The notes under the pieces are model-generated. The model did no database searches. It was given only the letters and a program-made list of their open reading frames with translations, and was not told the DNA's origin. From the NCBI GenBank assembly GCA_964626205.1, contig CAZVED010000001.1, forward strand, positions 961 to 64,960: a stretch of DNA of 64,000 nucleotides. Direction: 5' to 3'. The translations under genes were made by a program, and so were the position numbers. Of the stretch, positions 1 to 64,000 are shown in pieces. Source of the DNA: an uncultured Gammaproteobacteria bacterium. Lineage in GTDB: Bacteria; Patescibacteriota; Patescibacteriia; SG8-24. The number at the start of each line of letters is the position of its first letter. Position 1 is the first letter of the stretch.

Positions 1-1
1 C

Positions 2-184
2 ATGACGCATCTACACCGCATGGAAGAGCCGTACCGCGAGGCGCTGATGTTGCGCTATCTCGAAGGTCTCGGTCCGCAGGAGATCGCCGAGGTTTGCGGA
101 GAGAAGGAGAACGCCGTTTCCGTCCGCATCAACCGCGGACTCAAGAAGCTCCGTGCCGCGTTCGATGCGGCGCCGAGCGCGTGA
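2..184 (+). CDS. sigma-70/ECF-family RNA polymerase sigma factor, C-terminal (region 4) fragment; 5' end lies outside the window
   Basis: 60-aa tail YREALMLRYLEGLGPQEIAEVCGEKENAVSVRINRGLKKLR matches the sigma-70 region 4 HTH; stop at 182-184; followed 7 nt later by a DUF5667 gene, as in the second pair at 19.5 kb. Confidence 0.7.
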   Translation: MTHLHRMEEPYREALMLRYLEGLGPQEIAEVCGEKENAVSVRINRGLKKLRAAFDAAPSA

Positions 185-190
185 ACCCCT

Positions 191-1873
191 ATGTCTATGG
201 AAGACTTGCTCGGACAACTCAAGGGTCACACCGACACGGTTCGCATGACTGCCGACGAGAAATCGGCGATGCGTTCGCGTCTTTCGGAGTACATGGCGCT
301 GCGTCCGGTAAGGAGTGTTGCGCCGATGCGTCATGGTACGGCGAAGACCAGAATGATTTCTAACCTTTTTGCCCGACCTATGCCGATTCTTGCAGCTATC
401 CTTTCCTTGATGCTTGCCGGTGGCGGTGTTTCCTACGCTGCCGAAGGAGCGATGCCTGGAGACACGTTGTACCCCGTGAAGGTCCGCGTGAACGAAGAAG
501 TCCGCGCCGCTTTGACGCTCGATGCCGAAGCGAAGGCACAGTGGGAGACTGCTCGCGCCGAGCGGCGTCTCAACGAAACGCGCGCATTGCTCGAGGCGGA
601 TGCCGCCACGCCGGAACTGCTCGACAAGCTGGAGGCGCGTTTCGATGCGCACGAGGAACGCATCGAGTCCGTCATTACGAAGATCGAGGAGAAAAAGGGC
701 CCGGAGGTCGCTGCACGCATCAGCTCGCAGTTGGAGGCCTCGCTTGCGGCGCACAAGGCCATTCTTGAGAAGCTGTCTGCTGGAGTGGATGTCGACGTGA
801 AGGCGGAATTCGACGCAGCATTCGCGGCCGAAGGGATTGTCGCGAAGGTCGGACAAGCTTCTGAGCGCGCCAAGGAGGTACGCGAGCGCACCGAGAAGGA
901 TGTTCATGATGAGCAGGCCGCGCGTCGTGCTGCCGCGCTCGCAAACGTGAAGCTTCGTGTCGCAGCGGACATGGAGGCGAAGTTTTTCGCGCGCCTCGGA
1001 GGAGAAACCGGAGGCATCGGCGAGCGCGTGCTGTTGGGGCTCCAGGAGTCCATCGCAGCGGCAAAGCGCTTCATCGCCGTGGGTGATGGAGCGATGGAGG
1101 ATGGAGCGTTCAATGACGCGTTCCGCGCCTACAATGAGGCGATTCGCGAACTGCGCGGCGCGGAGATCTTTGCGGAAGGTGGCCATGTCGTCGCTGCCGT
1201 GAAGAAGGAAGTCGTCGTAGAGGATGAGCAAGAAGAGAAAGCTCGTATTGAGGTGAAAGTGAAGGACGGTGATGACCAGGCTGCCGTGAAGTTGCCAGTG
1301 AAGCTTCCGGTGAAGGACGTCGTCGTCGATGTTGATGTTGCTGCGCGATACCGTGCTGATGGAAAGCGTGTCGTTGCGGTATCGGAATCGGAGAAACTGC
1401 GTGCTCGCATCGATGGGTACGCCCGCGAGGGGCACACATGGACGGCTGGCAAGGATGCGCATACCGCCGCGCTCGGAATCATTGCTCAAGGGGATGCGCA
1501 GTTCGCGGCCAAGAAGTTCGATGCCGCTTTCGAGTCGTTCTACCAGGCGTATTCCAAGGCGAACGGAGCGCTTGGCATGTACGTTTACGCCCCGAAGGAG
1601 GAATCGGTGAAAGACACGTCGTCTGTTGATGCTGATGCTCGTGCTCGCGCCGAGATGAAGCGTGGATACGCCATGGACGCCATCGCGAACTATGAGAAGA
1701 CCATCGCGTATAAGATCGACGCAGTCGGCGAGAATCATGAGTTCGTTATCGCGCTCCGTGTCAACTTGGCGAGCGCAGAGGACTTTGTCGCGGAAGGGGA
1801 CGCGAAGTTCTCCGCAGGCTCGTATGATGCGGCCTATGAGAGCTATCTCGCGGTCTGGTCCGTGCTCAAATAG
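191..1873 (+). CDS. membrane-anchored DUF5667-type protein, putative anti-sigma factor
   Basis: short cytoplasmic N-terminus, one TM (PMPILAAILSLMLAGGGVSYAA), then the GDTLYPVK...ARAERRLNE motif shared with ORF 20041..21096; long coiled-coil/low-complexity region and C-terminal TPR-like repeats (FDAAFESFYQAY, YDAAYESYLAVW). Confidence 0.6.
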   Translation: MSMEDLLGQLKGHTDTVRMTADEKSAMRSRLSEYMALRPVRSVAPMRHGTAKTRMISNLFARPMPILAAILSLMLAGGGVSYAAEGAMPGDTLYPVKVRVNEEVRAALTLDAEAKAQWETARAERRLNETRALLEADAATPELLDKLEARFDAHEERIESVITKIEEKKGPEVAARISSQLEASLAAHKAILEKLSAGVDVDVKAEFDAAFAAEGIVAKVGQASERAKEVRERTEKDVHDEQAARRAAALANVKLRVAADMEAKFFARLGGETGGIGERVLLGLQESIAAAKRFIAVGDGAMEDGAFNDAFRAYNEAIRELRGAEIFAEGGHVVAAVKKEVVVEDEQEEKARIEVKVKDGDDQAAVKLPVKLPVKDVVVDVDVAARYRADGKRVVAVSESEKLRARIDGYAREGHTWTAGKDAHTAALGIIAQGDAQFAAKKFDAAFESFYQAYSKANGALGMYVYAPKEESVKDTSSVDADARARAEMKRGYAMDAIANYEKTIAYKIDAVGENHEFVIALRVNLASAEDFVAEGDAKFSAGSYDAAYESYLAVWSVLK

Positions 1874-1897
1874 GGATTTTCGTCCATTCTGCATCGT

Positions 1898-1932
1898 GAA
1901 AACCGGACGGGGTATCCCGTCCGGTTTTCGTA
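1898..1932 (+). terminator. rho-independent terminator
   Basis: AAAACCGGACGG-ggtatc-CCGTCCGGTTTTCG hairpin plus T-run just after the stop at 1873. Confidence 0.6.
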
Positions 1933-1956
1933 TCTGGTCCTGATGACGGCAGCGCG

Positions 1957-2442
1957 GTGGCCATGCTATACTGCTCCCATATGCGAACCAAGCGACATGA
2001 TTCCTGGTTGAATGAATTCACGGTTTTCGGCACGTTCATTGCCGTCAGCTTCGTCGGTTTCCTGTACGTCGGCACGATGTTTGTCTTTGGCGGCAAGGGC
2101 GGTTTCGATGCGTCGGGGATGGAAATGGTCACCGCTCCGACCGTCGGCGCGTACCATGAAGATGCGCGAAGCGTCATGGAGCCGTTTTTTGGCGTCGCTG
2201 GTCAGTTGACCGTCGACGATATTGATGGGGTTCGGGAGGAGCTGCTCACTATCGTTGAAACGACACAAGGACGCCTCATCGACCTGCGCGTCCCGTCGGA
2301 GGAGCGCGAAGCGCATCTCGCTCTCGTGCTGCTCATGGAGCAGTGGAAACGCGTCCTTCCGGATGCGGATACTGAGCAGTACGCGGAGGCGTTCGTGCGC
2401 ACCCAGGATTTCGTCGTCGCGCATCCGTGGATCACTCCGTGA
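1957..2442 (+). CDS. hypothetical membrane-associated protein (alternative start at 1981)
   Basis: ORF with one hydrophobic segment (FTVFGTFIAVSFVGFLYVGTMFVF); no recognisable family; TGACGG-17-TATACT promoter-like motif at 1944-1972 suggests the later ATG at 1981. Confidence 0.4.
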   Translation: MAMLYCSHMRTKRHDSWLNEFTVFGTFIAVSFVGFLYVGTMFVFGGKGGFDASGMEMVTAPTVGAYHEDARSVMEPFFGVAGQLTVDDIDGVREELLTIVETTQGRLIDLRVPSEEREAHLALVLLMEQWKRVLPDADTEQYAEAFVRTQDFVVAHPWITP

Positions 2443-2456
2443 GTGCATAGGATTGT

Positions 2457-3173
2457 ATGACGCGCATCGATCCGCAAGGACCGGGCGTCCCGCTCCGGGA
2501 TGGCTCTGCCGGAACCACCTCGCGCGCGAGTGGTGTCCGCGTATGGGGGTGTGGCGGATGCGCGCTCCTGTTCTTGTTCGCGAGCGCGTTCGCCGTGTTC
2601 GCGGCAGTGTATGTCGTGGCGAAGGTCGGCGCCGTTCGCGTGCCGGTGCTGTCACAGGTGGTATATCGTCCGGTGGACCCCGTTCGGGACGTGGCTGAGC
2701 TATCAGGCTATTCCGTGCAGGACGTGCTCGCATCAGTCGGAGCCCGTGCGCGTTTTAACGCCGGAACCGGCGAAATCTCGTCTTTCATCGGCGAGGAAGA
2801 GCTGACGACGCTCGTCGCGAAGGGTCTCCGTGAGACAGGGGACGGGACGTCATCCTTGGACGATGTCCAGGTCGCTATCGGTAGGGACGGTCTTGAGTTC
2901 TCTGGGACGCTTGCCGCATGGGATGGTGGTACCTTGCCGGTCATCATCCGCGCGACGCCTTCCGTGAAGGATGGCGCGCTCGTGATTGATGTCGCGCGCG
3001 TGGCACTCGGGTCGCTCGAATTGCCGCGGTTCGCCGTGTCTGCGCTGTTCGCTGCTGCAGGGGAGTCTTTCGTCCGTGCGATGAATGAGGCGCTGGCGGA
3101 CGTGGGAAGACTGCGCGGGATCGTTTTGGAGGAGGGGAGGATGAATATACGTCTTTCACCGCACGCACAATGA
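2457..3173 (+). CDS. hypothetical protein with N-terminal TM anchor
   Basis: ORF with one TM (ALLFLFASAFAVFAAVYVVAKV); no antisense gene; stop overlaps next start (ATGA at 3170). Confidence 0.4.
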   Translation: MTRIDPQGPGVPLRDGSAGTTSRASGVRVWGCGGCALLFLFASAFAVFAAVYVVAKVGAVRVPVLSQVVYRPVDPVRDVAELSGYSVQDVLASVGARARFNAGTGEISSFIGEEELTTLVAKGLRETGDGTSSLDDVQVAIGRDGLEFSGTLAAWDGGTLPVIIRATPSVKDGALVIDVARVALGSLELPRFAVSALFAAAGESFVRAMNEALADVGRLRGIVLEEGRMNIRLSPHAQ

Positions 3174-3994
3174 CGCCGATTACTGTCGATAAACGAGGAA
3201 AATTTCCGGAATTCGTCCGTTCGGCGATTCCTGGCACGACGGCACTTCTTGTCGTCGCGGGATTCCTGTTCACGGAACGCATTCCCGTGCTGGATGTTGA
3301 TGTGAAGGAAGCGTTACTGCTTCTTCCTGCTGCGTATGTCGTCGCGGTCATTGCTGCCGCAGTCGTCATCTTGCATCGTCGAGGGACGGGACTTCGGGAG
3401 ATTGCGCGGGAATCCGCAACGGCCGTCTTGCTCGGTGTTGGTGCGTACGGTCATTTTCTCATTACGGGAAGTCGTTTTGCGCGGCTCGCCATCCTCGCCG
3501 TCGTCGCCGTGCTCCTCGTCATGTATCTCCGGGAAATCGCCTATGCGGAACGCGTCGGTCATGACGAGGAGGACGTCCGGGCGTTTGCGGCGTTCAGCGC
3601 AGCGCTGCATGCGCTCATCGCGTTCTTCCTTTCCGCGACCGCTTTCGCTTTCGTGAGTCTTTTACAGGCGCCTGCATGGCCGCTCGCGCTTGCCATCGGT
3701 GCCGTCACCGTGTTTCTGACGAAAGAGGTCTTGCGCCGTCATGGCGTTACCGCAGGAACGTTGTCGATCAGTATTGTCTGCGGTGTGCTCGCCACTGAGG
3801 CGTTTTGGGGCATCGCGGCACTCCCGACTCCGTTCGTGGCGAATGCCGCCGTCTTTACGATTCTTGTCGCCGTCGCGCAGCAAGTCGTCCTTCGCTCCAT
3901 GCGCCCGACGGAGCCGCAGTCGGCACTTCGACGTCTCGTCGTCGTATCGGCTATACTGATAGTGATACTCTTGGTAACCGCACGTTGGCGGTAA
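3170..3994 (+). CDS. polytopic integral membrane protein, unknown function
   Basis: about 7 hydrophobic helices across 274 aa; translationally coupled to the upstream ORF. Confidence 0.5.
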   Translation: MTPITVDKRGKFPEFVRSAIPGTTALLVVAGFLFTERIPVLDVDVKEALLLLPAAYVVAVIAAAVVILHRRGTGLREIARESATAVLLGVGAYGHFLITGSRFARLAILAVVAVLLVMYLREIAYAERVGHDEEDVRAFAAFSAALHALIAFFLSATAFAFVSLLQAPAWPLALAIGAVTVFLTKEVLRRHGVTAGTLSISIVCGVLATEAFWGIAALPTPFVANAAVFTILVAVAQQVVLRSMRPTEPQSALRRLVVVSAILIVILLVTARWR

Positions 3995-4003
3995 CAATGC
4001 CCT

Positions 4004-5143
4004 ATGCCGTTTTTCGGGAAGAAGACCGATCATAACGCCCTCATTTCTCCGCTCTTGCTGAGCGTGGTATTCGGGCTTGCTGCCGGCGGTGTCGGGACGT
4101 TGCTTGTTACCGCGTCGTTGCCGAATCCTGAGCCCATGCTCTCCATCGTCCGCCCTGTGTACCGCATTCCGGGAGCATCCGGTGACACGATGGCCCCGGA
4201 GCAGGCCACCGCAGCGAATCCGTCAGCGCTCGTTTTCCGGGCGAAAGACGGCGCGTCGATCGTCGAGCGCGCGTACGTTCCGGCGCAGGCGCTCGGCTCG
4301 GCGATGTTACTCACCTCCGACGGATGGCTAGTGTCCACGGATGCGGTCTTCACTGCCGCCGTCCGTTCGGCACTTCCGTCATATCGCGTCGTTTTCGATC
4401 ACGTCGCGTATGCCGTCACCGATGCTGTGGTCGACCCGTTCACCGGCATCGTTTTTCTCAAGATTGACGGACGGAACCTTCCGGTCACCGCGTTTCGCGG
4501 CGGTCTTGATTTGCAGGCGGGGAGCGCTGTGTTCGGATTTGATGTCGGTGGCAGTCCGCGCAAGTTCGATGTCGTAGGATACGATGCCGTTCCTGCCGCG
4601 TCGTCAGCGGAACTCGTTCGAAGTTCGGAGCGCTTGCAGCGTTTGCTCCGCTTGTCCGGTTCTGGCGGAGCTGTTCCGTCGGGATCCGTCGTCGTGGACG
4701 CGTCCGGTGAGGCGGTGGCAATTTTCTTGCACGATGACGCGTTCGGCTCCGTCGCTGTTCCTTTCGCAGTGTTCAGCGGGCAAATCGGTTCGGTGTTGCG
4801 GGGCCAGAAGACGCATCGTCCGTATCTCGGCGTGAAGTACGTCGATCTTTCCCGTACGCTTGGTGCGGCAACCGTTGGCATGCGGCCGCGTGGTGCGCTC
4901 GTGACGGCTGGCACCGACGGTTCGTTGGCTGTGCAGCGCAGGAGTCCAGCGGACGACGCAGGTATTCTCGCGGGCGACCGTATCCTTGCGGTGAATGGGG
5001 AGGAGCTCGGAGCGCGGACGGCATTGGCCGATCTCATCGCGGAGTATGCGCCCGGAAGCGTCCTGACGCTGACGGTGCGTCGCGGACCTGACGCAACGCC
5101 GACCGATCTCGCCATCCAAGTGACGCTTGGCGTGGCGCCATGA
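4004..5143 (+). CDS. HtrA-like PDZ-domain protein (trypsin-like fold, probably catalytically degenerate), N-terminal TM
   Basis: C-terminal PDZ motif (GMRPRGALVTAG...DAGILAGDRILAVNGEEL); upstream region aligns by eye to the HtrA protease core (LSGSGGAV vs GNSGGPL) but the His and Asp positions read A and G. Confidence 0.55.
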   Translation: MPFFGKKTDHNALISPLLLSVVFGLAAGGVGTLLVTASLPNPEPMLSIVRPVYRIPGASGDTMAPEQATAANPSALVFRAKDGASIVERAYVPAQALGSAMLLTSDGWLVSTDAVFTAAVRSALPSYRVVFDHVAYAVTDAVVDPFTGIVFLKIDGRNLPVTAFRGGLDLQAGSAVFGFDVGGSPRKFDVVGYDAVPAASSAELVRSSERLQRLLRLSGSGGAVPSGSVVVDASGEAVAIFLHDDAFGSVAVPFAVFSGQIGSVLRGQKTHRPYLGVKYVDLSRTLGAATVGMRPRGALVTAGTDGSLAVQRRSPADDAGILAGDRILAVNGEELGARTALADLIAEYAPGSVLTLTVRRGPDATPTDLAIQVTLGVAP

Positions 5144-5206
5144 TTGACAGAGACCGTTTTTCGTGCTATCATCCGCAGTCATCAATGATTTCCTGAACGA
5201 CATCGT

Positions 5207-5851
5207 ATGCAAGAAGCCCAATACGTCGGCATGCTCCTGCTCGGATGGAAGCGCATCCTCGCTTTCGCTATCGTTTCCGCGCTCGTTGGCGGCGCGTTGA
5301 GCTTCCTGTTCCCGCTGCAGTACAGCTCCACGACACGTCTGCTCATCATTCAGCGCCAACTTTCGGGAGCGGATCCGTATACCGCCATCAAGGCGTCGGA
5401 GCGCATTTCGGACAACCTTTCCCAGGCCATCTATACGACCTCGTTCTTCGACAAGGTTCTTGAGACGGACTTCGACATCGACCGCACGGTATTCAAGGCT
5501 GACGAGCATAAGCGCCGCAAGCAGTGGGCGCAGATGATCGGTACGCAGGTCATGCGCGGGTCCGGCATGATCGTGCTCACCGTGTATCATGTCGACAAGG
5601 AGCAGGCCACGCAGATTGCGCGCGCCGTTGCGTATGTGCTCACGACCGAGGGGTGGCAGTATGTCGGCGGGGGAGACCTCGAGGTAAAGATCGTCGATCA
5701 GCCACTCCAGTCCCGCTTCCCGGTGAAGCCGAACATTCCGGCGAACGTGCTCATGGGCTTCGCACTCGGTCTCATTGCCGGTTCCGGGTATGTGCTTATG
5801 ACGAGTCAAAAGAAGGGGTTGTTCGGCATTCCGACACGCGAGACCTTTTAA
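5207..5851 (+). CDS. Wzz/chain-length-determinant-like membrane protein
   Basis: N-terminal LLGWKRILAFAIVSALVGGALSFLF TM with a Wzz-type start; second TM near the C-terminus (GFALGLIAGSGYVLM); soluble domain between. Confidence 0.45.
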   Translation: MQEAQYVGMLLLGWKRILAFAIVSALVGGALSFLFPLQYSSTTRLLIIQRQLSGADPYTAIKASERISDNLSQAIYTTSFFDKVLETDFDIDRTVFKADEHKRRKQWAQMIGTQVMRGSGMIVLTVYHVDKEQATQIARAVAYVLTTEGWQYVGGGDLEVKIVDQPLQSRFPVKPNIPANVLMGFALGLIAGSGYVLMTSQKKGLFGIPTRETF

Positions 5852-5880
5852 GCTCAGTCGAGCTCAAATAAGGAAGAAAT

Positions 5881-5908
5881 AAGCTCAGCCACATCGGCTG
5901 AGCTTATT
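5881..5908 (+). terminator. rho-independent terminator
   Basis: AAGCTCAGCC-acatc-GGCTGAGCTTATTCT hairpin after the stop at 5851. Confidence 0.5.
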
Positions 5909-5922
5909 CTGTACCAGCTTTT

Positions 5923-6020
5923 TGTCATTGCGAGTGGGACTGTACTCAGTCCCCGAAGCAATCTTTATTCATGAGGGGAGGGATTGCTTCGGGGTCGAGT
6001 ACGACCCACTCGCAATGACA
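5923..6020. repeat. family-B palindromic element (two inverted arms GTCATTGCGAG..CCGAAGCAATC around a 17-bp core)
   Basis: TGTCATTGCGAGTGGG...CCCCGAAGCAATC / GGATTGCTTCGGGG...CCCACTCGCAATGACA; same arm sequence at 18662, 19031, 19162, 21097 and 21286. Confidence 0.7.
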
Positions 6021-6032
6021 AGTTGAGTGGGT

Positions 6033-6090
6033 TAAGCTCAGAAGCTTGTCCGGCAGTATTGACAAAACCGTGTGTTCATGCTATAGTCGC
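6033..6090 (+). promoter_or_regulatory. sigma-70-type promoter module (TTGACA-17-TATAGT) with conserved upstream box TAAGCTCAGAAGCTTGTCCGGCAGT
   Basis: TTGACA at 6059-6064, 17-nt spacer, TATAGT at 6082-6087; the whole roughly 55-bp module is duplicated at 7656-7713. Confidence 0.5.
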
Positions 6091-6287
6091 AAGTTCATTG
6101 AAGCACGGAAACCGTCTGGTGAACCGCGATGTCGCCTCCTCCTAGTCGTCGCGGACTCATCAGCCGGTTTCCGGTGCTGCAAGGCATCGGTGGTGTTTTC
6201 ATCGGTTCGAGGATAGTCCTCGGCCGACCATGATGTGATTTGCCCGGACGGGCTTTGTTTGCCCGATGAGGGCGGAGGGTACTGAAC

Positions 6288-7478
6288 ATGAAGACGAACG
6301 TGTTGGTCCTGGTGGTTTCCTGCGTGCTCATGGCGATTGCCGCTCCCGCGATGGCGGACGAGCAAGCGCCTGTCGCGACAAGTCTCGCCGCGGAGTTCAC
6401 TCCCGAGCAGATCCGCAAGATCTGTCGGGACAATGGCTACGCCGTACGTATCGGCAACGCGCATCTCGAAGGTGGCGAAGCGGGATTCCCCGCAGCGCGC
6501 CCCGAGAACATGACGCCGGCTGCGACGGCCACGGCAACTGCGACCGTTTCGACGGGAGCAGAGAACTGCGGCGAGTGCTGCGATCGGCTGCAAAGCCAGA
6601 TCAACGCGCTCAAGGATGGTCTCGCGCGCTTCCGTGGGGAACGCGAGCGTCTCGAACGCCGTGTCATGCTGCTCGAGCGTAATCCGCGCCATGCGGATGC
6701 AGCGGCCTCCGTCCGCGTCGACCTCTCGGAAGTGAATGCTGCGCAAGCCGCATTCGTCGCCGAGGTGAACGCGCGTCTCGAGAGCGAGTTCGGTCGCATC
6801 AACGAGCGGTTCGCACGCGTGAAGCGCGTGAACGCTCGGCAGGATAGCGAGCTGCAGGCCTTGCGGGACGTCAATTCCCGTCAGGAGATCGCAATCGGCG
6901 TCATTGCCGATAACGATCACGTGCAGGACGCGCTCCTCGATGCGCAACACGACGTCGACCAGATGCAGAACGAGGAGATCTCGGATCTGCGCCGCGAACG
7001 AAAGTACGCGGAAGTCGGACTGAACGTCGGTGTCCTGACCCTCGCGGGCTGGGATTACACCAACGTGTCCGGCATGGTCGGCGGTCAGCTCGCGCTTCGT
7101 GTGGGCGGACGGTGGTACCTCATGGGTGCTCCGTCGCTGCTCATCACGGGCGGCAACCGTCCGTTCGGTGCCACGTTCCAACTCGGAGTCGGCTACGACC
7201 TCGTGGAGGACCGCGACAACAACGGCATCGTGGATTCGTCCTATGCCGCGGCGTCCGTCGAGTTCGGTGGCATGCTGACCTCCACGCTGATGAACAATCA
7301 GCTGGAAGGGAAGTACGTGACCGTCGAACCGACAGTCGGACTCGTGGTCCGGTTCGGGAACGGCTTCCGCGCTGGCGGGTACGTGCACGGCGGTCCTCGG
7401 ACCGATGTGAACGGCAACCTCGCTGCGACGATCGGAGGTATCCTGAACCTCGGCTACGACTTCGGCTCTCGTCACTGA
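6288..7478 (+). CDS. secreted coiled-coil protein with C-terminal Gly-rich beta domain
   Basis: signal peptide MKTNVLVLVVSCVLMAIAAPAMA; central heptad-like region (ERLERRVMLLERN..., NARLESEFGRINERFARVKRVNARQDSELQALRD); C-terminal Gly/aromatic-rich beta-like region; strong promoter upstream and terminator downstream. Confidence 0.6.
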   Translation: MKTNVLVLVVSCVLMAIAAPAMADEQAPVATSLAAEFTPEQIRKICRDNGYAVRIGNAHLEGGEAGFPAARPENMTPAATATATATVSTGAENCGECCDRLQSQINALKDGLARFRGERERLERRVMLLERNPRHADAAASVRVDLSEVNAAQAAFVAEVNARLESEFGRINERFARVKRVNARQDSELQALRDVNSRQEIAIGVIADNDHVQDALLDAQHDVDQMQNEEISDLRRERKYAEVGLNVGVLTLAGWDYTNVSGMVGGQLALRVGGRWYLMGAPSLLITGGNRPFGATFQLGVGYDLVEDRDNNGIVDSSYAAASVEFGGMLTSTLMNNQLEGKYVTVEPTVGLVVRFGNGFRAGGYVHGGPRTDVNGNLAATIGGILNLGYDFGSRH

Positions 7479-7520
7479 GAGCCGACGGAGGGGCGGTAAG
7501 CCCCTCCACACACTTCTTCC

Positions 7521-7553
7521 GGCAGCCTCTTCGTGAGGCTGCCGTTTGATTTT
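7521..7553 (+). terminator. rho-independent terminator
   Basis: GGCAGCCTC-ttcg-tGAGGCTGCC followed by GTTTGATTTT. Confidence 0.6.
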
Positions 7554-7633
7554 AAGCTGGATGCGGGTACCAAAATAAGGCGAAAACGAGGAATAAGCGG
7601 GAGGAAATAGGCTGGATGCGGGTACCAGCTTAA
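7552..7633 (-). repeat. family-A REP/BIME-like element (copy 1, reverse orientation)
   Basis: TTAAGCTGGATGCGGGTACC ... GGAAATAGGCTGGATGCGGGTACCAGCTTAA; reverse complement of the copies at 16551, 26753 and 28189. Confidence 0.8.
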
Positions 7634-7655
7634 ATATCTAAGCGAGCTTATCTTT

Positions 7656-7713
7656 TAAGCTCAAAAGTCTGTCTGGCAGTCTTGACAAACACCACGATTT
7701 ATGCTATAGTCAT
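7656..7713 (+). promoter_or_regulatory. sigma-70-type promoter module (TTGACA-17-TATAGT) with conserved upstream box, paralogue of 6033-6090
   Basis: TAAGCTCAAAAGTCTGTCTGGCAGTCTTGACA at 7656-7688, 17-nt spacer, TATAGT at 7705-7710. Confidence 0.5.
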
Positions 7714-7850
7714 CCGTTCAGTGAGAGGCCCTTGTCGGGAGTCTCGCAGAACACGAAGTGTGGTCTTTCCAAGTGAATCTCACGATGTCGGCCACGGTGG
7801 TCGATGTCTCAGGTTTTGATGCCTTCGGGCTTTTGCAACGGGAGATAGCA

Positions 7851-9023
7851 ATGAACAAGCACTGGGTGATTCTGGGTTTCTTGGTTCTCGGTCTCTCCGC
7901 CTGTGTCGAAGACACGGGTGGTAAGGACGGCATGAACGGCATCGACGGCATGAACGGCGACGCCGGCCCGCAAGGCGAGCCTGGCGAAGACGGCACGAAC
8001 GGCCGCGACGGCACCGACGGTGAAGACGGTCAGAACGGCACGGACGGTACCAACGGTACCGACGGTGTCGATGGTCAGGACGGGCGTGACGGCGAAGACG
8101 GCACGGATGGTACCGACGGTACCGACGGTCGCGACGGCACGGACGGTCAGGACGGCCGCGACGGAACGACGACCATCGTCATCTGTGGTGATCACGAATG
8201 TGACACGCAGAACGGCGAGAACGTCAGCAACTGCGCCATCGACTGCGCTTCGACTCCGGCTCCGTTCTGCGGCGACAACAGCTGCAACAACGGTGAGACG
8301 CACGCGACCTGCTCTGCAGATTGCGATGCGCCTCCGGTCGACCCTCAGGCACCCTACTGCGGCGACGCGTCGTGTAACAACGGCGAGACGCCCAGCAGCT
8401 GCCCGGACGACTGCGGCACCTGCGGTGATGGAAGCTGCAACAACGGCGAAGATCACCTCCTGTGCCCGGACGACTGCGAAGCGCCCGTGGTGACCGAGAC
8501 GTACGCTGGCCCGTTCAAGATGTATCGTGAGCGCCTGACGGACGGTTCGTACCTCTGCTCGATCGGGGTCAACCCGAACTACGCGAGCGGCGCAGCCAAC
8601 AACCAGATCGTCGGAGAAGGCGCAAGCTTCCTCTCGAACTGGGAGTCGGGCTCATCGAGCCAGATCCTGGCCTACCAGAACGGCGGCATCGAGTCGGACG
8701 GATACGTTCGCTTCGAGCTTCCGCGCGATAGCCAGCCAATCGGCACGTCCACGATTCGCTTCTCGTACCGTGGCTGGAATCCCCAGTCGCACAAGTACGA
8801 GTACGCGCAGTACGGCGACGCGGACACGCAGCTCGCGCGCATGACGGACGAGAGCCTCTCGATGGTGTACTGCTTCCAGTACGACCCGTCGAAGTCCTCG
8901 TACGGCTGCTCGGGTCGCATGACCTACGAGGTGTTCGCCAACCCGAACACCAACAAGAAGGACTGTCGGCTGACCGCAGCCGGTAACGCCCAAGTTGCCA
9001 ACGACCTCGTCGTCAGCAACTGA
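7851..9023 (+). CDS. collagen-like triple-helix-repeat lipoprotein with three Cys-rich repeats and a C-terminal globular domain
   Basis: lipobox LVLGLSAC; about 29 uninterrupted G-X-Y triplets (GKDGMNGIDGMNGDAGPQGEPGEDG...GRDG); three repeats CGD(N/A/G)SCNNGE(T/D)H..C..DC; start placed at ATG 7851, preferred over the ORF-track start 7758. Confidence 0.7.
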   Translation: MNKHWVILGFLVLGLSACVEDTGGKDGMNGIDGMNGDAGPQGEPGEDGTNGRDGTDGEDGQNGTDGTNGTDGVDGQDGRDGEDGTDGTDGTDGRDGTDGQDGRDGTTTIVICGDHECDTQNGENVSNCAIDCASTPAPFCGDNSCNNGETHATCSADCDAPPVDPQAPYCGDASCNNGETPSSCPDDCGTCGDGSCNNGEDHLLCPDDCEAPVVTETYAGPFKMYRERLTDGSYLCSIGVNPNYASGAANNQIVGEGASFLSNWESGSSSQILAYQNGGIESDGYVRFELPRDSQPIGTSTIRFSYRGWNPQSHKYEYAQYGDADTQLARMTDESLSMVYCFQYDPSKSSYGCSGRMTYEVFANPNTNKKDCRLTAAGNAQVANDLVVSN

Positions 9024-9034
9024 TCCTTCCTCTC

Positions 9035-9080
9035 GGACCGCCTCCCAGCGCTTGCTGGTGATGGCGGTCCTTTTCTTTTC
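9035..9080 (+). terminator. putative rho-independent terminator
   Basis: GGACCGCC...GGCGGTCC stem with a long structured loop, followed by TTTTCTTTTCT. Confidence 0.45.
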
Positions 9081-9162
9081 TCGCGCGCTCGCAAGGGTGC
9101 GCTTTTTGATAGGGGAGACGACCGTGTGCCAGCCACCCTTAAATGAGGTACACTATCCGTAT

Positions 9163-10719
9163 ATGCTGCATATCGTACGGAGAATTGAAGCGCATCTTGG
9201 CATCGCTCCTGTGGAGACCGAGCGGGAGCAACGCCGTCGTTTCTTGAAGATCGTGCTCGGCACGGCGCTGGCCGTCGGTTTGCTCGTCATTGCGCTCTCG
9301 CCCTGGAAGGCGCTGGCGCTCGTCGTGGGCCTCATTTTCGCCGGGTTCGCGGTTGCAAAGCCGGAGCTCGTCATTTTGTTCCTTGTCGCATACACACCGT
9401 TCGAACCATTCCTTCTCAAGTTCGTTCCGGACGACATCTACCTCTTTGCGCGGTACTTCTCCGAGGGGCTCATTTACCTCTTGCTCGTCGTGGTTGGCAT
9501 TCTCGTTGCGCGGCGCAAGCGTAAGATCGTTCCCACGCCGCTCGACCTGCCGTTCGTTTTCCTGCTCATTGTGGCGATGACGTCGCTTGTCGTGAATGTC
9601 GTGCCTCCGTTTATTGGTCTTCTCGGGTTGCGTCAGGTCATTAGGTTCATGCTCTTGTTCTTCCTGACGGTGTATCTCGCTCCAGACAACGATTTCGTAA
9701 AAACGGTCACGAAGGTGATGTTCGCCATCGTGTTGTTCCAAGGCTTGCTCGGCATCACGCAGTCCGCCGTCGGCGGGCGCTTGGACGAGTTCCTTATTCC
9801 GAGCGAGCGTCGGTTCTTCGAGAGCATTCAGCTCACGAGCGGTACGGAGCAGTTCTGGTCGCCGGGCACGCGCGTCTTCGCGACTATGGGGCGCTATGAC
9901 CAGCTTGGCACATTCCTCGCGTTCTTCCTTCTTGTCGCAATCGGTCTTTGGTATCACGAAAAAGACCGTTCGAAGAAGCGAATGCTGCTCTGGCTCGTCC
10001 TGCTCTGCGCGCCAGGGCTCGTCATGACGCTTTCGCGCGCGTCATGGTTCGGGTTCCTTCTCGGGTTCCTGGTTATTGCGGCATGGTTGCGGGAGGACTG
10101 GCGCGTGCGCGCCGGCCTCGCCATCTGCGCGGCTGCGGCGATTCTCTATGTTACGTTCACGGGTCTTACAGTGAAGTACCTCACGGACTATGCCGGACAG
10201 ACGCCGGTCGAACGTTTGTTTGAAGCGTTCTCGTATGAGCGATGGCGCGGGGAATACCTCGGCCTCGGTCGCCTGTACTGGATCGTACAGACGCCGACGG
10301 TCGTCGTCCCGTCCTCACCGCTCTTTGGTGTCGGTCCCGGTCAGTATGGCGGGGGAGCGGCAGCCGCGCTCGGCAATTCTCGTGTGTACGAGAAGCTCGG
10401 TCTTCCATTCGGTGTGTACGGAACTGAGGGATACATCGACAACAACTGGTTCGCGGTTTGGGGCGAGCTCGGCACGCTCGGTCTCGCATTCTACATTTGG
10501 ATGGTCACGGCGCTTGGGCGTGTCGCGTATGACGCATGGCGGAACGGACGCGATACATGGACGAGGGGACTCGCACTCGGGTATCTCGGTGCGCTCGTTG
10601 CAGTGAGCTTCCAGGCTTTCCTCGGGACGTATCTCGAAGTGCGCACACTCGCCATCTACCTTTGGCTGTATGGGGCGTTCGTCCTCGTGCTGGCACGTCG
10701 TGATCGGCGTATCGCTTAA
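9163..10719 (+). CDS. O-antigen ligase/polymerase-family (Wzy_C-like) polytopic membrane protein
   Basis: more than 10 TM helices; LSRASWFGFLLGFLV and the C-terminal TEGYIDNNWFAVWGELGTLGL loop are typical of the O-antigen ligase family; start chosen at MLHIVRR (the ORF-track ORF extends to 8995). Confidence 0.6.
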   Translation: MLHIVRRIEAHLGIAPVETEREQRRRFLKIVLGTALAVGLLVIALSPWKALALVVGLIFAGFAVAKPELVILFLVAYTPFEPFLLKFVPDDIYLFARYFSEGLIYLLLVVVGILVARRKRKIVPTPLDLPFVFLLIVAMTSLVVNVVPPFIGLLGLRQVIRFMLLFFLTVYLAPDNDFVKTVTKVMFAIVLFQGLLGITQSAVGGRLDEFLIPSERRFFESIQLTSGTEQFWSPGTRVFATMGRYDQLGTFLAFFLLVAIGLWYHEKDRSKKRMLLWLVLLCAPGLVMTLSRASWFGFLLGFLVIAAWLREDWRVRAGLAICAAAAILYVTFTGLTVKYLTDYAGQTPVERLFEAFSYERWRGEYLGLGRLYWIVQTPTVVVPSSPLFGVGPGQYGGGAAAALGNSRVYEKLGLPFGVYGTEGYIDNNWFAVWGELGTLGLAFYIWMVTALGRVAYDAWRNGRDTWTRGLALGYLGALVAVSFQAFLGTYLEVRTLAIYLWLYGAFVLVLARRDRRIA

Positions 10720-10730
10720 CCCGTCGTTCT

Positions 10731-12011
10731 ATGCGTGTCATCATGGCGAACAAGTATTGGTACCTGAAGGGTGGCGCCGAACGCTACCTCTTCGACCTGT
10801 CCGCGACGCTCGAGGAACACGGACATCAGGTGTTGCCGTTCGCAATGCGAAGCGCGAAGAATCTCCCGACGCCGTGGGCAAAGCGTTTCGTGAGCGAAGT
10901 CATGACAGAGAAGGTCTCGTTCGGCTGGCGAGGTCTTCGTACTGCCGGGCGCATGCTGTACTCCTTGGAGGCTCGTCGGAAGTTCGCTGCGCTCGCAGAG
11001 GAGACGCATCCGGACGTCCTCCATGTACACAACATCTATCATCAGATTGGGCCGAGCTTCCTACCGTTGGCTCGTGCTGCAGGAATCCCCGTGGTGCTCA
11101 CTGCGCATGACTACGCGCTCGTCTCGCCGGACTACAGCCTGTTCCATCATGGACGCATCGATGAACCGAAAACGCCCGGCGATGTTTCTGGCATGATCAT
11201 GCGTCGCGCGGTGAAGGATTCCGTAGTCGCGACCGCGCTCGCCGTTGCTGCATGGAAGCTGCATGACGCGCTCCGTCTCTATACCGACAACGTGAACCGC
11301 ATCATCGCGCCAAGCGCGTTCATGAAGGCAATGCTTGTCCGCCACGGTATTTCGGAGGACCGTATCGCGCATGTCCCACATCCGATCGATACGCGTGCAT
11401 GGACGCCGTCAGATGCTGCTACAGGCACCTACGCGCTGTACGTCGGGCGCCTCGTGGAAGAGAAGGGTGTCGAGACGCTTATCCGCGCTGCCGCGAAGGT
11501 GCCAGGGATTCCGGTACGCATCGTTGGCACCGGTCCGGATGAAGCGAGGCTCAAAGCGCTTGCAAAGGAGCTCGGTACCACGAACGTGCGTTTCGATGGC
11601 TTCCAAGAAGGTGCTGCGCTCAAGGCGTTGTATGCCGGTGCGCGATTCATCGTTGTGCCGTCGTTGTGGTACGAGGTGTTCGGTCTCATCGTCCTTGAAG
11701 CGTACGCGGCGGGAATCCCCGTGGTCGCTTCGCAGATCGGTGCGCTTGGCGAGTTGGTGCAAGATGGCGAGACGGGCGTGCTCGTCTCAGCGGGAGATAC
11801 GGACGACCTTGCGGAACAGATGTCCGATCTTTGGGCACATCCGGACACGTGCGGAGCCATGGGTCGCGCGGGTCGTGCGTGGGTAGAAAAAGACTTCACG
11901 CCGGCGATGCATTACGACCGCATCGTTGAGGTGTACAACGACGCCGCTCGCGATCGCGCAGAAGAAGGCCGCGTATCGGTTCCCGATGACACAACGACAC
12001 TGACGGAATAA
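10731..12011 (+). CDS. glycosyltransferase family 4 (GT-B fold)
   Basis: N-terminal GT4 donor-domain motifs and the C-terminal EVFGLIVLEAYAAGIPVVASQIGALGELVQDGETGVL (E-x7-E region). Confidence 0.7.
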   Translation: MRVIMANKYWYLKGGAERYLFDLSATLEEHGHQVLPFAMRSAKNLPTPWAKRFVSEVMTEKVSFGWRGLRTAGRMLYSLEARRKFAALAEETHPDVLHVHNIYHQIGPSFLPLARAAGIPVVLTAHDYALVSPDYSLFHHGRIDEPKTPGDVSGMIMRRAVKDSVVATALAVAAWKLHDALRLYTDNVNRIIAPSAFMKAMLVRHGISEDRIAHVPHPIDTRAWTPSDAATGTYALYVGRLVEEKGVETLIRAAAKVPGIPVRIVGTGPDEARLKALAKELGTTNVRFDGFQEGAALKALYAGARFIVVPSLWYEVFGLIVLEAYAAGIPVVASQIGALGELVQDGETGVLVSAGDTDDLAEQMSDLWAHPDTCGAMGRAGRAWVEKDFTPAMHYDRIVEVYNDAARDRAEEGRVSVPDDTTTLTE

Positions 12012-12020
12012 TAGGGAAAC

Positions 12021-12050
12021 AAAAAACGGCACCTCAAGGGGTGTCGTTTT
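12021..12050. terminator. bidirectional rho-independent terminator
   Basis: AAAAAACGGCACC-tcaa-GGGGTGtCGTTTT between convergent genes. Confidence 0.6.
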
Positions 12051-12058
12051 ACGATAAG

Positions 12059-12241
12059 CTACTTTGTACTTCGTCGTTGCGGGGCGTTGAGGAGCGAGCT
12101 GATGCAGAACGTGAGGCTTGCGGCGAGCAGGCCCATGATGAAGCCGGTGATCGGATGCCAGCCGAAGATGATGGTGCCGCCGAAGAAGTTCCCGATGAAT
12201 ATTCCGAGCGCCAGACCAACGTTAGACATTGAGGTCTCCAT
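12059..12241 (-). CDS. small two-TM membrane protein (possibly GlsB/YeaQ/YmgE-like)
   Basis: 60-aa ORF METSMSNVGLALGIFIGNFFGGTIIFGWHPITGFIMGLLAASLTFCI...; Gly-zipper-rich helices; start at the internal Met of the 86-aa ORF. Confidence 0.35.
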   Translation of the reverse strand: METSMSNVGLALGIFIGNFFGGTIIFGWHPITGFIMGLLAASLTFCISSLLNAPQRRSTK

Positions 12242-12433
12242 GGTAGGAATACGAGGAGTTTTGTATAACGGACGCTTATTGTCAAGATATCCGGCATCCG
12301 GTTCGTGGCTGGGATGCATGGATGGTGGTGGTGGGTGGCGGAGTGCCTCGTCACTTACTGCCCACGTATTCCTGGCTCGGCAGAACCAAAAGACCGGCCC
12401 CCGTCAGGGAGTCGGTCTTGTCGCTGGTGCGGG

Positions 12434-13585
12434 TTATGCGTTGGCGGTTGCCGCGGTCGCTTCCTCATTGAGGAGGTGGACGTAGAGCGTTTCGACTTCG
12501 GCGACGATGTCGTTCCAGTGGTAGTCGCGGAGGACGAACTCGCGTGCAGCCGCCCCCTTTTCTGCGGCGAACTCGGGGTTCGCGAGGAGGTGACGGAGTT
12601 TGCGGGCGAGGTCCTTCACGCTACCACTCGTGAACGCGAGGCCGTGCTGGCGGGTGACTTCCATGATTTCCGGGATGTCGGAAGCAAGGACGGCTTTGCC
12701 GTAGCTCATCGCTTCGAGTACTGCGATCGGCAGACCCTCGGATTCCGAAGGGTGCACGATGGCGTACGCGTTGGCGAAGAGCTGGTGCAACCGCTCGCCG
12801 TTCTGGTAGCCAGTGAAGACGATGTCCGGATGATCGCCGGCGAGCTTCTTGCACTCCGCGACGTAGTCGTCCGTGAAGGCGGTGTCGCCGACGATGACGA
12901 GCTTCTTGCCGTGGGTCGCGCTCATGGCGTGGAGCTGCTGGTAGGCGTCAATGAGGTAGTGAGCGCCCTTGTGCCGCACGAGGCGGGACACCATGGCGAT
13001 GTACTTTCCTTTCTCCAGGCCAAAGTCGGCAAGGAGGTCATCGTTCGCTTCTTCCGGTGCGCTGATGCCGTTGGGGATGTAGCGCGCGTTCATGGAGAAG
13101 CTGTTGTTGCAGTAGGACTGCAGCGTGCGCGAGACCGCGATGGTCTCGTGCGCGAAGGTGCATGCGGCGCGCTCGCCGAGGCTGAGCGCGAGGCGCGCGA
13201 CGAAGCCCCACTTCTGGTGGTGGCGGTCGATACAGTGGAAGGTCGTCACAACCTTGATGCGCGGCGCGAAAACGCGCGGAATCCATGAGAGGAGGGAAGG
13301 GCCGACACCGTGGTAATGGATGATGTCGACGCCGTCCATGATGGCGCGGATGGTGGAGGTAAACGTGTGCACAATCGCATCGAGGTGCTTGGTGGCGATG
13401 GTGGGGGTGACGACGACACGCACGCCTGGAGCGAACTCCGTGCGCGCAGGTGCGTACCAGCCGCGAGCGAAGGCGGTGACGGTGTGGCCGGCAGCGCCAA
13501 GACGGACGGCAAGTGCTTCCACGTGTCGTTCGATGCCGCCGAAGCGGGTCGGGATACCTTTTTGGCCAATCATGGCGATATGCAT
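12434..13585 (-). CDS. glycosyltransferase family 4
   Basis: MHIAMIGQKGIPTRFGGIERHVEALAVRL (GT4 N-terminus) and ESEGLPIAVLEAMSYGKAVLASDIPEIMEV. Confidence 0.7.
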   Translation of the reverse strand: MHIAMIGQKGIPTRFGGIERHVEALAVRLGAAGHTVTAFARGWYAPARTEFAPGVRVVVTPTIATKHLDAIVHTFTSTIRAIMDGVDIIHYHGVGPSLLSWIPRVFAPRIKVVTTFHCIDRHHQKWGFVARLALSLGERAACTFAHETIAVSRTLQSYCNNSFSMNARYIPNGISAPEEANDDLLADFGLEKGKYIAMVSRLVRHKGAHYLIDAYQQLHAMSATHGKKLVIVGDTAFTDDYVAECKKLAGDHPDIVFTGYQNGERLHQLFANAYAIVHPSESEGLPIAVLEAMSYGKAVLASDIPEIMEVTRQHGLAFTSGSVKDLARKLRHLLANPEFAAEKGAAAREFVLRDYHWNDIVAEVETLYVHLLNEEATAATANA

Positions 13586-13687
13586 ACAGTCGATGTTTTT
13601 CGCTTATTTCAGCGATGAAACGGTATCTAGGGAACATCGGACTATAGCATAAAAACCACCCTTTGTCAAGGGTGGCGGGGAAACGAT

Positions 13688-13762
13688 TTAAGCTGGACAC
13701 GGGTACCGAAATAGGGCGGAAATGAAGAATGGGCGGGAGGAAATAGGCTGGATGCGGGTACA
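13688..13762 (+). repeat. family-A REP/BIME-like element (copy 2, left flank of RAYT)
   Basis: TTAAGCTGGACACGGGTACC-gaaatagggcggaaatgaagaatgggcgggaggaaata-GGCTGGATGCGGGTAC. Confidence 0.8.
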
Positions 13763-13815
13763 GAGCACGTAAATGCTCTTGCGGATATTTTTGCGCGGTG
13801 CTAACTCGCTGACAT

Positions 13816-14370
13816 ATGGCAAGAAAGCTTCGACAATTACATACGGGAGGGGTGTATCATGTCATTTATCGTGGCAATAACCGCGCGGCGATTTTTGCTG
13901 ATGCGGAAGATTCGGAATATTTTCTTGCGTTATTACGTCGGCTAAAGCGAAGAGATGGTATGCGCGTGTTTCACTATGTGGTCATGACGAATCATGTGCA
14001 TATGGTGGTGATGCCAGAAGCGACGAAAGAATTGTCGCGAATCATGCAGGGATTGGCGCGGGCATACACGGCGTACTACAAACGCAAGTACGGTTTTGTC
14101 GGACAGCTATGGCAGGGGAGATACTTTAGCGCGCTCATCGACACCGATGCGTATCTGTTGACGTGCGGCATCTATATCGAGCTCAATCCGGTCCGTGCGG
14201 GAATGGTCGATGATCCGATGCAGTATCCATGGTCCAGCGCGCATGCGTACGCAACTGAGAAGACAGACGCGATTGTTGACGAGAGTCCGTTGTATGCAGG
14301 ATTAGGCATGACGTATGAAGCGCGGCGGAAGTCATATCGACATTTGTTGAATATGTGGATGAAAAAATAA
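13816..14370 (+). CDS. REP-associated tyrosine transposase (RAYT, IS200/IS605-like Y1 HuH transposase)
   Basis: HuH motif NHVHMVV and catalytic-Tyr motif YIELNPVRAGMV (compare E. coli YafM HMHCIW / YIYINPVKHGWV); 184 aa; flanked by REP copies. Confidence 0.85.
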   Translation: MARKLRQLHTGGVYHVIYRGNNRAAIFADAEDSEYFLALLRRLKRRDGMRVFHYVVMTNHVHMVVMPEATKELSRIMQGLARAYTAYYKRKYGFVGQLWQGRYFSALIDTDAYLLTCGIYIELNPVRAGMVDDPMQYPWSSAHAYATEKTDAIVDESPLYAGLGMTYEARRKSYRHLLNMWMKK

Positions 14371-14452
14371 ATAGGCTGGATGCGGGTACCAGCCTATTTC
14401 CTCCCGCCTATTCTTCATTTCCGCCCTATTTCGGTACCCGTGTCCAGCTTAA
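14371..14452 (-). repeat. family-A REP/BIME-like element (copy 3, right flank of RAYT)
   Basis: GGCTGGATGCGGGTACCAGCC-tatttcctcccgcctattcttcatttccgccctatttc-GGTACCCGTGTCCAGCTTAA; contains the stop codon of the convergent gene 14449..16521. Confidence 0.8.
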
Positions 14453-16521
14453 TTTGGAACCACCACCGACCGAGCGTCATCGTAGTCGAACGGAAGCCGT
14501 GTCGTGACGTCACCGATATGGTGCGTAACTCGGGTTCCCGTCGCGACGTCCGTGCCGGTCACAGAGATGCCGGTAAGCAGCGCGGGGAGGGTGCCGATGT
14601 CGGTGTCGGTCGGGGTGAACGCCAGCTCGAAGCTTGCGCCAGGAGAACTTGCGCGTTCCTGCGTGAACGCGGAAACCGCAGGGATCTTCCAGGTCACGCG
14701 TCGCGTAGACGGGAAGTAGTCGAGCGCCTCGCCTTGCGTGACGCTGAACCGTCCGGTCCACTCCGTACCCGGTGCAAGGAACGCTTCCACGACCGCGTCC
14801 TCGATGACATGTTGCGCGTTGTCGAGTTGGAGGACGATGCGATAGCGCGTCGTTTCGTTAACGGTCGGTGGCAGCGGACCGCGGCCAATCTGGTCGCCGC
14901 TGCGCGTGTAGTAGATGCCCGCGGCTTGCAGGCGGAGCTCTGTCGCGACCGGCACATCGACGGTCGGAGTGTCGATGACGACTTGTTCGCCTCCAGCGGC
15001 TTCTTCGTGTACGGCGGTAAGCAGCGCGGAGAATGCCGCAGATGCTGTTTCTGTGCCGAGCGCGTCCATGACAGACGGCGTAATTTCGCGACGCACGGTG
15101 AGTGTTGTCGTGACTGAGATGGTGTCACCGGGTGCGATGCTGGCGAGCGATGGCGTGTCTTCTGCGGTCCAGGTGAGGATCGGAGTAGCATCGCCATCCA
15201 TGACAAAGAGGCTGTCGGTCACGGAAAGCTGAATAACGCCGTTCGTAAAGGTGCGATCGCCATCGTTGCGCGCGTTGAGGTGCACGGTGACAGTGTCGCC
15301 TGGGCGAAGGAATCGCGTTTCTGCGCTTCCAAGGTCCTGCGTGAGCGTGAGGCCGGAGGAGAGCGAGTTCGCATTCACGCGCGTCGTTGAGGCAGTCACG
15401 GCTGTTCGTGCAGATGCGTTGGCGACGAGGTCGGCAGCGAACGACGTGGACGATGCTTGTCCCGGTGTCGCGCGGAGATAACCGTAGACGACAATCGTCC
15501 CGCGCGCATCCGAAGCAAGGTCGCCTAAGCGCCACAAGCCGGAGCTCGTCGCACGAGGTGCGCTTCCGGTGGTCACGAAGTCCGCTGGGGGCGTGAAGCG
15601 TACTGCCGCGTCGGGGACGGCGCGGTTGGAGGTGTTGGCGTAGGAGAGCGTGACGGCGGTCGTTGCTCCGCGGAGGATGGTTTCCGGAACGGAGATGTCG
15701 ACGCCGACTGCGGAAGAACCGATGGGGAGGCGAATGTGGAACGGAGTAACGACGGGTTCTGTGCTCCCTTCAGTCCAATAGGAGATAGATGCCGGGATCT
15801 CCACGACTGAGCCGATAGGGCCGTAGGGGACGCCAGTCAGGGTTGCGCCACGCTTTGCGCCAGGCATGAGCGGCGGAAGCGGAACGGCGATGGAGGTCGC
15901 AGCGACCGCTGGAGGGACGCAGGAGCGAAGCTCGGTTTCGCTTAGTGCGCCGCCGTGCAGGGAAATGCCTGCATGCGCCATGGACGGCGGGAGATCGACG
16001 GTGAGGATAGTGCAAGGGAGTGCCACGGTAGTAGAGAAGTTCGTGTAATCGATGGTCGCGACCGAGGATTCGCCGCTCACGGATGCCACGGGAGCGTGGA
16101 CCGTGACGGTGAGCACGTTCGGGTTCGCGCTCGGCAGGAAATACGGCGAATAGACGCCGGCGACGATAAGTGCGGCGATGACGACAGCGAGCACGAGGTC
16201 GATAGCGACGAGCTTGTGTGCGTGCTTCGGGTACTTTGCCTTGTACTTCCGTTCCCAGTGCCCCTTGAGCGGCTCGTAGCAGATTTTATGGATGGGATCC
16301 GAGACGAGGACAGCATGCTTATGCGCATGTTTATGCATGCTCGCGAGCGGCGGATAGCAGACACGCTTTACCGGATCCATGAGCTCGCCTGCCTTGTCGC
16401 GCAAAAGGCTCAGTGTCTCAATGGCCGCGCTCATGCCTTTCGCCATAGGCGAAGCTGCCGCGGCGCGGAGCTTTTCCTCGTCGGTCATCACCTTCGGTTG
16501 TTTTGGAGTCTTTGCTTTCAT
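14449..16521 (-). CDS. membrane-anchored surface protein with tandem beta-sandwich (DUF11/Ig-like) repeats; Cys/His-rich cytoplasmic N-terminus
   Basis: cytoplasmic N-terminus with paired motifs RVCYPPLASMHKHAHKH / KICYEPLKGHWERKYKAKYPKHAHK; one TM (LVAIDLVLAVVIAALIVAGV); about 570-aa extracellular Thr/Val/Ser-rich repetitive beta region. Confidence 0.6.
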   Translation of the reverse strand: MKAKTPKQPKVMTDEEKLRAAAASPMAKGMSAAIETLSLLRDKAGELMDPVKRVCYPPLASMHKHAHKHAVLVSDPIHKICYEPLKGHWERKYKAKYPKHAHKLVAIDLVLAVVIAALIVAGVYSPYFLPSANPNVLTVTVHAPVASVSGESSVATIDYTNFSTTVALPCTILTVDLPPSMAHAGISLHGGALSETELRSCVPPAVAATSIAVPLPPLMPGAKRGATLTGVPYGPIGSVVEIPASISYWTEGSTEPVVTPFHIRLPIGSSAVGVDISVPETILRGATTAVTLSYANTSNRAVPDAAVRFTPPADFVTTGSAPRATSSGLWRLGDLASDARGTIVVYGYLRATPGQASSTSFAADLVANASARTAVTASTTRVNANSLSSGLTLTQDLGSAETRFLRPGDTVTVHLNARNDGDRTFTNGVIQLSVTDSLFVMDGDATPILTWTAEDTPSLASIAPGDTISVTTTLTVRREITPSVMDALGTETASAAFSALLTAVHEEAAGGEQVVIDTPTVDVPVATELRLQAAGIYYTRSGDQIGRGPLPPTVNETTRYRIVLQLDNAQHVIEDAVVEAFLAPGTEWTGRFSVTQGEALDYFPSTRRVTWKIPAVSAFTQERASSPGASFELAFTPTDTDIGTLPALLTGISVTGTDVATGTRVTHHIGDVTTRLPFDYDDARSVVVPN

Positions 16522-16550
16522 ATATATGCCGATAGTGTAGCAGAGTGCAT

Positions 16551-16632
16551 TTAAGCTGGTACCCGCATCCAGCCTATTTCCTCCCGCCTATTCTTCATTT
16601 CCGCCTTATTCCGGTACCCGTGTCCAGCTTAA
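16551..16632 (+). repeat. family-A REP/BIME-like element (copy 4)
   Basis: TTAAGCTGGTACCCGCATCCAGCC-tatttcctcccgcctattcttcatttccgccttattcc-GGTACCCGTGTCCAGCTTAA between two minus-strand genes. Confidence 0.8.
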
Positions 16633-16636
16633 ACCG

Positions 16637-18670
16637 TCACTGCCCAACGGACGAGAGCGTGAAGACGTCCGTGGTAAGCGTCACGACTTCGTCTTTTCCG
16701 TCGCCGTCGATGTCTGCCGAGGAGACGCGCACGCCAGTCCGACTTCGTGCGTCTCCGGCAAAGAAGCCGAGGCTGAGTGCGCGTCCGTACTTGTCGAAGA
16801 CGCGCACGTGCGGACCGCCGCCCGGCCCAGCTCCCGTGACGATTTCGTCTTTACCATCGCCGTCCAGGTCGCCGGCTGCCACATGGACGCCGCCGCGGAA
16901 GGCCGGGTCGTAGGCGAAGAAACCAGGATTGAGGAGCCGCCCGTTCTTGTCGAAGATGCGCACGTGCGGACCGCCGCCAACACCAGCACCGGCAATAATC
17001 TCGTGCGCGCCATTGCCGTCGATATCGCCCAGGGCGATGTTGACGCCGCCACGGAAGCGGGGGTCGTAGGCGAAGAAGCCGGGGTTGATGAGCACGCCAT
17101 CCATATTAAAGACGCGGATCTGCGGGCCGGCACCAGAGCCGGTACCGGTGACGATTTCCATCTTACCGTCGCCCTCAAGATCGCCGACCGCGAAGTTGAT
17201 GCCGAGGCGATAGTTTTCGCCGTACGGCTTGAAGGACGTCTTGAGCCGGCCGTCTGCCCAGTAGATGCGAATCTCCGAGTTCGTCGCAACGACCTTCTCG
17301 AGTGTCCCGGAGACGCCGTCGATATCCGTCACGACCACGTTCGTACCACCGTCAAACGGACCTTCATAGGCAAAGAAGCCGTTTCGGACTTGTGCGCCAG
17401 CCCCGGAATAGACGCGCGCAAAGGCGCCGTTCACGAACGTTCCGCCGACAATGCGCTCTACCGGGCGGGTGAGGACGATGCCGTCGAGGCCGGAGAGCGT
17501 CACCGAGGTGACGATGCTGCCGTCGTTGACGCGCGGGTCTTGTGTGCCGCTGAGCTTTTCCATTTCGATGCCGAGGTCGACGGTTTGCGCACGGTCCGTG
17601 GAGTTCACAAGAACGGTCCCGTTCGTGAAGTCGCGTCGGTACACGCCGCGCTGGAGGTTCCGAGCGTTGGGGGAGAGGAGGTTCACCGGGCCCGAGAGCG
17701 GACGTCCGAGATGGACGCTGTACTCATCGTAGTGCCAGAGCTGGCCGTGGTTCTGGTCGCCGAAGTCGTAGCTGAAGAAGCCTTGGCCGAGGAGTGCGGT
17801 CGTGAGCGTGTAGCGGACATTCGCGTAGTCGGCGTTATTGCCGGAGTTGGACGTATTGCCGTTCACGACGAAGACCGGCGTGTAGCCCACACGATCGTGG
17901 AGGTCGAGGTAGTTTTGCGTGACACCCTCCCACGTACCGCCCGCTTCCCACGGGGTAGGGTAGGTTTCGAACATGCGTCCGTTCACGTGTGGCTGGAGCT
18001 CGCCGGTGGAATCGCCGTTCGTCACGATGACGGCGCTCGCACCCAAAAGGTCGCGGGTGTTCTTGAGCAGGTTCACGGTCGCGCGCTTCCATGCCGTGTC
18101 CGCGAGGTGCGCGTCCGTCCGTGCGCCGGAGCGGTGGATGTCGATGTTGCCGCCGTTCACCCAAGAGATGTTCGCGGAGAGCTCATCGTAGAAGACACCG
18201 TCCCAGAGTCCGGTCGCCATGATCTCGTCTTTCACGAACTGCGGGAGGACGGTCTGCCAGCTCCCGACGGTGTTGATGACCGTCGTTCCCGGCCAGACGG
18301 AGACTGCGCGACCGGACGGGTCGCGGAGCCACATGTCGTCGGTGATGTGCGTGCGGAGTTTCTGGTGGAGCGGATCGACCCAGATGCTGTTCCATGACTT
18401 CGATGGGACGTAGGCGAGGATGAGGACGTTCGGATTCAGGCGGCGGAGTTCGTCGAACATCGCACGGTTGTACACCTGCGCTTCAGCCGGGAAGATGAGG
18501 AGGTCGTAGCGCGCGAGCTGCGGGTAGAGCGCCGGGGTGATGTCCGTTCCAGCACGGAGATAGTAGTTCGCCGTCCGCACGAACTTGTCGTCCGGCGTTT
18601 TGATGGCGGCATCTGCCGACTGTGCGCCGAAGAGCCCCATCGCGATGAGGGGGGCCATGAGCAGTGTCAT
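16637..18670 (-). CDS. secreted glycoside-hydrolase-like (TIM-barrel GHL-type) protein with C-terminal FG-GAP/beta-propeller repeats
   Basis: signal peptide MTLLMAPLIAMGLFGAQSADA; N-terminal roughly 400-aa domain resembling glycoside-hydrolase-like families; four C-terminal repeats FRGGV..A.GD.DGDG..EIVTGAG.GGGPHVR.F; the ORF-track start 18730 lies inside a family-B repeat, so start set at M21 (alternative 18658). Confidence 0.6.
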   Translation of the reverse strand: MTLLMAPLIAMGLFGAQSADAAIKTPDDKFVRTANYYLRAGTDITPALYPQLARYDLLIFPAEAQVYNRAMFDELRRLNPNVLILAYVPSKSWNSIWVDPLHQKLRTHITDDMWLRDPSGRAVSVWPGTTVINTVGSWQTVLPQFVKDEIMATGLWDGVFYDELSANISWVNGGNIDIHRSGARTDAHLADTAWKRATVNLLKNTRDLLGASAVIVTNGDSTGELQPHVNGRMFETYPTPWEAGGTWEGVTQNYLDLHDRVGYTPVFVVNGNTSNSGNNADYANVRYTLTTALLGQGFFSYDFGDQNHGQLWHYDEYSVHLGRPLSGPVNLLSPNARNLQRGVYRRDFTNGTVLVNSTDRAQTVDLGIEMEKLSGTQDPRVNDGSIVTSVTLSGLDGIVLTRPVERIVGGTFVNGAFARVYSGAGAQVRNGFFAYEGPFDGGTNVVVTDIDGVSGTLEKVVATNSEIRIYWADGRLKTSFKPYGENYRLGINFAVGDLEGDGKMEIVTGTGSGAGPQIRVFNMDGVLINPGFFAYDPRFRGGVNIALGDIDGNGAHEIIAGAGVGGGPHVRIFDKNGRLLNPGFFAYDPAFRGGVHVAAGDLDGDGKDEIVTGAGPGGGPHVRVFDKYGRALSLGFFAGDARSRTGVRVSSADIDGDGKDEVVTLTTDVFTLSSVGQ

Positions 18671-18716
18671 TGCGAGGGTCGACGTACTCGTCGGCCCGAA
18701 GCAATCCCGTTGTGGC
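18662..18716 (+). repeat. family-B palindromic arm (single arm)
   Basis: GTCATTGCGAGGGTCGACGTACTCGTCGGCCCGAAGCAATCCCGTTGTGG overlapping the 5' end of gene 16637..18670. Confidence 0.65.
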
Positions 18717-18726
18717 ATGGTGCGCG

Positions 18727-19020
18727 TCATACAGCTTCCTTTTCACGCTCTCGCTCCAACGCCTTCGGGTTGGGGGAGTAGAGTCGGTTCTTGATCTTCC
18801 ACTGGCTCACGAACTGACCGATACCATCCTTGGCGACCTTGGTGCGGACCTTGGGGCGTTCTTGTGACCAGCGCACGAGGCTCTCGAAATTGATCTTGTA
18901 CCGACCGCGCACGACGACGTACGTCAAAGCGCCGTCCGCGATGGCGCGGCGGACGGTCTTGGTGGAAACACCGAAGAGCCTCGATGCTTCAGAGACGGAG
19001 ACACGGATGAGTGAGGACAT
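18727..19020 (-). CDS. small helix-turn-helix DNA-binding protein (excisionase/MerR-like)
   Basis: 97 aa; N-terminal VSEASRLFGVSTKTVRRAIADGAL HTH; flanked by family-B arms at 18662 and 19031. Confidence 0.5.
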   Translation of the reverse strand: MSSLIRVSVSEASRLFGVSTKTVRRAIADGALTYVVVRGRYKINFESLVRWSQERPKVRTKVAKDGIGQFVSQWKIKNRLYSPNPKALEREREKEAV

Positions 19021-19030
19021 GTGAGAGGTG

Positions 19031-19200
19031 TGTCATTGCGAGGCCTGAAAGGCCGAAGCAACCCCGTTGAATCAGGAGAAGTATATCACGTTAAACTGAA
19101 TGCTTCATACCACGAAGATCCTTATTTGTCAAGAATAGTGTAGACAAATATCTTGAAATTGGACGGGATTGCTTCGGGCCTAAAGGCCCTCGCAATGACA
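19031..19200. repeat. family-B composite element: two inverted arms flanking a 95-bp AT-rich core
   Basis: TGTCATTGCGAGGCCTGAAAGGCCGAAGCAACCCC (19031-19065) ... GGGATTGCTTCGGGCCTAAAGGCCCTCGCAATGACA (19163-19198); core much lower in GC than its surroundings. Confidence 0.7.
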
Positions 19201-19352
19201 CGGTGGGCACCCGCGTTACCATTTCCACCCCACCAACGTAGAAGCATGGTCGCCGCAAAACCGTCACGGTGACTTCATGTCAGGAGAAGAACTGCAGCGG
19301 AACATCATTGCCGACACCTGCCTTAATCGCGCTCAAAAGCACCCCTGTCCAC

Positions 19353-19381
19353 TTCACAGTTTCATCGCGCGCGCCTATACT
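19353..19381 (+). promoter_or_regulatory. candidate sigma-70-type promoter (TTCACA-17-TATACT) for the ECF sigma gene
   Basis: TTCACA at 19353-19358, 17-nt spacer, TATACT at 19376-19381; about 105 nt upstream of the ATG at 19488. Confidence 0.3.
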
Positions 19382-19487
19382 AGGTTGGATTCACGGGCAT
19401 CTGACTCCGCAAAAGAGTACGGCTGATCCCGCTCCTCTAGGCTAAAGCGAAACTGTAACACTTCACCACGTCCCAACGTCTAAGTGC

Positions 19488-20087
19488 ATGCAGAGTCGTT
19501 TAAAAGAAAAGTTCCTGCTCTTCCGCATCCGCGCGAAGAAAGACCCGGACGCATTCGGGGAGGTGTACGACATGTACGTCACCCGCATCTACCGGTTCAT
19601 CTACTTCAAAGTGGCATCGGCTGAGCAGGCCGAGGATCTCACTTCCGAGACCTTCCTCAAAGCGTGGCAGTACCTCATGGAGCGCCGCGACGTGCAGAGC
19701 CTTCAAGCGCTCTTGTACACGGTCGCGAAGAACGTCGTCATCGACCATTACCGGCACACGGCGCGCGAGCGCGGCGACACCGGATTGGACGGCATCGTGG
19801 AAACGATGGGCGATGCGCACAGTGAGAAGCTGCTCAAGGACATCGAGACTCACTTCGATGCCACGCAAGTGCTGGAGAAACTCCGCGGACTCAAAGACGA
19901 GTACCGCGACGTCATCGTCATGAAATACTTTGACGAGCTCAGCACGGGAGAGATCGCAAGCATCCTCGGAAAATCCGCAGCCAACGTCAGGGTCATCCTT
20001 CATCGGGCGACCAAGATGCTCGGCGATGCGGTCCGAGAACATGACCAACAAGAAGCTCGACACAATCCTGGGTCAGATAAAGAATGA
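19488..20087 (+). CDS. ECF-type RNA polymerase sigma factor (sigma-70 family)
   Basis: region 2 (ETFLKAWQYLMERRDVQSLQALLYTVAKNVVIDHYR) and region 4 (YRDVIVMKYFDELSTGEIASILGKSAANVRVILHRATKML). Confidence 0.8.
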   Translation: MQSRLKEKFLLFRIRAKKDPDAFGEVYDMYVTRIYRFIYFKVASAEQAEDLTSETFLKAWQYLMERRDVQSLQALLYTVAKNVVIDHYRHTARERGDTGLDGIVETMGDAHSEKLLKDIETHFDATQVLEKLRGLKDEYRDVIVMKYFDELSTGEIASILGKSAANVRVILHRATKMLGDAVREHDQQEARHNPGSDKE

Positions 20088-21096
20088 ACGGCGAGGCGGT
20101 GCCCCGCACGCTGATTGGGTTTCGCGCAACAAAGAAGTGTTGATGATGCAGGTCCGCAATACGACGGACGCATCCGCGAAGAATCCGATGGGCGTGGTAG
20201 CGAGGCACCTTTTTGCTACCTTCTTCCCGTCCGAGCAACTTTCCATGGCCGCACGCGCGTTCGGCGTGTTTGTGCTTGCCGGTGGCATCGTGCTCTCCGG
20301 CGGTGTCGCGACTGCGCAGCTTTACGGCGACGCGGTCCCGGGCGACCTCGCCTACGGCATGAAGACCGCCATCGAAAAGACGCAGCTTGTTCTCGCACCG
20401 AACGACTCTTATAAGATGCACCTCCTCACGGACTTCTCCGACCGCCGCATGGACGAGATCGCGCGGCTCGCCGAAGGCTCCGGTTCCCAGCAGGCGCTCA
20501 TCCCGGGTGTACTCACGTCGTTCGAGAAGAACGTCATCGCCATGCAGACGAGCATCGAGGGTATGCGCGCCTCCGACCCGGAGAACGTCATCGAGACGGC
20601 CAAGCTCATGGAGCGCAAGATGGTCGTCTACCACAACGCCCTTCGTAAGGCGTCTGCGTCGGTACCATCGGATATCCGCATCCACCTCGCGCTCACGGGT
20701 AACCTCGTCGACGACGGCATGGTCACGGCGCTTGCGATGATCGTCGAAGCGCACTTGGCGGGGAACGAAAGGGCTCCGGGCTCAGTGCTCACTTCCAAGT
20801 TCGAGTCTCGCATCCGGCAGGCCGAAGAAGCGCTTGCCACGGTCGAAGAAGCCGCCGCAGCGCCGGCAACGGCCGCGAACAAACAGAAAGCGCAGCAAGC
20901 CATCGCCGCTGCCAAGGAGCTGGTGCAAAAGGAGGAATACCAGGCCGCGCTCCTCAAGATTGAAGAAATCGCCCAGCTCACAAAAGAAGAGCCGCCGGTC
21001 GAGGAAGAGGTTGTAACGCCCGAAGAACCGGTAACGGAAGCACCGCCCGAAACGTCTACTATAGAAGAGCCCCCCGAGAGTCCACCAGCGGAGTAG
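20041..21096 (+). CDS. membrane-anchored DUF5667-type protein, putative anti-sigma factor (paralogue of 191..1873)
   Basis: cytoplasmic N-terminus, TM (AFGVFVLAGGIVLSGGVATA), GDAVPGDLAYGMKTAIEKTQ motif as in the 191..1873 protein, C-terminal coiled-coil and Pro/Glu-rich tail; start at ATG 20041 overlapping the sigma gene by 47 nt (ORF-track start 19930 is antisense read-through). Confidence 0.6.
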   Translation: MTNKKLDTILGQIKNERRGGAPHADWVSRNKEVLMMQVRNTTDASAKNPMGVVARHLFATFFPSEQLSMAARAFGVFVLAGGIVLSGGVATAQLYGDAVPGDLAYGMKTAIEKTQLVLAPNDSYKMHLLTDFSDRRMDEIARLAEGSGSQQALIPGVLTSFEKNVIAMQTSIEGMRASDPENVIETAKLMERKMVVYHNALRKASASVPSDIRIHLALTGNLVDDGMVTALAMIVEAHLAGNERAPGSVLTSKFESRIRQAEEALATVEEAAAAPATAANKQKAQQAIAAAKELVQKEEYQAALLKIEEIAQLTKEEPPVEEEVVTPEEPVTEAPPETSTIEEPPESPPAE

Positions 21097-21191
21097 TGTC
21101 ATTGCGAGCGGGCCGTACCCGGCCCCGAAGCAATCCCGAACATGAACGGGATTGCCGCGGGCCGACGAGTACGTCGACCCTCGCAATGACA
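21097..21191. repeat. family-B palindromic element (two inverted arms, 9-bp core)
   Basis: TGTCATTGCGAGCGGGCCGTACCCGGCCCCGAAGCAATCCCG-aacatgaac-GGGATTGCCGCGGGCC...CCCTCGCAATGACA, immediately after the stop at 21096. Confidence 0.7.
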
Positions 21192-21285
21192 AAGTAGGGA
21201 AGCCGTCGCCACGCCCACAGTGCCACAGAGTAGGAAAGGTTCCTTCACAATCGAGTCCAGCCCCCACACCGTTTCCCGAGTGATG

Positions 21286-21323
21286 TGTCATTGCGAGGCC
21301 CGAAGGGCCGAAGCAATCCCGTC
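21286..21323 (+). repeat. family-B palindromic arm (single arm)
   Basis: TGTCATTGCGAGGCCCGAAGGGCCGAAGCAATCCCGTC. Confidence 0.6.
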
Positions 21324-21531
21324 GAAGACTCGGAGAACGATGCGGGGTCTGGCGCCCGTATAAAGGACCGATGATGCTTTCGGTCCTCATATGGTCGCTA
21401 TGGCCTGTATATCCAGACTCTCCGCATGCCCACCGAAAGGTCGAATCCACGCAAGTGGATGTGGCATGTTCACACCAAAGGGTTTCCGCAATTTAAGCGG
21501 ACCTCCTACTACTAGAAAAGGAAAATAAGAT

Positions 21532-24500
21532 ATGACAGACGTAATGAAAATGAGCCGGAAGGCCTTTTCGATCGGTGTCGTCGCTCTGACGGTTGCCTGG
21601 TCGATCGGTCTCTCCGCCCTCCTCGCTCCGCTCGCTTCGAGCGCTGCAGTGTCGGGTTCGCTCATCAAGGCTTCCATGCCGGCCGTGTACTACATGGGCT
21701 CGGATGGCAAGCGCTATGTGTTCCCGAACGAAAAGACCTACTTCTCTTGGTACGCGGATTTCTCCGCTGTCCAGGTCATCACGGATTCGGAGCTCGCCTC
21801 CCTTCCGATCGGTGGCAACGTCACGTACCGCCCGGGTGTTCGCATGGTGAAGATCCAGACTGATCCGAAGGTGTACGCAGTTGACTCTCATGGTGTCCTT
21901 CGCTGGATCACCTCTGAGGCGGCAGCTGTCGCTCTCTACGGTTCCGCTTGGAACACCATGGTTCACGATGTCTCGGATGCGTTCTTCACCAACTACACGG
22001 TTGGCGCAGACGTCTCCGGTCCGTCGGACTTCAACCCGGGTGCCGCAACGGCAGCCGCAACATCCATCAACCAGGACAAGAACCTCTCAACGGGTTCTGC
22101 CGCTGGCCTCAGCGTCTCCAAGGCGTCTGACTCCCCGATGGGTGCCACCCTTCCGCTCGGCGCGATGGGTGTCAACTTCGTCAAGTTCAACGTCATGAAC
22201 GGCGGTTCTTCCGCTGCTATGCTCTCCTCGCTCACGGTCATGCGTTCCGGCCCTGGCTATGCCAGCGACTTCGACGCGGTGTACGTGTACCGCGGCTCCG
22301 AGCGTTTGACGACCGGCCGCTCGATCAACTCCTCGTCCAACGAGGCGACGTTCAGCGGTTTGAACCTCTCGATCCCGGCGGGCGGCTCCGTCTCCCTCTG
22401 GATCGCGGGTGACATCTCCACGTCCGCTTTCGCAGGCAACGTGAACGCGCTCTCCGTGAGCAGCGTCATGGTTGGCAGCAGCTCCGTGTCCGGCACGCCG
22501 GTCATGGGCTCTTCCTTCAGCCTCGCAGGTGCAACGGTCGGTGAAATTGACATCGAGCGCACTGGCGGCTCCACCCTTGCCAACATCAAGGCAGGTGGTC
22601 TCGCGCAGCGCGTCGCATCGTTCCGTCTCACGGCCGGCAATCAGGAGGACCTCGATGTCCACTCTGTCGCGCTCACCTTCGGTGGTAACCTGAACCGTGC
22701 TCACCTCTCCAACTTCGTGCTCAAGCAGAGTGGCTCCACGCTCGCGTCGATCCCGTCCATCTCGGACAAGGACCTCGTGACGTTCGCCTTCTCGAGCCCG
22801 ATGTTCATGGAGAAGGGCGCTCAGCGCACCTTCGATGTGTTCGCGGATGTGAACGCAGGCGCTCGCTCCGGCGATGAGGTTGCGTTCTATGTCGATGTCA
22901 ACGCGGATGTCCGCGCCATGGGCCGCACCTACGGCTTCGGTGTGATGACGACCATTGACGCCACGTTCGACGCGTCCACCGATCAGGTGGCAACGGTCGA
23001 AGCAGGCAAGCTCACCACCACCTTCAATGGCCCGGCCTCCAAGGACGTGCTCGCGAACGGCAAGGATGTCGAGCTCTTCAACTTCACGGTCGCGGCTCAG
23101 GCCAACCTGGAGTTCCGCGAGGTCACGCTCGCACTTGACACCAACGGTGGCGACCCTCTCAACACCGTAGTCAGCGACATCAAGATCGTTGACACGGCCA
23201 ATGGTGCTATCGTTGCTGGTCCGACGGATGGCGGCGCAAGCTGCGTCCTCACGGCCAACACGGGTACGTGCGCCTTCTCGGAGACTTGGAACCTCGCGAG
23301 CGGCCAGTCGCGCACCTTCAAGGTGACGGCTGACATCAACTCCGCTGCGAATGGTGATGAAATTCGCGTGACGCTCGGCTCCGGCCAGTTGTTCGCGAAC
23401 AGCAAGGTCCGCAACTTGGACAACAACACCTACCTCGGCGCGTCCGACATGGTTCCGTCCACGGTGCTTGGAGGTAACATCCACACGGTGACCGACTCCG
23501 GTCTCACGGTTGGTAACGCCTCGACACCGGTTGCTCAGACCTACATCAAGGGCTCCTCGGACATCGCGCTCGCAGGCTGGTCCTTCACGGCAGCTGACGC
23601 TGCCCCGGTTCGCTTGAACTCGATCACGGTAGACTGTACCGCTGACGATGACAGCACGGTGAACGAGAAGGACGAGCTGTGCAACAGCGTTGTGCAGACA
23701 GTGAGGCTCATGAACGGTGCGACCCAGGTCGGCGTCACTGCCAGCCCGGATTCGTCCGACAGCATCCGCTTCGACAACCTCAATCTCACCATCAATGGTG
23801 GACAGAGCATGACGCTTGTGCTCATGGGCACGCTCTCCAGCTCTGCTCCGACCACGACCTACCTCGGGTTCGAGATTGAAGATGTTGATGTCACTGATGC
23901 TGACGGTGGTACGGTAAGCGACTCTGGCGTTCCTACGGCCATGAGCGCACTTATGACCGTCGCCGCGCAGGGCTCCGTCACGCTCGTCAACGCCCCAGTT
24001 GATATTGAGTCTGAGCCGAGCCTCGTTATCGGTGGCTCGTCGAACGTCGTGCTCGGTAAGTACCGCATGACCGCTCAGGACGAAGAGCTTCGCCTGTCGA
24101 AGGTGCAGTTCAGCGTCGCTACCCCGGCTGGTATTTCAACGGTGTCGCTCCACGATGGCGCAACGCTCGTTGGCGGTCCGGTCAGTGTGGTTGGCGGCCT
24201 CGCCACCTTCTCTTCGGTGAACTTCGTTGTTCCGAAGGACACGTCCAAGACCCTCACGGTCAAGGCGAACCTCAACACCGTCTCGCCGACCACTTCCGGT
24301 CCGCAGCCGATGGACCCGGTGACCATCACGATGCTTGATGCCAACCTCGAGATCCGCGGAACGTCCGCTGGTTCGGGCACGACCATCGTCTCCGCTGGTA
24401 CGGGCGACCCACTGGCCGGCAACCTCGCGGCCTACGGTAAGTTCATCGTGAAGTCCAAGCCGACGGTTGAAGTCGTGAGCGGTGACAAGGTGCTGGTCAA

Positions 24501-24945
24501 CAGCGCTGCCGCGAACGTCCTCACCCTTACGGTCTCGGCCGACACGGCTGGTCCGGTGGCGTTCCAGACCCTCGAGTTCACGGTGAACGACGACACGAAC
24601 CTCGGTGTCCTCGCCTGCTCGGGCACTGAGTCCAGCGTCTTCACGGCCAGCAACAACCAGGTTGTTGTCGGTAACTGTGACCTCACTGGCTCGTCTCTCA
24701 CCATCGACTTCACCGACGAACAGGTGGTCAACGCAGGAACCGCGAAGTCCTACTACCTCATGCTCAACATCTCGGGCACGGCAGATGGCGACTCGGTCAG
24801 CGTTGTTCTCGAGAGCACTGGCTTCGGCTGGTCTGATTACTCGGCTGTCGGTCACGACACGACGGGTATGACGGGTGCTGACTGGTTCACGGATGGTGAC
24901 TACGTCAAGTACCTTCCGTCCACGGCTCGCACGCTCTCCCGCTAA
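21532..24945 (+). CDS. large secreted surface protein: conserved ~110-aa N-terminal domain (YYxGxDGKRYxFPN...DPKVYAV...LRWI) plus tandem Ig-like beta-sandwich repeats
   Basis: signal peptide; N-terminal domain shared with 25412, 26892 and 28316 genes; more than 900 aa of Thr/Ser/Gly/Val-rich repeats; good RBS (AAAAGGAAAATAAGATATG). Confidence 0.65.
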   Translation: MTDVMKMSRKAFSIGVVALTVAWSIGLSALLAPLASSAAVSGSLIKASMPAVYYMGSDGKRYVFPNEKTYFSWYADFSAVQVITDSELASLPIGGNVTYRPGVRMVKIQTDPKVYAVDSHGVLRWITSEAAAVALYGSAWNTMVHDVSDAFFTNYTVGADVSGPSDFNPGAATAAATSINQDKNLSTGSAAGLSVSKASDSPMGATLPLGAMGVNFVKFNVMNGGSSAAMLSSLTVMRSGPGYASDFDAVYVYRGSERLTTGRSINSSSNEATFSGLNLSIPAGGSVSLWIAGDISTSAFAGNVNALSVSSVMVGSSSVSGTPVMGSSFSLAGATVGEIDIERTGGSTLANIKAGGLAQRVASFRLTAGNQEDLDVHSVALTFGGNLNRAHLSNFVLKQSGSTLASIPSISDKDLVTFAFSSPMFMEKGAQRTFDVFADVNAGARSGDEVAFYVDVNADVRAMGRTYGFGVMTTIDATFDASTDQVATVEAGKLTTTFNGPASKDVLANGKDVELFNFTVAAQANLEFREVTLALDTNGGDPLNTVVSDIKIVDTANGAIVAGPTDGGASCVLTANTGTCAFSETWNLASGQSRTFKVTADINSAANGDEIRVTLGSGQLFANSKVRNLDNNTYLGASDMVPSTVLGGNIHTVTDSGLTVGNASTPVAQTYIKGSSDIALAGWSFTAADAAPVRLNSITVDCTADDDSTVNEKDELCNSVVQTVRLMNGATQVGVTASPDSSDSIRFDNLNLTINGGQSMTLVLMGTLSSSAPTTTYLGFEIEDVDVTDADGGTVSDSGVPTAMSALMTVAAQGSVTLVNAPVDIESEPSLVIGGSSNVVLGKYRMTAQDEELRLSKVQFSVATPAGISTVSLHDGATLVGGPVSVVGGLATFSSVNFVVPKDTSKTLTVKANLNTVSPTTSGPQPMDPVTITMLDANLEIRGTSAGSGTTIVSAGTGDPLAGNLAAYGKFIVKSKPTVEVVSGDKVLVNSAAANVLTLTVSADTAGPVAFQTLEFTVNDDTNLGVLACSGTESSVFTASNNQVVVGNCDLTGSSLTIDFTDEQVVNAGTAKSYYLMLNISGTADGDSVSVVLESTGFGWSDYSAVGHDTTGMTGADWFTDGDYVKYLPSTARTLSR

Positions 24946-25054
24946 TTCCTTTCTCGCCTTGGAGCTCAGGTTCGCCTGAGCTCCGGGCAGAACGGTTTTC
25001 CGGAACGTGCTCCCGCTCGTGTACGAACCGGACAGCAGGAAAGCAAAACAAACA

Positions 25055-25087
25055 CCCCGCCTTTACTGGCGGGGTTTTGTTTTTTGG
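25055..25087 (+). terminator. rho-independent terminator
   Basis: CCCCGCC-tttact-GGCGGGG followed by TTTTGTTTTTT. Confidence 0.6.
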
Positions 25088-25170
25088 GGTCTTGTAGGTT
25101 TTTCGCGCATCACCTAGGTTCCGCATCGCCTCGACATCCAATCTTATTCTTCTGTACACTAACGTCATCT

Positions 25171-25398
25171 ATGAATGAAGATCTCATCATCCAAAAGCTC
25201 ATTGAGCTCGACCATAAGGTCGGCACGCTTGCCACGCAGGGGAGCGTTGACGCGAGGTTTGACGATGTCATGGCGACTCTCGACTCGCACACCGCCATGT
25301 TACAGCGCCTCGACCACGAGCGCGTGTTCACGTTTGAGCGGGTGAAGCGCATCGAAGACGACGTGCGCGGGCTGAAGACGCATTTGGGGGTGGTATGA
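25171..25398 (+). CDS. small (75 aa) coiled-coil hypothetical protein
   Basis: MNEDLIIQKLIELDHKVGTLATQ... heptad-like; starts 14 nt upstream of gene 25412; no antisense gene. Confidence 0.3.
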   Translation: MNEDLIIQKLIELDHKVGTLATQGSVDARFDDVMATLDSHTAMLQRLDHERVFTFERVKRIEDDVRGLKTHLGVV

Positions 25399-25411
25399 CA
25401 AAACCCCGCAG

Positions 25412-26698
25412 GTGCGCTATGCTGTCTCTATCATGTTTTCTATGTGGAAAACCGACGCCTTTCTCGAGACGAGCCTTTCGGTGCTCCAAACGCTCAAGCA
25501 GCAGCTCATCGAGAAGCTGATCATCCTTGCTATCGTCGGTGTCGCCCTCTTCGCGACGCTGGCCTCGGCTGCCGCTGGCGCCCGTTTCGCGTCCGCGGCC
25601 TCTCCGGCGTACGCAGAAGACGCCTCGTTCATGGTTTTGGATAAGACCGTCACAGTCCTCGCTGGGTCCTCGGTCGCTTCGCTCGAAACGTTTGGCGACC
25701 GTTTTACGGTCACACTCGACGAAGGCGACGTGGTGTCATTCCGTATGCCGTCGAACGGCCATTTCGTCAGTCATGGCGCGGCAATCGACACCTGCGAATA
25801 CCGCGAAGGGTCCAACTACCTCACGCTTTCTGAGCCGGGAACGTACACGCTTTCCGTTGACGGACGCATCTGCAACAGCACATACGGCGACGCCGAGGTC
25901 GTCAGCGTTTCCCGTCCGCAGGCAGGTGCGACAGTCACGGCAGGGGAGGAGGTGCTTGTCGTTTGGAGCGCTGCTGGATCGGTCTTCGGTGCGCGTCTCT
26001 CGTTGTCGTTGGACGGCGGCCTGACGTATCCGACGGTCCTTGTCGCCAACACGTTCAGCGCCGACGTGTTCGTATGGACGGTTCCACAGGTGCTCTCGAC
26101 GGACATGGCACGTATCCGTGTCGAAGCGCTCGGCTCGAGCACGGCCGTCGTCGCGGTCGGTGTCAGCGCACCATTCTCCATCGACGGTATCGCACCGCCA
26201 CCGGAACCGGAGCCGCAGCCGGCAACCTGGTACGACGCCGAAGAAGCCACACGCGCCGCGCTTACCATCGGCCATGACCGCGGTATCGTTCCTGGGCAGC
26301 TTCCGTCCGGAACCGTCACCTGCGCTGCGAATGCCCGCATCAAAGGCACGTCATCGAGCGCGGTGTATTACTGCGGCGCGGACGGCAAGCGGTACGCGTT
26401 CCCGAACCAGCGCGTCCATGACTCGTGGTACCTCGGCTTCGAAGGCGTCATCACGCTCACAGATGCAGAGCTTGCCGCTGCCCCGCTTGGTGGAACGGTC
26501 ACGTATCGCCCGGGTGTGCGTTTGGTGAAGATCACGACCGACCCCAAGGTCTACGCCGTTGCCGCGAACGGGGAACTGCGCTGGGTCACGTCGGAAGCGG
26601 TCGCTGTCGCGCTCTATGGAGCAGACTGGGCGACGAAGGTCGACGACATCCCTGACGCATTCTTCACGGACTACCGCATCGGCATACCGATCGAATAG
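25412..26698 (+). CDS. secreted/membrane-anchored protein with the conserved ~110-aa surface-family domain at its C-terminus
   Basis: N-terminal hydrophobic segment LIILAIVGVALFATLASAAAGA; C-terminal YYCGADGKRYAFPNQRVHDSWYLGF...DPKVYAVAANGELRWVTSEAVAVALYG paralogous to the N-terminal domains of 21532, 26892 and 28316 genes. Confidence 0.55.
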   Translation: MRYAVSIMFSMWKTDAFLETSLSVLQTLKQQLIEKLIILAIVGVALFATLASAAAGARFASAASPAYAEDASFMVLDKTVTVLAGSSVASLETFGDRFTVTLDEGDVVSFRMPSNGHFVSHGAAIDTCEYREGSNYLTLSEPGTYTLSVDGRICNSTYGDAEVVSVSRPQAGATVTAGEEVLVVWSAAGSVFGARLSLSLDGGLTYPTVLVANTFSADVFVWTVPQVLSTDMARIRVEALGSSTAVVAVGVSAPFSIDGIAPPPEPEPQPATWYDAEEATRAALTIGHDRGIVPGQLPSGTVTCAANARIKGTSSSAVYYCGADGKRYAFPNQRVHDSWYLGFEGVITLTDAELAAAPLGGTVTYRPGVRLVKITTDPKVYAVAANGELRWVTSEAVAVALYGADWATKVDDIPDAFFTDYRIGIPIE

Positions 26699-26700
26699 CA

Positions 26701-26730
26701 AGGAGCGGCCCGGCCGCTCCTTTTGCTTTT
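26701..26730 (+). terminator. rho-independent terminator
   Basis: GGAGCGGCC-cg-GCCGCTCC then TTTTGCTTTT directly after the stop at 26698. Confidence 0.6.
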
Positions 26731-26752
26731 GGGAGCGACACACCAGGCGGGT

Positions 26753-26832
26753 TTAAGCTGGTACCCGTGTCCAGCCTATTTCCTCCCGCTTATTTCTCGT
26801 TTCCGCCTTATTTCGGTACCCGCATCCAGCTT
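26753..26832 (+). repeat. family-A REP/BIME-like element (copy 5)
   Basis: TTAAGCTGGTACCCGTGTCCAGCC-tatttcctcccgcttatttctcgtttccgccttatttc-GGTACCCGCATCCAGCTTT. Confidence 0.8.
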
Positions 26833-26891
26833 TAGTGGTTGCCATACTGAGCGTTTTTCGGCATGCTGGAGGTCATATAACCCCACGTCGT

Positions 26892-28136
26892 ATGCACGCG
26901 TTTCGTTTTGTCTCGACAACCGCCATCGCCCCGTTCCTTGCCGCAGTCGCGCTCGTCGTCGCTCCGTCGGTACATGCGTTTCCGGTCCTTGTCGAGCAGA
27001 CGCTCGCGCAACAGCCGTCAGAGACGCATCTTTTTGCTGGTATCTCGATCGGCGACCTCGTGAAGCTGCCCGACGACAACGACCCGACGACGACGCAGGA
27101 TTCCGTCGTGTACTACTTCGATCGTGACTGGAAGCGTCGGCCGTTCCCGAACCGGCACGTGTTCGATTCATGGTACGCGGACTTCTCGTCCGTGCGAGAG
27201 GTCACGCCGGAGCAAATGGCAGGGATGCGCCTCGGTCCACCCATCCTGTACCGCCCGGGAACACGCCTCGTGAAGATTCCGTCCATTCCGAAGGTGTACG
27301 CCGTGGAACCCGGCGGTGTGCTGCGCTGGATCACGACAGAGGACGTTGCCATCGCGCTGTATGGCACAGAGTGGTCGAAGCGCGTGGATGACCTTCCGGA
27401 AGCGTTCTTTACCGCGTACACGGAAGGTCCGGCACTGTACGCCGATGCATATCCGACGAGAACGCTTTTGCGTCTCGGCGGCGGCGCCTCGTTCTATGTG
27501 GTGGACGGCGGGACCATTCGGTTCGTCGCACCGCAGGACATGGCGCGATTCCGTTTCCAGACGCGCCACGCCGTTGACACGACCGCGTTGCCGGAAGGGT
27601 ATCCGCTCCTCGGCACGCTCACGGAAAACGGCGAGAACCTGACAGATACGTCGCAGCTGTCGCGTTCCGAAACGCTGCCGGCGGCACAGATCGATTTTCC
27701 GGTCCGTTCGACATCTGTCGAGGCCGGAGCTAATCGCACACTCGCATCGTTCCGTTTGACCGTCGGTGCTACGGTGACGCTTCGCAGGATGGACGTCACG
27801 CTTGCCGGTGCATGGAGCGATGCGACGCCGCTTGTGCGCGGCGTGAGGCTTGTCGACCGCGCGACAGGGGAGACGCTGTTCGGGACGCGCGAATTAGAGT
27901 CGGTCGGTGCTGAGCGTGAGACGGTTCCGTTCACGGGCGCGTTCGGCATTCCGGACGACATGGTCGTGGAAGTCGATCTGCGCGCGGATATCGCCGACGG
28001 ATACGATGGTCGCACGCTGACCGTGCTCTTTGAGCAATCGTCCGCAGAGGTCGTCGATGGGTTGAACGTCGATCGGAAGATGCCGCTTTTGCCGATGCGA
28101 GCGTATCCGGCGCTTACGGTGACGATTGGGGAGTAG
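26892..28136 (+). CDS. secreted protein with N-terminal conserved surface-family domain and C-terminal beta-rich region
   Basis: signal peptide MHAFRFVSTTAIAPFLAAVALVVAPSVHA; VVYYFDRDWKRRPFPNRHVFDSWYADFSSV...PKVYAVEPGGVLRWITTEDVAIALYG; start at ATG 26892, preferred over the ORF-track start 26835. Confidence 0.55.
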   Translation: MHAFRFVSTTAIAPFLAAVALVVAPSVHAFPVLVEQTLAQQPSETHLFAGISIGDLVKLPDDNDPTTTQDSVVYYFDRDWKRRPFPNRHVFDSWYADFSSVREVTPEQMAGMRLGPPILYRPGTRLVKIPSIPKVYAVEPGGVLRWITTEDVAIALYGTEWSKRVDDLPEAFFTAYTEGPALYADAYPTRTLLRLGGGASFYVVDGGTIRFVAPQDMARFRFQTRHAVDTTALPEGYPLLGTLTENGENLTDTSQLSRSETLPAAQIDFPVRSTSVEAGANRTLASFRLTVGATVTLRRMDVTLAGAWSDATPLVRGVRLVDRATGETLFGTRELESVGAERETVPFTGAFGIPDDMVVEVDLRADIADGYDGRTLTVLFEQSSAEVVDGLNVDRKMPLLPMRAYPALTVTIGE

Positions 28137-28188
28137 GCGAGCAATCACGCACGCGAATCAAAACATCGAATCTTCAGGCGTTTTCGTT

Positions 28189-28270
28189 TTAAGCTGGTAC
28201 CCGTGTCCAGCCTATTTCCTCCCGCCCATTTCTCGCTTCCGCCTTATTTCGGTACCCGCATCCAGCTTAA
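28189..28270 (+). repeat. family-A REP/BIME-like element (copy 6)
   Basis: TTAAGCTGGTACCCGTGTCCAGCC-tatttcctcccgcccatttctcgcttccgccttatttc-GGTACCCGCATCCAGCTTAA. Confidence 0.8.
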
Positions 28271-28315
28271 AACCGTGGTATACTGCATGAACGATTCAGT
28301 GTTTTTGTCGTACCC

Positions 28316-31192
28316 ATGCCTATGCCCTCACGCGGCGTTATCGGCCTTGCTACGGTCTTCCTATGGGCCTTTTTCGCGCTTCCTGCCGTTGCTGCGCCGG
28401 TGCCGGGCGACCTCGTGAAGCTATCGGGTGACACCGCCGTCTATTACGTCGGCACGGACGGCAAACGGTACGTCTTTCCGAACGCGGCCACGTATGCCAC
28501 ATGGTATGCGGATTTCTCCGCCGTGAAGACCGTGAGCGCTTCGGAACTTGCAGCGCTACCCATCGGCGGGACGATTGCGTACCGCGCGGGGACGCGCATG
28601 GTGAAGATCGTGAGCGACCCGACGGTGTACATCGTGGAACCTGGCGGCGCGTTGCGTCCGGTACCATCCGAGTCTGTGGCGCGGTCGTTATATGGTGCGA
28701 ACTGGGCGCGACGCGTGGATGATCTTTCGGATGCGTTCTTTTTCGCGTACGAGGTCCGTGAACCGTTCGAGTCCGGCACTTTTCCGAGCGGTACTATCGC
28801 GCGCCGTTCGTCGGACGGCGTGTTGTTTTTCATCGACGGATTGCAGAAGCGGCGTATTACGTCGGACACGGCGCGTACGACCTTGCGCGTGCAAGACGCT
28901 TTCGTGCTGACGGTCTCCGCGACGTCCCTTGAGAAATACGTCGACGGTCCGAACATCACCGGTATCGAGCCGTCATACATCGACACGGCGCAGCGAACGG
29001 CTCGGCCGGATGCACCGGTGTCGCTTCGTCTCGTGCCACCTGTTGGCAACGCGATTCCGTTCCCGGGCGATGCCACGCTCGCCACGCTCCGTATTTCCTC
29101 CGGGCGCGCGGTAACGGTTCGCCGCCTCACCGTGCGACTTACCGCGCTGAAGAATGATCCGTTGAGCCGCGGTATCGCTGACATCGACGACGATGCTGGC
29201 GGCATCGTCTACGGCGACGCGGAGAGCCTGAATCTTTCGGAGCTCCGTTTCGCCTACGCCGACGGTCGCGATGCTACGACGCGTCGGTCGCCGGTGCTCG
29301 ACACGACGCTCGACCAGGCACAGGAGTTCACGTTCACGGATGCGATCTTCGTGCCAGCCGGCGGGAGCGTCGCAGTGCGGCTCATGGCGCGCATGGGACG
29401 GCTCCTGCCGGTGGGGGAGACGTATACGGTTACTATTGTTGCCGCGCAGACGGAGTTTGCGGATGTCGAAAGTGGCGTCAGCGTTCCGGTATTGCCTACA
29501 ACCGATCTCGTGACGCCGACGCTCACCACGGTGCGCGGTGGGCTTGAGGTAACGGCAGCTCCGGTTCCCGGAGGCACGACCGTGGTTCGCGGGGCGTCGC
29601 AAGCGTCGATTGCCGCGTTCGCGCTTCGGGCACCTGCGGGGTCCGATGCCGTGCTGACGCGTCTTACTGTCGTGGGGTACATCAACGAAGGCGAGGGCGG
29701 GAATCGCGACTTCCGTGCCGGTGAGGATACCGACAATACGACGCCGACGACGGTCAATCAGATGGTCCGCGAAGTGTCGCTGTATGACGGTGCAGGAACG
29801 CGTCTTGCTGGGCCTGTGCCAGTGGCGTTCAACGGACGCGCTGAGTTTTCCGGACTCGCATTTCGTGTTGCAGCCGGTCAGTCGGGAACGGTCGTCGTGC
29901 GCGGGGACATGGATGGCAGTGTCGATTTTGAAGAGCGCCCGAACGGCCTTACATTCGATGTCGCAGACGCGGAAACAGATGCGGCGGCCGTCGATGCCGA
30001 GGGTGCCGCGCTACCGGTCATCGGTAAGCTTCCGAACGGTGGCGAACGCCCACGGTATTCCGTCACTGTGTACGAGCAAGGCCGCCTCACGTTCTCTTGG
30101 GAGGGGGAGGAAGACGGTGTCGTGCTCGTCGGTACGGACGCTGATCTTGGCGAACTGACTGTCGCGGCTGAGTACGATTCCTTCCGCCTCACGTCAATGA
30201 GTTTCCGTCTGCAGGATGGCCTCGCAGCACCGCTTCCTTCCGCGCGTCTGACATATACGACGTCTTCCGGCCAGAGCGCGGAAGCTGTGGCCGCGTTCAC
30301 GGGGTCGGTCGTGTGGTTCACTGGTTTGGATATCGTCGTGATACCTGGGTCACCACGCACGTTCCGTCTCTTCGCGTCGGTACCGCTTCCGGGCGGGGGA
30401 ATCGTGACCGGCGATCGTTTGTCGGTGCTGTTCGAACCGGCGGGACCGATGGCGTTCTCGTCCATCACGACCGGCGATACGTTCGGCCCGACGGACGCGC
30501 CGAGCGGAATCTTCCGTGTCGGGACGAACGAGGTAAGCGATGTCGTCGTTCGTTTCACGACGCTCACGCTTCGTGTCGGCTCCGGGTCCCCGAGCGGTAT
30601 CATTCCGCGCTCGGATGCCGCGGAGGTCTTGCGGTTTACGGCGACGGCGGGGCCAACCGGAAACGCGCGCATTTTACAGATGGCCTTCCTCTTGCGTCCG
30701 GGAGACGCCGGCTACGTCTATGAGTTTGGTTATGAGGAGCAGTATGAAGCTGAAGATAACGATGCGCTCGAGCGGTGGGCTGCAAAGAGCGACGGATTCC
30801 TCGATGATGACGACATCGCGAACCTGTACATGTGGGAGGGGGTGAATCCTACGTTGATAGGGGAAGGGCGCGACGGCCGGACGATATTCACTATCGGTGG
30901 AGATACCGATCTTTCCGCGTATACCGTTTCGCGCCCGAACCAGACCGCGACACTCACGTACGAGTTTCCGCTCTCGCAAGCGCTCGTCATTCCGGCAGGA
31001 GCGACACGGACGTTCTCATTCGAGGTGGACACGACCGGATTTGCGAACTGGAACGAATGGCCATTCGGCGTCGAGCTTTTGGGTGCAGAAGCGTTCGTTT
31101 GGACGGATGTCGCGGATGGCGCACCGTCGTTGCTCGATGGTCGCGACGCGCCAGCGCTGCCGCTTCGTCGATCGGTCCGTGTCGCGCGTTGA
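28316..31192 (+). CDS. large secreted surface protein (958 aa) with N-terminal conserved surface-family domain and long beta-rich repeat region
   Basis: signal peptide MPMPSRGVIGLATVFLWAFFALPAVAAP; AVYYVGTDGKRYVFPNAATYATWYADFSAVKTV...DPTVYIVEPGGALRPVPSESVARSLYG. Confidence 0.65.
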   Translation: MPMPSRGVIGLATVFLWAFFALPAVAAPVPGDLVKLSGDTAVYYVGTDGKRYVFPNAATYATWYADFSAVKTVSASELAALPIGGTIAYRAGTRMVKIVSDPTVYIVEPGGALRPVPSESVARSLYGANWARRVDDLSDAFFFAYEVREPFESGTFPSGTIARRSSDGVLFFIDGLQKRRITSDTARTTLRVQDAFVLTVSATSLEKYVDGPNITGIEPSYIDTAQRTARPDAPVSLRLVPPVGNAIPFPGDATLATLRISSGRAVTVRRLTVRLTALKNDPLSRGIADIDDDAGGIVYGDAESLNLSELRFAYADGRDATTRRSPVLDTTLDQAQEFTFTDAIFVPAGGSVAVRLMARMGRLLPVGETYTVTIVAAQTEFADVESGVSVPVLPTTDLVTPTLTTVRGGLEVTAAPVPGGTTVVRGASQASIAAFALRAPAGSDAVLTRLTVVGYINEGEGGNRDFRAGEDTDNTTPTTVNQMVREVSLYDGAGTRLAGPVPVAFNGRAEFSGLAFRVAAGQSGTVVVRGDMDGSVDFEERPNGLTFDVADAETDAAAVDAEGAALPVIGKLPNGGERPRYSVTVYEQGRLTFSWEGEEDGVVLVGTDADLGELTVAAEYDSFRLTSMSFRLQDGLAAPLPSARLTYTTSSGQSAEAVAAFTGSVVWFTGLDIVVIPGSPRTFRLFASVPLPGGGIVTGDRLSVLFEPAGPMAFSSITTGDTFGPTDAPSGIFRVGTNEVSDVVVRFTTLTLRVGSGSPSGIIPRSDAAEVLRFTATAGPTGNARILQMAFLLRPGDAGYVYEFGYEEQYEAEDNDALERWAAKSDGFLDDDDIANLYMWEGVNPTLIGEGRDGRTIFTIGGDTDLSAYTVSRPNQTATLTYEFPLSQALVIPAGATRTFSFEVDTTGFANWNEWPFGVELLGAEAFVWTDVADGAPSLLDGRDAPALPLRRSVRVAR

Positions 31193-31268
31193 TATTCACG
31201 ATGAACAAAAAAAGTGTTACTCGGGTCTTTTCAAGCTGTCGAAAAAATGGTATGATGACGGTATCGAT

Positions 31269-31454
31269 ATGCAGTTTGGCGACACCAATTCTTTCGACGG
31301 CAACGGCATGACTCCTCCCGGCGGCGATGAAGCGCCATGGGACGGTTTCCTTGAGTACGACGCGTTCATTCCGACGCGAGCCAAGGCGCGGCCGAACAAG
31401 TTCCTCGCCATCGGATTGCACTTCTTCGCGGAAATCCAGGAGTCGCGAAAATGA
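31269..31454 (+). CDS. candidate small protein (61 aa) with own promoter-like motif and terminator
   Basis: MQFGDTNSFDGNGMTPPGGDEAPWDGFLEYDAFIPTRAKARPNKFLAIGLHFFAEIQESRK; upstream TTCAAG...TGGTATGAT (extended -10-like); intrinsic terminator directly downstream. Confidence 0.3.
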   Translation: MQFGDTNSFDGNGMTPPGGDEAPWDGFLEYDAFIPTRAKARPNKFLAIGLHFFAEIQESRK

Positions 31455-31455
31455 C

Positions 31456-31487
31456 GAAAAGACCTTCTTACGAGGGTCTTTTTTCGT
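31456..31487 (+). terminator. rho-independent terminator
   Basis: GAAAAGACCTTC-ttac-GAgGGTCTTTTTTCG. Confidence 0.55.
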
Positions 31488-31526
31488 ATTGATTTCCCGC
31501 GTCAGGAACGGTACGCTTCCTCCATT

Positions 31527-32333
31527 ATGGAAGGCGTTGAATCCAAAGGAAGGATTGCGGTGATGGGCGTCGGCTACGTCGGGGGAGCGCTTGCGCGGTA
31601 CCTCGACGAAGCCGGTCATTCGCCGCTCCGGTACGACCCGGCGAAGGGGCTCGACGACGCTGGCGTGCTTACGCTCGCGGACGTGGTATTCGTCTGCGTT
31701 CCCACGCCGTATCTCGCGGACGGCACAGGCTTCGATTTGTCGTTCGTTCGCGCGGCCGTCGGCGCGCTTCCGGGGGAGAAGACTGTCGTCATCAAGTCGA
31801 CGGTGTTGCCGGGTACGACAGAGATGCTGCAACAGGAGTTTCCGCAGCACCGAATGCTCTTCAATCCGGAGTTCCTCCGGCAGGTGACGGCAGACGAGGA
31901 CATGCGTCACCCGGATCGCCAGCTCATGGGGTATACGGAACGCTCGAAGGACGTTGCGCCGTTCATTCTGCGCTTGTTGCCGAGCGCGCCGTTCATGCGG
32001 ACGCTCACTGCGACGGAAGCCGAGACGGTGAAGTACTTCGGCAACTGCTTCCTCGCCATGAAGGTCGTCTTTGCGAACCAGATGTTCGACCTGTGCAAGG
32101 CTATCGGTGCCGACTACGACGCGGTGAAGGATTGCGCTGCGGCCGACCCACGCATCGGTACAAGCCACCTGCAAGTCTTGCAGGACGGTTTCCGTGGCTA
32201 CGGCGGTTCGTGTTTCCCGAAGGATGTGAAGTCGTTTGTCCAGTTTGCGGAGTCGCTCGGGACAGACATGACCCTGCTTGCGACTGCCGATCGTATTAAC
32301 GATGAGCTCGTAAAAGATCGGCAACCCGCATGA
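31527..32333 (+). CDS. UDP-glucose/GDP-mannose dehydrogenase-family protein, short form lacking the C-terminal UDP-binding domain
   Basis: Rossmann N-terminus IAVMGVGYVGGALA, catalytic-Cys motif GYGGSCFPKDV; only 268 aa against about 430 for canonical UGDH; stop overlaps next start. Confidence 0.6.
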   Translation: MEGVESKGRIAVMGVGYVGGALARYLDEAGHSPLRYDPAKGLDDAGVLTLADVVFVCVPTPYLADGTGFDLSFVRAAVGALPGEKTVVIKSTVLPGTTEMLQQEFPQHRMLFNPEFLRQVTADEDMRHPDRQLMGYTERSKDVAPFILRLLPSAPFMRTLTATEAETVKYFGNCFLAMKVVFANQMFDLCKAIGADYDAVKDCAAADPRIGTSHLQVLQDGFRGYGGSCFPKDVKSFVQFAESLGTDMTLLATADRINDELVKDRQPA

Positions 32334-34345
32334 GTCGCATGAGCTTTCGTATCAGGACGGGTATCGTTCTCGCGGCGCTCGCCATTCCCGGCGGGCAGGC
32401 TTTTGCCGCACCACGTGCCACGAACGACCCGTTTTTCGAGGAGCAGACCTACCTGCACCACATTGGCGCGCCGGAGGCATGGAATCACAGCCTTGGCTTC
32501 GAGGGCGTTATCGTGGCGGTCATCGATTCGGGCGTCGACATCCGCCACCCCGACCTTCGTGACAACATCTGGCGCAACGTCCGTGAGATTCCCGGCGATG
32601 GTATCGACAACGACGGTAACGGCTACATCGACGACGTGCATGGGTGGGACTTCGTGGACAGTGACAACGATCCGCGCCCGACTCCGTCACCGGGGGACCT
32701 TGTCGGCACGAATCACGGCACAGTGAGCGCCGGTATCATTGCGGCACGCGGCGACAACGGCATTGGAATCTCTGGCGTGACGTGGCAGACGACCATCATG
32801 CCGTTGCGTGCGCTCGGCTCCGACGGTTCTGGCGACCCGACGGCGGTGGTACGCGCCATCGAGTATGCCATGAACAACGGCGCAAAGGTCATCAACCTGA
32901 GTTTCACGGGGCCGGTAGAAGGCGAGACGCTGCGCATCGCCGTACGTCGTGCATACGAGCGCGGCGTGTTCGTTGTTGCGGCAGCGGGGAACGCGCCGGA
33001 GGGCGGCGTCGCTCAGGATCTCGATGCGCGGCCGCTTTTCCCGGTCTGTCTTGATGCGGGCGAGTCGGAGAACTTCATCTATGGCGTTGCGGCCGTGGAT
33101 GCGGAAGATCGCAAAGCATCGTTCTCCAACTATGGCGCGGGATGTGTCGACGGCGCTGCGCCAGGAACACGTTTCATTGGCACGCAGTACTATGATGCCT
33201 CTTCGCCCGCCTTCGCGGATCCGTACGGTGGGTACTACAACGGCACGTCCGTCGCCGCGCCGGTCGTTTCTGGCGTTGCTGCGCTTTTGCTTGCGCTCGA
33301 CTCGAAGCTCACGCCAAAACAGATCACGAATATCCTCACGCAATCCGCCGTCGCTATTGATGAGAAGAACCCGGCATATTTCGGCAAGCTTGGTCGTGGG
33401 CGTATCGACGCGGCAAAGGCGGTCGCGCTTCTCAGGGAGGGGATGCGTGTCATTCCTGCAACTCCGACAGTCCCGACTCAGACGCTCGTTTCGCCGGACG
33501 TAGGCGTATCGCTCGTCGCAACAGCTCCCGGCCCCGGACGCGCTCCAGAGGTGCAGCTCTTCACTGAGGATGGTCTCTACGTGCGCGGATTCTCGGCGTA
33601 TCCTGCAGCGTTTCGCGGCGGCGTTTCCTTGGCCGTCGCGCGTTTTGACGGCCCGCTTCGCCAGACTATCGTCACGGGTGCCGGACCGGGCGGTGGTCCG
33701 CACGTCCGTATTTTCAACGTAAACACGCAGGCTATTGGCGGCTTCATGGCATACGATGAAGCATTCCGTGGTGGCGTCACCGTCGCGACAGCGGATGTCA
33801 TGAACGATGCCGGCGACGAAATCGTTACGGGTGCAGGCCCTGGCGGCGGTCCGCACGTCCGCATTTTCGACGACCATGGTACGCCACTTCGAGGATTCTT
33901 CGCGTTCGAAGAGGCCTTCCGCGGTGGTATCCACGTAGCGGCGGGCGACGTGGATGGCGACGGTGTTGGTGAAGTCATCGTGGCGAGCGGTCGGGGACGA
34001 ACGACTGCGGTACGTGTTTTCCGCGCGGACGGTACGCTGGTGCGCGAGATGCTTCCGTTCGGCGAGCGCGACGTATTTGGCGCGACGGTCGAAGTCGCTG
34101 ATCTCGATGGCGATGGCGATAGGGACCTCATTGTGCGTTCGCTTGCGTCTACAGGAACGGTCCGTTTCCTCCGCGGTGATGGTACTACCATCGATACTGC
34201 ATCCGCTCCGTATCTGCTCGGCAGCCAAGCCGGCTCTCAGCCGCTCGTTGCGTCTTTCAGCGCGCGCGGCATCAGGATCGATTTCGCCGCATACGAACTG
34301 CGGTTCATGGGTGGTGTTCGCGCGGCTCGCGTTTGGCTCGAATAA
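32330..34345 (+). CDS. secreted subtilisin-like (S8) serine peptidase with C-terminal FG-GAP/beta-propeller repeats
   Basis: signal peptide; catalytic triad contexts VIDSGVDIRHPDL (Asp), GTNHGTVSAGIIAA (His), GTSVAAPVVSGVAALLL (Ser); C-terminal repeats FRGGV...TGAGPGGGPHVRIF as in 16637..18670. Confidence 0.75.
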   Translation: MSRMSFRIRTGIVLAALAIPGGQAFAAPRATNDPFFEEQTYLHHIGAPEAWNHSLGFEGVIVAVIDSGVDIRHPDLRDNIWRNVREIPGDGIDNDGNGYIDDVHGWDFVDSDNDPRPTPSPGDLVGTNHGTVSAGIIAARGDNGIGISGVTWQTTIMPLRALGSDGSGDPTAVVRAIEYAMNNGAKVINLSFTGPVEGETLRIAVRRAYERGVFVVAAAGNAPEGGVAQDLDARPLFPVCLDAGESENFIYGVAAVDAEDRKASFSNYGAGCVDGAAPGTRFIGTQYYDASSPAFADPYGGYYNGTSVAAPVVSGVAALLLALDSKLTPKQITNILTQSAVAIDEKNPAYFGKLGRGRIDAAKAVALLREGMRVIPATPTVPTQTLVSPDVGVSLVATAPGPGRAPEVQLFTEDGLYVRGFSAYPAAFRGGVSLAVARFDGPLRQTIVTGAGPGGGPHVRIFNVNTQAIGGFMAYDEAFRGGVTVATADVMNDAGDEIVTGAGPGGGPHVRIFDDHGTPLRGFFAFEEAFRGGIHVAAGDVDGDGVGEVIVASGRGRTTAVRVFRADGTLVREMLPFGERDVFGATVEVADLDGDGDRDLIVRSLASTGTVRFLRGDGTTIDTASAPYLLGSQAGSQPLVASFSARGIRIDFAAYELRFMGGVRAARVWLE

Positions 34346-34374
34346 GCTAGGATGAGCCTCTAGCTACTTTCTCC

Positions 34375-35094
34375 ATGGACATAGCGCTCATCGCCTTGCT
34401 GACTGCCGTTGCAACGGCCATCGGAACGACCTCCGGTTTCGGGACGTCGACGGTTATGATTCCCGTGCTCGTCATGGTGCTGCCGCCGGTTGAGGCGATT
34501 TATCTCGTCTCCATCATTCATTGGTTCGGTAATGTTTGGAAGGTCGCGTTGTATCGGAGCGGATTCAGCTGGCGTCTTGTGGGGCTGTTCGGTGTTCCGG
34601 GCGTCGTTGCCGCGCTTGCGGGCGCGTTCTTGACGCTCGCGATCGATCCCGTGCATCTCATGCGCACGCTCGGCGTCATCCTCATCGCCTATGCAACTTT
34701 TACGTTGATGCGTCCGCATCTTCGCGTCCGCGCATCGATAGCGAATGCTGTCGCTGGTGGCGCATTCTCCGGATTCGCGGCAGGCATGTTCGGATTCGGC
34801 GGCATCCTGCGCGGGATGTTCCTTTCCGCGTTCAATCTTCCGGCGCCCGTGTATCTCGCTACCGCGGGAGCCATCGGACTGTTCGTCGATAGTGCGCGCG
34901 TTTTTGCCTACGCGATCGGAGGAGCGCATATTGACGGACGTCTCTGGGCCGGCCTCCTGCTCTTCATTCCGGTTTCCTATGCGAGCGCCGTCGTTGCCAA
35001 GCGGTTCGTCGATCGGTTGTCACAGGCAACGTATCGCATCGTGCTCATGTCCTGCTTTCTACTCATCGGCCTCAAGCTGGCAGTGTTTCCTTAA
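34375..35094 (+). CDS. TauE/SafE-family (DUF81) anion exporter-like membrane protein
   Basis: 239 aa, about 7 TM helices, duplicated Gly-rich helices (TSGFGTSTVMIPVLV..., GGAFSGFAAGMFGFGG) typical of TauE/SafE. Confidence 0.6.
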   Translation: MDIALIALLTAVATAIGTTSGFGTSTVMIPVLVMVLPPVEAIYLVSIIHWFGNVWKVALYRSGFSWRLVGLFGVPGVVAALAGAFLTLAIDPVHLMRTLGVILIAYATFTLMRPHLRVRASIANAVAGGAFSGFAAGMFGFGGILRGMFLSAFNLPAPVYLATAGAIGLFVDSARVFAYAIGGAHIDGRLWAGLLLFIPVSYASAVVAKRFVDRLSQATYRIVLMSCFLLIGLKLAVFP

Positions 35095-35348
35095 AACATC
35101 CTTTTTTCCAACAGGGCGTCCAAAAGTAGGTAGACGATGGGTTTGGGTTATGAGCGGCACGGGCTTGCGGAGGTAGGTGGCGGGCACGACGGGTACACTT
35201 TTTTGCGAGACTGTGGCTCGCAAAAAAGTGGTACCCCGAGATGCCCGCCATCCCGACCTTCGAATGACCCGTTCCGTTTATCTCGAGCCCATTGTATACT
35301 TAGCGCCATCAGCTTCTTTAAGGCTGCATTTTCTGCCCGAGCACCCCT

Positions 35349-36365
35349 ATGGACGCCCAAGACAAGAAGAACGTGGTCGTGACCGGAGGCGCCGGATTCG
35401 TCGGGTCGTTCCTCTGCGAACGTCTCCTGCACGACGGCTATCGTGTCATTTGCATCGACAACCTCGTCACGTCCAGCACGCAGAACATTGACCATCTCCT
35501 TAAGAACTCGGACTTCGAGTTCCTGCGCGCGGACATCACCGAACCTATCGACCTCGAGGTATACCCCGAGCTCGAGCGATTCAAGGTGCGTTTTCAGGGT
35601 ATCCAGTCCATTTACCACCTCGCGTGCCCGACGAGCATCAAGCGGTTCGATGCGCTGCGCAAGCAGACGCTGCTCGCCAACTCGGTCGGCATGCGGAACG
35701 TGCTGGAGCTCGCCGTGAAGTACAAGGCGAAGTTCTTCCACTCGTCTACATCGATCATCTACGGGTTCCGTCCGGACGATGGGCATCTGTTCGAGGAGTC
35801 GGAGTACGGACTCGTTCCGCATCTCACGCCGCGCAGCTGCTACGACACCGGAAAGTTCTGGGCCGAGACCATGGCCATGACGTACGCCGACATCCACGGC
35901 TTGGATGTCCGTATCGCCCGCGTCTTCCGCACGTACGGGCCACGCATGCCGCTCGACGACGGCCACATGATCCCGGATTTCGTCATCGCTGCGCTCGACA
36001 ACAAGGACATGGTCATCTATGGCGATGAGACGCTTCGTACGTCGTTCGTGTATGTCACCGATGTCGTTGACGGCATCGCCCGTCTCATGGACCTTCCGAC
36101 GAATCCGGGCCCGGTGAACCTTGGCAGCGACTACGAGATGAAGGTCGTCGATGTCGCGACGCGCATCAAGGAACTCGTCGGATCGACGTCTGGTATCACG
36201 TACCAGCCGCGACTCCCGTTCTTGCGCGACCTTGGTCTCCCGAACCTCACGAAGGCGAAGGCCGACCTCGGCTGGATTCCGCTCGTGAGCCTGGAGCAGG
36301 GCCTCAAGAAGACCATCGAGTACACGCAGGGACACCGCGGCCTGCTCTCGTCGTTCGGCGGCTAA
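35349..36365 (+). CDS. UDP-glucuronate decarboxylase (UDP-xylose synthase)-like NAD-dependent sugar epimerase/dehydratase
   Basis: VVVTGGAGFVGSFLCERLL Rossmann motif, IYHLACPTS, catalytic YDTGKFWAE (YxxxK) matching the UXS subfamily of SDR enzymes. Confidence 0.75.
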   Translation: MDAQDKKNVVVTGGAGFVGSFLCERLLHDGYRVICIDNLVTSSTQNIDHLLKNSDFEFLRADITEPIDLEVYPELERFKVRFQGIQSIYHLACPTSIKRFDALRKQTLLANSVGMRNVLELAVKYKAKFFHSSTSIIYGFRPDDGHLFEESEYGLVPHLTPRSCYDTGKFWAETMAMTYADIHGLDVRIARVFRTYGPRMPLDDGHMIPDFVIAALDNKDMVIYGDETLRTSFVYVTDVVDGIARLMDLPTNPGPVNLGSDYEMKVVDVATRIKELVGSTSGITYQPRLPFLRDLGLPNLTKAKADLGWIPLVSLEQGLKKTIEYTQGHRGLLSSFGG

Positions 36366-36374
36366 TCATCGGAT

Positions 36375-37043
36375 ATGAAGACCGTCGTCGTCATCCCGGC
36401 ATATAACGAAGAACGGCACGTCGGCGACGTGGTCCGTTCTTTGCGTTCCGTCGCGGATGCGGTCGTGGTGGTGAATGACGGCTCGACTGACCGGACGGGG
36501 GAGGTGGCTGCCGCGGCCGGTGCCACAGTCGTGCGACATGCCGTGAACCGCGGCTACGGCGCAGGTACCGCGACCGGCATCGCCGCCGCGCTTCGCATGG
36601 GCGCGGACGCCATCGTCACTTTCGACGCGGACGGGCAGCATGCGGCTTCCGATGTTCCACGCATCGTGGCTCCGCTCGTCGATGGAGGAGCGGACATCGT
36701 CATCGGCGTGCGCACGGTGGAGCGCGATCGCATTCCGGTGACGCGCCGTGCCGCGCACTGGTGCGCCAACGCGCTCACCTACGCGCTCTTCGGTCTCTGG
36801 GTGACAGACTCCCACTCCGGTCTTCGCGCGTTCTCGCGCCGGATGAGTGAGGGCATGGAGCTGAAGTGCGACCGCATGGAAGTCGCTTCGGAAATCATCA
36901 AGGAAATCAAGCGTGGTGGGTGGAAGCTCGCGGAGGTTCCCATCGTGCCTATTTATACCGAATACTCTCTTTCGAAAGGTCAGAGCTTCACGGTCGGTCT
37001 CAAGACCGCCTGGCGTCTCATCGTGAGCAAGGTCCTTCATTAG
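36375..37043 (+). CDS. glycosyltransferase family 2, polyprenyl-phosphate sugar transferase-like (DPM1/GtrB/ArnC type)
   Basis: VVVIPAYNEERHVGDVV...VVVNDGSTDRTGEVA..., DADGQH motif, C-terminal amphipathic region; 222 aa. Confidence 0.75.
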   Translation: MKTVVVIPAYNEERHVGDVVRSLRSVADAVVVVNDGSTDRTGEVAAAAGATVVRHAVNRGYGAGTATGIAAALRMGADAIVTFDADGQHAASDVPRIVAPLVDGGADIVIGVRTVERDRIPVTRRAAHWCANALTYALFGLWVTDSHSGLRAFSRRMSEGMELKCDRMEVASEIIKEIKRGGWKLAEVPIVPIYTEYSLSKGQSFTVGLKTAWRLIVSKVLH

Positions 37044-37044
37044 T

Positions 37045-37401
37045 ATGCCGCTCATCCAAATCATCATCGTCGCTTTCGCCGCGTATGCGCTTTCCCGCGC
37101 GGTCGTTCGGTTCCGCTCCGGCGAACTGCACCTTGGCCAGATGGCGCTGTGGTCGCTGTTTTGGGTCGTCGTCGCAACCGTTGCGCTGCTCCCGCAGACG
37201 ACATCGTGGGTCGCCGCCGCCGTCGGTGTCGGGCGCGGCGCGGATCTTGTCATCTACTGCTCCATCATCGCGCTTTTCTATGCAGTGTTCCGCCTCTTCG
37301 TGCGTATCGAGCGTATGGAGCGGAACATCACGACGCTCGTGCGCGAGGTCGGGCTTCGTGAAGCCGGACTCGATGAGAAAGAGCCGTCCGACGCCGCATG
37401 A
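37045..37401 (+). CDS. DUF2304-like small membrane protein (GT2 partner)
   Basis: MPLIQIIIVAFAAYALSRAVVRFRSGELHLGQMALWSLFWVVVATVAL; family commonly encoded next to GtrB-type GT2 genes; coupled start/stop on both sides. Confidence 0.5.
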   Translation: MPLIQIIIVAFAAYALSRAVVRFRSGELHLGQMALWSLFWVVVATVALLPQTTSWVAAAVGVGRGADLVIYCSIIALFYAVFRLFVRIERMERNITTLVREVGLREAGLDEKEPSDAA

Positions 37402-38465
37402 GCACGCCAGTCGCCGCAAAGAAGATCACGGTCATTGTGCTCGCCTATAACGGTGAGCGTTTTCTCGAAACGTGTCTCGCGAGCGTCCAGGCGCTCAATT
37501 ATAGTCCGCATGACGTCCGGGTCATCGTTGTCGACAATGCTTCCACCGACCGAAGTGCGGATATTGTTGTGGAGAAGTTCCCGTCCGTGACGCTTATCCG
37601 GAACCCGAAAAACGATGGGTTCGCAGGTGGTAACAACATCGCCATTCGTCGCGCGCTCGAGGATGGCGCAGACTACGTCTATCTGCTCAATCAAGATGCC
37701 TCACTCGCGCCGGACGCGCTCACGGAGGCGGTGCGTGTCGCGGAAGCGGACGAGCGTATCGGGTCCGTGCAGTCCATGCTGCTTTTGGCGAAGGAGCCGG
37801 AACGCATCAACTCCGCCGGAAATGCCATTCATTTCCTCGGGCTTGGGTATGCCACGGGATATCGCGTACCGCTCGCGGAGTGGCCGCACCACGGCATCCC
37901 GGAGATCGCGTACGCCTCGGGCGCATGCGTGCTGTATCGTGCGGACGCTTTGCACGCCGCTGGCCTCTTCGACGAGGAGCTGTTCCTGTATCACGAAGAC
38001 CTCGATCTTGGCTGGCGTATCCGTCTCGCAGGCTTCGGCAACGTGCTCGCGCCGCATTCGTTCGCGTATCACGACTACGAGTTCTCGCGCAGCATCACGA
38101 AGTACTACTTCATGGAGCGCAACCGTTTCATCGTGCTGCTCAAGAACTTCCGCGTCTGGACGCTCGTCCTGCTGTCACCGTTTTTGCTTGCGGCCGAAGT
38201 CGCGCTGTTCCTCGCGGCGTTCGCGGGAGGTTGGTGGAAGGAGAAGCTCCAGGTGTACCGGTATTTCTTCGACGCACGCGTTTGGCGGCATATCGCGCGG
38301 GAACGCGCGAAGGTCATCTTGCTACGCACGGTCGGTGACCGGGAAATCGTCCGTCTGTTCACTCCGATCATCGCGTTCCAGGACGTGACGGGACCCTTTA
38401 CGACGTACGTCGCGAACCCGCTCATGCGTGTCGTGTGGGCCGTCATCCGCATCTTCATCATATGA
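37398..38465 (+). CDS. glycosyltransferase family 2 (rhamnosyl/glucosyl-transferase-like)
   Basis: ITVIVLAYNGERFLETCLASV..., VVDNASTDRS, DxD-type region (YVYLLNQDA), 355 aa. Confidence 0.7.
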   Translation: MSTPVAAKKITVIVLAYNGERFLETCLASVQALNYSPHDVRVIVVDNASTDRSADIVVEKFPSVTLIRNPKNDGFAGGNNIAIRRALEDGADYVYLLNQDASLAPDALTEAVRVAEADERIGSVQSMLLLAKEPERINSAGNAIHFLGLGYATGYRVPLAEWPHHGIPEIAYASGACVLYRADALHAAGLFDEELFLYHEDLDLGWRIRLAGFGNVLAPHSFAYHDYEFSRSITKYYFMERNRFIVLLKNFRVWTLVLLSPFLLAAEVALFLAAFAGGWWKEKLQVYRYFFDARVWRHIARERAKVILLRTVGDREIVRLFTPIIAFQDVTGPFTTYVANPLMRVVWAVIRIFII

Positions 38466-39610
38466 GCTCATCGAAACCTCGCATCGCTATCGTCACTGCG
38501 ACCTTTCCGCCCTATCGCGGCGGCATGGGTCGCGTCGCCCAGCTCGACGCCGAACAGCTCGCGTCGGCCGGATTCGACGTGCATGTCTACGCACCGCACG
38601 TCTACGAGCGTTCTACGGACGGGTATACGACGCACGCGCTGCGCTCATGGTTCCGATACGGGAACGCGTCCTTCGTGCCGGGTGTACGCGCGCTGTTGCG
38701 GCGGTATCCGCTCGTCCTCTTGCACTACCCGTTCTTCGGAGGGGCTGAGCCGCTCGCGCTCTTTCGGAAACCGGGCGAGGGCAAGCTCGCGGTGACGTAC
38801 CACATGGACGTCGTCGGCAAGGGCATGCTTCGGCCGGTGTTCGCGTTCCATACACGCGCGGTGATGCCGCGTATCGTCCGTGCGGCGGATCGCGTCATTG
38901 TCACAAGTCGGGACTACATTGAACACTCCGCGGCTGCGCCGCTTTTCCGCGAACGCCCGGATGCTTTCGCTGTCGTGCCGCCGTCCGTCGACACGGAACG
39001 GTTTGCGCCGGGCGCGCCGAACTCCGCGGTCTGTGAACGGTTCAGTATCGACGCGAAGATGCCTGTCGTCATGTTCACTGGCGGCCTCGACCGCGCACAC
39101 TACTTCAAAGGCCTCTCGCATCTTATCCGCGCGGTGGCATCGAAGCCGCTCCGGGGCGCGCAGCTCATCGTTGCGGGGGACGGGGACCTTCGCAAGCGGT
39201 ATGAGCAGGAAGCGGAAGCGGCCGGTATCGCCGAACGTGCGAATTTTCTTGGTGCGGTCTCGGATGACGATCTGCCGTGCCTTTTGCAGCGTGCCGATGT
39301 TTTTGCGTTTCCATCGGTCGATCGCTCGGAAGCGTTCGGTATCGCCGCGCTTGAGGCGCTCTCGAGTGGTGTCCCTGTGGTCGCGAGCGATCTTCCGGGC
39401 GTGCGCACCGTGGTGCGCGATGGCGTGAACGGTTTCACGGTCCCGCCGGGAGACGTCTCCGCGCTTGCCGCACGATTAGCAGAGGTACTCGGAGACGCCG
39501 CGCTTCGTGCGCGCATGAGCGGGGCTGCCCGCGCAATCGCGGTCGCGGAGTATGCTCCCGCGCCGCGCAAAGAGGCGTTGCTTGCGGCGCTTTCGCCGCT
39601 GCTGCCGTGA
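38462..39610 (+). CDS. glycosyltransferase family 4
   Basis: EAFGIAALEALSSGVPVVASDLPGVRTVVRDGVNGFTVPPGD; ATG overlaps the upstream stop (ATGA). Confidence 0.7.
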   Translation: MSSSKPRIAIVTATFPPYRGGMGRVAQLDAEQLASAGFDVHVYAPHVYERSTDGYTTHALRSWFRYGNASFVPGVRALLRRYPLVLLHYPFFGGAEPLALFRKPGEGKLAVTYHMDVVGKGMLRPVFAFHTRAVMPRIVRAADRVIVTSRDYIEHSAAAPLFRERPDAFAVVPPSVDTERFAPGAPNSAVCERFSIDAKMPVVMFTGGLDRAHYFKGLSHLIRAVASKPLRGAQLIVAGDGDLRKRYEQEAEAAGIAERANFLGAVSDDDLPCLLQRADVFAFPSVDRSEAFGIAALEALSSGVPVVASDLPGVRTVVRDGVNGFTVPPGDVSALAARLAEVLGDAALRARMSGAARAIAVAEYAPAPRKEALLAALSPLLP

Positions 39611-40806
39611 CACGCATGAAGATCTGCATTGTTTCCAACTTGTATGGGGAGCTCGCGCGCGGGGGAGCGGAGCGTATCGCGGAAGCCCAGGCGCGCGCGT
39701 TGGTTGGGGCCGGGCATGTGGTAACCGTCATCACCGCAAAGCCGGTGGATTCGGCGGCGCCGGACACGGAAACCATCGATGGTGTCACCGTGCATCGCAT
39801 CATGCCTCGCAACCTTTTCTTTTACACCGACGCACACCGCCATTCGCTCGTCGCACGGTTCGCTTGGCACCTCATTGATACGTTCAACGGTGGCGCGGCG
39901 GAAGCGGTCGGCGACATTCTTCGTAAAGATCCGCCAGACATCGTGCATACGCACAACCTCATGGGTCTGAGTTTTCTCGTGCCAGCGACGGTGCGCCGCA
40001 TGCGATTCCGTCATGTTCATACGTTGCACGACGTGCAGCTGCTGCACCCGTCGGGACTCATTGGTGTCGGGGAAGAACATCCGCCGTTTTTCGTACGACT
40101 CGCGCGCCGTGCGTATGGTGCGCTCATGCGATGGCTCATGGGGTCACCGGACGTCGTCATTTCGCCATCGCGATTCCTGGCCGATAAGCACGTGCACACC
40201 GGGTTCTTCCGGCGGTCTGATGTGCGTATCGTGCCGAATCCGGTACCGGACGCGCTCGTCGAACCGGTCAAAAAGGAGGGTCGAAACCGCTTCTTGTTCG
40301 TGGGGCAGATGGAGGCGCATAAGGGCGCTGTAGGCCTCTTGGAGGCCTGGGAGAGGCTCCAGGGCCTCGATGGGGGTACGTTGGAGCTGGCAGGGGACGG
40401 GACGCTGGCGGAGGAGGTCGCGCGGCGTTGTGCCGGGCTTTCGGGCTGCCGCATGCTCGGCAAAGTTACAGGAGAGACGCTTTCCGCAGCGTATGACCGC
40501 GCGGCATTCGTGGTGCTGCCGTCCGTCGTCATCGAGAACGCGCCGACCGTCATCGGCGAGGCGTTCGCGCGCGGTGTGCCGGTGATCGCTTCCGCGATCG
40601 GTGGTATTCCGGAGATCGTCCGTAACGACGTGAACGGCTTCCTTGCGATTCCGGGCGACGCGGCATCTTTGGACGGAGCGTTGCTCCGTGCTACGCGTCA
40701 CGGTGATTGGGACGCGCTCTCCGCGAACGCGCTCGTCTCCGCGCGCGGGCGTTCCATGGAACGGCACCTTGCGGGGTTGCTGGAGGCATACGCGGGCGAC
40801 GATTGA
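39607..40806 (+). CDS. glycosyltransferase family 4
   Basis: KICIVSNLYGELARGGAERIAEAQARALVGAGHVVTVI..., ENAPTVIGEAFARGVPVIASAIGGIPEIVRNDVNGFL. Confidence 0.7.
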   Translation: MTRMKICIVSNLYGELARGGAERIAEAQARALVGAGHVVTVITAKPVDSAAPDTETIDGVTVHRIMPRNLFFYTDAHRHSLVARFAWHLIDTFNGGAAEAVGDILRKDPPDIVHTHNLMGLSFLVPATVRRMRFRHVHTLHDVQLLHPSGLIGVGEEHPPFFVRLARRAYGALMRWLMGSPDVVISPSRFLADKHVHTGFFRRSDVRIVPNPVPDALVEPVKKEGRNRFLFVGQMEAHKGAVGLLEAWERLQGLDGGTLELAGDGTLAEEVARRCAGLSGCRMLGKVTGETLSAAYDRAAFVVLPSVVIENAPTVIGEAFARGVPVIASAIGGIPEIVRNDVNGFLAIPGDAASLDGALLRATRHGDWDALSANALVSARGRSMERHLAGLLEAYAGDD

Positions 40807-40856
40807 CGCGGGTCGGGCGAAGCGCTATCCTTTTCCACGCTTCCTAGGAGGTCTGC

Positions 40857-41111
40857 ATGAACACGAGAATCGCGATGGGCTTTTCCCTGCTATTCGTTTT
40901 CATCCCGATCGTTATCGGGGTATTCGCTTCGGCACCGGCCGTCCTCGTCATGGGAGTCGTCTATCTGCTTGCGGGAGCACTTCCCGTCCTTCCGGTCGGC
41001 AGGAACGTCGGCGGGGACCCACTCGCCGCGGAGATCAATCCGCCGATCATCGCGCTCATCATTCTCGGCCTGCTTGGCACAGCTCGCTTCGTCCTGCACG
41101 TGCTTCCGTGA
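40857..41111 (+). CDS. small (84 aa) membrane protein
   Basis: three hydrophobic helices; followed by a strong terminator. Confidence 0.4.
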   Translation: MNTRIAMGFSLLFVFIPIVIGVFASAPAVLVMGVVYLLAGALPVLPVGRNVGGDPLAAEINPPIIALIILGLLGTARFVLHVLP

Positions 41112-41142
41112 AAAAGCTACCGCCTTCCGGGCGGTATTTTTA
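41111..41142 (+). terminator. rho-independent terminator
   Basis: AAAAAGCTACCGCC-ttcc-GGGCGGTATTTTTAAAA. Confidence 0.6.
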
Positions 41143-41208
41143 AAACATCAGCTAAAGGAGAGTACGAATGCAGATGAGGTGCGAGAGAGGTGACTTTGGA
41201 ACAGATGC

Positions 41209-41313
41209 AAGTCTTGGCAAAGCACGGGTGACGCCGGGAGAGGTCTCCACAAGCCGCGCGCTTCAGCGCGCGGAGCAGTGGAGAAACCCGGCGGCAGGAC
41301 CCGTGCCGTCATG
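41209..41313 (+). repeat. family-C conserved ~105-nt structured hairpin element (candidate small RNA or second REP-like family), copy 1
   Basis: AAGTCTTGGCAAAGCACGGGTGACGCCGGGAGAGGTCTCCACAAGCCGCGCGCTTCAGCGCGCGGAGCAGTGGAGAAACCCGGCGGCAGGACCCGTGCCGTCATG folds into a long imperfect hairpin; about 92% identical to the copy at 58709-58813 (minus strand), with compensatory differences. Confidence 0.6.
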
Positions 41314-41351
41314 AATGGAATACATGGTCCAAGACCCTGCTCGTACCATCA

Positions 41352-43505
41352 TCAGCGTTCATACCGGAAGATCCATACGCGATCCTCCACGACCCACGAC
41401 TCCGCCGCGTCACGTCGCGCGCCGACGAGGATGTTCTGCGCGCCGTGCCAGTAGTGGTTCACTACGAAGAACGCCTGGTCTACGCCGGCGAGGTCCATCG
41501 CCGCGAGTGCTTCATCGGCACAGCCTGCACAGTCGTTCATAGCGAGGAAGCGCGCATAGAGCGGTCCGCCGGTTGGGACGGGGTAGAAGAAGATGTCACC
41601 GCGTTCACCGAAGTACGTGCGGAACCCGGATTCCTTGATTGCCGCGGCGGACACCGATTGGTTCGCGAGGACGACGTACGGTTTTCCTTTTGCCGCTTCT
41701 TCGATGCGCTGGACGGCTGTGACGTCGTGCGCGCTCGTAGACCATCCACGGCTGCTTTCGTACGTGTCGCGGCGTGGGTAGGCGAGGTAGAAGGACGCGG
41801 TCACAAGGATCGCGATGAGCGCCGCTGTGCCGACACGGAGACTCGGCATGCCGTTCCGTGCGCGTCGGAGCATTTCGCCGAACGCGACGACGGCGGTTGG
41901 GGCGAGGAGGAACACCGTCAGGTCGAGAAGGCGATCGGCGTAGTTGGATTGTTCGTAGTCGATGAGGAATGGGAAGTCGATGAACGACTTGAGGAGCACG
42001 TAGTTGCCGAGGAAGACGATGGCACCGACGGCGTAGGCATCCGCTGCTTCGCGGCGTTTGCGGAGGAGGACGATGCCAGCGAGGCCTGCAAGGAGCAGGA
42101 GCGGTATGCGCCAGGTCCGCCAAGCGTAGACGAGGTCGAGTCCGGCGCGGAACTGCCGCGTGGCGATGTCTGGCGCGGCGTTGAGCTCACGGACGATGGC
42201 AGCAGGACTCTTGAGCGTGTCCGTGTCGAGGTGGACGGATGCGCCTGAGAGCGCGGCGTTCAGCATGAAGACTGCAGGTAGCGCGAGGGAGCCGAGGATG
42301 GCGACGGCGACGAGTGCACGACGACGTGCGGTCACGGCAAGGCGACCGTAGCCTTCGATAGCGACGACGATAATGACAACGCCGACGAAGAGGAGCGCGG
42401 GGATGCCGGCGAGCGGATGCACGAGCGCGGTCGCGATGCCTAAGAGGACGAGCAGCGGCTTCGGGAACGCTGATGGCAGATGCACGGCCACGAGCGCGAG
42501 GAACGCAGTCATGAGTAGGAGCGCGTTCGCGACTCCTTGCGGCGTGGTCGCCACGAACGATGAGAGCGGGAGGAGGAACAGGCCGGCGCTTGCAGCTGCG
42601 GCTAACGGAGCATCCCACCGAAACGCGCGGCGAAGGCTCCAGAATGCAATCGGAACGGCGAGCGCGGCAAGAGCATGGACGAGGGAGAGGTCGATGGCGC
42701 CGACTGCGGAACCGGTGAGCCGTGCCAGCACGACGACAATCGCGTACTGACCGACGTAGTAGAACGGTTTTGGTGAAATCATTCCGTCGCGGAAGATGGC
42801 TTCTTCCGTGGCGCGGTGAATGAACGGGTCGAAGCCGTAGCCGATCGCGTAGACGAGCGTTGCGACGGAGGTCAATGTGGCCATGAGGAGCATCATGGGG
42901 AGTACGGCGGTGCGTCCTATGACACCGGATGCGGAAAGCATGAAGATGCCGCCTGCCGTGAGGAAGACGAGCGGAAAGACTGCGGAAGGGACTGCGTCCC
43001 ATGGTGTACGGATAGCCGCGTCTGTGGCGGATCCTGCGACGAGCGTTATCACGTACCAGAGGACGGCGACATAGGCCATGAGAAGCACGCTCGCAATGAT
43101 GCGCGCAGGCAGGGGTGGTGTTGATGGAGTACTGTCGGCGTCATCAGTATTCGCGTTGAAGATGCCGTTACTGCTCGCCTGACGTCGTGGGATGGCCGTG
43201 ACAATGAGCGGAGTACTAATGACAACGAACATGGTCGCCATCGTTCCGAGGTTTGCCGCATAGTACATTGCGCTTCCGGCAATCATGAGGATGCAGAGGA
43301 AGAGCGTGCCGCCGAGCGTGATGCGCCAGATACCACGTTCGGCAGGGAGGAGGCGTTCGCCGCAGAGCCAGGATCCGAGGATGAGGTAGATTGCTCCAAG
43401 GAAGGGTTTGAGCGGCACGGTGGCGGGAAGCAGAAGCGCGAGTGCGCCACATGCTGTCAGGATAAGCGGGAAAAGGGTATACTTTTTCAGTGAAATGCTT
43501 CCCAT
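41352..43505 (-). CDS. large polytopic membrane protein with C-terminal extracytoplasmic domain (GT-C/YfhO/PMT-like candidate)
   Basis: about 14 TM helices then a ~200-aa soluble C-terminal domain; start set at MGSISLKK (43505); the first ~288 aa of the ORF-track ORF to 44369 are antisense read-through of 43531..44124. Confidence 0.5.
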   Translation of the reverse strand: MGSISLKKYTLFPLILTACGALALLLPATVPLKPFLGAIYLILGSWLCGERLLPAERGIWRITLGGTLFLCILMIAGSAMYYAANLGTMATMFVVISTPLIVTAIPRRQASSNGIFNANTDDADSTPSTPPLPARIIASVLLMAYVAVLWYVITLVAGSATDAAIRTPWDAVPSAVFPLVFLTAGGIFMLSASGVIGRTAVLPMMLLMATLTSVATLVYAIGYGFDPFIHRATEEAIFRDGMISPKPFYYVGQYAIVVVLARLTGSAVGAIDLSLVHALAALAVPIAFWSLRRAFRWDAPLAAAASAGLFLLPLSSFVATTPQGVANALLLMTAFLALVAVHLPSAFPKPLLVLLGIATALVHPLAGIPALLFVGVVIIVVAIEGYGRLAVTARRRALVAVAILGSLALPAVFMLNAALSGASVHLDTDTLKSPAAIVRELNAAPDIATRQFRAGLDLVYAWRTWRIPLLLLAGLAGIVLLRKRREAADAYAVGAIVFLGNYVLLKSFIDFPFLIDYEQSNYADRLLDLTVFLLAPTAVVAFGEMLRRARNGMPSLRVGTAALIAILVTASFYLAYPRRDTYESSRGWSTSAHDVTAVQRIEEAAKGKPYVVLANQSVSAAAIKESGFRTYFGERGDIFFYPVPTGGPLYARFLAMNDCAGCADEALAAMDLAGVDQAFFVVNHYWHGAQNILVGARRDAAESWVVEDRVWIFRYER

Positions 43506-43530
43506 AGAGTTCTCGTAGTGTACCACAGTC

Positions 43531-44124
43531 TTGCCTATGTTCAGCGCCAAATGGAATGAGAATATCCGCCTGACTCGGATGGACCACGTCCTCGCTGCGA
43601 CTTTTCTCAGGCTCCTCCCGTCACGCGTCACCCCGAACCACCTCACCGTGCTTCGGATGTTGCTTATCGTCCCGACGGTCACCTTGTTAGTGCGGGAACG
43701 GTATGGGTGGGGTATAGCATTGTTTTTATTCGCAGGACTTACTGATGCGCTTGATGGTGCGCTCGCGCGGACGCGGAAACAGATTACGGAATGGGGGATT
43801 CTGTACGATCCGGTTGCGGATAAACTGCTCATCGGCACGGTGCTCGTCGTTATCGTGCTGCGGCACGTGAACGCGGTCATCGGTATCGCGCTGCTGTTCG
43901 TAGAGGCGGTACTCGTGGTCGGCGGATGGCTCCGGAAGCGTCGAGGTGTCGTTGTCCCTGCCGGGCCGTGGGGAAAAGCGAAGATGTTCTTCGAGGTCGC
44001 CGCCGTCCTCTTCTTGCTTATCGCGCTGGCATCCGGCGTCGACCTTTTTGTCGACCTCTCGCAAGGAACGCTTGTTGTCGCTCTCATCACGGCAATCGTC
44101 AGCGTGTTCGCTAAGCTGCACTGA
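43531..44124 (+). CDS. CDP-alcohol phosphatidyltransferase-family protein
   Basis: D-G-x2-A-R...G...D-x3-D signature: LFAGLTDALDGALARTRKQITEWGILYDPVADKLLIG; multiple TM helices. Confidence 0.7.
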   Translation: MPMFSAKWNENIRLTRMDHVLAATFLRLLPSRVTPNHLTVLRMLLIVPTVTLLVRERYGWGIALFLFAGLTDALDGALARTRKQITEWGILYDPVADKLLIGTVLVVIVLRHVNAVIGIALLFVEAVLVVGGWLRKRRGVVVPAGPWGKAKMFFEVAAVLFLLIALASGVDLFVDLSQGTLVVALITAIVSVFAKLH

Positions 44125-45752
44125 TGTCTATGTACGCTGCACTCCGTCGCGCAGTCGTTTTTCTGCCCGCCATCATCGCGCTTGTCATCACCTATGCTTT
44201 CTTGCCGCTTACTGTTCCCGGTATCGATAATTCTCCGGATGAAGCCGCTAACCGTACGTTTGCGACGGAGTTTGCGGAGCATCAGCGACTTTGGCGTCCG
44301 GAACCGCTCGATGTCGTAGCACCCGACCTCGTGCACCCACGCAGCGTCCGCTTCGCGCAGGGCGTACAAGTTCCGGTCGGATTCCTGGGTTTACCGGTTC
44401 TCTACGGAGGCATTGCCATGTTCGCAGGAGTTTGGAGCATTCCATTTTTCACGCCGCTCCTCGCTGCACTCGCCGCACTTGCTTGGGGTGGCATCGTGGC
44501 GCAGGCGTCTGATCGCCGCACGGGTGTCATCGCTGGTACGCTGCTCGCAGCACATCCGGCGTGGTGGTATGTGGCGAGCAGGACGCTCCAACCGAACCTC
44601 CTCTTCATGGCGTTGCTCATCGGCGCGTTATGGTTCTTCACCGCATCACCGCTCAAAGAGGTGCGTCGTGCGATTCCCGCCGGCATGCTGCTTGGTCTCG
44701 CACTTGCCGTCCGTCCGTCCGAAGCGTATTGGATCGCGCTCGTCATCGGTGCGATGCTCGTCATCCTGCGTGATCGTCGTGCGTGGATCGATGCCATGAT
44801 TGCTGCGGCCTGCGCCGGAGTGATGCTGGTACCGTTTGTCATCACGCAGGTTGGCTTGTATGGCGGCATTTTCGCGACCGGGTACGGCAGCGCCATCGGT
44901 TCGGACGTGGTCGGTGCGGCAACAGGCGGCAACGCGGCGAAGCTACTCGGTCCGCTGCAACCGTACCTGTTTCCGCTCGGCTTCGCGCCACGTCTCGCCA
45001 TTGAGACATTCAAAACGTATGGCATCGTGTTTTTCGGATGGTGGTCTGCGCTCGTCGGCGTGGCAGCGCTCGTTGCCGTCGTGCTCGCCGCCCGACGTCG
45101 GCTGACGGTGACGCGCCCTGTCGTCGCCATGCTCGTCGCAGGGATAGTGCTCACGATGTGGCTTGCCGTGTTTTACGGTTCCTGGAGCATTCAGGATAAT
45201 CCCGACCCCAACGCCGTCACTATCGGCGCGTCGTACATCCGATACTGGCTCCCGGTGTTTGCTGCTTCGACGCTTCCGGTTGCCTGGCTCATTTCCCGCA
45301 TCGTGTCCGCTCTTCCGCGCCGACGTATCGGCACGCTCATCGCTGCTATCGCCGTCATCGGTATCGTGGTGACATCCGGGTATCAGATATTCACGTCGCA
45401 TGAAGAGGGGTTGCTCACGGTCCGTGCAAACCTGGAGCGATACATGGAAGAGCGCGATACCGTTCTCACACTCACCGAAGAAGACGCCCTTATCGTCGTG
45501 GACCGTTCCGACAAGGTGCTCTACCCGCATCGTAGCGTCGTCACACCGCTTCGTTCCGATCGCACCTATGCTGCGCTGCCGGCACTCGCCGCGGAAGTGC
45601 CCGTGTACTACTTCGGTATCACGTTGCCAGCGTCGGACCTTGCCTGGCTGAACACGGTGAAGCTTCCTCCACTGGGGTTGTCTATCGAGCCGATCCGACC
45701 GTTCGTAGATCAGACGTTATACCGATTCATCCGTAACGAGGAGTCGCAATGA
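44124..45752 (+). CDS. GT-C glycosyltransferase, family 39/83-like (PMT_2/ArnT-type) membrane protein
   Basis: more than 10 TM helices; N-terminal loop GIDNSPDEAANRTFATEF resembles the PMT_2/ArnT DE-motif loop. Confidence 0.5.
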   Translation: MSMYAALRRAVVFLPAIIALVITYAFLPLTVPGIDNSPDEAANRTFATEFAEHQRLWRPEPLDVVAPDLVHPRSVRFAQGVQVPVGFLGLPVLYGGIAMFAGVWSIPFFTPLLAALAALAWGGIVAQASDRRTGVIAGTLLAAHPAWWYVASRTLQPNLLFMALLIGALWFFTASPLKEVRRAIPAGMLLGLALAVRPSEAYWIALVIGAMLVILRDRRAWIDAMIAAACAGVMLVPFVITQVGLYGGIFATGYGSAIGSDVVGAATGGNAAKLLGPLQPYLFPLGFAPRLAIETFKTYGIVFFGWWSALVGVAALVAVVLAARRRLTVTRPVVAMLVAGIVLTMWLAVFYGSWSIQDNPDPNAVTIGASYIRYWLPVFAASTLPVAWLISRIVSALPRRRIGTLIAAIAVIGIVVTSGYQIFTSHEEGLLTVRANLERYMEERDTVLTLTEEDALIVVDRSDKVLYPHRSVVTPLRSDRTYAALPALAAEVPVYYFGITLPASDLAWLNTVKLPPLGLSIEPIRPFVDQTLYRFIRNEESQ

Positions 45753-47311
45753 TGCCAAGTCGTCACATCAGCAGGTTCGTTCGTTTCGTGGCAACGCTGG
45801 TCGTCATCGGGGTGGCGTGCGCGGTCGTTTTGCGCATCACGGTTCCGTCCGGCGTCTTACACGCAGAGACGGGGTTCCTCCGACCGACGCCGCTTCTCTC
45901 CGCCCCGAAGCCGTCAGAGCGAGTCATGGGACCAACAGGAGCAGGCGCGCGAAATGCCACTGGCGTGACGGCAGTCGCCACGCCGGTCTACGTCGATATG
46001 ACCCCGCCGGATGCCTACGATCGCGCCATCGTCACGTTGCGCTACCGCAGCGAAGGGCAGCCGGTCATCGAAATCGGCGCGCTCACGTCGCCGCTCGATG
46101 AATCGTTCCTTATGCGCCCCGCCGGAAATCGTTTGCTCGACCTGCTTTCTTGGTCTCGGATCACGAGCGGGACGCTGACGCTCTTGCAGCGCGATGCACG
46201 GTATCCGTCCATCGATGCGTTCCTGCAGGACCCGCCATCTCCGGAGGAAATCGCCGTCTACCACGCATCCGTCGATGCGCCGTTCCGCATTCCAGGGTAC
46301 GTCCCATCATCCGATATGACCTCGACGGACGTTTCGTTGCGCGGCGGACATACGATGCTGACGTACGTGGAGGGCGAGGACTTGCAGTTCACGTTTTCCG
46401 TGCAGGATATGAACCGGCAGCTTGGCGGTGATCCGGTGACGGTTTCCGTCTACAAGGCGGGGGACTCCTCGCGCGCACTGGCTCGAGCGGTGCTTGCTGA
46501 CGACGGGAACGTTTCCGACGATCAGCGCTCGGAGGGCCTGCGCTCCGTCTCCGTGACGCTCACGGATCCGCCGACGGGCGCATACCGCATTGTCGTGACC
46601 GTCTCCGACGACGTGTTCATTCGTTCCATTCGCACACCGCAGCGTAAGCTCGTTGTTGACGGGCGCATCTACCTCGGTGATCACGTTGGGTATAGCAATC
46701 GCACCGACCCGATCGCGGTCATCGCGAGCGGCACGCGTCTCGTCGCACGAACGCCGCATGCAGAGGCGCTTCAGACGCTCGATGTCGATGGCCGCCCACT
46801 GGTTATCGATGCCATGCATGCCGCCGTGCACGCCCGGCTCGGAGAGGTTCGCGGACGCCGTACTGTTACGTCCCCGAAACGCTCCGTGACGCTTGAAACG
46901 GACGGCGTCTTTGCGCTCTCGGACGCGCAATTTTTCGATCCGCTTCCGCTCACGATACGGTGGCACACCGATGAAGCGGCGCTTTCCGCTGCAGGTATTC
47001 GGTACGTACTCACGTCATACGTGTCGCCAGTGTACGATGGGGACGTATCCGTCGCGACCGCGGAGTTTCCGACGTCGATGCTTGCGCTGACACCGGACGG
47101 GGCGTACCGTTTTACCATCTCCGCACCAGGACTCGGCGAGAACGGTCATGCCGTGCATGTGGAGTCGTTGGGCGTCACGCTGCGACGGCCGGCGTCGTCC
47201 TTTGCGGAGGCGATGAGCCGTCTCGTGCGCGGTTTGGAGCCACCATCCGCATCGTCCTTCATTCCTTCCGTCGTGGCGGATACCGTCACGTTCGGTGAAC
47301 GTATCCCGTGA
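45749..47311 (+). CDS. membrane-anchored hypothetical protein (520 aa), translationally coupled to the GT-C gene
   Basis: N-terminal TM (FVRFVATLVVIGVACAVVL), large extracytoplasmic beta-rich region; ATGA overlap at 45749-45752. Confidence 0.45.
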   Translation: MMPSRHISRFVRFVATLVVIGVACAVVLRITVPSGVLHAETGFLRPTPLLSAPKPSERVMGPTGAGARNATGVTAVATPVYVDMTPPDAYDRAIVTLRYRSEGQPVIEIGALTSPLDESFLMRPAGNRLLDLLSWSRITSGTLTLLQRDARYPSIDAFLQDPPSPEEIAVYHASVDAPFRIPGYVPSSDMTSTDVSLRGGHTMLTYVEGEDLQFTFSVQDMNRQLGGDPVTVSVYKAGDSSRALARAVLADDGNVSDDQRSEGLRSVSVTLTDPPTGAYRIVVTVSDDVFIRSIRTPQRKLVVDGRIYLGDHVGYSNRTDPIAVIASGTRLVARTPHAEALQTLDVDGRPLVIDAMHAAVHARLGEVRGRRTVTSPKRSVTLETDGVFALSDAQFFDPLPLTIRWHTDEAALSAAGIRYVLTSYVSPVYDGDVSVATAEFPTSMLALTPDGAYRFTISAPGLGENGHAVHVESLGVTLRRPASSFAEAMSRLVRGLEPPSASSFIPSVVADTVTFGERIP

Positions 47312-47320
47312 TCGATACCT

Positions 47321-47713
47321 ATGCGACGAGACGAACTGCGCACTTTTCTTCCCATCATCGCCGATGTCGCATCGGTGACGTTCGTCGCGAGCTGCCTTCT
47401 TGTGCTCATTGCGGCAGCAGGCGAGCTACGAAGCCCTGGTCTTGCCGCGAGTTTCCTTTCCCTGCAGGTGCTTGTCGTTCTTGCCGTGACAGCAGGGTTG
47501 GTGTCGTTGTCTGTGCCGAGGGCATCCCCGATGTCACGTGCTGCGCGCGTCGGGTATGTTGTGACAGGCACCATTGCGACGGCTGCCGTCGCGGCGCTTG
47601 CATGGGAGTACTTCGCGCCGTTTCCTGATATGCGCTTCCCGCTCACCGCACTCACGACGCTCACTGTTGCGACAGCTTTCATTTTTTTCCGCCGGCCGTC
47701 CGTAGCCGCATGA
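47321..47713 (+). CDS. small polytopic membrane protein
   Basis: 130 aa with four hydrophobic helices. Confidence 0.4.
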   Translation: MRRDELRTFLPIIADVASVTFVASCLLVLIAAAGELRSPGLAASFLSLQVLVVLAVTAGLVSLSVPRASPMSRAARVGYVVTGTIATAAVAALAWEYFAPFPDMRFPLTALTTLTVATAFIFFRRPSVAA

Positions 47714-47723
47714 CCATACGCCT

Positions 47724-48134
47724 ATGACCGACTGCATCTTCTGCAAGATCGTCCGCAAGGAAATTCCCGCCAGCATCGTCCATGAAGACGATGTCAGTCT
47801 CGCATTCCTCGACATTCGCCCCACGAGTGAGGGGCACGTGCTCGTCATCCCCAAGGCGCACTTCGACGGATTCGCCACGACGCCGCCAGATGTCCTCTCC
47901 GCACTCATGCCCATCGTGCAGCGCGTTGCCGTTGCGGCGACCGCGGCTGTCGGTGCGCCAGCGTTCAATATCGGCGTGAATACGGGCAAGGAGGCAGGTC
48001 AGGTCGTTTTCCATACGCACATCCACGTCATCCCACGGAAGACGGACGATGGTCTCGAGATGTGGCATGGTAAGGAGCTTCCGAAGGAGCGCATGGAAGA
48101 GATTCTCGCTGCCGTCCAGACACGCATGGTATGA
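47724..48134 (+). CDS. HIT-family (histidine triad) nucleotide hydrolase/transferase
   Basis: CIFCKIV...; histidine triad HTHIHVIPR; stop overlaps the rfbB start. Confidence 0.75.
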   Translation: MTDCIFCKIVRKEIPASIVHEDDVSLAFLDIRPTSEGHVLVIPKAHFDGFATTPPDVLSALMPIVQRVAVAATAAVGAPAFNIGVNTGKEAGQVVFHTHIHVIPRKTDDGLEMWHGKELPKERMEEILAAVQTRMV

Positions 48135-49159
48135 GGACGCTCTTGGTCACTGGCGGCGCCGGATTCATCGGCTCCGCGTTCATCCGTCACCAGCTCACCG
48201 CGCATGACGACGTCCACATCGTCAATTTCGACGCGCTCACGTATGCCGGGAACTTGGAGAATCTCGCGAGCGTGCAGGACGATCCACGGTACCGGTTCGT
48301 GAAAGGTGACATCTTGGACGCTGACGCCGTCGTTGCCGCGCTGCAAGGAGTGGATGCCCTCGTGCATTTCGCCGCTGAGTCGCACAATGACCGCGGAGTG
48401 TTGGACCCGTCCGTTTTCGTACGTACCAACGTCCTCGGCACACAGACGCTGCTCGAGGCATGCCGCCGTAACGGCAATGTCCGCTTCCATCACATTTCCA
48501 CGGACGAGGTGTACGGGCACCTCGGTCTCGACGACGACCGTTCCTGGACGGAAGAGGAACCAAAGAAACCACGGTCACCCTACAGCGCCTCTAAGGCCGC
48601 AAGCGATCATCTCGTGATGGCGTACTTCCACACGTTCGGCCTGCCGGTCACTATCAGCAATTGCGTGAACAACTACGGGCCGTACCAGTTTCCGGAAAAG
48701 CTCATTCCGCTCTTCACGACGAATGCATTGGAGGACAAGCCGCTACCGTTGTTCAAGAGCAGTCTCAACCGTCGCGAGTGGATCGATGCCGCGGACCACA
48801 GCTCCGCGGTGGACCTTATCTTGCGGAATGGCAGGTTGGGGGAGACGTACCATATCGGTACCGGCGAGGAGCGTTCCGTGGAGCAGGTGACGGACATCAT
48901 CCTGCGGACATTGGGCAAGCCGGATTCGCTCAAGACCTACGTCCCGGACCGGCCGGGCCACGACGCACGCTACGCCCTCGACTCCACCAAGCTCCGTACA
49001 GAGCTCGGTTGGAAGCCGTCCAAGACAGTCGACGAAGGCATTGCCGAGACCGTACGCTGGTATCGGGACAATCCAGAATGGTGGAAGCGGGTGAAGTCCG
49101 GCGACTATCAACGCCACTACGACGCGTACTACAAAGGAGCGCTCGGCGCTGACGTCTGA
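48131..49159 (+). CDS. rfbB: dTDP-glucose 4,6-dehydratase
   Basis: LVTGGAGFIGSAFIRH, catalytic YSASKAASDHL; 342 aa; in operon with rfbC/D/A. Confidence 0.9.
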   Translation: MRTLLVTGGAGFIGSAFIRHQLTAHDDVHIVNFDALTYAGNLENLASVQDDPRYRFVKGDILDADAVVAALQGVDALVHFAAESHNDRGVLDPSVFVRTNVLGTQTLLEACRRNGNVRFHHISTDEVYGHLGLDDDRSWTEEEPKKPRSPYSASKAASDHLVMAYFHTFGLPVTISNCVNNYGPYQFPEKLIPLFTTNALEDKPLPLFKSSLNRREWIDAADHSSAVDLILRNGRLGETYHIGTGEERSVEQVTDIILRTLGKPDSLKTYVPDRPGHDARYALDSTKLRTELGWKPSKTVDEGIAETVRWYRDNPEWWKRVKSGDYQRHYDAYYKGALGADV

Positions 49160-49162
49160 CCT

Positions 49163-49714
49163 ATGCGAAAGATCGATACGCATATCCCCGGTCTCTGCGT
49201 CATCGAACCGCAGGTCTTCCAAGATGACCGCGGACATTTCTTCGAGCTGTACAGCGCGGAGAAGCTCGCCGCGTTCGGCATCGATCCGATCGTGAAACAG
49301 ATCAACCAGAGTTCGTCCAAGAAGGGTGTACTCCGCGGCCTGCATTTTCAGGCGCCACCGCATGACCAGACCAAGCTTGTCCGTTGCGCGCGCGGACGGA
49401 TCTTCGATGTCACGGTCGACATTCGTAAGGGCTCGCCAACGTACGGTGCGTGGTTCGGCATCGAACTCTCGGAGGAGAACAAGAAGATGCTCTACGTGCC
49501 GACAGGTTTCGCGCACGGATTCATTGCGCTCACCGATGGTGCGGAGTTGCAGTACATGGTCGGCAACGCGCCGTATGTAAAGGATGCCGAGGGCGGTCTC
49601 CGTTTCGACGATCCTGTGCTCGGCATCGAATGGCCGCTGGAAGGCGCACCGCTCGTGAACGAGCGCGATCGTACGTTCCCGGATTTTGCGACATTTGTAA
49701 CGCCGTTCCCATGA
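49163..49714 (+). CDS. rfbC: dTDP-4-dehydrorhamnose 3,5-epimerase
   Basis: IPGLCVIEPQVFQDDRGHFFE, GLHFQ, cupin fold, 183 aa. Confidence 0.9.
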   Translation: MRKIDTHIPGLCVIEPQVFQDDRGHFFELYSAEKLAAFGIDPIVKQINQSSSKKGVLRGLHFQAPPHDQTKLVRCARGRIFDVTVDIRKGSPTYGAWFGIELSEENKKMLYVPTGFAHGFIALTDGAELQYMVGNAPYVKDAEGGLRFDDPVLGIEWPLEGAPLVNERDRTFPDFATFVTPFP

Positions 49715-50580
49715 AGGTCCTCATTCTTGGCGCAAAAGGAAATCTCGGCAGCGAGCTCGTGCGCGCCTTTACCGCTGCCGAGCATGAGGTCGAGGGTACG
49801 GACCGGGAGGAGCTCGACGTCACGGACGTCGAGGCCTTGCATTCGCGTATCGTGCACGGCGGCTATGGGGCGGTCGTGAACGCGGTCGCGTGGAATGACG
49901 TCGATGGCGCGGAAGATGTGGCGAAGCAGCCGGCGGTGATCGCGCTGAATGCGGTCGCGCCGGGCGTCATGGCGGCGGCCTGCGCGGAGGCAGGTGCGGC
50001 GTTCGTGCACTATTCCACCGACTACGTGTTCGATGGCACCAAGCCGGAAGGCTATGTCGAAGCCGATGAGCCGACGCCGGTTTCTTTCTACGGCGTATCG
50101 AAAGCGGCAGGGGAGCGTGCGGCGCTTGTCGCTGGTGGCAAGGTCTACGTGGTGCGGACGAGTAAGATTTTCGGCCCACAGGGACCGTCGCCGGCAGCGA
50201 AGCCGAGCTTCGTGAGCGTGATGCTCCGCCTCGCCATGGAGAAGTCGGAGCTCTCCATCGTGGACGAGGAGACCGGCATGCCCACCTTCACGTGCGATAT
50301 CGCCGAGGCGACAGTCCGTCTGCTCGTCGAAGGGTTCGCCCCTGGCATTTATCATTTCGTGAACGAGGGCCCGGCAGTGACCTGGTACGGATTCGCCGAA
50401 GAGTTCTTTGGCCTCATGGGTGTCACGACCCCACGCAAGCCGGTTCCGATGTCGGCGTTCCCGCGTCCGGCGAAGCGCCCGCTTTTTGCTCCGCTCCGCA
50501 ACACCACGTTTCCGCCGTTAAGGCCGCGCAGCGAGGCGCTCGCCGCCTTCCTTTTGTCTTTTCTGCCTGCCGTGCGGTAG
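49711..50580 (+). CDS. rfbD: dTDP-4-dehydrorhamnose reductase
   Basis: MKVLILGAKGNLGSEL Rossmann N-terminus, YGVSKAAGE (YxxxK); start ATG 49711 overlaps the rfbC stop (ORF-track start 49450 is read-through). Confidence 0.85.
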   Translation: MKVLILGAKGNLGSELVRAFTAAEHEVEGTDREELDVTDVEALHSRIVHGGYGAVVNAVAWNDVDGAEDVAKQPAVIALNAVAPGVMAAACAEAGAAFVHYSTDYVFDGTKPEGYVEADEPTPVSFYGVSKAAGERAALVAGGKVYVVRTSKIFGPQGPSPAAKPSFVSVMLRLAMEKSELSIVDEETGMPTFTCDIAEATVRLLVEGFAPGIYHFVNEGPAVTWYGFAEEFFGLMGVTTPRKPVPMSAFPRPAKRPLFAPLRNTTFPPLRPRSEALAAFLLSFLPAVR

Positions 50581-50594
50581 GCTTGAACGTACCT

Positions 50595-51674
50595 ATGAAA
50601 GCGCTCATCACCGCCGGAGGACGCGCCACGCGCTTGCGTCCCATCACCACGACCATCAACAAGCACCTCATCCCGTTGGCCAACAAGCCGATGCTCTTCA
50701 ACGCGATCGAGAAGATCACGGAAGCCGGCATCACGGAGATCGGCATCAACGTGAATCCGGGGGAGACGGAGATCCAGGCGGTGCTGGGTGACGGCAGCCG
50801 TTGGGGAGCGCACATCACCTACATCGAGCAGGTCGGCGGACCACTCGGTCTGGCGCACATCGTGAAGAACGCGCGTCCGTTCATCGGGAACGAGCCGTTC
50901 CTGTTCTATCTCGGCGACAACATCATTCTCGGCAGCATCAAGGGCTTCGTGAAGCAGTTTCAAGAAGAGAAGCGCGATGCGCTCCTTGCACTTTCCAAAG
51001 TGCGCGATCCGCAGCGTTTCGGGGTGCCGGTCATCGAGGATGGTCGCATCGTACGCGTGGATGAGAAGCCAATGAACCCCAAGAGCGATTTCGCGGTCAC
51101 GGGCATTTACCTGTACGGTCCGAGCATCTTCGACGCCTGCGACGCCATTCCGCCGTCCGCGCGCGGCGAGTATGAGATCTCTGACGCGCATACCTGGCTC
51201 ATCGAGAATGGCGGGTCGGTCGGCTATCAGGAAATCACTGGATGGTGGAAGGATACCGGTAAGCCGGCGGATCTCCTCGAAGGCAACCAGCTCCTTCTCG
51301 CGGAGATGAAGCCGGAGCACGCCACGCAGGAGGGGGTGGTCAACGAATCCGCCGTCATTCACGGCAAGGTGCAGATCGGAAAGGGGACAGTCATCGGTCC
51401 TGACACGATCATTCGTGGCCCCGTTGCAATCGGGGAGAACTGCACGATCACTCGGAGCTATATCGGTCCGTCCACCTCCATTGGCAACGGCGTCACCATC
51501 TCGGATGCGGAAATCGAGCACTCCGTCATCTTCGAAGGCGTGAGCATCGTCGGTATCAAGCGCCGTCTCGTCGATTGCCTCATCGGTCGCAACGCGCAGA
51601 TCGTTTCCGCGGAGTCTTCACTTCCGCGTGGGCATCAGCTTCTCGTCGGCGATAACTCGCTCGTGCAGGTGTAG
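50595..51674 (+). CDS. rfbA: glucose-1-phosphate thymidylyltransferase, long form with C-terminal left-handed beta-helix (hexapeptide) domain
   Basis: GGRATRLRPIT nucleotidyltransferase motif; C-terminal hexapeptide-like repeats (VIHGKVQIGKGTVIGPDTIIRGPVAIGENCTI...); 359 aa. Confidence 0.75.
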   Translation: MKALITAGGRATRLRPITTTINKHLIPLANKPMLFNAIEKITEAGITEIGINVNPGETEIQAVLGDGSRWGAHITYIEQVGGPLGLAHIVKNARPFIGNEPFLFYLGDNIILGSIKGFVKQFQEEKRDALLALSKVRDPQRFGVPVIEDGRIVRVDEKPMNPKSDFAVTGIYLYGPSIFDACDAIPPSARGEYEISDAHTWLIENGGSVGYQEITGWWKDTGKPADLLEGNQLLLAEMKPEHATQEGVVNESAVIHGKVQIGKGTVIGPDTIIRGPVAIGENCTITRSYIGPSTSIGNGVTISDAEIEHSVIFEGVSIVGIKRRLVDCLIGRNAQIVSAESSLPRGHQLLVGDNSLVQV

Positions 51675-51734
51675 GAATGGTCGGCTGGCGGAACCGGGTG
51701 GCCCCGCGCCAGCCGAGCGTTCCTGATTTTCGCA

Positions 51735-51764
51735 AAAAGCCGCCCAGGAAAGGCGGTTTCTGTT
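51735..51764. terminator. bidirectional rho-independent terminator
   Basis: AAAAAGCCGCC-caggaaa-GGCGGTTTCTGTT between convergent rfbA and the 51775..53154 gene. Confidence 0.55.
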
Positions 51765-51774
51765 CAAGGCGATG

Positions 51775-53154
51775 TCACAGCCCTCGAGCGTAGATGCCGT
51801 GCTGGTTGCCAATCGCGCCGAGGAAGAGGATACGTGTGCCTTGTAGATCGAAGCCGACTCCGCCGACGGTTTCGAATCGGACAAGATCGTAAGTGGCGCG
51901 CCCACCGATGTCATCGCGTTCGATGAGCGTGATACCGGCATCCGTGGCATAGGCGATGAGCGGGAGTCCGGAAAGCGCATGGACGTCGCGAATGGTCGAT
52001 CCGATACGGGTGATGAGCGTTCGGCTTCCCGACACAGCATCGACCGATATGATTTCATAGTCGTTCCAGAGCAACAGGTCGCGCCAGCCGGTTTCCTGCG
52101 CCGGTAGCGTAAGGCGGTCGGCGTCATACGTGCCGATGACCTTTTTCGCAGCGAGGTCCACCAGCAGCATTGTTTCACGCGAGGTTGCGGCGAGGAGCGC
52201 GCGGTCGCCCGCGACGCGCAGGATGCGGTCCGCAGGAATCGGCAGCTCCAGGAGCGTATCATCGGCGAAGCCGAGCTGGCGGATGCCGTCGACGGTGACG
52301 ATGGCCAGTCCAGCGTCTTCATTCGCGTCGAAGATTTCCGTTTCTTCGAACGAGAGACCCAGGCCGACCCCGGGCGGATACCCCTCTCCGGGAGATTGTG
52401 CCAGCGGATCGATGCTCAGGAGCAGACCCGAGTCGAAGCCCGGGAGGTCATTGAAGACGACGATGGCGCGTTCATCGTTCGCCCAATGGAACCACGACGA
52501 TCGCAACCATGGCAGTACGTCGTGAATCGCGATGGCATCATGCGGCGGCGACGTCCGGTACAGGGTCAATGTTGGCGCACCATCGCGCATTGCGGCGACG
52601 GAAACGTAGGAACCGCTCGGTGACCACTGTACGACGATGTCCTTGTAGGCGTCTTTGCCGAAGCGTGCAAGGAGCGAGGTGCCGCCGGTTGCCACGTCCG
52701 CGATGCCGAGCTCTTTCCATTCCCCGGCGTCACGCGTGAACGCGAAGCGAGCGCCGTTCTCGTCGAAGACTGCCGTATCGGCGTTGAACGGCGTTTGCAA
52801 AATCGGAAGCCTGTCGCTCACGAGATGGATGCCTGACGCGAACGTCGTTTCACCGCTCCGCACATCCAAGGCTCTTTCCCATGGGAGGGTTCCCGGTCGT
52901 TCGAGCCGGATGAGATATCGTTCGGGCAGCAACCGGAAGAGCGAGGCCGGGGTGGTTTGGCCTGTTGGAGCGTCGTTCAGGAAAATCATCGCGCCGGACG
53001 GAGAGGTCTCAATGCGAAGGATTCCTGTCTTTTCCAGTTTCGCCTTCTGCCAATCGTACCGATAGCCCTGCGTATACAGGACGATGGCTGGCGCGGTCAT
53101 CGCGAAGGCGATGAAAAAGAGGGTGACGAGGATTGTTCTGGCGCGTTTCGACAT
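51775..53154 (-). CDS. PEGA-domain protein with N-terminal TM and C-terminal beta-propeller-like region
   Basis: TM ILVTLFFIAFAMTAPAIVLY, then PEGA-like GILRIETSPSGAMIFLNDAPTGQTTP...YLIRLERPG; about 350-aa beta-rich C-terminus. Confidence 0.5.
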   Translation of the reverse strand: MSKRARTILVTLFFIAFAMTAPAIVLYTQGYRYDWQKAKLEKTGILRIETSPSGAMIFLNDAPTGQTTPASLFRLLPERYLIRLERPGTLPWERALDVRSGETTFASGIHLVSDRLPILQTPFNADTAVFDENGARFAFTRDAGEWKELGIADVATGGTSLLARFGKDAYKDIVVQWSPSGSYVSVAAMRDGAPTLTLYRTSPPHDAIAIHDVLPWLRSSWFHWANDERAIVVFNDLPGFDSGLLLSIDPLAQSPGEGYPPGVGLGLSFEETEIFDANEDAGLAIVTVDGIRQLGFADDTLLELPIPADRILRVAGDRALLAATSRETMLLVDLAAKKVIGTYDADRLTLPAQETGWRDLLLWNDYEIISVDAVSGSRTLITRIGSTIRDVHALSGLPLIAYATDAGITLIERDDIGGRATYDLVRFETVGGVGFDLQGTRILFLGAIGNQHGIYARGL

Positions 53155-53181
53155 TTCCGTCTATCGTTAGGAGATACGCAT

Positions 53182-54462
53182 ATGGGAAAAGGTACATCCA
53201 CGTTCAGAATCCACGGGGGGAAGCCGCTTGACGGCGTCATTCCGGTCAAGGGTATGAAGAACGCCGCGACACCCATCATCGCGGCGACGTTGCTCGTTCG
53301 GGAGCCGGTGACGCTCACGAACATGCCGCGCTTGTCGGACGTTGAGCGGATGTTCGACATCCTGCGCTCCGTCGGCACGGAGGTGGAATGGATCGGCGAC
53401 GACGAGGTGCGCATCGACGCGTCGAAAGCTGATATCGGCACCATCGACGAGAAGGCGGTGAAGGCAATGCGATCATCCATTCTGGTCCTCGGCGCACTGC
53501 TTTCGCGTTTTCATCATGTCCGTCTTCCGGAGCCGGGAGGGTGCATCATCGGTAACCGGCCAATCGACGCCCATCTTGTCGGCCTCGAGCAGCTCGGCGC
53601 GAAGGTCGTGCGTGAGGACGACATGCTCGATCTCTCGACCGACGGCCTCGTCGGTTCGACGGTCATCTTACCACAATTCTCGGTCACAGCAACGGAGAAT
53701 CTTATCATCGCGGCCGTGCTCGCGAAGGGTGTGACGACGATCCATATGGCGGCTGCGGAGCCACATGTGCAGGACCTCATCGATTTCCTCACTGCTGCCG
53801 GCGCCTCCATTCGCTGGGCCGGTCAGCACATCCTCGAAATCACGGGCGTCGAGAAGCTCCACGGCACCACGCATCGCATCATCGCAGACCAAATCGAGGC
53901 GGGCACGTTCGCCGTGCTCGGCGCGCTCACCAAGGGGACGCTTCACGTCACCGGCGTCGATCATCGCCACATGCATATCATCACGCTGTTGTTGCGCACT
54001 GCGGGCGTGGATTTCGACGTCGAGGACGATGCCTACGTGATGCGTTCAGGCGGCACACTCAAGGCGTTGCCGGCACATTGGCTCAAGGCGTTGCCGTATC
54101 CGGGATTCCCCACAGACCTCCAAGCTCCGTTCGGCGTACTTGCCACGCAATGCCAAGGCACCACGCTCATCCAGGATCCGCTCTATGAAGGCCGTTTGGG
54201 GTACATCAACGAACTCACGAAGATGGGTGCCAACGCGACCATTTGCGACCCGCATCGTGTGCTCGTCTCCGGCCCGACACCCTTGTACGGCCAGGAGATC
54301 CAGAGCCTCGATCTCCGCGCCGGCGCAACGCTCGTTATCGCTGGACTCGTCGCACAGGGTGTGACAACGCTCAAGGATGCACAGGTTCTTGACCGGGGGT
54401 ACGACCGCTTCGACGAGCGTCTCCGTGCGGTCGGTGCAGACATTCAACGTATCGAGGGATAA
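53182..54462 (+). CDS. murA: UDP-N-acetylglucosamine 1-carboxyvinyltransferase
   Basis: FRIHGGKPLDGVIPVKGMKNAATPIIAATLL..., 426 aa, characteristic EPT-family repeats; start at ATG 53182 (the ORF-track start 52957 has no homology). Confidence 0.9.
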   Translation: MGKGTSTFRIHGGKPLDGVIPVKGMKNAATPIIAATLLVREPVTLTNMPRLSDVERMFDILRSVGTEVEWIGDDEVRIDASKADIGTIDEKAVKAMRSSILVLGALLSRFHHVRLPEPGGCIIGNRPIDAHLVGLEQLGAKVVREDDMLDLSTDGLVGSTVILPQFSVTATENLIIAAVLAKGVTTIHMAAAEPHVQDLIDFLTAAGASIRWAGQHILEITGVEKLHGTTHRIIADQIEAGTFAVLGALTKGTLHVTGVDHRHMHIITLLLRTAGVDFDVEDDAYVMRSGGTLKALPAHWLKALPYPGFPTDLQAPFGVLATQCQGTTLIQDPLYEGRLGYINELTKMGANATICDPHRVLVSGPTPLYGQEIQSLDLRAGATLVIAGLVAQGVTTLKDAQVLDRGYDRFDERLRAVGADIQRIEG

Positions 54463-54492
54463 ACGAAAACGCCTTGAAAAGGGCGTTTTTCC
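54463..54492 (+). terminator. rho-independent terminator
   Basis: AAAACGCCtT-gaaaa-GGGCGTTTTTCC after the murA stop. Confidence 0.6.
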
Positions 54493-54586
54493 GTACATTG
54501 ACCAGCCTTGCTCGGACTGGTACACTTGCGTCATATACGGCTCCCACAGGGCGCCGAGCCTCCTCGCGGGGCTTTTCTCAAGGGCT

Positions 54587-55903
54587 ATGGACAATCAAGA
54601 ATCGCGACAGACCACACCGAAGTCCGAGGATTCGGTCATGAAAGGCTATACCTACGGCGTCGTCATGGCGCTGGCAGTGACTTTGAGTTTCATCGCTGGT
54701 GTCTTCATGGGTGATCTCCGCCCGGCATCCGGATCGCCGGGAGCGCAGGCGCGCCTTACCGGTATCGGCTCCATGGCACCGAAGGAGTTCAGCGATGTCG
54801 ATTTCTCCGCATTTTGGGAAGTCTGGTCCATGATCAAGGAGCGTTCCGTCGAGGAAGAGGTCTCCGATCTCGATCTGTTCTATGGCGCAGTATCCGGCAT
54901 GGTCGGAGCGTTAGACGACCCGTATTCGGTGTTCTTCGATCCGGCGCTCGCCACCGAATTCGCCAACGGACTCGAAGGGGAATTCGAGGGTATTGGTGCT
55001 GAGATCGGCATCAAGCGCAATCAGCTCATCGTTATTGCTCCGTTGCCGGAGACTCCTGCTGAGCGTGCGGGTCTGAAGCCGGGTGATGCCATCCTCGCTA
55101 TCGACGACGAGGACACGTTCGGCATGTTCCTCGATGAGGCGGTTCGCCGCATTCGTGGCACAGGAGGCACCGATGTACGCTTGCTCATTTATCGCGACGG
55201 TATGACGGAACCGGAAGAGGTTGTCATCACTCGTGCACGCATCACGGTCGACTCCGTGAAGTTCAGCGTTATTGAGCGCGACGGAAAGAAGGTCGCACAT
55301 CTCGTCATCTCGAGTTTCAACGAAACGACCGCCGCAGGATTCTCGGACGCGGTCCGTAAGTCGCTTTTGGAGGACGTTGACGGTGTTGTGCTCGATATGC
55401 GGAGCAATCCGGGAGGGTACCTCGATACCGCAGTGAAGGTCGCGGGGGAGTGGGTTCCGCGCGATGTCGTTCTCATCGAGCAGTTCACCGAGGGTGACAG
55501 CCGTACGTACTCGTCCGAAGGGAATGCGCGATTAACGCGCATGCCGACGGTCGTGCTGGTGAACGGGGGGTCCGCATCCGCATCGGAGATCGTGGCGGGC
55601 GCGTTGCAGGACCACGATAAGGCGTATGTCATCGGCGAACAGACGTTTGGCAAAGGCTCGGTACAGGACTACGTCGAGTTCGAGGACGGTTCCGCGCTCA
55701 AGCTCACCATCGCGCGCTGGCTCACGCCTGACGGCAGGTCCATCGACAAGGAGGGTATCCGACCCGACGAAATCGTCGCTTTAACAGACGAAGATTACGA
55801 TGCCGACCGCGACCCGCAGCTCGACCGCGCGGTCGAGGCGGTGCTGTACCCGGATCGTCGCACGCCGACACCGCTTCCGGAAGAGGAATCCGTAACGCCA
55901 TGA
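54587..55903 (+). CDS. ctpA: carboxy-terminal processing protease (S41 family) with PDZ domain and N-terminal TM
   Basis: TM GVVMALAVTLSFIAGVFMG; PDZ GLKPGDAILAIDD; S41 core LVNGGSASASEIVAGALQD...GEQTFGKGSVQ (Ser/Lys dyad context). Confidence 0.8.
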   Translation: MDNQESRQTTPKSEDSVMKGYTYGVVMALAVTLSFIAGVFMGDLRPASGSPGAQARLTGIGSMAPKEFSDVDFSAFWEVWSMIKERSVEEEVSDLDLFYGAVSGMVGALDDPYSVFFDPALATEFANGLEGEFEGIGAEIGIKRNQLIVIAPLPETPAERAGLKPGDAILAIDDEDTFGMFLDEAVRRIRGTGGTDVRLLIYRDGMTEPEEVVITRARITVDSVKFSVIERDGKKVAHLVISSFNETTAAGFSDAVRKSLLEDVDGVVLDMRSNPGGYLDTAVKVAGEWVPRDVVLIEQFTEGDSRTYSSEGNARLTRMPTVVLVNGGSASASEIVAGALQDHDKAYVIGEQTFGKGSVQDYVEFEDGSALKLTIARWLTPDGRSIDKEGIRPDEIVALTDEDYDADRDPQLDRAVEAVLYPDRRTPTPLPEEESVTP

Positions 55904-56544
55904 CGACGCCTATGCCTCCACGGGAAACCCAAGACGGGCGGCACCAGCGACGGCAAGCGCCGCGCCGTCGCCGTATTGAACGGAAGGAGGGTGAGCCGGT
56001 GCTCGTCGAGCAGTGCGCCGGCGGCATCGTTTTCAAGCGCACGCCGAAGGGCGTGATGGTCGCGTTGCTCACCGATCCGTACGGATGGTGGTCGTTCGCG
56101 AAGGGTCATGTGGAGAAAGGTGAGACGCTCGAGCAGGCAGCGTTGCGCGAGACACGCGAGGAAATGGGTCTCGGTCGGCTCCGTGTCATCATGAAGCTCG
56201 GCACCATCGATCTCTGGTTCCGCGACCGCTACCGCGAGGCGTCGCGTGGCGCGCTCATCCACAAGTACGTCACGTATTTCCTGATGGAAGCGCCGCCGAG
56301 CGCCAAGGGCATGCCGCAGAAGAAAGAGCGCATCCGCCGGCTTACGTGGGTCCCGCTCCGCCAGGTGAAGTACAAGTCCGGCTACCGCGACATGCAGCCG
56401 TTGCTCGCGAAAATGCGCGCCTATTTCGGCTCGGAATTTGGCGTTCGCCGTGCTCCGCACCAGCATCCGCCGAAGCCACCGCAGTCACCTGCAGCGCCTC
56501 AGCAACGACCACCACAAGCCCCGTCGAAGGACTTCATTATCTGA
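55900..56544 (+). CDS. NUDIX hydrolase
   Basis: Nudix box GHVEKGETLEQAALRETREEMGL (G-x5-E-x7-REUxEExGU); Pro-rich C-terminal tail. Confidence 0.7.
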   Translation: MTTPMPPRETQDGRHQRRQAPRRRRIERKEGEPVLVEQCAGGIVFKRTPKGVMVALLTDPYGWWSFAKGHVEKGETLEQAALRETREEMGLGRLRVIMKLGTIDLWFRDRYREASRGALIHKYVTYFLMEAPPSAKGMPQKKERIRRLTWVPLRQVKYKSGYRDMQPLLAKMRAYFGSEFGVRRAPHQHPPKPPQSPAAPQQRPPQAPSKDFII

Positions 56545-56597
56545 TTGAAGGGCTGTCGGTGGCGTGCTAGACTGCGGGAGGAGTAACCCCCACCCCC

Positions 56598-58232
56598 ATG
56601 GCAAAAGCCAAATACATCTTCATCGTCGGTGGCGTCATGTCCGGAGTGGGCAAGGGCGCGGCATGCGCCTCCATCGGGCGTATTTTGCAAGGTGCGGGAT
56701 ACCGCGTGACGGCCATCAAGATCGACCCGTACATCAACGTCGATGCGGGAACCATGAATCCGGTGGAGCATGGGGAGGTCTTCGTTACTGCCGACGGCGA
56801 CGAGACGGACCAGGACATCGGCAACTACGAGCGCTTCCTCGATCAGGACATCACGTCGGTCAACTACATGACGACCGGGCGCGTGTATCAGGAGGTCATC
56901 CGTAAGGAGCGCAACCTCGAGTACGGCGGCAAGACGGTGGAGGTGGTGCCGCATGTTCCGGAAGAAGTCATCCGCCGCATCAAGGCCGCGCAGCGCAAGG
57001 CGAAGGCCGACTTCGTCATGATCGAGATCGGTGGGACGGTGGGCGAGTACCAGAACGTGCTCTTCTTGGAGGCTGCGCGCATGATGAAGCTCGAGTCGCC
57101 GAAGGACGTCATGACCATTCTCGTGAGCTACCTGCCGATCCCGTCAAAGACGGGGGAGATGAAGACCAAGCCGACACAGTACGCGGTTCGCACGCTCAAC
57201 TCCGCAGGCATCCAGCCGGATTTCATTCTCGCGCGCGCCGAACGCGAAGTGGACGAACCACGGCGGAAGAAGCTTTCGGTGTTCTGCGGCATCGGACCGG
57301 ATGACGTCATCTCCGCTCCAGACGTGGATTCCATCTACGAGATCCCGCTCAATTTCGCCAAACAAGGTCTCGACCGCAACATCCTCCGGAAGTTCGGTAT
57401 GCGTCAACGCAAACAGGACCTCAAGGAGTGGAAGAAGCTTGTGCGCAACATCCATACCGCCGAGAAGCCGGTCCGCATCGGTATCGTCGGGAAATACTTC
57501 ACGACCGGCTCGTTCACGCTTGTTGACTCGTATCTTTCGGTACTGGAGGCGCTGAAGCACGCCGCCTGGAGCCGTCATGCCAAGCCGCAGCTCGAATGGC
57601 TCAACGCCGAGGAATTTGAACAGGGTGGCGCATCGCTGAAGAAGCTCTCGCAGTACGACGGTATCGTCATTCCGGGCGGCTTCGGCGCACGCGGTGTGGA
57701 AGGCAAGATCAACGTCATCAAGTACTGTCGCGAGAAGAAGATTCCGTACTTCGGGCTTTGCTACGGCATGCAGCTCGCGGTCGTTGAGTTCGCGAGACAT
57801 GTCGGGAAACTCAAGGGTGCCAACACCGCCGAGGTGGACCCGAAGTCGCCGCACCAGGTCGTCCACATCATGCCGGAGCAGGAGGCTATCCTGAAAGCGA
57901 AGAACTTCGGCGGATCCATGCGTCTCGGTGAGTACGACTGTGTCCTCGCGGAGGGCACCTCGTCCCGCCGTGCGTACGGAGCAGGGAAGATTGTCGAGCG
58001 CCACCGCCATCGCTACGAGGTCAACAACGCGTACCGCGAACGGCTGCGCGACGCCGGCCTCGTCATCGCCGGCACTTCGCCGGACGGCCTGCTCGTGGAG
58101 ATTATCGAGCATAAAGACCACCCGTTCTTTGTCGGCGTGCAGTTCCATCCGGAACTCCTCTCGCGTCCATTGCGACCACATCCGTTGTTCAGCGCTTTCG
58201 TGAAGGCGTGCATGGGGAAAAAGAAACGCTGA
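56598..58232 (+). CDS. pyrG: CTP synthase
   Basis: MAKAKYIFIVGGVMSGVGKGAACASIGRIL...; C-terminal glutamine-amidotransferase domain with GLCYGMQLAV and HPE; 544 aa. Confidence 0.95.
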   Translation: MAKAKYIFIVGGVMSGVGKGAACASIGRILQGAGYRVTAIKIDPYINVDAGTMNPVEHGEVFVTADGDETDQDIGNYERFLDQDITSVNYMTTGRVYQEVIRKERNLEYGGKTVEVVPHVPEEVIRRIKAAQRKAKADFVMIEIGGTVGEYQNVLFLEAARMMKLESPKDVMTILVSYLPIPSKTGEMKTKPTQYAVRTLNSAGIQPDFILARAEREVDEPRRKKLSVFCGIGPDDVISAPDVDSIYEIPLNFAKQGLDRNILRKFGMRQRKQDLKEWKKLVRNIHTAEKPVRIGIVGKYFTTGSFTLVDSYLSVLEALKHAAWSRHAKPQLEWLNAEEFEQGGASLKKLSQYDGIVIPGGFGARGVEGKINVIKYCREKKIPYFGLCYGMQLAVVEFARHVGKLKGANTAEVDPKSPHQVVHIMPEQEAILKAKNFGGSMRLGEYDCVLAEGTSSRRAYGAGKIVERHRHRYEVNNAYRERLRDAGLVIAGTSPDGLLVEIIEHKDHPFFVGVQFHPELLSRPLRPHPLFSAFVKACMGKKKR

Positions 58233-58239
58233 GAACGAA

Positions 58240-58268
58240 AAAAACGCCCGTGAGGGCGTTTTCGTTTT
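58240..58268. terminator. bidirectional rho-independent terminator
   Basis: AAAAACGCCC-gtga-GGGCGTTTTCGTTTT between convergent pyrG and rpmA. Confidence 0.6.
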
Positions 58269-58279
58269 GCGTCGGAGGC

Positions 58280-58615
58280 TTACGCCTTCTTCGCGATCTT
58301 CTTTGCCTTCTTCACTTCAGCGGCGGCTGGAGCTTCGGCTTCCGGGACGACGGACACGAAGTTGGCGTCTTCCAATTTGCCGTGGAATTTGCGGACCTTG
58401 CGCTTGGCGAAGTGCACGATGCCCGGCATCGTCGCGAACAAGGTGTCATCGCCTCCACGCTCGACATTCTTTCCGGCGCGGAATTTGGAGCCACGCTGGC
58501 GGATAAGAATGGCGCCCTGCTTGGCGTACTGACCCTCATACAGCTTCACGCCGAGGCGCTTGGCGATGGAATCGCGTCCTAATTGTGTTGAGCCGCCGGC
58601 TTTTTTACTTGCCAT
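58280..58615 (-). CDS. rpmA: 50S ribosomal protein L27 with a Lys/Ala-rich C-terminal extension
   Basis: [61 protein letters not shown] matches the L27 core; extra ~25-aa tail [20 protein letters not shown]. Confidence 0.9.
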
Positions 58616-58708
58616 AGGGTCTGGTGGATAAGAGGATTTCGGATAGGGGCAGTATAAGGGAAGGGCTGGGGGCCGTCAAGAGGTGGTAGGCAGGGCAGGA
58701 TTGAGCCT

Positions 58709-58813
58709 ATGACGGCACGGGTCCTGCCGCTGGGTTTCTCCACTTCACCGTGCGCCAGAGGCGCACGGCTTGTGGAGGCCTCTCCCAGCGTCACCCGTGC
58801 TTTGCCAAGACTT
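58709..58813 (-). repeat. family-C conserved ~105-nt structured hairpin element, copy 2 (in the rpmA upstream region)
   Basis: minus-strand sequence AAGTCTTGGCAAAGCACGGGTGACGCTGGGAGAGGCCTCCACAAGCCGTGCGCCTCTGGCGCACGGTGAAGTGGAGAAACCCAGCGGCAGGACCCGTGCCGTCATA; pairs preserved by compensatory C:G to T:A changes relative to copy 1. Confidence 0.6.
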
Positions 58814-58928
58814 TGGCCTATCCCATCCTCCCACCCGTGCTCCATCCCGCTTACTGCCCCTGGGAGGTGGTCTAAGGGCAAGGTCGCCCCTAGACCACCA
58901 AGAATTGGCGTGATAGGCTCGGCACACT

Positions 58929-60113
58929 ATGGAGTCCGCTTCTCGCGCTTATCTGGATCATGCTGCCTCGACCCCGCTGTGCGCGGAGGCGGCTTCGGCG
59001 ATGGCTGCCGTTCCGACCGTCGGCAACCCATCGTCCGTTCATGCCGAGGGGCTGGCGCTTCGTCGGCTCGTTGATGACGCTCGCGCCAAGGTCGCGCGGC
59101 TCCTGGAGGTTCCTGCGGATCGGTGTGTCTTCACGTCTGGCGCCACCGAGGCGAACCTGCTCGGCGTCATGGGGTACATCCGTGCGGTCCGCGAGCTCAT
59201 CCCGGACGGTGTCTTGCATGCGGTCACGACGCCGATCGAGCACGCATCCATGAGTCAGGCGCTCGCATTGGCGGCAGAGGAATACGGCATCGTCGTCGAT
59301 ACGGTTCCGGTCGACGAGCGCGGCGTCGTTCGTGCGGAGGACATCCGTGCGGCCATGACGGACCGGACGATTCTCGTTTCCTGCATGTGGGCGAACAACG
59401 TCTTCGGTTCCGTGCAACCGATGAAAGCCATCGGTGATGTCGTGGCCTCGACACGTGCGGCACGGGAGGCGGCCGCGCTCCCGCTCGCGTTCATGACGGA
59501 TGCAGTGCAAGCGGTACGGACGTTGCCGGTGGCACCGCATGCGGTCGGCGCGGATATCCTGACGGCCTCGTCACATAAAATCTACGGTCCCAAGGGCGTC
59601 GGGCTTCTCATGGTTCGTGCAGGCACCCCATTCCGTCCGCTCGCGGCTGGTGGCGGGCAGGAGCGCGGCCTGCGTGGCGGAACGGAGAACGTCGCAGGCA
59701 TCGTCGGGTTCGGCGCTGCGGCGGAGGTACTACGCGAACGTCGGAAGGAGGATCGCGTACATGCGGAGTCGCTTCGAAGAGCATTTGTCGCCACGCTTCA
59801 AGATCGTCTTGGCGCCAAGGTCGCCGTGCTTGGCGATACGTCCGGCGAGGATGCGCTTCCCGACGTCGTGTTCCTGCAAGCATACGGTGCAGACGCGGAA
59901 ACGCTCATCGTGAAGCTCGATGTCGCGGGGTTCGCGGTCTCGGCAGGTTCGGCATGCGACTCCGGGAAACGCCGCTCCGCTTCCGCCGTGCGCGCGGCGT
60001 ACGGCGATCGTGTGGCCAGGGACGGCGGTATCCGTATCTCTTTCGGACGCGAGACGCGCGTCGAGGATCTTCTCCGATTCACCGACGCATTGGAGCGCGT
60101 CATTCGGAACTGA
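58929..60113 (+). CDS. cysteine desulfurase (class V PLP-dependent aminotransferase, NifS/IscS-like)
   Basis: AYLDHAASTPL, FTSGATEANL, PLP-lysine context SSHKIYGPKGVGLL, active-site Cys loop SAGSACDSG. Confidence 0.8.
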   Translation: MESASRAYLDHAASTPLCAEAASAMAAVPTVGNPSSVHAEGLALRRLVDDARAKVARLLEVPADRCVFTSGATEANLLGVMGYIRAVRELIPDGVLHAVTTPIEHASMSQALALAAEEYGIVVDTVPVDERGVVRAEDIRAAMTDRTILVSCMWANNVFGSVQPMKAIGDVVASTRAAREAAALPLAFMTDAVQAVRTLPVAPHAVGADILTASSHKIYGPKGVGLLMVRAGTPFRPLAAGGGQERGLRGGTENVAGIVGFGAAAEVLRERRKEDRVHAESLRRAFVATLQDRLGAKVAVLGDTSGEDALPDVVFLQAYGADAETLIVKLDVAGFAVSAGSACDSGKRRSASAVRAAYGDRVARDGGIRISFGRETRVEDLLRFTDALERVIRN

Positions 60114-60146
60114 AACACCCACCTCTTGATGAGGTGGGTGTTTTGC
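60114..60146. terminator. bidirectional rho-independent terminator
   Basis: AACACCCACCTC-ttgat-GAGGTGGGTGTTTTG between convergent genes. Confidence 0.6.
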
Positions 60147-60149
60147 ATA

Positions 60150-60557
60150 TCAGCTACCCGTGGCGTCCGCGGAGGGTTCTTCAGGAGGAGGTGGGGGAGG
60201 CGGAGGAACGACGATGGGAGCGAACGGGTTCCGGAGGTCTGATGGAATGGGTTCGACAGATGCGCGCAGGCGCTCTTGTTCCGAACGCAGGCGATCGATG
60301 AGCTCCGGCGCAAGCAATGCATCATCGCGACGCGTCGCACCGACGGCCGCTTCGGGAACGGTGAATGCGTCGTTCAGCACGTTCATGACGAACGCGACGG
60401 CGAAAGCGATGCCAACACCCCCCACGATGATCGCGGCGGCAACAAGGACCTTTGCGAGCGTGCGCCCATCCTTCCAGAAGGCGAGTGAGAAACGTTTTGG
60501 CATGACCGGCATGGCTAGTTTTCCCATACGAATGCAGGTGAAGAGTTCGCCAACCAA
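60150..60557 (-). CDS. small membrane protein with proline-rich C-terminal tail, last gene of the pilMNO operon (PilP-like role possible)
   Basis: TM VLVAAAIIVGGVGIAFAVAFV; coiled-coil segment; PPPPPPPPEEP tail; start overlaps the pilO end. Confidence 0.4.
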   Translation of the reverse strand: MVGELFTCIRMGKLAMPVMPKRFSLAFWKDGRTLAKVLVAAAIIVGGVGIAFAVAFVMNVLNDAFTVPEAAVGATRRDDALLAPELIDRLRSEQERLRASVEPIPSDLRNPFAPIVVPPPPPPPPEEPSADATGS

Positions 60558-61081
60558 TGAATCCGTCCGACCATGCGGACGTCGACCGTTCCTGGAGCGA
60601 CGCTCGAGGTCTGTGCTTCGCTGATACGGATATCGTGGATACTGATGCGATACGGGAGAGCTTCCGTGTTGCGGAGGTATCGCAGGATGTCGGGGAACGG
60701 TCCTCGCAAGGTGACCGTCAACGGGATGCTCTTCTCCCAGTCGGAGACGGTCTGCTGGTTCGCGGTATCCAGATTGATGGTCTGCACGAGGCCGATGTCT
60801 TCCGCGACACTCTCCAGCGCTTGGATGAAACGCAGCTCCTCGCCTTCGCGGATGGCATAGCTGTTAACCTCGCTGGTGATTTCGCGGGTCGCCTGCAGGT
60901 TCGCCGCGAGATCGCGGAGCGCCTGTTGTTGCCGGTACTGTTGGTCCATCGCGATTTGCGCCGCGTCGATGTCTTCGCGGATAGCCTTGATGGAGAGCAG
61001 CGTCGGAAGGATGATGCCGAAACTGACCAGGAGGATGCCTCCGGACAACGAGAGCGTCGCTTTGAGCTTGGAGAGCATCAT
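60515..61081 (-). CDS. pilO: type IV pilus assembly protein PilO-like
   Basis: N-terminal TM then coiled-coil then C-terminal alpha/beta domain; 188 aa; positioned after pilN with overlapping stop/start. Confidence 0.55.
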   Translation of the reverse strand: MMLSKLKATLSLSGGILLVSFGIILPTLLSIKAIREDIDAAQIAMDQQYRQQQALRDLAANLQATREITSEVNSYAIREGEELRFIQALESVAEDIGLVQTINLDTANQQTVSDWEKSIPLTVTLRGPFPDILRYLRNTEALPYRISIHDIRISEAQTSSVAPGTVDVRMVGRIHWLANSSPAFVWEN

Positions 61082-61620
61082 AGACCGAGGTCGACAAGCG
61101 GTTGATAGGTCGCCTCGAACGTGAATTGCACGTCGGTGCGCTGCAGGATGTTGGAGAGCGGTGAAGAGATGGAGGAGAACAAGCCGGATGCTTCCAGTGC
61201 GTCATTGTAGCGCAGGACGTGGTCACGCGTCGGTGCCATGCCGCGGACAGACACCTTTCCTTTCGGTGTCACGTCGATACCGGCAAGCCGGATACCGGAG
61301 GGTGTGGCTTCCGCAAGTCCGACAAAAACGTCCGACCAGGCAATGGCCTGTCGCTGTACGGCATCGACACGCTTGAGGTAGGCATCGATGTTCCGGATCT
61401 CGGCGCGCGTTGAACCGGATTCCGTGGAGATTTCGTCGGCGCGTCCGGCGAGATCGTCGTGGAATCCGCGTAGCACGAAACGGAGGGAGACGAGCGTTAC
61501 GGCGAAGATGCAGGCGAGAATGAGGAAGGAGAGCAGGATGTTCTCTACGTACGTGATGACGAGCCCGGCACGGAGCGCCTGCTGTTTCTCGCTGGGGAGG
61601 AGATTGATGGTGAAGCGCAT
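61078..61620 (-). CDS. pilN: type IV pilus assembly protein PilN
   Basis: hallmark N-terminus MRFTINLLPSE, single TM, periplasmic coiled-coil and alpha/beta domain; 180 aa. Confidence 0.65.
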   Translation of the reverse strand: MRFTINLLPSEKQQALRAGLVITYVENILLSFLILACIFAVTLVSLRFVLRGFHDDLAGRADEISTESGSTRAEIRNIDAYLKRVDAVQRQAIAWSDVFVGLAEATPSGIRLAGIDVTPKGKVSVRGMAPTRDHVLRYNDALEASGLFSSISSPLSNILQRTDVQFTFEATYQPLVDLGL

Positions 61621-61632
61621 AGGGCCTTGGTG

Positions 61633-62853
61633 TCAGTGTGTCGGTTCTCCTGCCTCCTCGATCGCGCGCAGGGCCAGACCGATGGCAGTCGCGTAGGACA
61701 GGCCGTTCGCGGTCGGGAATCGTTTCGGCAGTTTCTCGTTCAGATTCACAAACGCGTTGCCGCGGCGCACCTTGATGCCGAGCTTACGTGAGAGGACGGT
61801 GTCGATCTCCTTGAAGTAGGCGCCGCCGCCGCACAGGTAGACACGGTCGATGCGCTTTCCGGATTCGAAACCGATGCGGTAGAAGCGCAGCGCGTTCCGG
61901 ATGCGCTCACTCATCTCGTCGATGAATGGCAGGAGGATGTTCCACATGCGGTCTTCGCAGAGCTGCACATCGAGGCCGCATTCGATCTTCATGCGTTCGG
62001 CTTCTTCTGATTCCACGCCGAGCTTCTCGGCGACGACCTGGGTGATCTGGTTGCCGGAAATCGGAATGCCGATGGAAATCTGCAGCGTGTTCTCGTCGTA
62101 GATGATGAGGCTAGACCGTGTCGCGCCGATGTCGAGCATGGCGAGACGAACCTTGTCCATCTTCGCGTCAGGCACGATGGCACGCGTGACGGCCATGCCT
62201 TCGATCTCCATGGCCGCAGGGATAAGGCCAGCCCCTTCGATGAGTGCCGCATATTTGTCCACGAGATCGCGCGGAGCAGCGGCAATGAGTACACCGTGAC
62301 GTGTATCCGTCGTGGCATCCGTGGCGATGGTGGCGTCTGCGGCGTCGTCGCCGTATTCCGGGGCCTGCGTCGCGATTGCTGGCGCATGTCCGTCATCGAC
62401 GTCGTCATCATCAGATATCGTGACATCAGCACTGGTCGATGCGGTCGGTGCGAGGATGCGTTGCCAGTCGAAATAGAGTTCTTCGAGGGGGAGTGGAATG
62501 TTTTGCCGTACTTCCTCGGCGACCGCTTTCCGTAGCGCGTCGTCGTCCATATCTGCGGAGACACGGATGACCTTCACGAACGTCTTTGCTTCGGGAAGGC
62601 TCGCGACGACAGTCTTGCCGCGCAGACGGCCTTGGGATTCCTTGAGGAGGCGCTTGAGGAGCGCGATCGCGGCATCCATCTGCAAGATATCGCCGTTGTC
62701 CATGACTTCGGCGGGTACGTCAACAGAGCCCCATGCGGAGAGGAAGAACGGGGAGGTCTTGGATCGCTTCCGCGTGATTTGGATGAGCTTGAACGAACGG
62801 TCGCCGAGGTCAAGCCCGAACGCGTGCGAAAGAGGGTTGAAGAACATGCTCAT
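61633..62853 (-). CDS. pilM: type IV pilus assembly ATPase-like protein PilM (actin/FtsA fold) with an acidic insertion
   Basis: N-terminus FGLDLGDRSFKLIQI; C-terminal actin-like half MLDIGATRSSLIIYDENTL...RVYLCGGGA; about 45-aa Asp-rich insertion (ISDDDDVDDGHAPAIATQAPEYGDDAADATIATDATTD). Confidence 0.8.
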   Translation of the reverse strand: MSMFFNPLSHAFGLDLGDRSFKLIQITRKRSKTSPFFLSAWGSVDVPAEVMDNGDILQMDAAIALLKRLLKESQGRLRGKTVVASLPEAKTFVKVIRVSADMDDDALRKAVAEEVRQNIPLPLEELYFDWQRILAPTASTSADVTISDDDDVDDGHAPAIATQAPEYGDDAADATIATDATTDTRHGVLIAAAPRDLVDKYAALIEGAGLIPAAMEIEGMAVTRAIVPDAKMDKVRLAMLDIGATRSSLIIYDENTLQISIGIPISGNQITQVVAEKLGVESEEAERMKIECGLDVQLCEDRMWNILLPFIDEMSERIRNALRFYRIGFESGKRIDRVYLCGGGAYFKEIDTVLSRKLGIKVRRGNAFVNLNEKLPKRFPTANGLSYATAIGLALRAIEEAGEPTH

Positions 62854-62885
62854 AGGAGAGGTCCGATGAGCCTAAGTATACCGTA

Positions 62886-64000
62886 TTAACGGACGATGCG
62901 CCACGTTCCCGGGCTCACGGCCCAGATGCCGCCCGGGCTGTTCGAGAAGCTCATGTCGGAGAGCTCGGATTCGACGTAGCTGACGATCGCATTCTGGTCG
63001 ATGAAGAGGCGGTAGGCAGCAAGGGATTTCGCGCCGGCATTGTTCTGCAGGCGCAGCGTTCCGTTCAGTGCATAGAACACCGCGCCAGACGCGTTGTTGG
63101 AGACGCTGATGGCCGGATCCGCGTCGTTGACAGAGGAGTTCGTGGCGATGACGACAATGTGGCTCTTGGAGTTTCCGCTGCCGAAGAGGCCGGTGTTCGG
63201 AACCGCGGAGAATTTTCCTTTCGTCGCGAGGTTCGCCTGGTCGTCCGCGAGGAGTGCTGTGCCGTTCGCGCCGAAGGATGGGTGGACGGTGAAGGTGGAG
63301 TTGTTACTCATCGTGATATTCCCTACGACCCAGACCGGACCCATGAGCGTCACGTCGACATTGTTGCCGAGCGTGAGGTCGCCGATGATCTTCACGGGGC
63401 CGAGCGTGCTGTTGTCCGCAGGTGCGTGGTTACCCACGATGAGACCGCCGGATTCCGCGGCATCGCGCCAGAAGTCGAGGTCGACCTCCGGGAGCGGAAT
63501 CGGGACAGGGCGCGTGCTGCCGGAGTACTTCGTGCCTGCAACGGTCGTTCCGCTGACGCCAGACGGGTCGATGGCGTAATAGGCGTCGCCGTCGATTTGA
63601 GAATTGAGGACACTGTCCGCGTGAGCGTGGTAGAAGATGCGGCAGGAGTCGATGAAGCCGTTCGTTTTGGTCACGTAGGCGTCGCCGGTGACGCGGGAGT
63701 TCGTGGACTGGCATTCGATGTCGCCGTCGGCATAGATGGTGCCGGTGATTTCCGCGTTGTTCTCGAGGCGCGCGCCGCCGGCTCCGGCTTGGAGCGCATA
63801 GGAGAACGCCATGGCATCATCGGCGGGAACGGTCGTGACATCCGTGACGATCGTCGTCGTTGCGCCCTGCAGCGTTCCGACAGAGGTGATCGTGCGGGTA
63901 TTGCCTGTCCCAATGACCATGGTCGTGAAGGTGCCGTCGCCGGTGGGTACATCCGTTTCTCCCGCATAGGAACTGCCGTAGGAGCCGCCACAGTTCGTTC
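62886..64000 (-). CDS. C-terminal portion of a large secreted beta-helix-like protein (N-terminus beyond window end), upstream of pilMNO
   Basis: uninterrupted minus-strand reading frame to the window edge; Gly/Asn/Thr/Val-rich sequence with repeated GD.Y..G / N.T..G segments typical of right-handed beta-helix or pseudopilin-associated adhesin proteins. Confidence 0.5.
   Translation of the reverse strand, partial: TNCGGSYGSSYAGETDVPTGDGTFTTMVIGTGNTRTITSVGTLQGATTTIVTDVTTVPADDAMAFSYALQAGAGGARLENNAEITGTIYADGDIECQSTNSRVTGDAYVTKTNGFIDSCRIFYHAHADSVLNSQIDGDAYYAIDPSGVSGTTVAGTKYSGSTRPVPIPLPEVDLDFWRDAAESGGLIVGNHAPADNSTLGPVKIIGDLTLGNNVDVTLMGPVWVVGNITMSNNSTFTVHPSFGANGTALLADDQANLATKGKFSAVPNTGLFGSGNSKSHIVVIATNSSVNDADPAISVSNNASGAVFYALNGTLRLQNNAGAKSLAAYRLFIDQNAIVSYVESELSDMSFSNSPGGIWAVSPGTWRIVR

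What the first reader, a model, noticed from the sequence alone, without database searches (positions are those of the whole stretch)
5923..6020. Second palindromic repeat family (GTCATTGCGAGG...CCGAAGCAATCCC arms), seven arms across five loci
A 35-50-bp arm is itself a small hairpin (ATTGC...GCAAT with an inner GCC/GGC-type stem). It occurs as inverted pairs at 5923-6020, 19031-19200 and 21097-21191, and as single arms at 18662-18716 and 21286-21323. It is unrelated in sequence to the family-A REPs and has no cognate transposase in the window. The arms are translated in several ORF-track ORFs (for example the peptides SLRGSTYSSARSNP and QRDCFGP). That includes the annotated 5' end of gene 16637..18730, so automated start-codon calls are likely misled here.
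Basis: seen in the sequence. Interest (0 to 1): 0.55.

Follow-up and report, generated by a model that had tools for sequence, protein, structure and literature searches.

The report
Hairpin repeats targeted by Ssn nucleases
These are eight copies of a small directional DNA hairpin repeat, a previously uncatalogued "dialect" of the repeats that the recently described Ssn family of single-strand-DNA nucleases bind and cut; one copy probably sits in frame inside a gene rather than marking a wrong start codon.

Summary
The repeat is real. There are eight arms, not seven, at five loci between 5.9 and 21.3 kb. Each has the form YGTC-ATTGC-GA-[variable GC-rich stem-loop]-GAA-GCAAT-C.

It is not in Rfam, lacks a terminator T-tract, and is not conserved coding sequence. 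The same 11+10-nt frame occurs in more than 15 bacterial phyla and in viral contigs, mostly as outward-facing "+-" doublets.

In a reverse test, all 80 metagenomic loci encoding one small (~95 aa) GIY-YIG protein had an arm within 250 bp, 60 of them on both sides. That protein is 44% identical to Neisseria SsnA, the ssDNA-specific nuclease that binds NTS/"SRM" hairpins (CGTCATTCCC...GGGAATCYRG) and cuts just upstream (Chenal et al. 2025).

The arms share the GTCAT...ATC frame with NTS. The published SRM search pattern nevertheless matches 0 of 519 of them.

Syntenic relatives of this Patescibacteria locus carry no arms, or carry canonical SRMs in the same gaps, so the arms are gained and lost.

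No ssn gene lies in the window.

The arm at 18665-18709 is exactly 45 nt (15 codons). It most likely lies in frame in a signal peptide, so the annotated start is probably correct.

Verdict: a new member of a known kind, of moderate interest.

The parts
5923..5966 (+). Arm a1, the left half of doublet 1: TGTCATTGCGAG-TGGGACTGTACTCAGTCCC-CGAAGCAATC
   Evidence: Exact 11-mer. Hairpin -18.1 kcal/mol as RNA, z -4.0.
5979..6020 (-). Arm a2, the right half of doublet 1, with the GTC end facing outward. The spacer to a1 is 18 nt.
   Evidence: The whole doublet can also form a ~42-bp DNA hairpin of -41.3 kcal/mol, z -12.3.
18665..18709 (+). Arm a3, a single 45-nt unit (15 codons). It lies antisense inside the first 22 codons of ORF 16637..18730 and encodes (R)DCFGPTSTSTLAM.
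   Evidence: No arm is present at the HTH/GHL15 junction of the syntenic locus L321.
16637..18730 (-). Secreted GHL15/FG-GAP glycoside-hydrolase-like gene whose signal peptide carries arm a3. The annotated start at 18730 is probably genuine.
   Evidence: Pfam. Homologues of 64% identity or less lack the arm peptide. ATGA overlap with the HTH_17 stop and an AAGGAAG motif upstream. Synteny.
19031..19066 (+). Arm a4 (AACC variant of the 3' half). It lies 12 nt upstream of the HTH_17 start codon at 19020, antisense to that gene, in its 5' leader.
   Evidence: L322 has an arm of the same family at the same place and in the same orientation.
19126..19147 (.). Native palindromic operator/promoter element TTGTCAAGAATAGTGTAGACAA, lying between a4 and a5. 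It is not part of the repeat.
   Evidence: Conserved upstream of the HTH_17 gene in L321 (TTGTCTACAATAGTGTTGACAA) and L323 (TTGTCTACAATAATGTAGACAA), neither of which has ATTGCGAG-type arms. Promoter-like match at 19126-19154.
19164..19200 (-). Arm a5, on the far side of the native promoter from a4.
21097..21138 (+). Arm a6, the left half of doublet 3. It starts at the base after the TAG stop (21094-21096) of the DUF5667 anti-sigma-like gene.
21147..21191 (-). Arm a7, the right half of doublet 3. Its 3' half reads CGCGGCAATC. Its inner stem is identical to that of a3. The spacer to a6 is 14 nt.
21286..21321 (+). Arm a8, a single arm upstream of the 1137-aa ORF 21532..24945. It is 88% identical to a4 over 49 nt, including 8-9 nt of upstream flank.
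   Evidence: and D17.

Best explanation
The arms are a divergent dialect of the Ssn-related motifs (SRM, also called NTS-like repeats). These are short directional hairpin repeats that serve as binding and cleavage sites for Ssn-family nucleases, which are ~95-aa single-domain GIY-YIG enzymes of family cd10448.

The proposed mechanism rests on homology with Neisseria SsnA/NTS. When the strand that reads GTCATTGCGAG...CGAAGCAATC becomes single-stranded, for example during replication, DNA uptake, conjugation or repair, it folds into the hairpin. Ssn then binds the hairpin. The C just 3' of the palindrome and the GTC just 5' of it are the key determinants. [quoted passage not shown]

In '+-' doublets each strand carries one cleavable arm, with the cut sites at the two outer edges. 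This is the same geometry as the autonomous arm-ssn-arm cassette. The doublets and single arms in the window are therefore non-autonomous copies, comparable to REPINs or MITEs, with the nuclease encoded elsewhere or lost.

Shown here: the sequence frame, the hairpin with a varying inner stem, the near-obligate flanking of ssn genes, homology of those genes to Neisseria SsnA, and gain and loss at orthologous sites, including in-frame insertions.

Inferred: ssDNA cleavage of this dialect, its biological role (restriction of incoming ssDNA, or spread of the repeat), and the presence of a partner nuclease in this genome.
For: 1. Frame shared with NTS. NTS is CGTC-ATTCCCGCG..CGCGGGAAT-C-YRG. The arms are YGTC-ATTGC..GCAAT-C-CCG, or -CAG across the wider family. 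The positions invariant in all 8 arms include GTC and the C after the palindrome. These are exactly the positions that SsnA mutagenesis found critical for cleavage and binding.

2. Reverse test. Loci chosen only by similarity to a GIY-YIG protein carried an arm within 250 bp in 80 of 80 cases and on both sides in 60 of 80. About 0.04 per locus is expected by chance. Typical layouts are '+' arm - gene - '-' arm, or a full doublet on each side. Independent examples are L181 and L240.

3. Protein identity. That protein is PF01541. It aligns without gaps at 44% identity over 89 aa (E 2e-26) to the 94-aa N. gonorrhoeae ORF that carries Y6, Y17 and E64, the residues mutated in the paper. That ORF sits among 9 canonical NTS copies in 2.2 kb.

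4. Syntenic relatives of the window locus. L321 has no arms. L323 has at least 6 canonical SRMs in the same three intergenic gaps. L322 has both an ATTGCGAG arm and a near-perfect NTS.

5. Distribution. Doublets are overwhelmingly '+-' with a 22-24-nt CAG...CTG spacer.

6. Presence/absence polymorphisms at orthologous sites.

7. The commonest core is GCGNAGC. From my own knowledge this is Hirao's exceptionally stable DNA mini-hairpin, which fits a DNA-level rather than an RNA-level structure.
Against: - No ssn homologue lies in the 64-kb window, and the rest of the genome could not be read. The arms here may therefore be orphans.
- The published degenerate SRM search sequence matches 0 of 8 window arms and 0 of 519 family arms.
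- The palindrome sequence differs from NTS, and the paper shows that recognition depends on sequence as well as structure. Cleavage of this dialect by its own Ssn is therefore untested.
- The window arms end in CCG rather than YRG.
- No Patescibacteria Ssn appeared among the top 120 homologues, although few of those carry names.
- In the 240 loci picked by the arm pattern, only 2 have an ssn gene between arms. Most copies are far from any nuclease gene.
Confidence: 0.8

Rival explanations
1. Orphan relics. The arms are SRM-type repeats, but this Patescibacteria genome no longer encodes, or never encoded, a cognate Ssn. The copies would be decaying leftovers, or were acquired by recombination with foreign DNA. 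Any present effect would be incidental, such as spurious ORFs, altered leaders, or a peptide insert.
For: - No ssn gene in the window.
- All 8 arms are confined to 15 kb of the 64 kb.
- Some 3' halves are degraded: AACC in a4, CGCGGCAATC in a7, CTT tail in a1.
- In the published survey 81% of genomes with more than 200 SRMs have an ssn gene, so about 19% do not.
Against: - All eight 5' halves are still exact 11-mers, and every inner stem is still perfectly paired. That argues for recent spread or ongoing constraint.
- Only 64 kb of a contig of at least 143 kb was visible.
Confidence: 0.25
2. RNA-level elements. The hairpins would act mainly in transcripts, as terminators, mRNA stabilisers or regulatory leaders, much as is proposed for some REPs.
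For: - Doublets sit directly after stop codons: a6 starts 1 nt after a TAG, and doublet 1 follows the Wzz-like gene.
- a4 lies in the 5' leader of the HTH_17 gene.
- The RNA folds are stable.
Against: - None of the arms has a T-tract, and none is called terminator-like. Doublet 1 follows a separate terminator-like hairpin at 5877-5909, called on the minus strand.
- There is no Rfam match even at lax thresholds.
- Arms occur in both orientations relative to flanking genes, in the window and in phage contigs.
- The directional non-palindromic GTC and C conservation, and the obligate link to a DNA nuclease gene, are unexplained by an RNA role.
- SsnA does not bind RNA.
Confidence: 0.07
3. A classical REP/BIME or REPIN system, mobilised by a Y1 (RAYT, IS200/IS605-like) transposase.
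For: - The elements are short extragenic palindromes.
- They occur as inverted doublets made of two arm types, a short CGNAG core and a long GAGCGAAGCGA core, which recalls BIME Y/Z pairs.
Against: - The gene enclosed by arms is GIY-YIG in 80 of 80 loci.
- No recurrent transposase family lies next to the arms in 120 viral loci.
- The conserved 5' element is GTC, not the GTAG of REPs.
- The one transposase seen between doublets is an IS256-family enzyme in a single locus.
Confidence: 0.03
4. Conserved protein-coding sequence, or a chance palindrome.
For: - The arm is translated in the annotated 697-aa protein.
- It is translated in frame in phage genes.
Against: - The peptide is absent from the 13 close homologues inspected.
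- Seven of the eight arms are intergenic.
- The 11-mer is strongly over-represented: 0 of 100 shuffles reach the observed count.
- The same DNA is read in different frames and on different strands at different sites.
Confidence: 0.01

Closest known systems
NTS / Ssn-related motifs (SRM) with SsnA (GIY-YIG cd10448) of Neisseria and other bacteria (Chenal et al., Nat Commun 2025, PMC11893778)
   Same: - A 20-50-nt directional hairpin repeat present in many copies, mostly intergenic and clustered.
- The frame YGTCAT...ATC-Y.G, with GTC 5' and C 3' of the palindrome.
- The repeat flanks the gene of a ~95-aa single-domain GIY-YIG nuclease (SRM-ssn-SRM). The nuclease linked to this dialect is 44% identical to Neisseria SsnA and keeps the Y/Y/E catalytic residues at the same spacing.
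- Canonical SRMs occupy the same intergenic gaps in syntenic relatives.
   Different: - The palindrome is ATTGC/GCAAT, not ATTCCCGCG/CGCGGGAAT.
- There is a conserved GA/GAA internal loop and a modular, freely varying inner hairpin of 5-26 nt.
- The published degenerate search sequence matches none of 519 copies.
- '+-' doublets with a CAG...CTG spacer dominate.
- The host here is a Patescibacteria (CPR) genome, a group not mentioned in the paper's main text.
- No nuclease gene is visible in the window.
- Cleavage has not been tested.
REP/BIME and REPIN elements with RAYT (Y1) transposases (Nunvar 2010; Bertels & Rainey 2011, PMC3116915; Ton-Hoang 2012)
   Same: - Short extragenic palindromes that fold as ssDNA hairpins.
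- Inverted doublets act as the apparent unit.
- A single-copy enzyme gene is flanked by the repeats.
- The same analogy is drawn by the Ssn authors.
   Different: - The enzyme is a GIY-YIG nuclease, not an HUH/Y1 transposase.
- The 5' signature is GTC, not GTAG.
- REPs are lineage-specific, whereas this 11+10-nt frame is identical across more than 15 phyla and in viral contigs.
Rickettsia palindromic elements (RPE; Ogata et al. 2000; cited from my own knowledge)
   Same: - Palindromic repeats that can sit in frame inside protein-coding genes and add a peptide segment. This is seen here for a3 in a signal peptide and for a full doublet in a phage gene.
- Rickettsia is listed among the SRM-rich genera.
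   Different: - RPEs are 100-150 bp long and restricted to Rickettsia.
- No sequence comparison with RPEs was made here.
d(GCGAAGC)/d(GCGNAGC) extraordinarily stable DNA mini-hairpins (Hirao et al.; cited from my own knowledge)
   Same: The commonest core of the family is exactly GCGNAGC: 30 CGAAG, 12 CGCAG, 10 CGTAG and 8 CGGAG among 189 arms.
   Different: - The window copies replace this core with longer GC-rich stems of 5-9 bp.
- The standard DNA nearest-neighbour fold does not capture the mini-hairpin's stability.

Membership tests
Ssn-related motif (SRM/NTS) repeats | A 20-50-nt inverted repeat able to form a hairpin in a single strand | tested here: met
   All 8 arms fold with an outer 5-bp stem, a GA/GAA loop and an inner 5-9-bp stem, under both RNA and DNA parameters.
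Ssn-related motif (SRM/NTS) repeats | Directionality: conserved non-palindromic GTC immediately 5' of the palindrome and C immediately 3' of it | tested here: met
   GTC and the 3' C are invariant in the 8 window arms. Across 237 arms from viral contigs the flanks are G 97% at -1, Y 93% at -2 and Y 97% at +1. These are the positions critical for SsnA.
Ssn-related motif (SRM/NTS) repeats | 3' tail YRG after AATC | tested here: inconclusive
   Across the wider family the tail is mostly CAG, which fits. In the window it is CCG in 6 arms, CCT in one and TTT in one.
Ssn-related motif (SRM/NTS) repeats | Match to the published degenerate search sequence HGTCWYN(0-2)YYVSBRHN(0-5)WNVSBRGN(0-2)RNCYNB | tested here: not met
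   The pattern matches 0 of 8 window arms and 0 of 519 family arms. The same regular expression does match canonical NTS, 9 NTS copies around the gonococcal ssnA, and SRMs in L322 and L323. This feature is an operational search pattern, not a biological definition.
Ssn-related motif (SRM/NTS) repeats | Repeats flank the gene of an Ssn nuclease (SRM-ssn-SRM architecture) | tested here: met
   Met for the repeat family: 80 of 80 protein-selected loci have an arm within 250 bp, and 60 of 80 have one on both sides. L181 and L240 are further examples. No such cassette is present in the window.
Ssn-related motif (SRM/NTS) repeats | The flanked protein belongs to the Ssn family (single-domain ~94-aa GIY-YIG, cd10448, homologous to Nm SsnA) | tested here: met
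   The protein is PF01541 only and 96 aa long. It is 44% identical without gaps to the 94-aa gonococcal SsnA (Y6/Y17/E64), with E 2e-26. The cd10448 assignment itself could not be run.
Ssn-related motif (SRM/NTS) repeats | A cognate ssn gene in the same genome | not testable with these tools
   None is found in the 64-kb window by profile search of six-frame translations. The rest of the source contig (at least 143 kb) and genome could not be retrieved.
Ssn-related motif (SRM/NTS) repeats | Bound and cut by Ssn as ssDNA only, on one strand only, a few nucleotides upstream | not testable with these tools
   This needs a biochemical assay.
REP/BIME-RAYT (REPIN) systems | Association with a Y1 (RAYT) transposase gene flanked by the repeats | tested here: not met
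   The enclosed gene is GIY-YIG in 80 of 80 loci. No recurrent transposase lies next to arms. No dedicated Y1 profile search was run.
REP/BIME-RAYT (REPIN) systems | Conserved GTAG tetranucleotide 5' of the hairpin | tested here: not met
   The conserved 5' element is YGTC.
Intrinsic (rho-independent) terminators | A GC-rich hairpin followed by a T-tract | tested here: not met
   No arm is reported by the terminator scan. The sequence after the arms is CCCG.../CAG....
Any curated RNA family (Rfam 15) | Covariance-model match | tested here: not met
   There are 0 matches at gathering thresholds in the whole window. Lax E-value mode gives only generic hairpin (miRNA-precursor) noise.

The most novel reading that the evidence does not exclude
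Ssn together with its hairpins may be an active transposition system based on single-stranded DNA and driven by a GIY-YIG nuclease, a mechanistic class not yet demonstrated in bacteria. The outward-facing '+-' doublet, or a single arm plus ~10-16 nt of upstream flank, would be the mobile unit. It would insert next to start and stop codons and even in frame inside genes.

The ATTGCGAG...CGAAGCAAT dialect would then be one of the most widely distributed mobile DNA sequences in bacteria and phages, CPR symbionts included. It would also be a large hidden source of spurious 'hypothetical proteins' in metagenomes.
Probability: 0.3. Interest if true: 0.7.

Novelty: new member of a known kind. Interest (0 to 1): 0.4.

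Why it matters
- It assigns an unexplained repeat in a candidate-phyla-radiation (CPR) genome to the Ssn/SRM system described in 2025.
- It shows that the published SRM search pattern misses an entire, very widespread dialect. That dialect occurs in more than 15 phyla and many viral contigs, often as doublets.
- For annotation, these arms generate many short false ORFs. They can be read as peptides such as SLR..RSNP, DCF..LAMT and CHCERSEAI. They can also sit in frame in real genes, so gene callers and start-codon heuristics need to recognise them.
- For biology, the gain/loss polymorphisms, and the use of the same intergenic gaps by different dialects in related genomes, support the idea that these repeats are mobile. 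The Ssn authors raised this idea but did not test it.
- For technology, each dialect implies a new ssDNA-nuclease specificity.

Tried and rejected
- **Literature search by sequence or peptide.** Searches for GTCATTGCGAG, its complement, HCERSEAI, LRFARND and others found only unrelated primers, or nothing. A search for COG2827 was uninformative.
- **Rfam.** No matches at gathering thresholds or in lax mode.
- **Recurrent neighbouring protein.** Clustering ORFs near the arms in 120 viral loci gave only phage structural genes and translations of the repeat itself.
- **Source genome.** Exact-protein look-ups for two window proteins were not on record, and the cluster listing gave no name.
- **Target-site duplications.** There is no general signal: the mean longest shared flank word is 8.5 nt against 7.1 nt in the control. 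The apparent GGTG and AGTAG duplications around window doublets, and the 126-bp duplication in L181, are not general.
- **Hammerhead and kink-turn readings of the GA/GAA loop.** Both were considered and dropped. The core sequence does not fit a hammerhead, and the loop lacks the 3-nt bulge of a k-turn.
- **Near-matches at 43090 and 46718.** These are not arms.
- **Solved structures.** Only remote UPF0213 proteins match.
- **Ssn homologues named as Patescibacteria.** None appears among the top 120 of at least 7,985 hits, most of which are unnamed.
- **Simple perfect-pairing statistic on inner cores.** It was only weakly informative, because the long-type cores contain nested GA/GA loops.

Full report
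**Observation.**
The 11-mer GTCATTGCGAG occurs exactly eight times in the window: 5924+, 6019-, 18666+, 19032+, 19199-, 21098+, 21190- and 21287+. With one mismatch allowed there are 10 matches against 2.0 expected, and no shuffle out of 100 reaches that count. Each exact copy is followed 10-30 nt later by CGAAGCAATC or a near copy. A search allowing up to four mismatches adds only two chance-level hits. The one-mismatch sites at 43090 and 46718 have no 3' half. There are therefore eight arms at five loci, not seven.

The aligned arms share YGTC-ATTGC-GA-[inner]-(C)GAA-GCAAT-C-CCG. Every arm folds, as RNA or as DNA, into the same shape:
- a 5-bp outer stem;
- a 2x3 GA/GAA internal loop;
- a perfectly paired inner stem of 5-9 bp.

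Seven different inner-stem sequences occur among the eight arms (a3 and a7 share one). The inner helix is thus maintained while its sequence varies freely.

**Context in the window.**
The window has ~60% G+C. The closest named homologues of its proteins come from Patescibacteria/Uhrbacteria-like MAGs.

Seven arms are intergenic:
- Doublet 1 follows a Wzz-like gene and a separate terminator-like hairpin, and it precedes a strong promoter-like site.
- Arms a4 and a5 lie between a divergent HTH_17 gene and an ECF sigma-factor gene.
- Doublet 3 starts one base after the stop codon of a DUF5667 anti-sigma-like gene.
- Arm a8 lies upstream of a 1137-aa ORF.

The eighth arm, a3, lies inside the first 22 codons of the annotated GHL15/FG-GAP gene 16637..18730.

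The window has no tRNA genes and no Rfam match. None of the arms has a terminator-like T-tract.

**What the repeat is.**
The genomes span:
- Alpha- and Gammaproteobacteria, including many Bradyrhizobium and sphingomonads;
- Chloroflexota, Desulfobacterota, Bacteroidota, Cyanobacteria and Planctomycetota;
- Patescibacteria, Zixibacteria, Omnitrophota and Firmicutes;
- Campylobacterota, Myxococcota, Spirochaetes and others.

The commonest inner core is CGNAG, which gives GCGNAGC. A longer type has GAGCGAAGCGA.

Adjacent arms are predominantly '+-', with the GTC ends facing outward. They are separated by ~22-24 nt that usually begin CAG and end CTG. No protein family was consistently adjacent in the viral loci.

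Two genome loci were different. L181 (Planctomycetota) and L240 (Pseudomonadota) each have a 96-aa GIY-YIG ORF lying exactly between a '+' and a '-' arm.

I then ran the reverse test. Eighty metagenomic loci were retrieved purely by similarity to this protein.
- All 80 had an arm within 250 bp.
- 60 had arms on both sides.
- Chance expectation is ~0.04 per locus.
- The arms appear either as single '+' and '-' arms hugging the gene or as full doublets on both sides.

**Link to the literature.**
A full-text search led to Chenal et al. 2025 (PMC11893778). They describe the following.
- Ssn is a family of ~94-aa single-domain GIY-YIG nucleases (cd10448).
- These enzymes bind hairpin repeats, NTS in Neisseria (CGTCATTCCCGCGMAVGCGGGAATCYRG) and 'SRM' elsewhere, but only as single-stranded DNA and only in one orientation.
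- They cut a few nucleotides upstream of the repeat.
- The three nucleotides 5' of the palindrome (GTC) govern cleavage.
- The C just 3' of the palindrome is the most critical base for binding.
- The genes are typically arranged NTS-ssnA-NTS.
- In N. meningitidis the system restricts incoming transforming ssDNA.

The arms here share precisely that frame, GTCAT...ATC-Y.G, and the GTC and 3' C are invariant.

A tblastn search of the L181 protein against the plasmid collection hit a gonococcal chromosome that is filed there as a plasmid. The matched 94-aa ORF has Y6, Y17 and E64, the residues mutated in the paper, and sits among nine canonical NTS copies. The two proteins align without gaps at 44% identity, E 2e-26. 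The nuclease tied to this repeat is therefore a genuine Ssn homologue.

The published degenerate SRM pattern, however, matches none of the 8 window arms and none of 519 family arms. It does match the canonical NTS controls. This is thus a dialect that the published search would not have counted.

**Evidence from syntenic relatives.**
Three contigs from related organisms carry the same gene order: large protein, DUF5667, sigma factor, HTH_17, GHL15. Their GHL15 proteins are 62-64% identical to the window's.
- L321 has no arms and no SRMs in 14 kb.
- L323 has no ATTGCGAG arms. It has at least six canonical SRMs, such as TGTCATCCCGGGCCGCGACCCGGGATCCAC, in the same three intergenic gaps that hold arms in the window.
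- L322 has an ATTGCGAG arm ending 14 nt upstream of the HTH_17 start, matching a4 in place and orientation. It also has a near-perfect NTS, TGTCATTCCCGCATAAGCGGGAATCCAG.

The arms are therefore lineage-specific acquisitions, and different Ssn dialects colonise the same niches.

The 103-nt 'spacer' between a4 and a5 contains the palindromic operator/promoter TTGTCAAGAATAGTGTAGACAA. This element is conserved in L321 and L323. That pair is therefore two arms bracketing a native promoter, not a true doublet.

**Gain and loss elsewhere.**
I built an 'empty-site' query for every arm cluster and searched it against all fetched loci. This found clean presence/absence pairs among related phage-like contigs.
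- A single arm plus 16 nt of upstream sequence lies between the ribosome-binding site and the start codon of a capsid gene in L003. It is absent at that site in L036, L113 and L001.
- A full doublet is inserted in frame inside a phage protease-like gene in L008 and L097 (...ELRKFKAGDWHEPLSEASLRVERSNPAFGASESGLLRRAVGASRNDEAIGKVGVRHSK...). L065, L010 and L088 lack it (...ELRKFKSVTASDTKSVAETLAKIGARHSK...).
- No general target-site duplication was found.

**The start codon of gene 16637..18730.**
The arm-encoded peptide (PQRDCFGPTSTSTLAMT) is absent from the homologues examined, so it is not conserved coding sequence. Even so, the annotated start is probably right, for these reasons.
- The ATG at 18730 overlaps the HTH_17 stop codon (ATGA) and follows an AAGGAAG motif.
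- In one syntenic relative (L321) the two genes abut in the same way, TGAGATG. In L322 and L323 they are 108 and 245 nt apart, so this support comes from L321 alone.
- Only that start supplies a positively charged n-region (MTRTMPQR).
- Removing the ~15 arm-encoded residues restores an N-terminus of the same length as in homologues (27-28 aa against 29-31 aa before the conserved IKTP). Starting at M25 would leave 18 uncharged residues.
- The unit 18665-18709 is exactly 45 nt.

I rate an in-frame insertion at about 0.6 and a downstream true start at about 0.4.

**Mechanism and its limits.**
- *Shown:* the frame, the fold with a varying inner stem, the near-obligate flanking of ssn genes, the homology to SsnA, and gain and loss including in-frame insertions.
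- *Inferred:* that a cognate Ssn binds these arms as ssDNA and cuts 5' of the GTC; that '+-' doublets, which put a cleavable arm on each strand with cuts at the outer edges, are the non-autonomous counterpart of the arm-ssn-arm cassette; and what the system does in this host.

No ssn gene lies in the window, and the rest of the genome could not be read. The copies here may therefore be orphans.

**Verdict.**
This is a real feature and a new member, a dialect, of a recently described kind.

Interest is moderate. The main value lies in three points:
- recognising an extremely widespread, unpatterned SRM dialect;
- extending it to CPR genomes and phage contigs;
- the evidence for mobility and in-frame insertion.

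Noticed in passing
window 7551-7625, 13687-13761, 14370-14467, 16550-16647, 26752-26849, 28188-28285: A separate composite palindromic repeat of ~75-98 nt. Its ends TTAAGCTGG(TACCCGYRTCC) and the inverse GGTACCCGCATCCAGCTTAA flank a pyrimidine-rich spacer.
   Followed up: no
window 6032-6101 and 7655-7724: A 70-nt segment repeated at 74% identity that contains a near-consensus promoter (TTGACA-17-TATAGT, with TG). The first copy lies just downstream of doublet 1.
   Followed up: partly
window 7920-8185: A long run of 9-nt (3-codon) periodic repeats (GGC/GGT-x-GAC...) inside ORF 7758..9023. This looks like a collagen-like or Gly-X-Asp repeat protein.
   Followed up: no
window 21682-21996, 26360-26674, 27105-27419, 28436-28750: Four diverged copies (60-72% identity) of a ~200-300-nt segment. 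These appear to be paralogous domains in the large ORFs downstream of arm a8.
   Followed up: no
window 19126-19147; L321 ~5670-5700; L323 ~5340-5370: A palindromic operator-like element, TTGTC(A/T)A..ATAGTGT(A/T)GACAA, is conserved upstream of the HTH_17 gene in three related genomes. It is likely the autoregulatory site or promoter of that gene.
   Followed up: partly
L181 4877-5002 and 5436-5561: A 126-bp direct duplication (96% identity) of the 5' end of pheT flanks the arm-ssn-arm cassette. The duplication keeps an intact gene copy. It was not seen at other cassettes.
   Followed up: partly
L181 5023-5034; L322 269-279: Solo 5' half-arms (GTCATTGCGAG with no 3' half) lie 9-23 nt outside a complete arm in two unrelated loci. 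They may be footprints of repeated cutting or insertion.
   Followed up: no
L166 557-1837: In a Patescibacteria contig, two '+-' doublets flank an IS256/IS1249-family transposase gene. This may be an insertion sequence landing between or next to doublets.
   Followed up: partly
L046 2695-2818; L127 1372-1506; L249 1227-1481: Tandem head-to-tail arrays of three or four arms in the same orientation (33-nt start-to-start period in L046; about 50 nt in L127; about 60-80 nt in L249). This arrangement differs from the usual inverted doublet.
   Followed up: no
L003 4339-4394: An arm plus 16 nt of upstream flank is inserted between the Shine-Dalgarno sequence and the start codon of a phage capsid gene. 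This moves the ribosome-binding site ~50 nt away unless the hairpin brings it back into range.
   Followed up: partly
L015, L036, L003, L119 (viral contigs): In some phage-like contigs an arm occupies nearly every intergenic gap of the structural module. All arms share one orientation within a contig, but that orientation can be either way relative to the genes.
   Followed up: partly
upstream flanks of 237 arms (L001-L120): Positions -12 to -2 upstream of the GTC are pyrimidine-rich (C+T 60-93%). This may reflect a preference at the cleavage or insertion site, or frequent placement next to purine-rich ribosome-binding sites on the other strand.
   Followed up: no
L324 (NZ_CP119140.1) and NZ_CP119142.1: Complete N. 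gonorrhoeae chromosomes (2.17 Mb) are filed as plasmids in the plasmid collection. That error is what made the SsnA/NTS comparison possible.
   Followed up: yes
L325 (Planktothrix agardhii plasmid p1) 998-1282: An Ssn homologue 57% identical to the L181 protein has no SRM or arm within 1 kb. It sits between an MmeI-type restriction-modification gene and DISARM drmA, that is, in a defence island.
   Followed up: partly

What the first reader, a model, noticed from the sequence alone, without database searches (positions are those of the whole stretch)
6033..7713. Duplicated near-consensus sigma-70 promoter modules with a conserved 25-nt upstream box in front of two secreted-protein genes
The two sequences 6033-6090 and 7656-7713 are about 85% identical over 58 bp. 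Their shared pattern is TAAGCTCA(G/A)AAG(C/T)(T/C)TGTC(C/T)GGCAGT(A/C)TTGACAAA...(C/T)ATGCTATAGTC. Each contains TTGACA, an exact 17-nt spacer and TATAGT, which is unusually close to the sigma-70 consensus for a 65% GC genome. They sit upstream of the coiled-coil secreted protein (6288) and the collagen-like lipoprotein (7851). The conserved box immediately upstream of the -35 could be an UP element or a shared regulator site. A similar ATGCTATACT -10 region occurs at 1963-1972.
Basis: seen in the sequence. Interest (0 to 1): 0.55.

Follow-up and report, generated by a model that had tools for sequence, protein, structure and literature searches.

The report
Conserved strong promoters of envelope genes
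These are two real-looking, evolutionarily conserved strong promoters, with a partly conserved upstream box, in front of two cell-envelope genes of an uncultured Patescibacteria (CPR) bacterium; this is ordinary biology, although the first promoter also drives a conserved, previously undescribed structured RNA leader.

Summary
The sequence is as described, with two corrections. The pair is 43/58 identical (74%, not 85%); identity is 86% only over the first 35 nt. The window is 60.7% G+C, not 65%. A third core copy without the box lies at 13669-13641 (-).

The genome is Patescibacteria/Parcubacteria-like. In eight syntenic loci from relatives, P1 keeps TTGACA, a 17-nt spacer, TGc, TATAGT (TATATT in two), 5 nt, then GTT(C/A). 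The protein it drives has drifted to 21-27% identity, so these are very probably genuine housekeeping-sigma promoters.

Most of the P1/P2 similarity is this lineage's optimal promoter consensus. Only the upstream box is special:
- Two blocks, AAGCTC (-59..-54) and YTGYC (-47..-43), recur at a nearly fixed position (within 2 nt) in six promoters of five genomes.
- The box is too G+C-rich for a classical UP element. Its function (regulator site or alpha-CTD contact) is unproven.
- Its TTTAAGCT word is also the terminus of REPIN-like repeats belonging to a neighbouring RAYT transposase.

P2 exists only in the closest relatives, so it is probably a copy of P1 placed before the lipoprotein gene.

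The more novel item is the P1 leader. It is a covariation-supported long hairpin capped by a CCUCCUCCUUA loop that mimics the 16S 3' end, and it is absent from Rfam.

The parts
5207..5851 (+). wzz-like (chain-length determinant) gene upstream of P1. Its stop codon lies inside a third TTTTAAGCTCA word (5847-5857).
   Evidence: Pfam Wzz/GNVR. 212 homologs, named Parcubacteria/Patescibacteria/Uhrbacteria. Sequence read.
5877..5909 (+). wzz terminator-like hairpin, AATAAGCTCAGCC-N5-GGCTGAGCTTATT. It is built from the same TAAGCTCA word as the box.
   Evidence: -22 kcal/mol, z -6.4.
5921..6022 (.). Perfect ~100-nt hairpin made of two inverted copies of the dispersed TGTCATTGCGAG...GAAGCAATCC repeat. 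It lies 10 nt upstream of the P1 box.
   Evidence: -70 kcal/mol, z -11.9. Other copies are listed.
6032..6058 (+). P1 upstream box. It contains TTAAGCTCA (6032-6040; AAGCTC = -59..-54) and TTGTC (6046-6050 = -47..-43).
6059..6087 (+). P1 core promoter: -35 TTGACA 6059-6064, 17-nt spacer, extended -10 TGC 6079-6081, -10 TATAGT 6082-6087.
   Evidence: Orthologs in L003, L007, L008, L010, L011, L012 and L013.
6093..6096 (+). Predicted P1 start region GTTC, with G6093 as +1. It is part of the conserved motif TATAGT-N5-GTT(C).
   Evidence: Present in all 13 promoters compared: GTTC in 10, with L007 GTTG, L011Px GTCG and L013 GTTA as the variants. Consistent with the Y-R-Y 'start' element (PMC12641261). 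Not measured.
6098..6182 (+). P1 leader long hairpin with apical loop CCUCCUCCU (6135-6143), which mimics the anti-Shine-Dalgarno 3' end of 16S rRNA.
   Evidence: Fold z -4.8. 33 pairs, 16 of them with compensatory changes. 91.9% paired, against 81.8% in shuffles (0/500) and 32-46% in slid controls. Present once per locus. No Rfam hit.
6171..6200 (+). Small hairpin CCGGTGCT-GCAA-GGCATCGG plus a weak U-tract. It overlaps the base of the long hairpin, so it is a possible attenuator or alternative fold.
   Evidence: Compensatory changes relative to L003.
6274..6279 (+). Shine-Dalgarno sequence GGAGGG of gene X.
   Evidence: Read. The surrounding 24 nt are identical in L003.
6288..7478 (+). Gene X, 396 aa: signal peptide, coiled coil (~95-209) and 8 C-terminal beta strands (241-391).
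7487..7554 (+). G+C-rich hairpin after X (7487-7507), which is also present in distant relatives. It is followed by an intrinsic terminator (7520-7544 plus T-run) found only in the P2-bearing clade.
7550..7635 (-). 85-nt REPIN-like repeat with TTTAAGCTGG...CCAGCTTAAA termini, between the X terminator and the P2 box.
   Evidence: Its relation to the RAYT gene is shown.
7655..7681 (+). P2 upstream box. It contains TTAAGCTCA (7655-7663) and CTGTC (7669-7673 = -47..-43). Its distal part is an imperfect 16-bp palindrome, CTTTTaAGCTcAAAAG (7652-7667).
7682..7710 (+). P2 core promoter: -35 7682-7687, TGC 7702-7704, -10 TATAGT 7705-7710. The predicted start is G7716.
   Evidence: Orthologs are L002 1375 and L003 5532.
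7716..7850 (+). P2 leader. It has a 5'-terminal hairpin paired from +1 (7716-7752) and a conserved 11-bp hairpin (7784-7808).
   Evidence: 30 pairs, 5 of them compensatory, in 3 sequences.
7851..9023 (+). Gene Y: lipoprotein with a collagen-like G-X-Y region, Cys-rich repeats and a conserved C-terminal domain.
13641..13669 (-). P3: a third copy of the same core (TTGACAAA-N9-TTTATGCTATAGT) without the box. The predicted start is G13635. It drives the GT4 gene at 12434-13585 (-). A REPIN end (CCAGCTTAAA) occupies the box position.
13816..14370 (+). REP-associated tyrosine transposase gene, flanked by inverted 85-nt repeats (13683-13761 and 14367-14452).
   Evidence: Pfam Y1_Tnp 3e-15. NCBIfam NF047646 scores 79 bits against a cutoff of 80. 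The arms are 98% complementary (I10).

Best explanation
P1 (6059-6087) and P2 (7682-7710) are functional promoters for the housekeeping sigma factor of a Patescibacteria (Parcubacteria-like) bacterium. They lie in a conserved cell-envelope locus with the gene order PDZ protease, wzz, X, Y, wzy, GT4.

P1 is ancient. It drives gene X (signal peptide, coiled coil, 8-stranded beta domain) through a ~195-nt structured leader.

In more distant relatives the lipoprotein gene Y follows X after ~100 nt, with only a G+C hairpin between them, and appears to be co-transcribed. In the window's clade a terminator and a second promoter, P2, separate the two genes.

P2 resembles P1 from about -62 to +9. I infer it is an old copy of the P1 module that lets Y be expressed independently but in the same way.

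Most shared positions (TTGACAaaa, a T-rich -20..-17, TGc, TATAGT, N5, GTTC) are simply the clade's optimal core promoter and start element.

The part specific to P1 and P2 is the box. Two conserved blocks, AAGCTC at -59..-54 and YTGYC at -47..-43, keep a nearly fixed register (within 2 nt). They most likely act at the DNA level as a contact site for a shared activator or for the RNA polymerase alpha-CTD, giving X and Y matched high expression.

What is shown: sequence, spacing, orthologous conservation and the leader RNA structures. What is inferred: transcription initiation at G6093 and G7716, the duplication origin of P2, and any protein binding to the box.
For: Core motifs and chance:
- The core motifs and their excess over chance are shown.
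- In 64 kb only P1, P2 and P3 carry the full extended pattern.

Orthologous conservation of P1:
- It is kept in L003, L007, L008/L009, L010, L011, L012 and L013, whose wzz proteins are 67-89% identical to the window's.
- TTGACA and the 17-nt spacer are invariant. The -10 is TATAGT, or TATATT in L011 and L013. GTT(C/A) always follows 5 nt after the -10.
- Protein X in L007, L008, L010, L011 and L012 is only 21-27% identical to the window's.

Orthologous conservation of P2:
- It is kept in L002 and L003, where X is 46-48% identical. TTTAAGCTCA and the core are invariant, while the DNA between the terminator and the box is unalignable.

Box register:
- TTAAGCTCA starts 27-29 nt before the -35 in winP1, winP2, L003P2, L002P2 and L008P1.
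- L013 P1 has TCAAGCTCG...TTGTCC in the same register, 18/27 identical to winP1.

The transcribed strand is under RNA-level selection from the predicted +1:
- P1 hairpin: 16 of 33 pairs are compensatory, and 0/500 shuffles reach the observed value.
- P2 has a 5'-terminal hairpin paired from +1.

Other support:
- Upstream terminators (5877-5909; 7520-7544) mean the genes need their own promoters.
- The X-Y spacer of L007, L008, L010 and L011 has no promoter.
- The Y proteins are homologous lipoproteins.
- The start motif fits the published Y-R-Y 'start' element (PMC12641261).
Against: - No transcription start, RNA-seq or reporter data exist for this organism.
- The P1/P2 spacer identity (9/17) is no higher than between unrelated promoters of the clade. 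No neutral positions therefore testify to duplication, and shared selection could produce the same similarity.
- The distal box is absent from P1 in L003, L007, L010, L011 and L012, so it is not essential for P1 activity.
- The box occurs nowhere else in 64 kb, so no regulon is visible.
- No candidate regulator was identified.
- TTTAAGCT is also the terminal word of the REPIN-like repeats; 9 of its 12 occurrences are REPIN termini.
Confidence: 0.7

Rival explanations
1. The box has nothing to do with transcription. Its conserved TTTAAGCT(CA) end belongs to the genome's REP/REPIN system: a target or cleavage-site word, or a decayed REP unit, of the RAYT transposase encoded at 13816-14370. It sits next to the promoters only because REP elements accumulate in the same intergenic spots.
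For: - 9 of the 12 TTAAGCT words in the window are termini of the 85-nt repeat, 2 are the boxes, and 1 lies at the wzz stop codon next to a REP-like terminator.
- The repeat flanks a RAYT gene in inverted orientation (I10).
- REP-like units abut the box in the window, L002 and L003.
- At P3 a REPIN end occupies the box position.
- The wzz terminators are built from the same AATAAGCT... words.
Against: - Beyond the 8-mer, the box is not significantly similar to the REPIN end: 8/20 matches.
- The box has no REP hairpin.
- The box keeps a nearly fixed distance (27-29 nt) from the -35 in five genomes. The REP loop sequences, and in L002 the repeats flanking the RAYT, differ between these genomes.
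- The second block, YTGYC, is not part of the REP terminus in the relatives.
Confidence: 0.2
2. P1 and P2 are not duplicates. They are independently evolved promoters that converged because both are selected for maximal strength (the same optimal core) and for the same regulator site.
For: - All positions shared by P1 and P2 are also conserved among orthologs, so they are constrained. The spacers are no more alike than background, 9/17.
- P3 reached the same core (TTTATGCTATAGTC-N4-GTTC), although its orthologs in L007 and L008 have different -10 regions.
Against: - The similarity covers ~70 contiguous nt, including the initial transcribed GTTCAnTGA. That motif is shared by P1 and P2 of the window's clade and L007 (GTTCATTA), but not by the P1 orthologs of L008, L010, L011 and L012.
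- P2 appears, together with a new terminator, only in one clade.
- The nucleotides just upstream of the -35 are genome-specific but shared between P1 and P2: GGCAGT in the window and GTCAGCC in L003. This hints at conversion or co-evolution.
Confidence: 0.3
3. P1 mainly makes a ~100-nt small RNA: the long hairpin with the anti-SD loop, ended by the 6171-6190 hairpin and U-tract. This RNA acts in trans on ribosome-binding sites. Expression of X is only read-through.
For: - A terminator-like hairpin and U-tract follow the long hairpin and are conserved with compensatory changes in L003.
- The loop is complementary to any strong Shine-Dalgarno sequence. The hairpin is better conserved than gene X.
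Against: - The U-tracts are weak or interrupted in all orthologs.
- No other promoter lies between the hairpin and X, and the element is always coupled to gene X, once per locus.
- The RBS region of X is conserved and contiguous with the leader.
Confidence: 0.12
4. The resemblance is chance similarity of two A+T-richer intergenic stretches.
For: None beyond the short length of the sequences.
Against: - 43/58 identity is 8.8 SD above the window mean, and 0 chance matches are expected for either pattern.
- Both promoters are conserved in orthologous positions.
Confidence: 0.01

Closest known systems
Sigma-70/sigma-A housekeeping promoters with an extended -10 (TGn) and the Y-R-Y 'start' element (PMC12641261)
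   Same: TTGACA, a 17-nt spacer, TGc, TATAGT (5/6 of TATAAT), a T-rich spacer end, and a G-T start 6 nt after the -10, preceded by a pyrimidine in 8 of 11 cases.
   Different: The start is predicted 6 nt after the -10 rather than the 7-8 nt that is optimal in E. coli. No experimental start-site data exist for any Patescibacteria member in the library I searched.
Promoter reuse, or 'putative mobile promoters' (Matus-Garcia, Nijveen and van Passel 2012; PMC3575422)
   Same: A ~70-nt promoter-bearing segment is repeated upstream of two non-homologous genes in one genome.
   Different: It fails their operational threshold of >=80% identity over >=50 nt; the best 50-nt window here is 37/50. The copy is old and vertically inherited (present in L002 and L003), and it lies only 1.6 kb from its source.
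Class I activator sites and UP elements upstream of the -35
   Same: A conserved element at about -60 to -43, at a fixed distance from the -35. The distal half is relatively A+T-rich and partly palindromic in P2 (CTTTTaAGCTcAAAAG) and in L003 P2 (CCTTTaAGCTcAAAGG).
   Different: It is 48-56% A+T, whereas UP elements are generally strongly A+T-rich (my recollection, not checked here). The promoter-proximal half is G+C-rich, the palindrome is missing in P1, and no cognate factor is known.
REP/REPIN elements with a RAYT transposase, and Correia/ERIC-type repeats that carry promoters (PMC3116915, PMC3337134, PMC3575422)
   Same: The neighbouring 85-nt repeats have inverted termini, fold end to end, flank a RAYT gene in inverted orientation, sit at gene ends or promoters, and share TTTAAGCT with the box.
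   Different: The box itself has no hairpin, is present in only two copies, and is positionally conserved across genomes rather than dispersed.
Long structured 5' leaders of highly expressed envelope-protein mRNAs (E. coli ompA 5' stem-loops; S-layer gene leaders). This comparison is from my own knowledge and was not retrieved here.
   Same: Very strong promoter, a 135-195-nt leader, a stable hairpin at or near the 5' end (P2: paired from +1), and a downstream abundant surface-protein-like gene whose C-terminal domain resembles the OmpA barrel.
   Different: The invariant CCUCCUCCUUA apical loop has no counterpart in those leaders, and there is no Rfam match.

Membership tests
Sigma-70-type (housekeeping) promoter | -35 hexamer close to TTGACA and -10 hexamer close to TATAAT (A at position 2, T at position 6), 16-18 nt apart | tested here: met
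   6/6 and 5/6 matches with a 17-nt spacer at P1, P2 and P3.
Sigma-70-type (housekeeping) promoter | Auxiliary elements: extended -10 TGn; purine start 5-9 nt after the -10 in a Y-R-Y context | tested here: met
   TGC lies immediately 5' of the -10. G-T follows 6 nt after the -10 in all 13 promoters compared. Literature definition.
Sigma-70-type (housekeeping) promoter | Purifying selection on hexamers and spacing in orthologous intergenic regions | tested here: met
   Invariant alignment columns across 11 sequences from 8 genomes, while the flanks diverge. Protein X is only 21-27% identical.
Sigma-70-type (housekeeping) promoter | Transcription actually initiates there (mapped 5' triphosphate end; RNA polymerase open complex) | not testable with these tools
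   No transcriptome or biochemical data are available. The only indirect support is that covarying RNA structure starts at or near the predicted +1.
UP element | Strongly A+T-rich tract between about -40 and -60 (proximal and distal subsites) | tested here: not met
   The box is 12/25 (P1) and 14/25 (P2) A+T. Positions -46..-36 read GTCCGGCAGTA (read).
UP element | Bound by the RNA polymerase alpha-CTD and stimulates transcription | not testable with these tools
   Requires in vitro transcription or footprinting.
Putative mobile promoter (PMP) | >=80% identity over >=50 nt upstream of genes | tested here: not met
   The best 50-nt window is 37/50 = 74%. 86% is reached only over 35 nt. Criterion from PMC3575422.
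Putative mobile promoter (PMP) | Downstream coding sequences are not paralogous | tested here: met
   X (coiled coil plus beta domain) and Y (collagen-like lipoprotein) are unrelated.
REP/REPIN repeat | Imperfect palindrome able to form a hairpin, present in many dispersed copies | tested here: not met
   The box has no hairpin arms and only 2 copies in 64 kb. By contrast, the 85-nt neighbours meet this with 6 copies and end-to-end pairing at z -2.4 to -4.0.
REP/REPIN repeat | Sequence relationship to the repeats that flank the genome's RAYT gene | tested here: inconclusive
   The box shares the terminal 8-mer TTTAAGCT with the REPIN ends. The remaining 20 nt match at 8/20, which is about chance. 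RAYT identified.
Operator of a dimeric transcription factor | Dyad symmetry, conserved across orthologs | tested here: inconclusive
   14/16 symmetric in winP2 and L003P2, with a symmetric change (CTTTT/AAAAG to CCTTT/AAAGG). It is weak in L002P2 and L008P1 and absent in winP1. Read.
Operator of a dimeric transcription factor | Identified cognate DNA-binding protein | not tested
   No regulator gene was identified next to the locus. A DUF5667 protein lies at 191-1873, and an ECF sigma factor lies upstream of its counterpart in L007.
Known structured RNA families (Rfam 15), for the leaders | Covariance-model match at or near the gathering score | tested here: not met
   No hit in the whole window at gathering thresholds. 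Only spurious miRNA-like or sRNA hits to other hairpins at E<=10 in 5800-7900.

The most novel reading that the evidence does not exclude
The P1 leader hairpin would be a new class of cis-regulatory RNA, specific to Parcubacteria-type Patescibacteria. Its invariant CCUCCUCCUUA loop mimics the 3' end of 16S rRNA. The proposed role is to gate translation or stability of the mRNA for an abundant OmpA-barrel-like envelope protein, for example by pairing with the gene's own Shine-Dalgarno sequence.

Together with the conserved upstream box, this would form a dedicated two-level control module for the X/Y envelope pair. It would also point to an unexpected beta-barrel envelope protein in a lineage usually regarded as monoderm (my assumption, not checked here).
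Probability: 0.25. Interest if true: 0.65.

Novelty: new member of a known kind. Interest (0 to 1): 0.3.

Why it matters
Almost nothing is known experimentally about transcription signals in Patescibacteria (CPR), because few members are cultured. This locus gives a clean, phylogenetically footprinted example of what a strong promoter looks like there: TTGACAaaa, N7, tttaTGcTATAGT, N5, GTTC. That is useful for annotating genomes and for building expression tools.

The locus also shows one promoter module being reused for the neighbouring gene, and it identifies a short upstream box that could be tested as a regulator site.

The by-products may matter more than the promoters:
- a covariation-supported leader RNA with an anti-Shine-Dalgarno-like loop;
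- a REPIN/RAYT system in a CPR genome;
- a predicted OmpA-like barrel in the protein that the promoter drives.

Tried and rejected
- **GTDB species-representative genomes.** I scanned for TTGACAAA-N9-TTYATGCTATAGTC. The only hit was an unrelated Oscillospiraceae contig, so the source genome and its close relatives are not in that collection.
- **JGI metagenome contigs.** I scanned for TTGACA-N17-TATAGTC-N4-GTTCANTG. The only hit was an unrelated rplM promoter.
- **IMG/VR.** I scanned for the loop motif GATACCTCCTCCTTATC. The only hit was an A+T-rich phage coding region.
- **Exact-protein lookup of gene X and its 100%-identical database entry.** This returned no contig, and cluster lookup gave no accession or name. 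The rest of the 143-kb source contig could therefore not be searched for more boxes.
- **Rfam and tRNA scans.** Nothing relevant.
- **Leader-peptide idea for CCUCCUCCU (Pro-Pro-Pro).** Rejected. The frame has a stop after 8 codons in the window, a different ORF in L003, and no start codon in L008 to L013, whereas the base-pair covariation fits an RNA structure.
- **DNA-uptake-sequence idea for TAAGCT words.** Rejected. TAAGCT occurs 21 times; my own composition-based estimate of the expected count is about 17. The words cluster only in intergenic repeats.
- **TIGR-Tas arrays (seen in a literature hit).** Rejected for the 85-nt repeats. They are dispersed and carry identical 'spacers', and they flank a RAYT gene.
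- **Literature.** Searches for Patescibacteria promoter mapping and for the TGTCATTGCGAG repeat found nothing pertinent.
Full report
**1. Observation**

The two stretches are present as described. Sequences 6033-6057 and 7656-7680 both fit TAAGCTCARAAGYYTGTCYGGCAGT. Each is followed by TTGACA, a 17-nt spacer that ends in TGC (an extended -10), and TATAGT.

Neither pattern is expected by chance. The box pattern has 0.00 expected matches and the core pattern 0.01. The P1 58-mer matches P2 at 43/58. The window-wide mean is 14.3 +/- 3.2, and nothing unrelated exceeds 31.

- Identity is 74% over 58 nt. It is 86% only over the first 35 nt.
- The window is 60.7% G+C, not 65%.
- A third copy of the core, TTGACAAA-N9-TTTATGCTATAGTC-N4-GTTC, lies on the minus strand at 13669-13641. 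It sits before a GT4 glycosyltransferase gene and has no box.
- The similarity between P1 and P2 runs on to +9 (GTTCAnTGA).
- ATGCTATACT at 1963-1972 is real. It has a weak -35 (ATGACG, 18-nt spacer).

**2. Organism and locus**

Pfam finds DUF5667, a PDZ protease, Wzz, Collagen, Wzy_C and GT4 genes around the site. The Wzz protein has 212 homologs. Those that carry names are from Parcubacteria, Patescibacteria or Uhrbacteria bacteria. The window is therefore from a high-G+C Patescibacteria (CPR) genome.

Gene X (6288-7478) has a signal peptide, a long predicted coiled coil and eight C-terminal beta strands. Gene Y (7851-9023) has a lipobox, 27 G-X-Y triplets, Cys-rich repeats and a C-terminal domain shared with the lipoprotein gene that follows X in relatives.

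The gene order (three hypotheticals, PDZ protease, wzz, X, Y, wzy, GT4) is conserved in every related contig I could fetch.

**3. Comparative evidence that these are promoters**

I obtained eight syntenic loci from relatives, using homologs of X and Wzz: L002, L003, L007, L008, L010, L011, L012 and L013. L009 is a second record of the same contig region as L008.

P1 is present in all seven loci that reach that region. In these:
- TTGACA and the 17-nt spacer are invariant.
- A T-rich spacer end and TGc (or TGg/TGt) precede the -10.
- The -10 is TATAGT, or TATATT in L011 and L013.
- GTT(C/A) follows exactly 5 nt later.

Across the same set, protein X has fallen to 21-27% identity with the window's X. 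The rest of the intergenic DNA cannot be aligned.

P2 is present in L002 and L003, where X is 46-48% identical. Its core and TTTAAGCTCA are invariant there.

A looser scan of the relatives shows that TTGACA, 17 nt, (TGn)TAnnnT, N5, GT is the general promoter form in this lineage. The near-consensus character is therefore normal here, not exceptional. In the 64-kb window only P1, P2 and P3 have the full extended version.

The conserved G-T start, preceded by a pyrimidine in 8 of 11 cases, fits the published Y-R-Y 'start' element (PMC12641261). I therefore predict starts at G6093, G7716 and G13635 (minus strand).

Both genes are preceded by terminator-like hairpins (5877-5909 and 7520-7544), so each needs its own promoter.

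**4. The transcripts**

Downstream of P1 the RNA is strongly structured (z -4.8). Aligning six orthologs gives a 33-pair hairpin (window 6098-6182) in which 16 pairs show compensatory changes.
- 91.9% of cells are paired, against 81.8% in column shuffles (0 of 500 shuffles reach the observed value).
- Only 32-46% are paired when partners are slid by 1-3 columns.
- A seventh ortholog, L013, folds the same way.

The apical loop is CCUCCUCCU in the window and L003, and GAUACCUCCUCCUUAUC in the other five. That is the anti-Shine-Dalgarno sequence of the 16S rRNA 3' end. The motif occurs once per locus, always in this leader, and has no Rfam counterpart.

A reading as a leader peptide (Pro-Pro-Pro) is excluded by the lack of a conserved frame.

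The P2 leader begins with a hairpin paired from nucleotide +1 (GUUC...GAAC) and contains a conserved 11-bp hairpin whose changes are all G-U/Watson-Crick interconversions.

These structures show that the plus strand downstream of both predicted starts is under RNA-level selection. This is the best indirect evidence available for the direction and approximate position of transcription.

**5. The box**

Right-justified on the -35, two blocks recur:
- (T/C)AAGCTC(A/G), starting 27-29 nt upstream of the -35. It is present in winP1, winP2, L003P2, L002P2 and L008P1, and in L013P1 as TCAAGCTCG.
- YTGYC at 13-9 nt upstream. It is present in all of these, and also in L010, L011 and L012; L007 has GCGTC there.

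With G6093 as +1, these blocks lie at -59..-54 and -47..-43.

Box identities are 22/27 (winP1-winP2), 21/27 (winP1-L003P2) and 22/27 (winP2-L003P2). L003P1 has replaced the distal part with a REP-like terminator palindrome.

The box is only 48-56% A+T and its proximal half is G+C-rich, so it is not a canonical UP element. In winP2 and L003P2 the distal part is a 14/16 palindrome with a symmetric substitution, but winP1 lacks the symmetry.

The box occurs nowhere else in the window. No regulon can be defined from the data I could reach.

**6. Relation to repeats**

The intergenic regions around P1, P2 and P3 are crowded with repeats.

*An 85-nt element.* Its sequence is TTTAAGCTGG-N9-CCAGCC, a CT-rich core, GG-N9-CCAGCTTAAA. 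It occurs six times (7550-7635, 13683-13761, 14367-14452, 16549-16637, 26752-26843, 28188-28272) and its ends pair.

Two copies flank, in inverted orientation (98% complementary over 64 nt), a gene at 13816-14370. That gene hits Pfam Y1_Tnp (3e-15) and the NCBIfam REP-associated tyrosine transposase model (79 bits, cutoff 80). The L002 homolog scores 84 bits. These elements are therefore REPIN-like repeats with their RAYT (definitions: PMC3116915, PMC3337134).

*The link to the box.* Nine of the 12 TTAAGCT words in the window are REPIN termini. Two are the boxes, and one is at the wzz stop codon. Beyond this 8-mer the box matches the REPIN end at only 8/20 positions. The box keeps its register relative to the -35 in genomes whose REP loops, and in L002 the repeats flanking the RAYT, differ.

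I conclude that the box is not simply a REP copy. A link remains open at about 0.2: for example, TTTAAGC could be a RAYT target word next to which REPs accumulate.

**7. Origin of P2**

In L007, L008, L010 and L011 the lipoprotein gene follows X after about 100 nt. That spacer contains only a G+C hairpin and no promoter. In the window, L002 and L003, the same hairpin (7487-7507) is followed by a true terminator, repeats, and then P2.

P2 shares with the P1 of its own clade the box, the core and GTTCAnTGA. The P1 orthologs of L008, L010, L011 and L012 have other nucleotides after GTTC; L007 has GTTCATTA.

The nucleotides just before the -35 are genome-specific but shared by P1 and P2: GGCAGT in the window and GTCAGCC in L003. 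This hints at conversion or co-evolution with a factor.

On the other hand, spacer identity (9/17) is at background level. Duplication is therefore a reasonable inference, not a demonstration. By the published operational rule for 'putative mobile promoters' (>=80% over >=50 nt; PMC3575422), this pair does not qualify (37/50).

**8. Mechanism, stated with its uncertainty**

Probability that P1 and P2 are active housekeeping-sigma promoters: about 0.85. They would start at G6093 and G7716 and produce long leaders whose 5'-proximal hairpins probably stabilise the mRNAs, as in other envelope-protein genes. That comparison is from my own knowledge, not from a retrieved paper.

Probability that the box contributes to transcription: about 0.5. 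In that case I favour a shared activator site over an alpha-CTD contact. The rest of the probability goes to a REP-system relation or to no function.

The anti-SD loop could pair with the Shine-Dalgarno sequence of X (GGAGGG, 6274-6279) to limit translation, or it could be a protein-binding or ribosome-binding site. This cannot be tested by covariation, because every Shine-Dalgarno sequence is complementary to it.

**9. Verdict**

The finding is real and its main reading is right, but it describes ordinary promoter biology in an under-studied phylum. I class it as a new member of a known kind and give it low to moderate interest.

The items that deserve follow-up are the leader RNA, the REPIN/RAYT system, and the OmpA-like barrel prediction for protein X. 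The Foldseek top hits are Ail, OmpA, OprF, OmpX and OmpW, with E about 1e-4. The model is of low overall confidence (pLDDT 55.8), rising to 70-80 in the strands.

Noticed in passing
window 6098-6182 (loop 6135-6143); orthologs in L003, L008, L010, L011, L012, L013: A long 5'-leader hairpin whose apical loop is CCUCCUCCU(UA), a mimic of the 16S rRNA 3' end. 16 of its 33 pairs are compensatory across 6 sequences. It occurs once per locus, always before gene X, and has no Rfam match. It is a candidate new cis-regulatory RNA.
   Followed up: yes
window 7716-7752 and 7784-7808; L002 1409-1550; L003 5566-5704: The P2 leader starts with a hairpin paired from the predicted +1. It also has a conserved 11-bp hairpin whose changes are all G-U/Watson-Crick swaps.
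   Followed up: partly
window 13816-14370 (+), with repeats at 7550-7635, 13683-13761, 14367-14452, 16549-16637, 26752-26843, 28188-28272: A REP-associated tyrosine transposase gene is flanked by inverted copies of an 85-nt repeat that occurs six times in 64 kb. This looks like a REPIN/RAYT system in a Patescibacteria genome. L002 has a RAYT (2814-3377, minus strand) with different flanking repeats (GTGACTGTCAC...).
   Followed up: partly
window 5921-6022; also 18665-18711, 19023-19071, 19159-19200, 21097-21191, 21278-21326; L006 4195-4250: A second dispersed repeat family, TGTCATTGCGAG...GAAGCAATCC. At 5921-6022 two inverted copies form a perfect ~100-nt hairpin (-70 kcal/mol, z -11.9) just upstream of the P1 box. 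A literature search for the sequence found nothing relevant.
   Followed up: partly
window 6288-7478 (protein X, residues 241-391): The C-terminal eight beta strands give Foldseek hits to 8-stranded outer-membrane barrels (Ail, OmpA, OprF, OmpX, OmpW, PagP; E about 1e-4, prob 1.0). This would be unexpected if, as I assume without having checked it here, this lineage is monoderm. The model is of low overall confidence (pLDDT 55.8, from a 3-sequence alignment). Several orthologs end in an aromatic residue.
   Followed up: partly
window 41209-41312 and 58709-58813: A 104-nt inverted-repeat pair (91-93% complementary) lies 17.4 kb apart. Each copy folds by itself into a -60 to -65 kcal/mol hairpin (z -5.5). 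One copy is next to rpmA (L27) and a class-V aminotransferase gene. Neither is in Rfam at gathering threshold.
   Followed up: partly
L007 10130-10180: Several tandem Shine-Dalgarno-like words (UAAGGAGGU, UAAGGAG, UAAGGAGGU) lie in the wzz 3' untranslated region of the one relative (L007) whose X leader lacks the anti-SD hairpin.
   Followed up: no
window 13655-13676 (-): The -35 hexamer of P3 lies in the loop of an inverted repeat, CCACCC/GGGTGG, followed by a T-run. The terminator scan flags it. It could be a regulatory hairpin or the terminator of an upstream transcript.
   Followed up: no
L008 ~10900, L010 ~5160, L011 ~4990, L013 ~4320: A conserved single-stranded motif, CU(U/C)UACAAC, lies about 30 nt after the anti-SD hairpin. 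The window and L003 have GUUUUCAUCGG and GUUUCCAUGG at the corresponding position.
   Followed up: no
L005 (ends 163 nt after wzz), L006 (ends 131 nt after wzz), L002 (starts 64 nt before X): Contigs of three close relatives break inside the wzz-X intergenic region. This fits repeat-rich DNA (REP-like units, hairpins) that fragments assemblies. As a result, P1 of those genomes could not be examined.
   Followed up: no
window 21532-31192: Four neighbouring genes share 195-218-nt direct repeats at 60-72% identity (families D2, D3, D6), so they form a paralogous cluster. Two of them are each preceded by a REPIN copy followed 15 nt later by an extended -10-like TGnTAnACT.
   Followed up: no

What the first reader, a model, noticed from the sequence alone, without database searches (positions are those of the whole stretch)
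7552..28270. Six copies of a ~80-bp REP/BIME family in 64 kb, with loop inversion between copies and insertion next to paralogous surface-protein genes
Family-A copies occur at 7552, 13688, 14371, 16551, 26753 and 28189, all in short intergenic gaps. The 9-nt loop between the GCTGG and CCAGC stems appears as TACCCGCAT in some copies (16551) and as its reverse complement ATGCGGGTA in others (14371, 7552). The loop position also alternates between TACCCGCAT and TACCCGTGT at the two ends of one element. That is the expected footprint of hairpin units inserted in either orientation, as in BIME-type REP arrays. Two copies sit exactly between members of the four-gene paralogous surface-protein array, at 26753 and 28189. 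One copy contains the stop codon of gene 14449..16521. The repeats may drive recombination or expansion of that array, or act as terminators or mRNA stabilisers.
Basis: seen in the sequence. Interest (0 to 1): 0.6.

Follow-up and report, generated by a model that had tools for sequence, protein, structure and literature searches.

The report
Repeat family flanking its own transposase

Summary
Exactly six copies of an 84-85-nt element lie at 7551, 13687, 14369, 16550, 26752 and 28188, all intergenic. Its 16-mer GGTACCCGYRTCCAGC occurs 12 times against 0.12 expected.

It encodes a 184-aa HUH/Y1 transposase of the REP-associated (RAYT) type, with motifs NHVH, WQ and YIELNP. These fit subclass 2.1 / Group 1 / "TIRYT". 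Copies 2 and 3 bracket this gene as 64-nt inverted repeats, 98% complementary. That is a REPtron/TIRtron layout.

Related Patescibacteria genomes carry the same gene with the same flank geometry but different flank sequences.

The "loop inversion" is mostly whole-element orientation. Only copy 3, next to the transposase, has a truly flipped hairpin.

BIME-type arrays, terminator roles and array expansion are not supported. Copies 1 and 5 sit downstream of separate terminators. Copies 5 and 6 are 96% identical, while their flanking genes share only one domain at 53-58% amino-acid identity.

No copy was found in any outside collection, and the source genome could not be retrieved, so genome-wide spread is untested. 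I rate it a new member of a known kind, of modest interest.

The parts
7551..7635 (-). Copy 1, complete 85-nt element. The purine-rich centre is on the window + strand, and both 16-mers are of the CA type.
   Evidence: It lies between the intrinsic terminator at 7520-7544 of gene 6288-7478 and a promoter-like site at 7682-7710.
13687..13762 (-). Copy 2, the left arm flanking the transposase gene. Its outer end TTTAAGCTGG is intact. Its inner end stops after GGGTAC and lacks the closing CAGCTTAAA.
   Evidence: (I10). It lies 18 nt from a divergent promoter-like site at 13669-13641.
13741..13761 (+). First copy of the 21-nt direct repeat AAATAGGCTGGATGCGGGTAC, bracketing the transposase cassette.
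13816..14370 (+). 184-aa HUH/Y1 transposase of the REP-associated type (RAYT, TIRYT-like). Motifs: NHVH, LWQGRY, YIELNPVRAG, YPWSS.
   Evidence: Pfam Y1_Tnp E 3e-15. NCBIfam REP_Tyr_transpos 79 bits (cutoff 80), against IS200 23.7 bits (cutoff 55). The only PDB match is E. coli TnpArep 4ER8. Alignment with homologues.
14369..14452 (+). Copy 3, the right arm flanking the transposase gene. The inner end is an 11-bp-stem hairpin, AAATAGGCTGG-ATGCGGGTA-CCAGCCTATTT, that includes the second 21-nt direct repeat (14369-14389). The outer TTAA supplies the stop codon of gene 14449-16521.
   Evidence: (I10: 64 nt, 98% complementary to copy 2).
16550..16633 (+). Copy 4, complete element. It fills most of the 115-nt gap between minus-strand genes 16637-18730 and 14449-16521, and is 96-97% identical to copies 2 and 3.
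   Evidence: In the closest relative's contig the corresponding gap is 14 nt.
26752..26835 (+). Copy 5, complete element with a mutated right terminus (TTTAG). It lies downstream of the terminator at 26700-26722.
28188..28272 (+). Copy 6, complete element, 96% identical to copy 5. It lies between genes 26835-28136 and 28316-31192.

Best explanation
Family A is the cognate repeat family of the Y1 (HUH) tyrosine transposase encoded at 13816-14370. This is a REPtron/TIRtron-type system in a Patescibacteria genome.

Shown:
- The transposase gene is bracketed by two copies in inverted orientation, and by a 21-nt direct repeat at their inner ends.
- Four further copies lie in nearby intergenic gaps.
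- Each dispersed copy is colinear with one 75-nt flanking arm plus CAGCTTAA(A), which closes a GCTGG-N9-CCAGC hairpin and creates 10-nt TTTAAGCTGG/CCAGCTTAAA termini.

Inferred:
- The enzyme binds the 16-mer/hairpin on single-stranded DNA and cuts at or next to the terminal TTAA, as IS200/IS605 TnpA and E. coli TnpA-REP act on their hairpins.
- In this way it copies or moves the 85-nt units into AT-rich intergenic TTAA sites, preferentially near its own gene.
- The two gene-proximal copies have damaged inner ends, so the gene itself stays put.
- Any effect on neighbouring genes is incidental.
For: - Transposase identity.
- Its motifs NHVH / WQ / YIELNP match subclass 2.1 in Table 1 of PMC6006769.
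- Copies 2 and 3 flank the gene as 64-nt arms, 98% complementary (I10). The inner 16-mers are in direct orientation.
- Deleting the cassette plus one direct repeat leaves a 139-nt near-perfect palindrome. One more deletion between CCAGC repeats reproduces the dispersed element.
- Four related Patescibacteria loci have the homologous gene with a hairpin repeat about 50 nt upstream of the ATG and another abutting or overlapping the stop codon. This is the same geometry with different sequence.
- One relative also has a dispersed solo copy of its flank motif in a spacer of its surface-gene array.
- No other transposase was found among about 50 window ORFs.
- By my estimate, with 6 copies over roughly 55 gaps, the chance that both gaps flanking one gene are occupied is about 1%.
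- The closest relative's contig has a 14-nt gap where copy 4 sits, consistent with insertion.
Against: - There is no direct evidence of mobility. No empty site was seen at sequence level, so the exact ends and target are unknown.
- Only four dispersed copies are visible. The rest of the source genome could not be read.
- No copy was found in representative genomes, metagenomes, viral contigs or plasmids.
- The elements lack the GT[AG]G tag and the strong palindrome of classical REPs.
- Subclass 2.1 enzymes were reported to lack REP-like flanks.
- This protein lacks the C-terminal HTH of that subclass.
- It scores 79 bits against the NCBIfam cutoff of 80.
Confidence: 0.75

Rival explanations
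1. The element is a conventional MITE with 10-nt terminal inverted repeats and a TA or TTAA target duplication. It would be mobilised by a DDE transposase encoded elsewhere in the genome. Its position on both sides of the Y1 gene would then be coincidental or secondary.
For: The termini TTTAAGCTGG/CCAGCTTAAA are perfect inverted repeats ending in TTAA. The single-strand folds show little beyond that terminal stem. The element lacks classical REP features.
Against: No DDE transposase was found among about 50 ORFs in the window. The two gene-flanking copies are the most similar pair (98%) and have specially rearranged inner ends that abut the ORF. Relatives show the same flank geometry around the homologous gene with unrelated sequences. 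That fits enzyme-and-substrate co-evolution, not chance insertion.
Confidence: 0.12
2. The copies are host functional sites such as terminators, mRNA 3'-end stabilisers, or binding sites for a nucleoid or regulatory protein. They would be kept by selection rather than spread by transposition.
For: All copies are intergenic. Classical REP/BIME elements have such roles in E. coli (abstract of PMC3479197). The 19 bases CCAGCCTATTTCCTCCCGC are invariant in all six copies.
Against: Copies 1 and 5 lie downstream of separate canonical terminators. No copy matches a terminator pattern. Folding z-scores for the complete dispersed copies are mostly weak, -1.2 to -4.1. The centre that would face the downstream gene's transcript is purine-rich at copies 1 and 4 and pyrimidine-rich at copies 5 and 6. 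Rfam gives no match even at E of 1 or less.
Confidence: 0.08
3. The copies are passive remnants of segmental duplication or gene conversion within a variable cell-surface gene region, duplicated together with neighbouring genes.
For: Copies 5 and 6 occupy equivalent positions upstream of paralogous genes. Their right flanks share GTGGT..ATACTG (D4).
Against: Copies 5 and 6 are 96% identical, whereas the flanking genes share only one domain at 53-58% amino-acid identity (60-76% at the DNA level). Copies 1, 2 and 4 lie next to unrelated genes. Element boundaries are sharp, at TTTAA...TTAAA.
Confidence: 0.03

Closest known systems
TIRtron / TIRYT (Di Nocera et al. 2013, PMC3733652); TnpA-Y1 subclass 2.1 (Quentin et al. 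2018, PMC6006769); RAYT Group 1 (Bertels et al. 2017, PMC5581495)
   Same: The protein motifs NHVH, WQ and YIELNP fit. The gene is flanked by long terminal inverted repeats. The flank sequence belongs to a modest repeat family, as described for some TIRYTs. The flanking 16-mer count of 12 equals the Group 1 mean of 12 per replicon. Relatives' flanks carry the GGGGWSAS consensus, as GGGGACAG.
   Different: The protein is 184 aa and lacks the C-terminal HTH domain (subclass median 238 aa). The window's flanks lack GGGGWSAS; the closest stretch is GGGTACAG at 13755-13762. The host phylum is Patescibacteria. The dispersed unit is a one-armed 85-nt element with two direct 16-mers.
REPtron: RAYT plus REP/REPIN (Nunvar 2010; Bertels and Rainey 2011, PMC3116915; Ton-Hoang 2012; Messing 2012, PDB 4ER8)
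   Same: A Y1 transposase gene is bracketed by the same short repeat that is scattered in intergenic DNA. The repeat is lineage-specific, and the gene neighbourhood is conserved across relatives.
   Different: There is no GT[AG]G tag. The dispersed units are not inverted REP doublets forming long hairpins; only copy 3 forms a 17-bp stem. Similarity to E. coli TnpA-REP is weak, E 5e-4.
IS200/IS605 insertion sequences and their gene-less derivatives
   Same: The HUH/Y1 catalytic core is shared. The recognition motifs at the two ends of the dispersed element, and the inner motifs around the gene, are in direct orientation, as LE and RE hairpins are in IS608. The ends could be defined by a short cleavage motif (TTAA).
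   Different: The protein scores far below the IS200 model cutoff (23.7 against 55 bits). It has the Y...NP motif, not Y...Q. No tnpB is present, and terminal inverted repeats are.
E. coli BIME arrays
   Same: Short palindrome-containing intergenic repeats occurring in both orientations.
   Different: There is no alternation of inverted REP types with fixed linkers. Each unit is a fixed 85-nt element and copies are solitary.

Membership tests
REPtron (RAYT + REP) | Encodes an HUH/Y1 transposase of the RAYT clade (HuH motif, Y...NP motif) | tested here: met
   Pfam Y1_Tnp E 3e-15. NCBIfam REP_Tyr_transpos 79 bits, just under the cutoff of 80, against IS200 23.7 bits. NHVH and YIELNP are present. 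The only PDB hit is 4ER8.
REPtron (RAYT + REP) | The transposase gene is flanked by copies of the repeat in inverted orientation | tested here: met
   Arms 13688-13751 and 14389-14452, 64 nt, 98% complementary (I10).
REPtron (RAYT + REP) | The same repeat is dispersed in many intergenic sites across the genome | tested here: inconclusive
   There are four dispersed copies within 14.4 kb of the gene and none in the other 43 kb of the window. The rest of the genome is not retrievable.
REPtron (RAYT + REP) | REP is a 20-40-nt imperfect palindrome with a 5' GT[AG]G tag | tested here: not met
   No GTAG or GTGG lies at the hairpin foot. The hairpin is GCTGG-N9-CCAGC inside an 85-nt unit.
TIRYT / subclass 2.1 / Group 1 RAYT | Motifs NHVH (or NH[YF]H), W[EQ], YIELNP (or Y[IV]HLNP) | tested here: met
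   NHVH, LWQ and YIELNP are present, compared with Table 1 of PMC6006769.
TIRYT / subclass 2.1 / Group 1 RAYT | C-terminal helix-turn-helix extension (median length 238 aa) | tested here: not met
   The protein is 184 aa and ends before the extension seen in 235-236-aa homologues.
TIRYT / subclass 2.1 / Group 1 RAYT | Flanking terminal inverted repeats, commonly with GGGGWSAS | tested here: inconclusive
   The inverted repeats are present. GGGGWSAS is absent from the flanks here; window hits are at chance level and lie elsewhere. It is present in relatives L001 and L039.
REPIN | Two REPs in inverted orientation forming one long hairpin | tested here: not met
   The two 16-mers are in direct orientation in copies 1, 2, 4, 5 and 6. 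Their folds show only a 10-12-bp terminal stem. Only copy 3 has inverted 16-mers (17-bp stem, -13.9 kcal/mol).
BIME | Clusters of alternating inverted REPs separated by conserved linkers | tested here: not met
   Copies are solitary fixed-length units.
IS200/IS605 | TnpA with the Y...Q motif, scoring above the IS200 model cutoff, in multiple near-identical gene copies | tested here: not met
   IS200 model 23.7 bits against a cutoff of 55. The Y motif is YIELNP. There is one gene copy in the window.
DDE-type MITE | Terminal inverted repeats plus a target-site duplication, with a matching autonomous DDE element | tested here: inconclusive
   10-nt inverted termini are present. A duplication cannot be told apart from element ends without an empty site. 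No DDE transposase is in the window, and the rest of the genome is unseen.

The most novel reading that the evidence does not exclude
The 85-nt units are active non-autonomous single-strand transposons. Two direct copies of a 16-mer recognition motif and TTAA cleavage sites would define their ends, and a minimal Group 1 / TIRYT-class Y1 enzyme lacking the HTH domain would mobilise them. That would give this large, functionally uncharacterised transposase class its first clear DNA substrate. It would also be the first REP-RAYT-type system documented in the reduced genomes of Patescibacteria.
Probability: 0.3. Interest if true: 0.5.

Novelty: new member of a known kind. Interest (0 to 1): 0.33.

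Why it matters
Subclass 2.1 / Group 1 is the largest and most widespread class of domesticated Y1 transposases. Its DNA targets and function are largely unknown, and published surveys disagree on whether it has associated repeats.

This locus is a compact example. A minimal 184-aa enzyme sits beside a small, well-defined repeat family, and relatives have swapped the flank sequence while keeping the geometry. That makes it a convenient system for testing what these enzymes recognise.

It also shows that streamlined Patescibacteria genomes keep such systems. I found no paper in the held library linking REP or RAYT elements to this phylum.

For annotation, the public gene call appears to start at Met49 (136 aa), which is probably too short.

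Tried and rejected
- Source contig: retrieval through exact-protein look-ups failed for the transposase, for its 136-aa public call, and for CTP synthase.
- Representative genomes: a scan with the invariant 19-mer CCAGCCTATTTCCTCCCGC gave 6 hits. All were bare chance matches in unrelated phyla.
- Metagenomes: a scan with the hairpin GCTGGTACCCGYRTCCAGC gave 30 hits. None extended beyond the queried bases.
- Viral contigs and plasmids: nothing relevant.
- Protein search: I queried the open reading frames that run through the element, hoping to catch spurious gene calls over other copies. There were no hits.
- Rfam: no match at gathering thresholds or at E of 1 or less.
- Profile HMM of the six copies: no diverged copies in the window or in relatives' loci.
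- Promoters: I considered whether the elements donate promoters or -35 boxes to downstream genes. The scans do not place promoter-like sites in them.
- Inversion: I considered an inversion between inverted copies as the origin of copy 3's flipped hairpin. No reciprocal chimera exists in the window, and the gene-order difference from relatives is not a single inversion.
- Empty sites: the homologous upstream regions of genes 21532 and 25412 could not be aligned as empty sites.
Full report
**Observation.** The six copies are present at the stated coordinates.
- Repeat detection groups them into one family (D4, D7, I1-I10).
- blastn-short and a profile HMM built from them each recover exactly six copies (E 2e-20 to 3e-26). 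Neither finds diverged extras anywhere in the 64 kb.
- The 16-mer GGTACCCGYRTCCAGC occurs twice per copy. That is 12 hits against 0.12 expected, and no shuffle reaches 12.
- All copies lie between 7.5 and 28.3 kb.

**Anatomy.** I call an element "plus" when the pyrimidine-rich centre is on the window + strand. In that orientation the consensus is TTTAAGCTGG-TACCCGYRT-CCAGC-CTATTTCCTCCCGCC...(C/T-rich)...CGG-TACCCGYRT-CCAGCTTAAA.
- The unit has 10-nt inverted termini ending in TTAA.
- It has one GCTGG-N9-CCAGC hairpin at one end.
- It has two copies of the 16-mer in direct orientation, 55 nt apart.
- Copies 3-6 are plus; copies 1 and 2 are minus.
- As single strands the dispersed copies form little beyond the 10-12-bp terminal stem (-6 to -14.5 kcal/mol; z -1.2 to -4.1).
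- Three subfamilies are visible. Copies 2-4 are 96-98% alike, with CA at the left and TG at the right. Copies 5-6 are 96% alike, with TG at the left and CA at the right. Copy 1 has CA at both ends.

ORF 13816-14370 lies between copies 2 and 3 and encodes a 184-aa HUH/Y1 transposase.
- Pfam Y1_Tnp gives E 3e-15.
- NCBIfam "REP-associated tyrosine transposase" gives 79 bits against a cutoff of 80. The IS200 model gives only 23.7 bits against a cutoff of 55.
- The only solved structure matched is E. coli TnpA-REP, 4ER8. The alignment covers the HuH and catalytic-Tyr motifs.
- The motifs NHVH, LWQ and YIELNPVRAG match subclass 2.1 in the classification of Quentin et al. (PMC6006769, Table 1). That subclass equals Bertels' Group 1 and largely the "TIRYT" class of Di Nocera et al. 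(PMC3733652).
- The protein and its closest Patescibacteria homologues (184-197 aa) stop before the C-terminal extension of the 235-236-aa homologues.
- The public gene call appears to begin at Met49 (136 aa). Homologues align from residue 1.

**The flanks of the gene.**
- Copies 2 and 3 form 64-nt arms that are 98% complementary (I10).
- Their inner ends are non-standard. Copy 2 stops after GGGTAC. Copy 3 begins with an 11-bp-stem hairpin, AAATAGGCTGG-ATGCGGGTA-CCAGCCTATTT.
- The result is a 21-nt direct repeat, AAATAGGCTGGATGCGGGTAC, at 13741 and 14369, bracketing the gene.
- Removing the cassette and one direct repeat in silico leaves a 139-nt near-perfect palindrome. A further deletion between two CCAGC repeats reproduces the dispersed 84-85-nt element, which is about 96% identical to copy 4 by my hand alignment.
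- So each dispersed copy is one flank arm plus a short closing segment.
- This also explains the "loop inversion". Copy 3 is the only copy whose left 16-mer is inverted relative to its right one. It is also the only copy that folds as a long hairpin (17 bp, -13.9 kcal/mol).
- At 7552 the reversed loop simply reflects whole-element orientation.

**Relatives.** CTP synthase in the window (56598-58232) places the organism in Patescibacteria. The named hits, at roughly 70-80% identity, are mostly Parcubacteria, Uhrbacteria and "Patescibacteria group".
- I read four loci carrying homologues of the transposase at 44-52% identity. They come from three assemblies: L001, L039 and L042 (same assembly), and L043.
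- In each, the gene has a hairpin repeat about 50 nt upstream of the ATG and a second copy abutting or overlapping the stop codon, in direct orientation. This is the same geometry as here with different sequences.
- L001 and L039 carry GGGGACAGTCCCC, which fits the published TIRYT consensus GGGGWSAS.
- L039 has a third, solo copy of its motif in a spacer of its own paralogous surface-gene array.
- In L001 and L039 the gene sits beside the same cluster (ECF sigma, DUF5667, GHL15/FG-GAP, a large secreted protein), but the order and orientation differ from the window. The contig of the closest homologue (75% identity) shares the window's adjacency of the transposase gene to a ~685-aa minus-strand gene.
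- That closest contig has a 77-nt gap after the gene, against 78 nt here, which copy 3 fills. It has only a 14-nt gap where copy 4 sits, against 115 nt here. This is consistent with copy 4 being an insertion. Only gene coordinates were available, not DNA.

**Tests of the proposed functions.**
- Copy 1 lies between a canonical terminator (7520-7544) and a promoter-like site (7682-7710).
- Copy 5 lies after a terminator at 26700-26722.
- Copy 2 lies 18 nt from a divergent promoter-like site.
- No copy is itself terminator-like or promoter-like.
- Orientation relative to downstream genes is mixed.
- Rfam gives nothing.
- The four "surface" genes share one ~110-130-aa domain at 53-58% identity and have N-terminal hydrophobic segments. 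Copies 5 and 6 are 96% identical, so they arrived after the gene duplications.
- Relatives have such arrays without family A.

**Distribution.**
- The source contig could not be retrieved.
- Exact-pattern scans of representative genomes, metagenomes and viral contigs returned only chance-level matches limited to the queried bases. A blastn search of plasmids found nothing.
- A protein search with the element's open frames found nothing.
- The family is therefore lineage-specific as far as can be seen, and genome-wide abundance is untested.
- The three subfamilies at 88-91% mutual identity hint at a larger, older population. That is inference.

**Mechanism.**
- Shown: the physical linkage, the arm-to-element colinearity, the conserved flank geometry across relatives, and the absence of any other transposase among about 50 ORFs.
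- Inferred: by analogy with IS200/IS605 TnpA and E. coli TnpA-REP, the enzyme recognises the 16-mer/hairpin on one DNA strand and cleaves at the TTAA ends. It thereby propagates the 85-nt units into AT-rich intergenic sites.
- Inferred: the gene-proximal copies have disabled inner ends, so the gene is immobile.
- The clustering of all copies within 14.4 kb of the gene is suggestive of action in cis, but it is not statistically strong.

**Comparison and novelty.** The system works like a REPtron/TIRtron.
- It meets the protein and flanking criteria.
- It fails the classical REP criteria (GTAG tag, REPIN hairpin) and the BIME criteria.
- It lacks the HTH domain and the GGGGWSAS motif typical of TIRYTs.
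- Moderately abundant repeat families derived from TIRYT flanks have already been described.
- I therefore rate it a new member of a known kind. The unusual points are the host phylum, the minimal enzyme and the one-armed element with direct 16-mers.
- I found no paper in the held library linking REP or RAYT systems to Patescibacteria.

Noticed in passing
window 5980-6020, 18665-18711, 19023-19071, 19159-19188, 21097-21137, 21145-21191, 21278-21326: A second, unrelated intergenic repeat family: TGTCATTGCGAG, then a variable G+C hairpin, then GAAGCAATCCCGT. At least seven copies occur in both orientations, in the same variable region as family A.
   Followed up: no
window 41209-41312 and 58709-58813: A ~105-nt pair in inverted orientation, 91-93% complementary. 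Both members are intergenic, and they may represent a third repeat family (I11/I14).
   Followed up: no
L001 9915-9956 and 10542-10583; L039 9920-9955, 10544-10580 and 6009-6047; L043 9925-9960 and 10541-10572: In relatives, most of the hairpins flanking the homologous transposase gene have arms that read as DnaA-box-like TTATCCACA / TGTGGATAA, around a GGGGACAG-type core. The downstream copies in L039 and L043 are degenerate (TTATCCCCA, GGGGATAA). The literature notes that the C-terminal domain of this transposase class resembles DnaA_C but that its repeats do not resemble DnaA boxes. Here they do, although these short proteins lack that domain.
   Followed up: partly
L039 4639-4777, 6042-6117, 14733-14842, 16517-16615, 16806-16843, 17262-17379: The relative genome GCA_964407925.1 has an abundant canonical GTAG-tagged REP family (GTAGCTGCGCGGCTTGCCGCGC...) in the equivalent intergenic spacers. 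It also has a second Y1 transposase on another contig (L042) with its own direct-repeat flanks.
   Followed up: partly
window 13816-25000 compared with L001 and L039: The block from the DUF11-like gene to the large secreted protein is inverted relative to the transposase gene when compared with two relatives. The paralogous gene array lies on the other side. The difference cannot be a single inversion, which suggests the transposase unit or its surroundings were rearranged.
   Followed up: partly
window 7556-7626, 13692-13762, 14375-14448, 16558-16628, 26760-26830, 28196-28266: The variable dinucleotide in the 16-mer is CA at one end and TG at the other in 5 of 6 copies. Which end carries which is swapped between subfamilies. 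CA and TG are reverse complements, so this could reflect pairing or a strand-specific wobble. Six copies are too few to test it.
   Followed up: partly
window 7758-9023: A gene with about 20 collagen-like G-X-Y triplet repeats (Pfam Collagen, E 1.4e-14) and Cys-rich repeats lies immediately downstream of copy 1.
   Followed up: no
window 13816-14370: The public gene call for the transposase appears to start at Met49 (136 aa, P0002). Homologues align from residue 1 of the 184-aa ORF, so the deposited annotation is probably truncated.
   Followed up: yes
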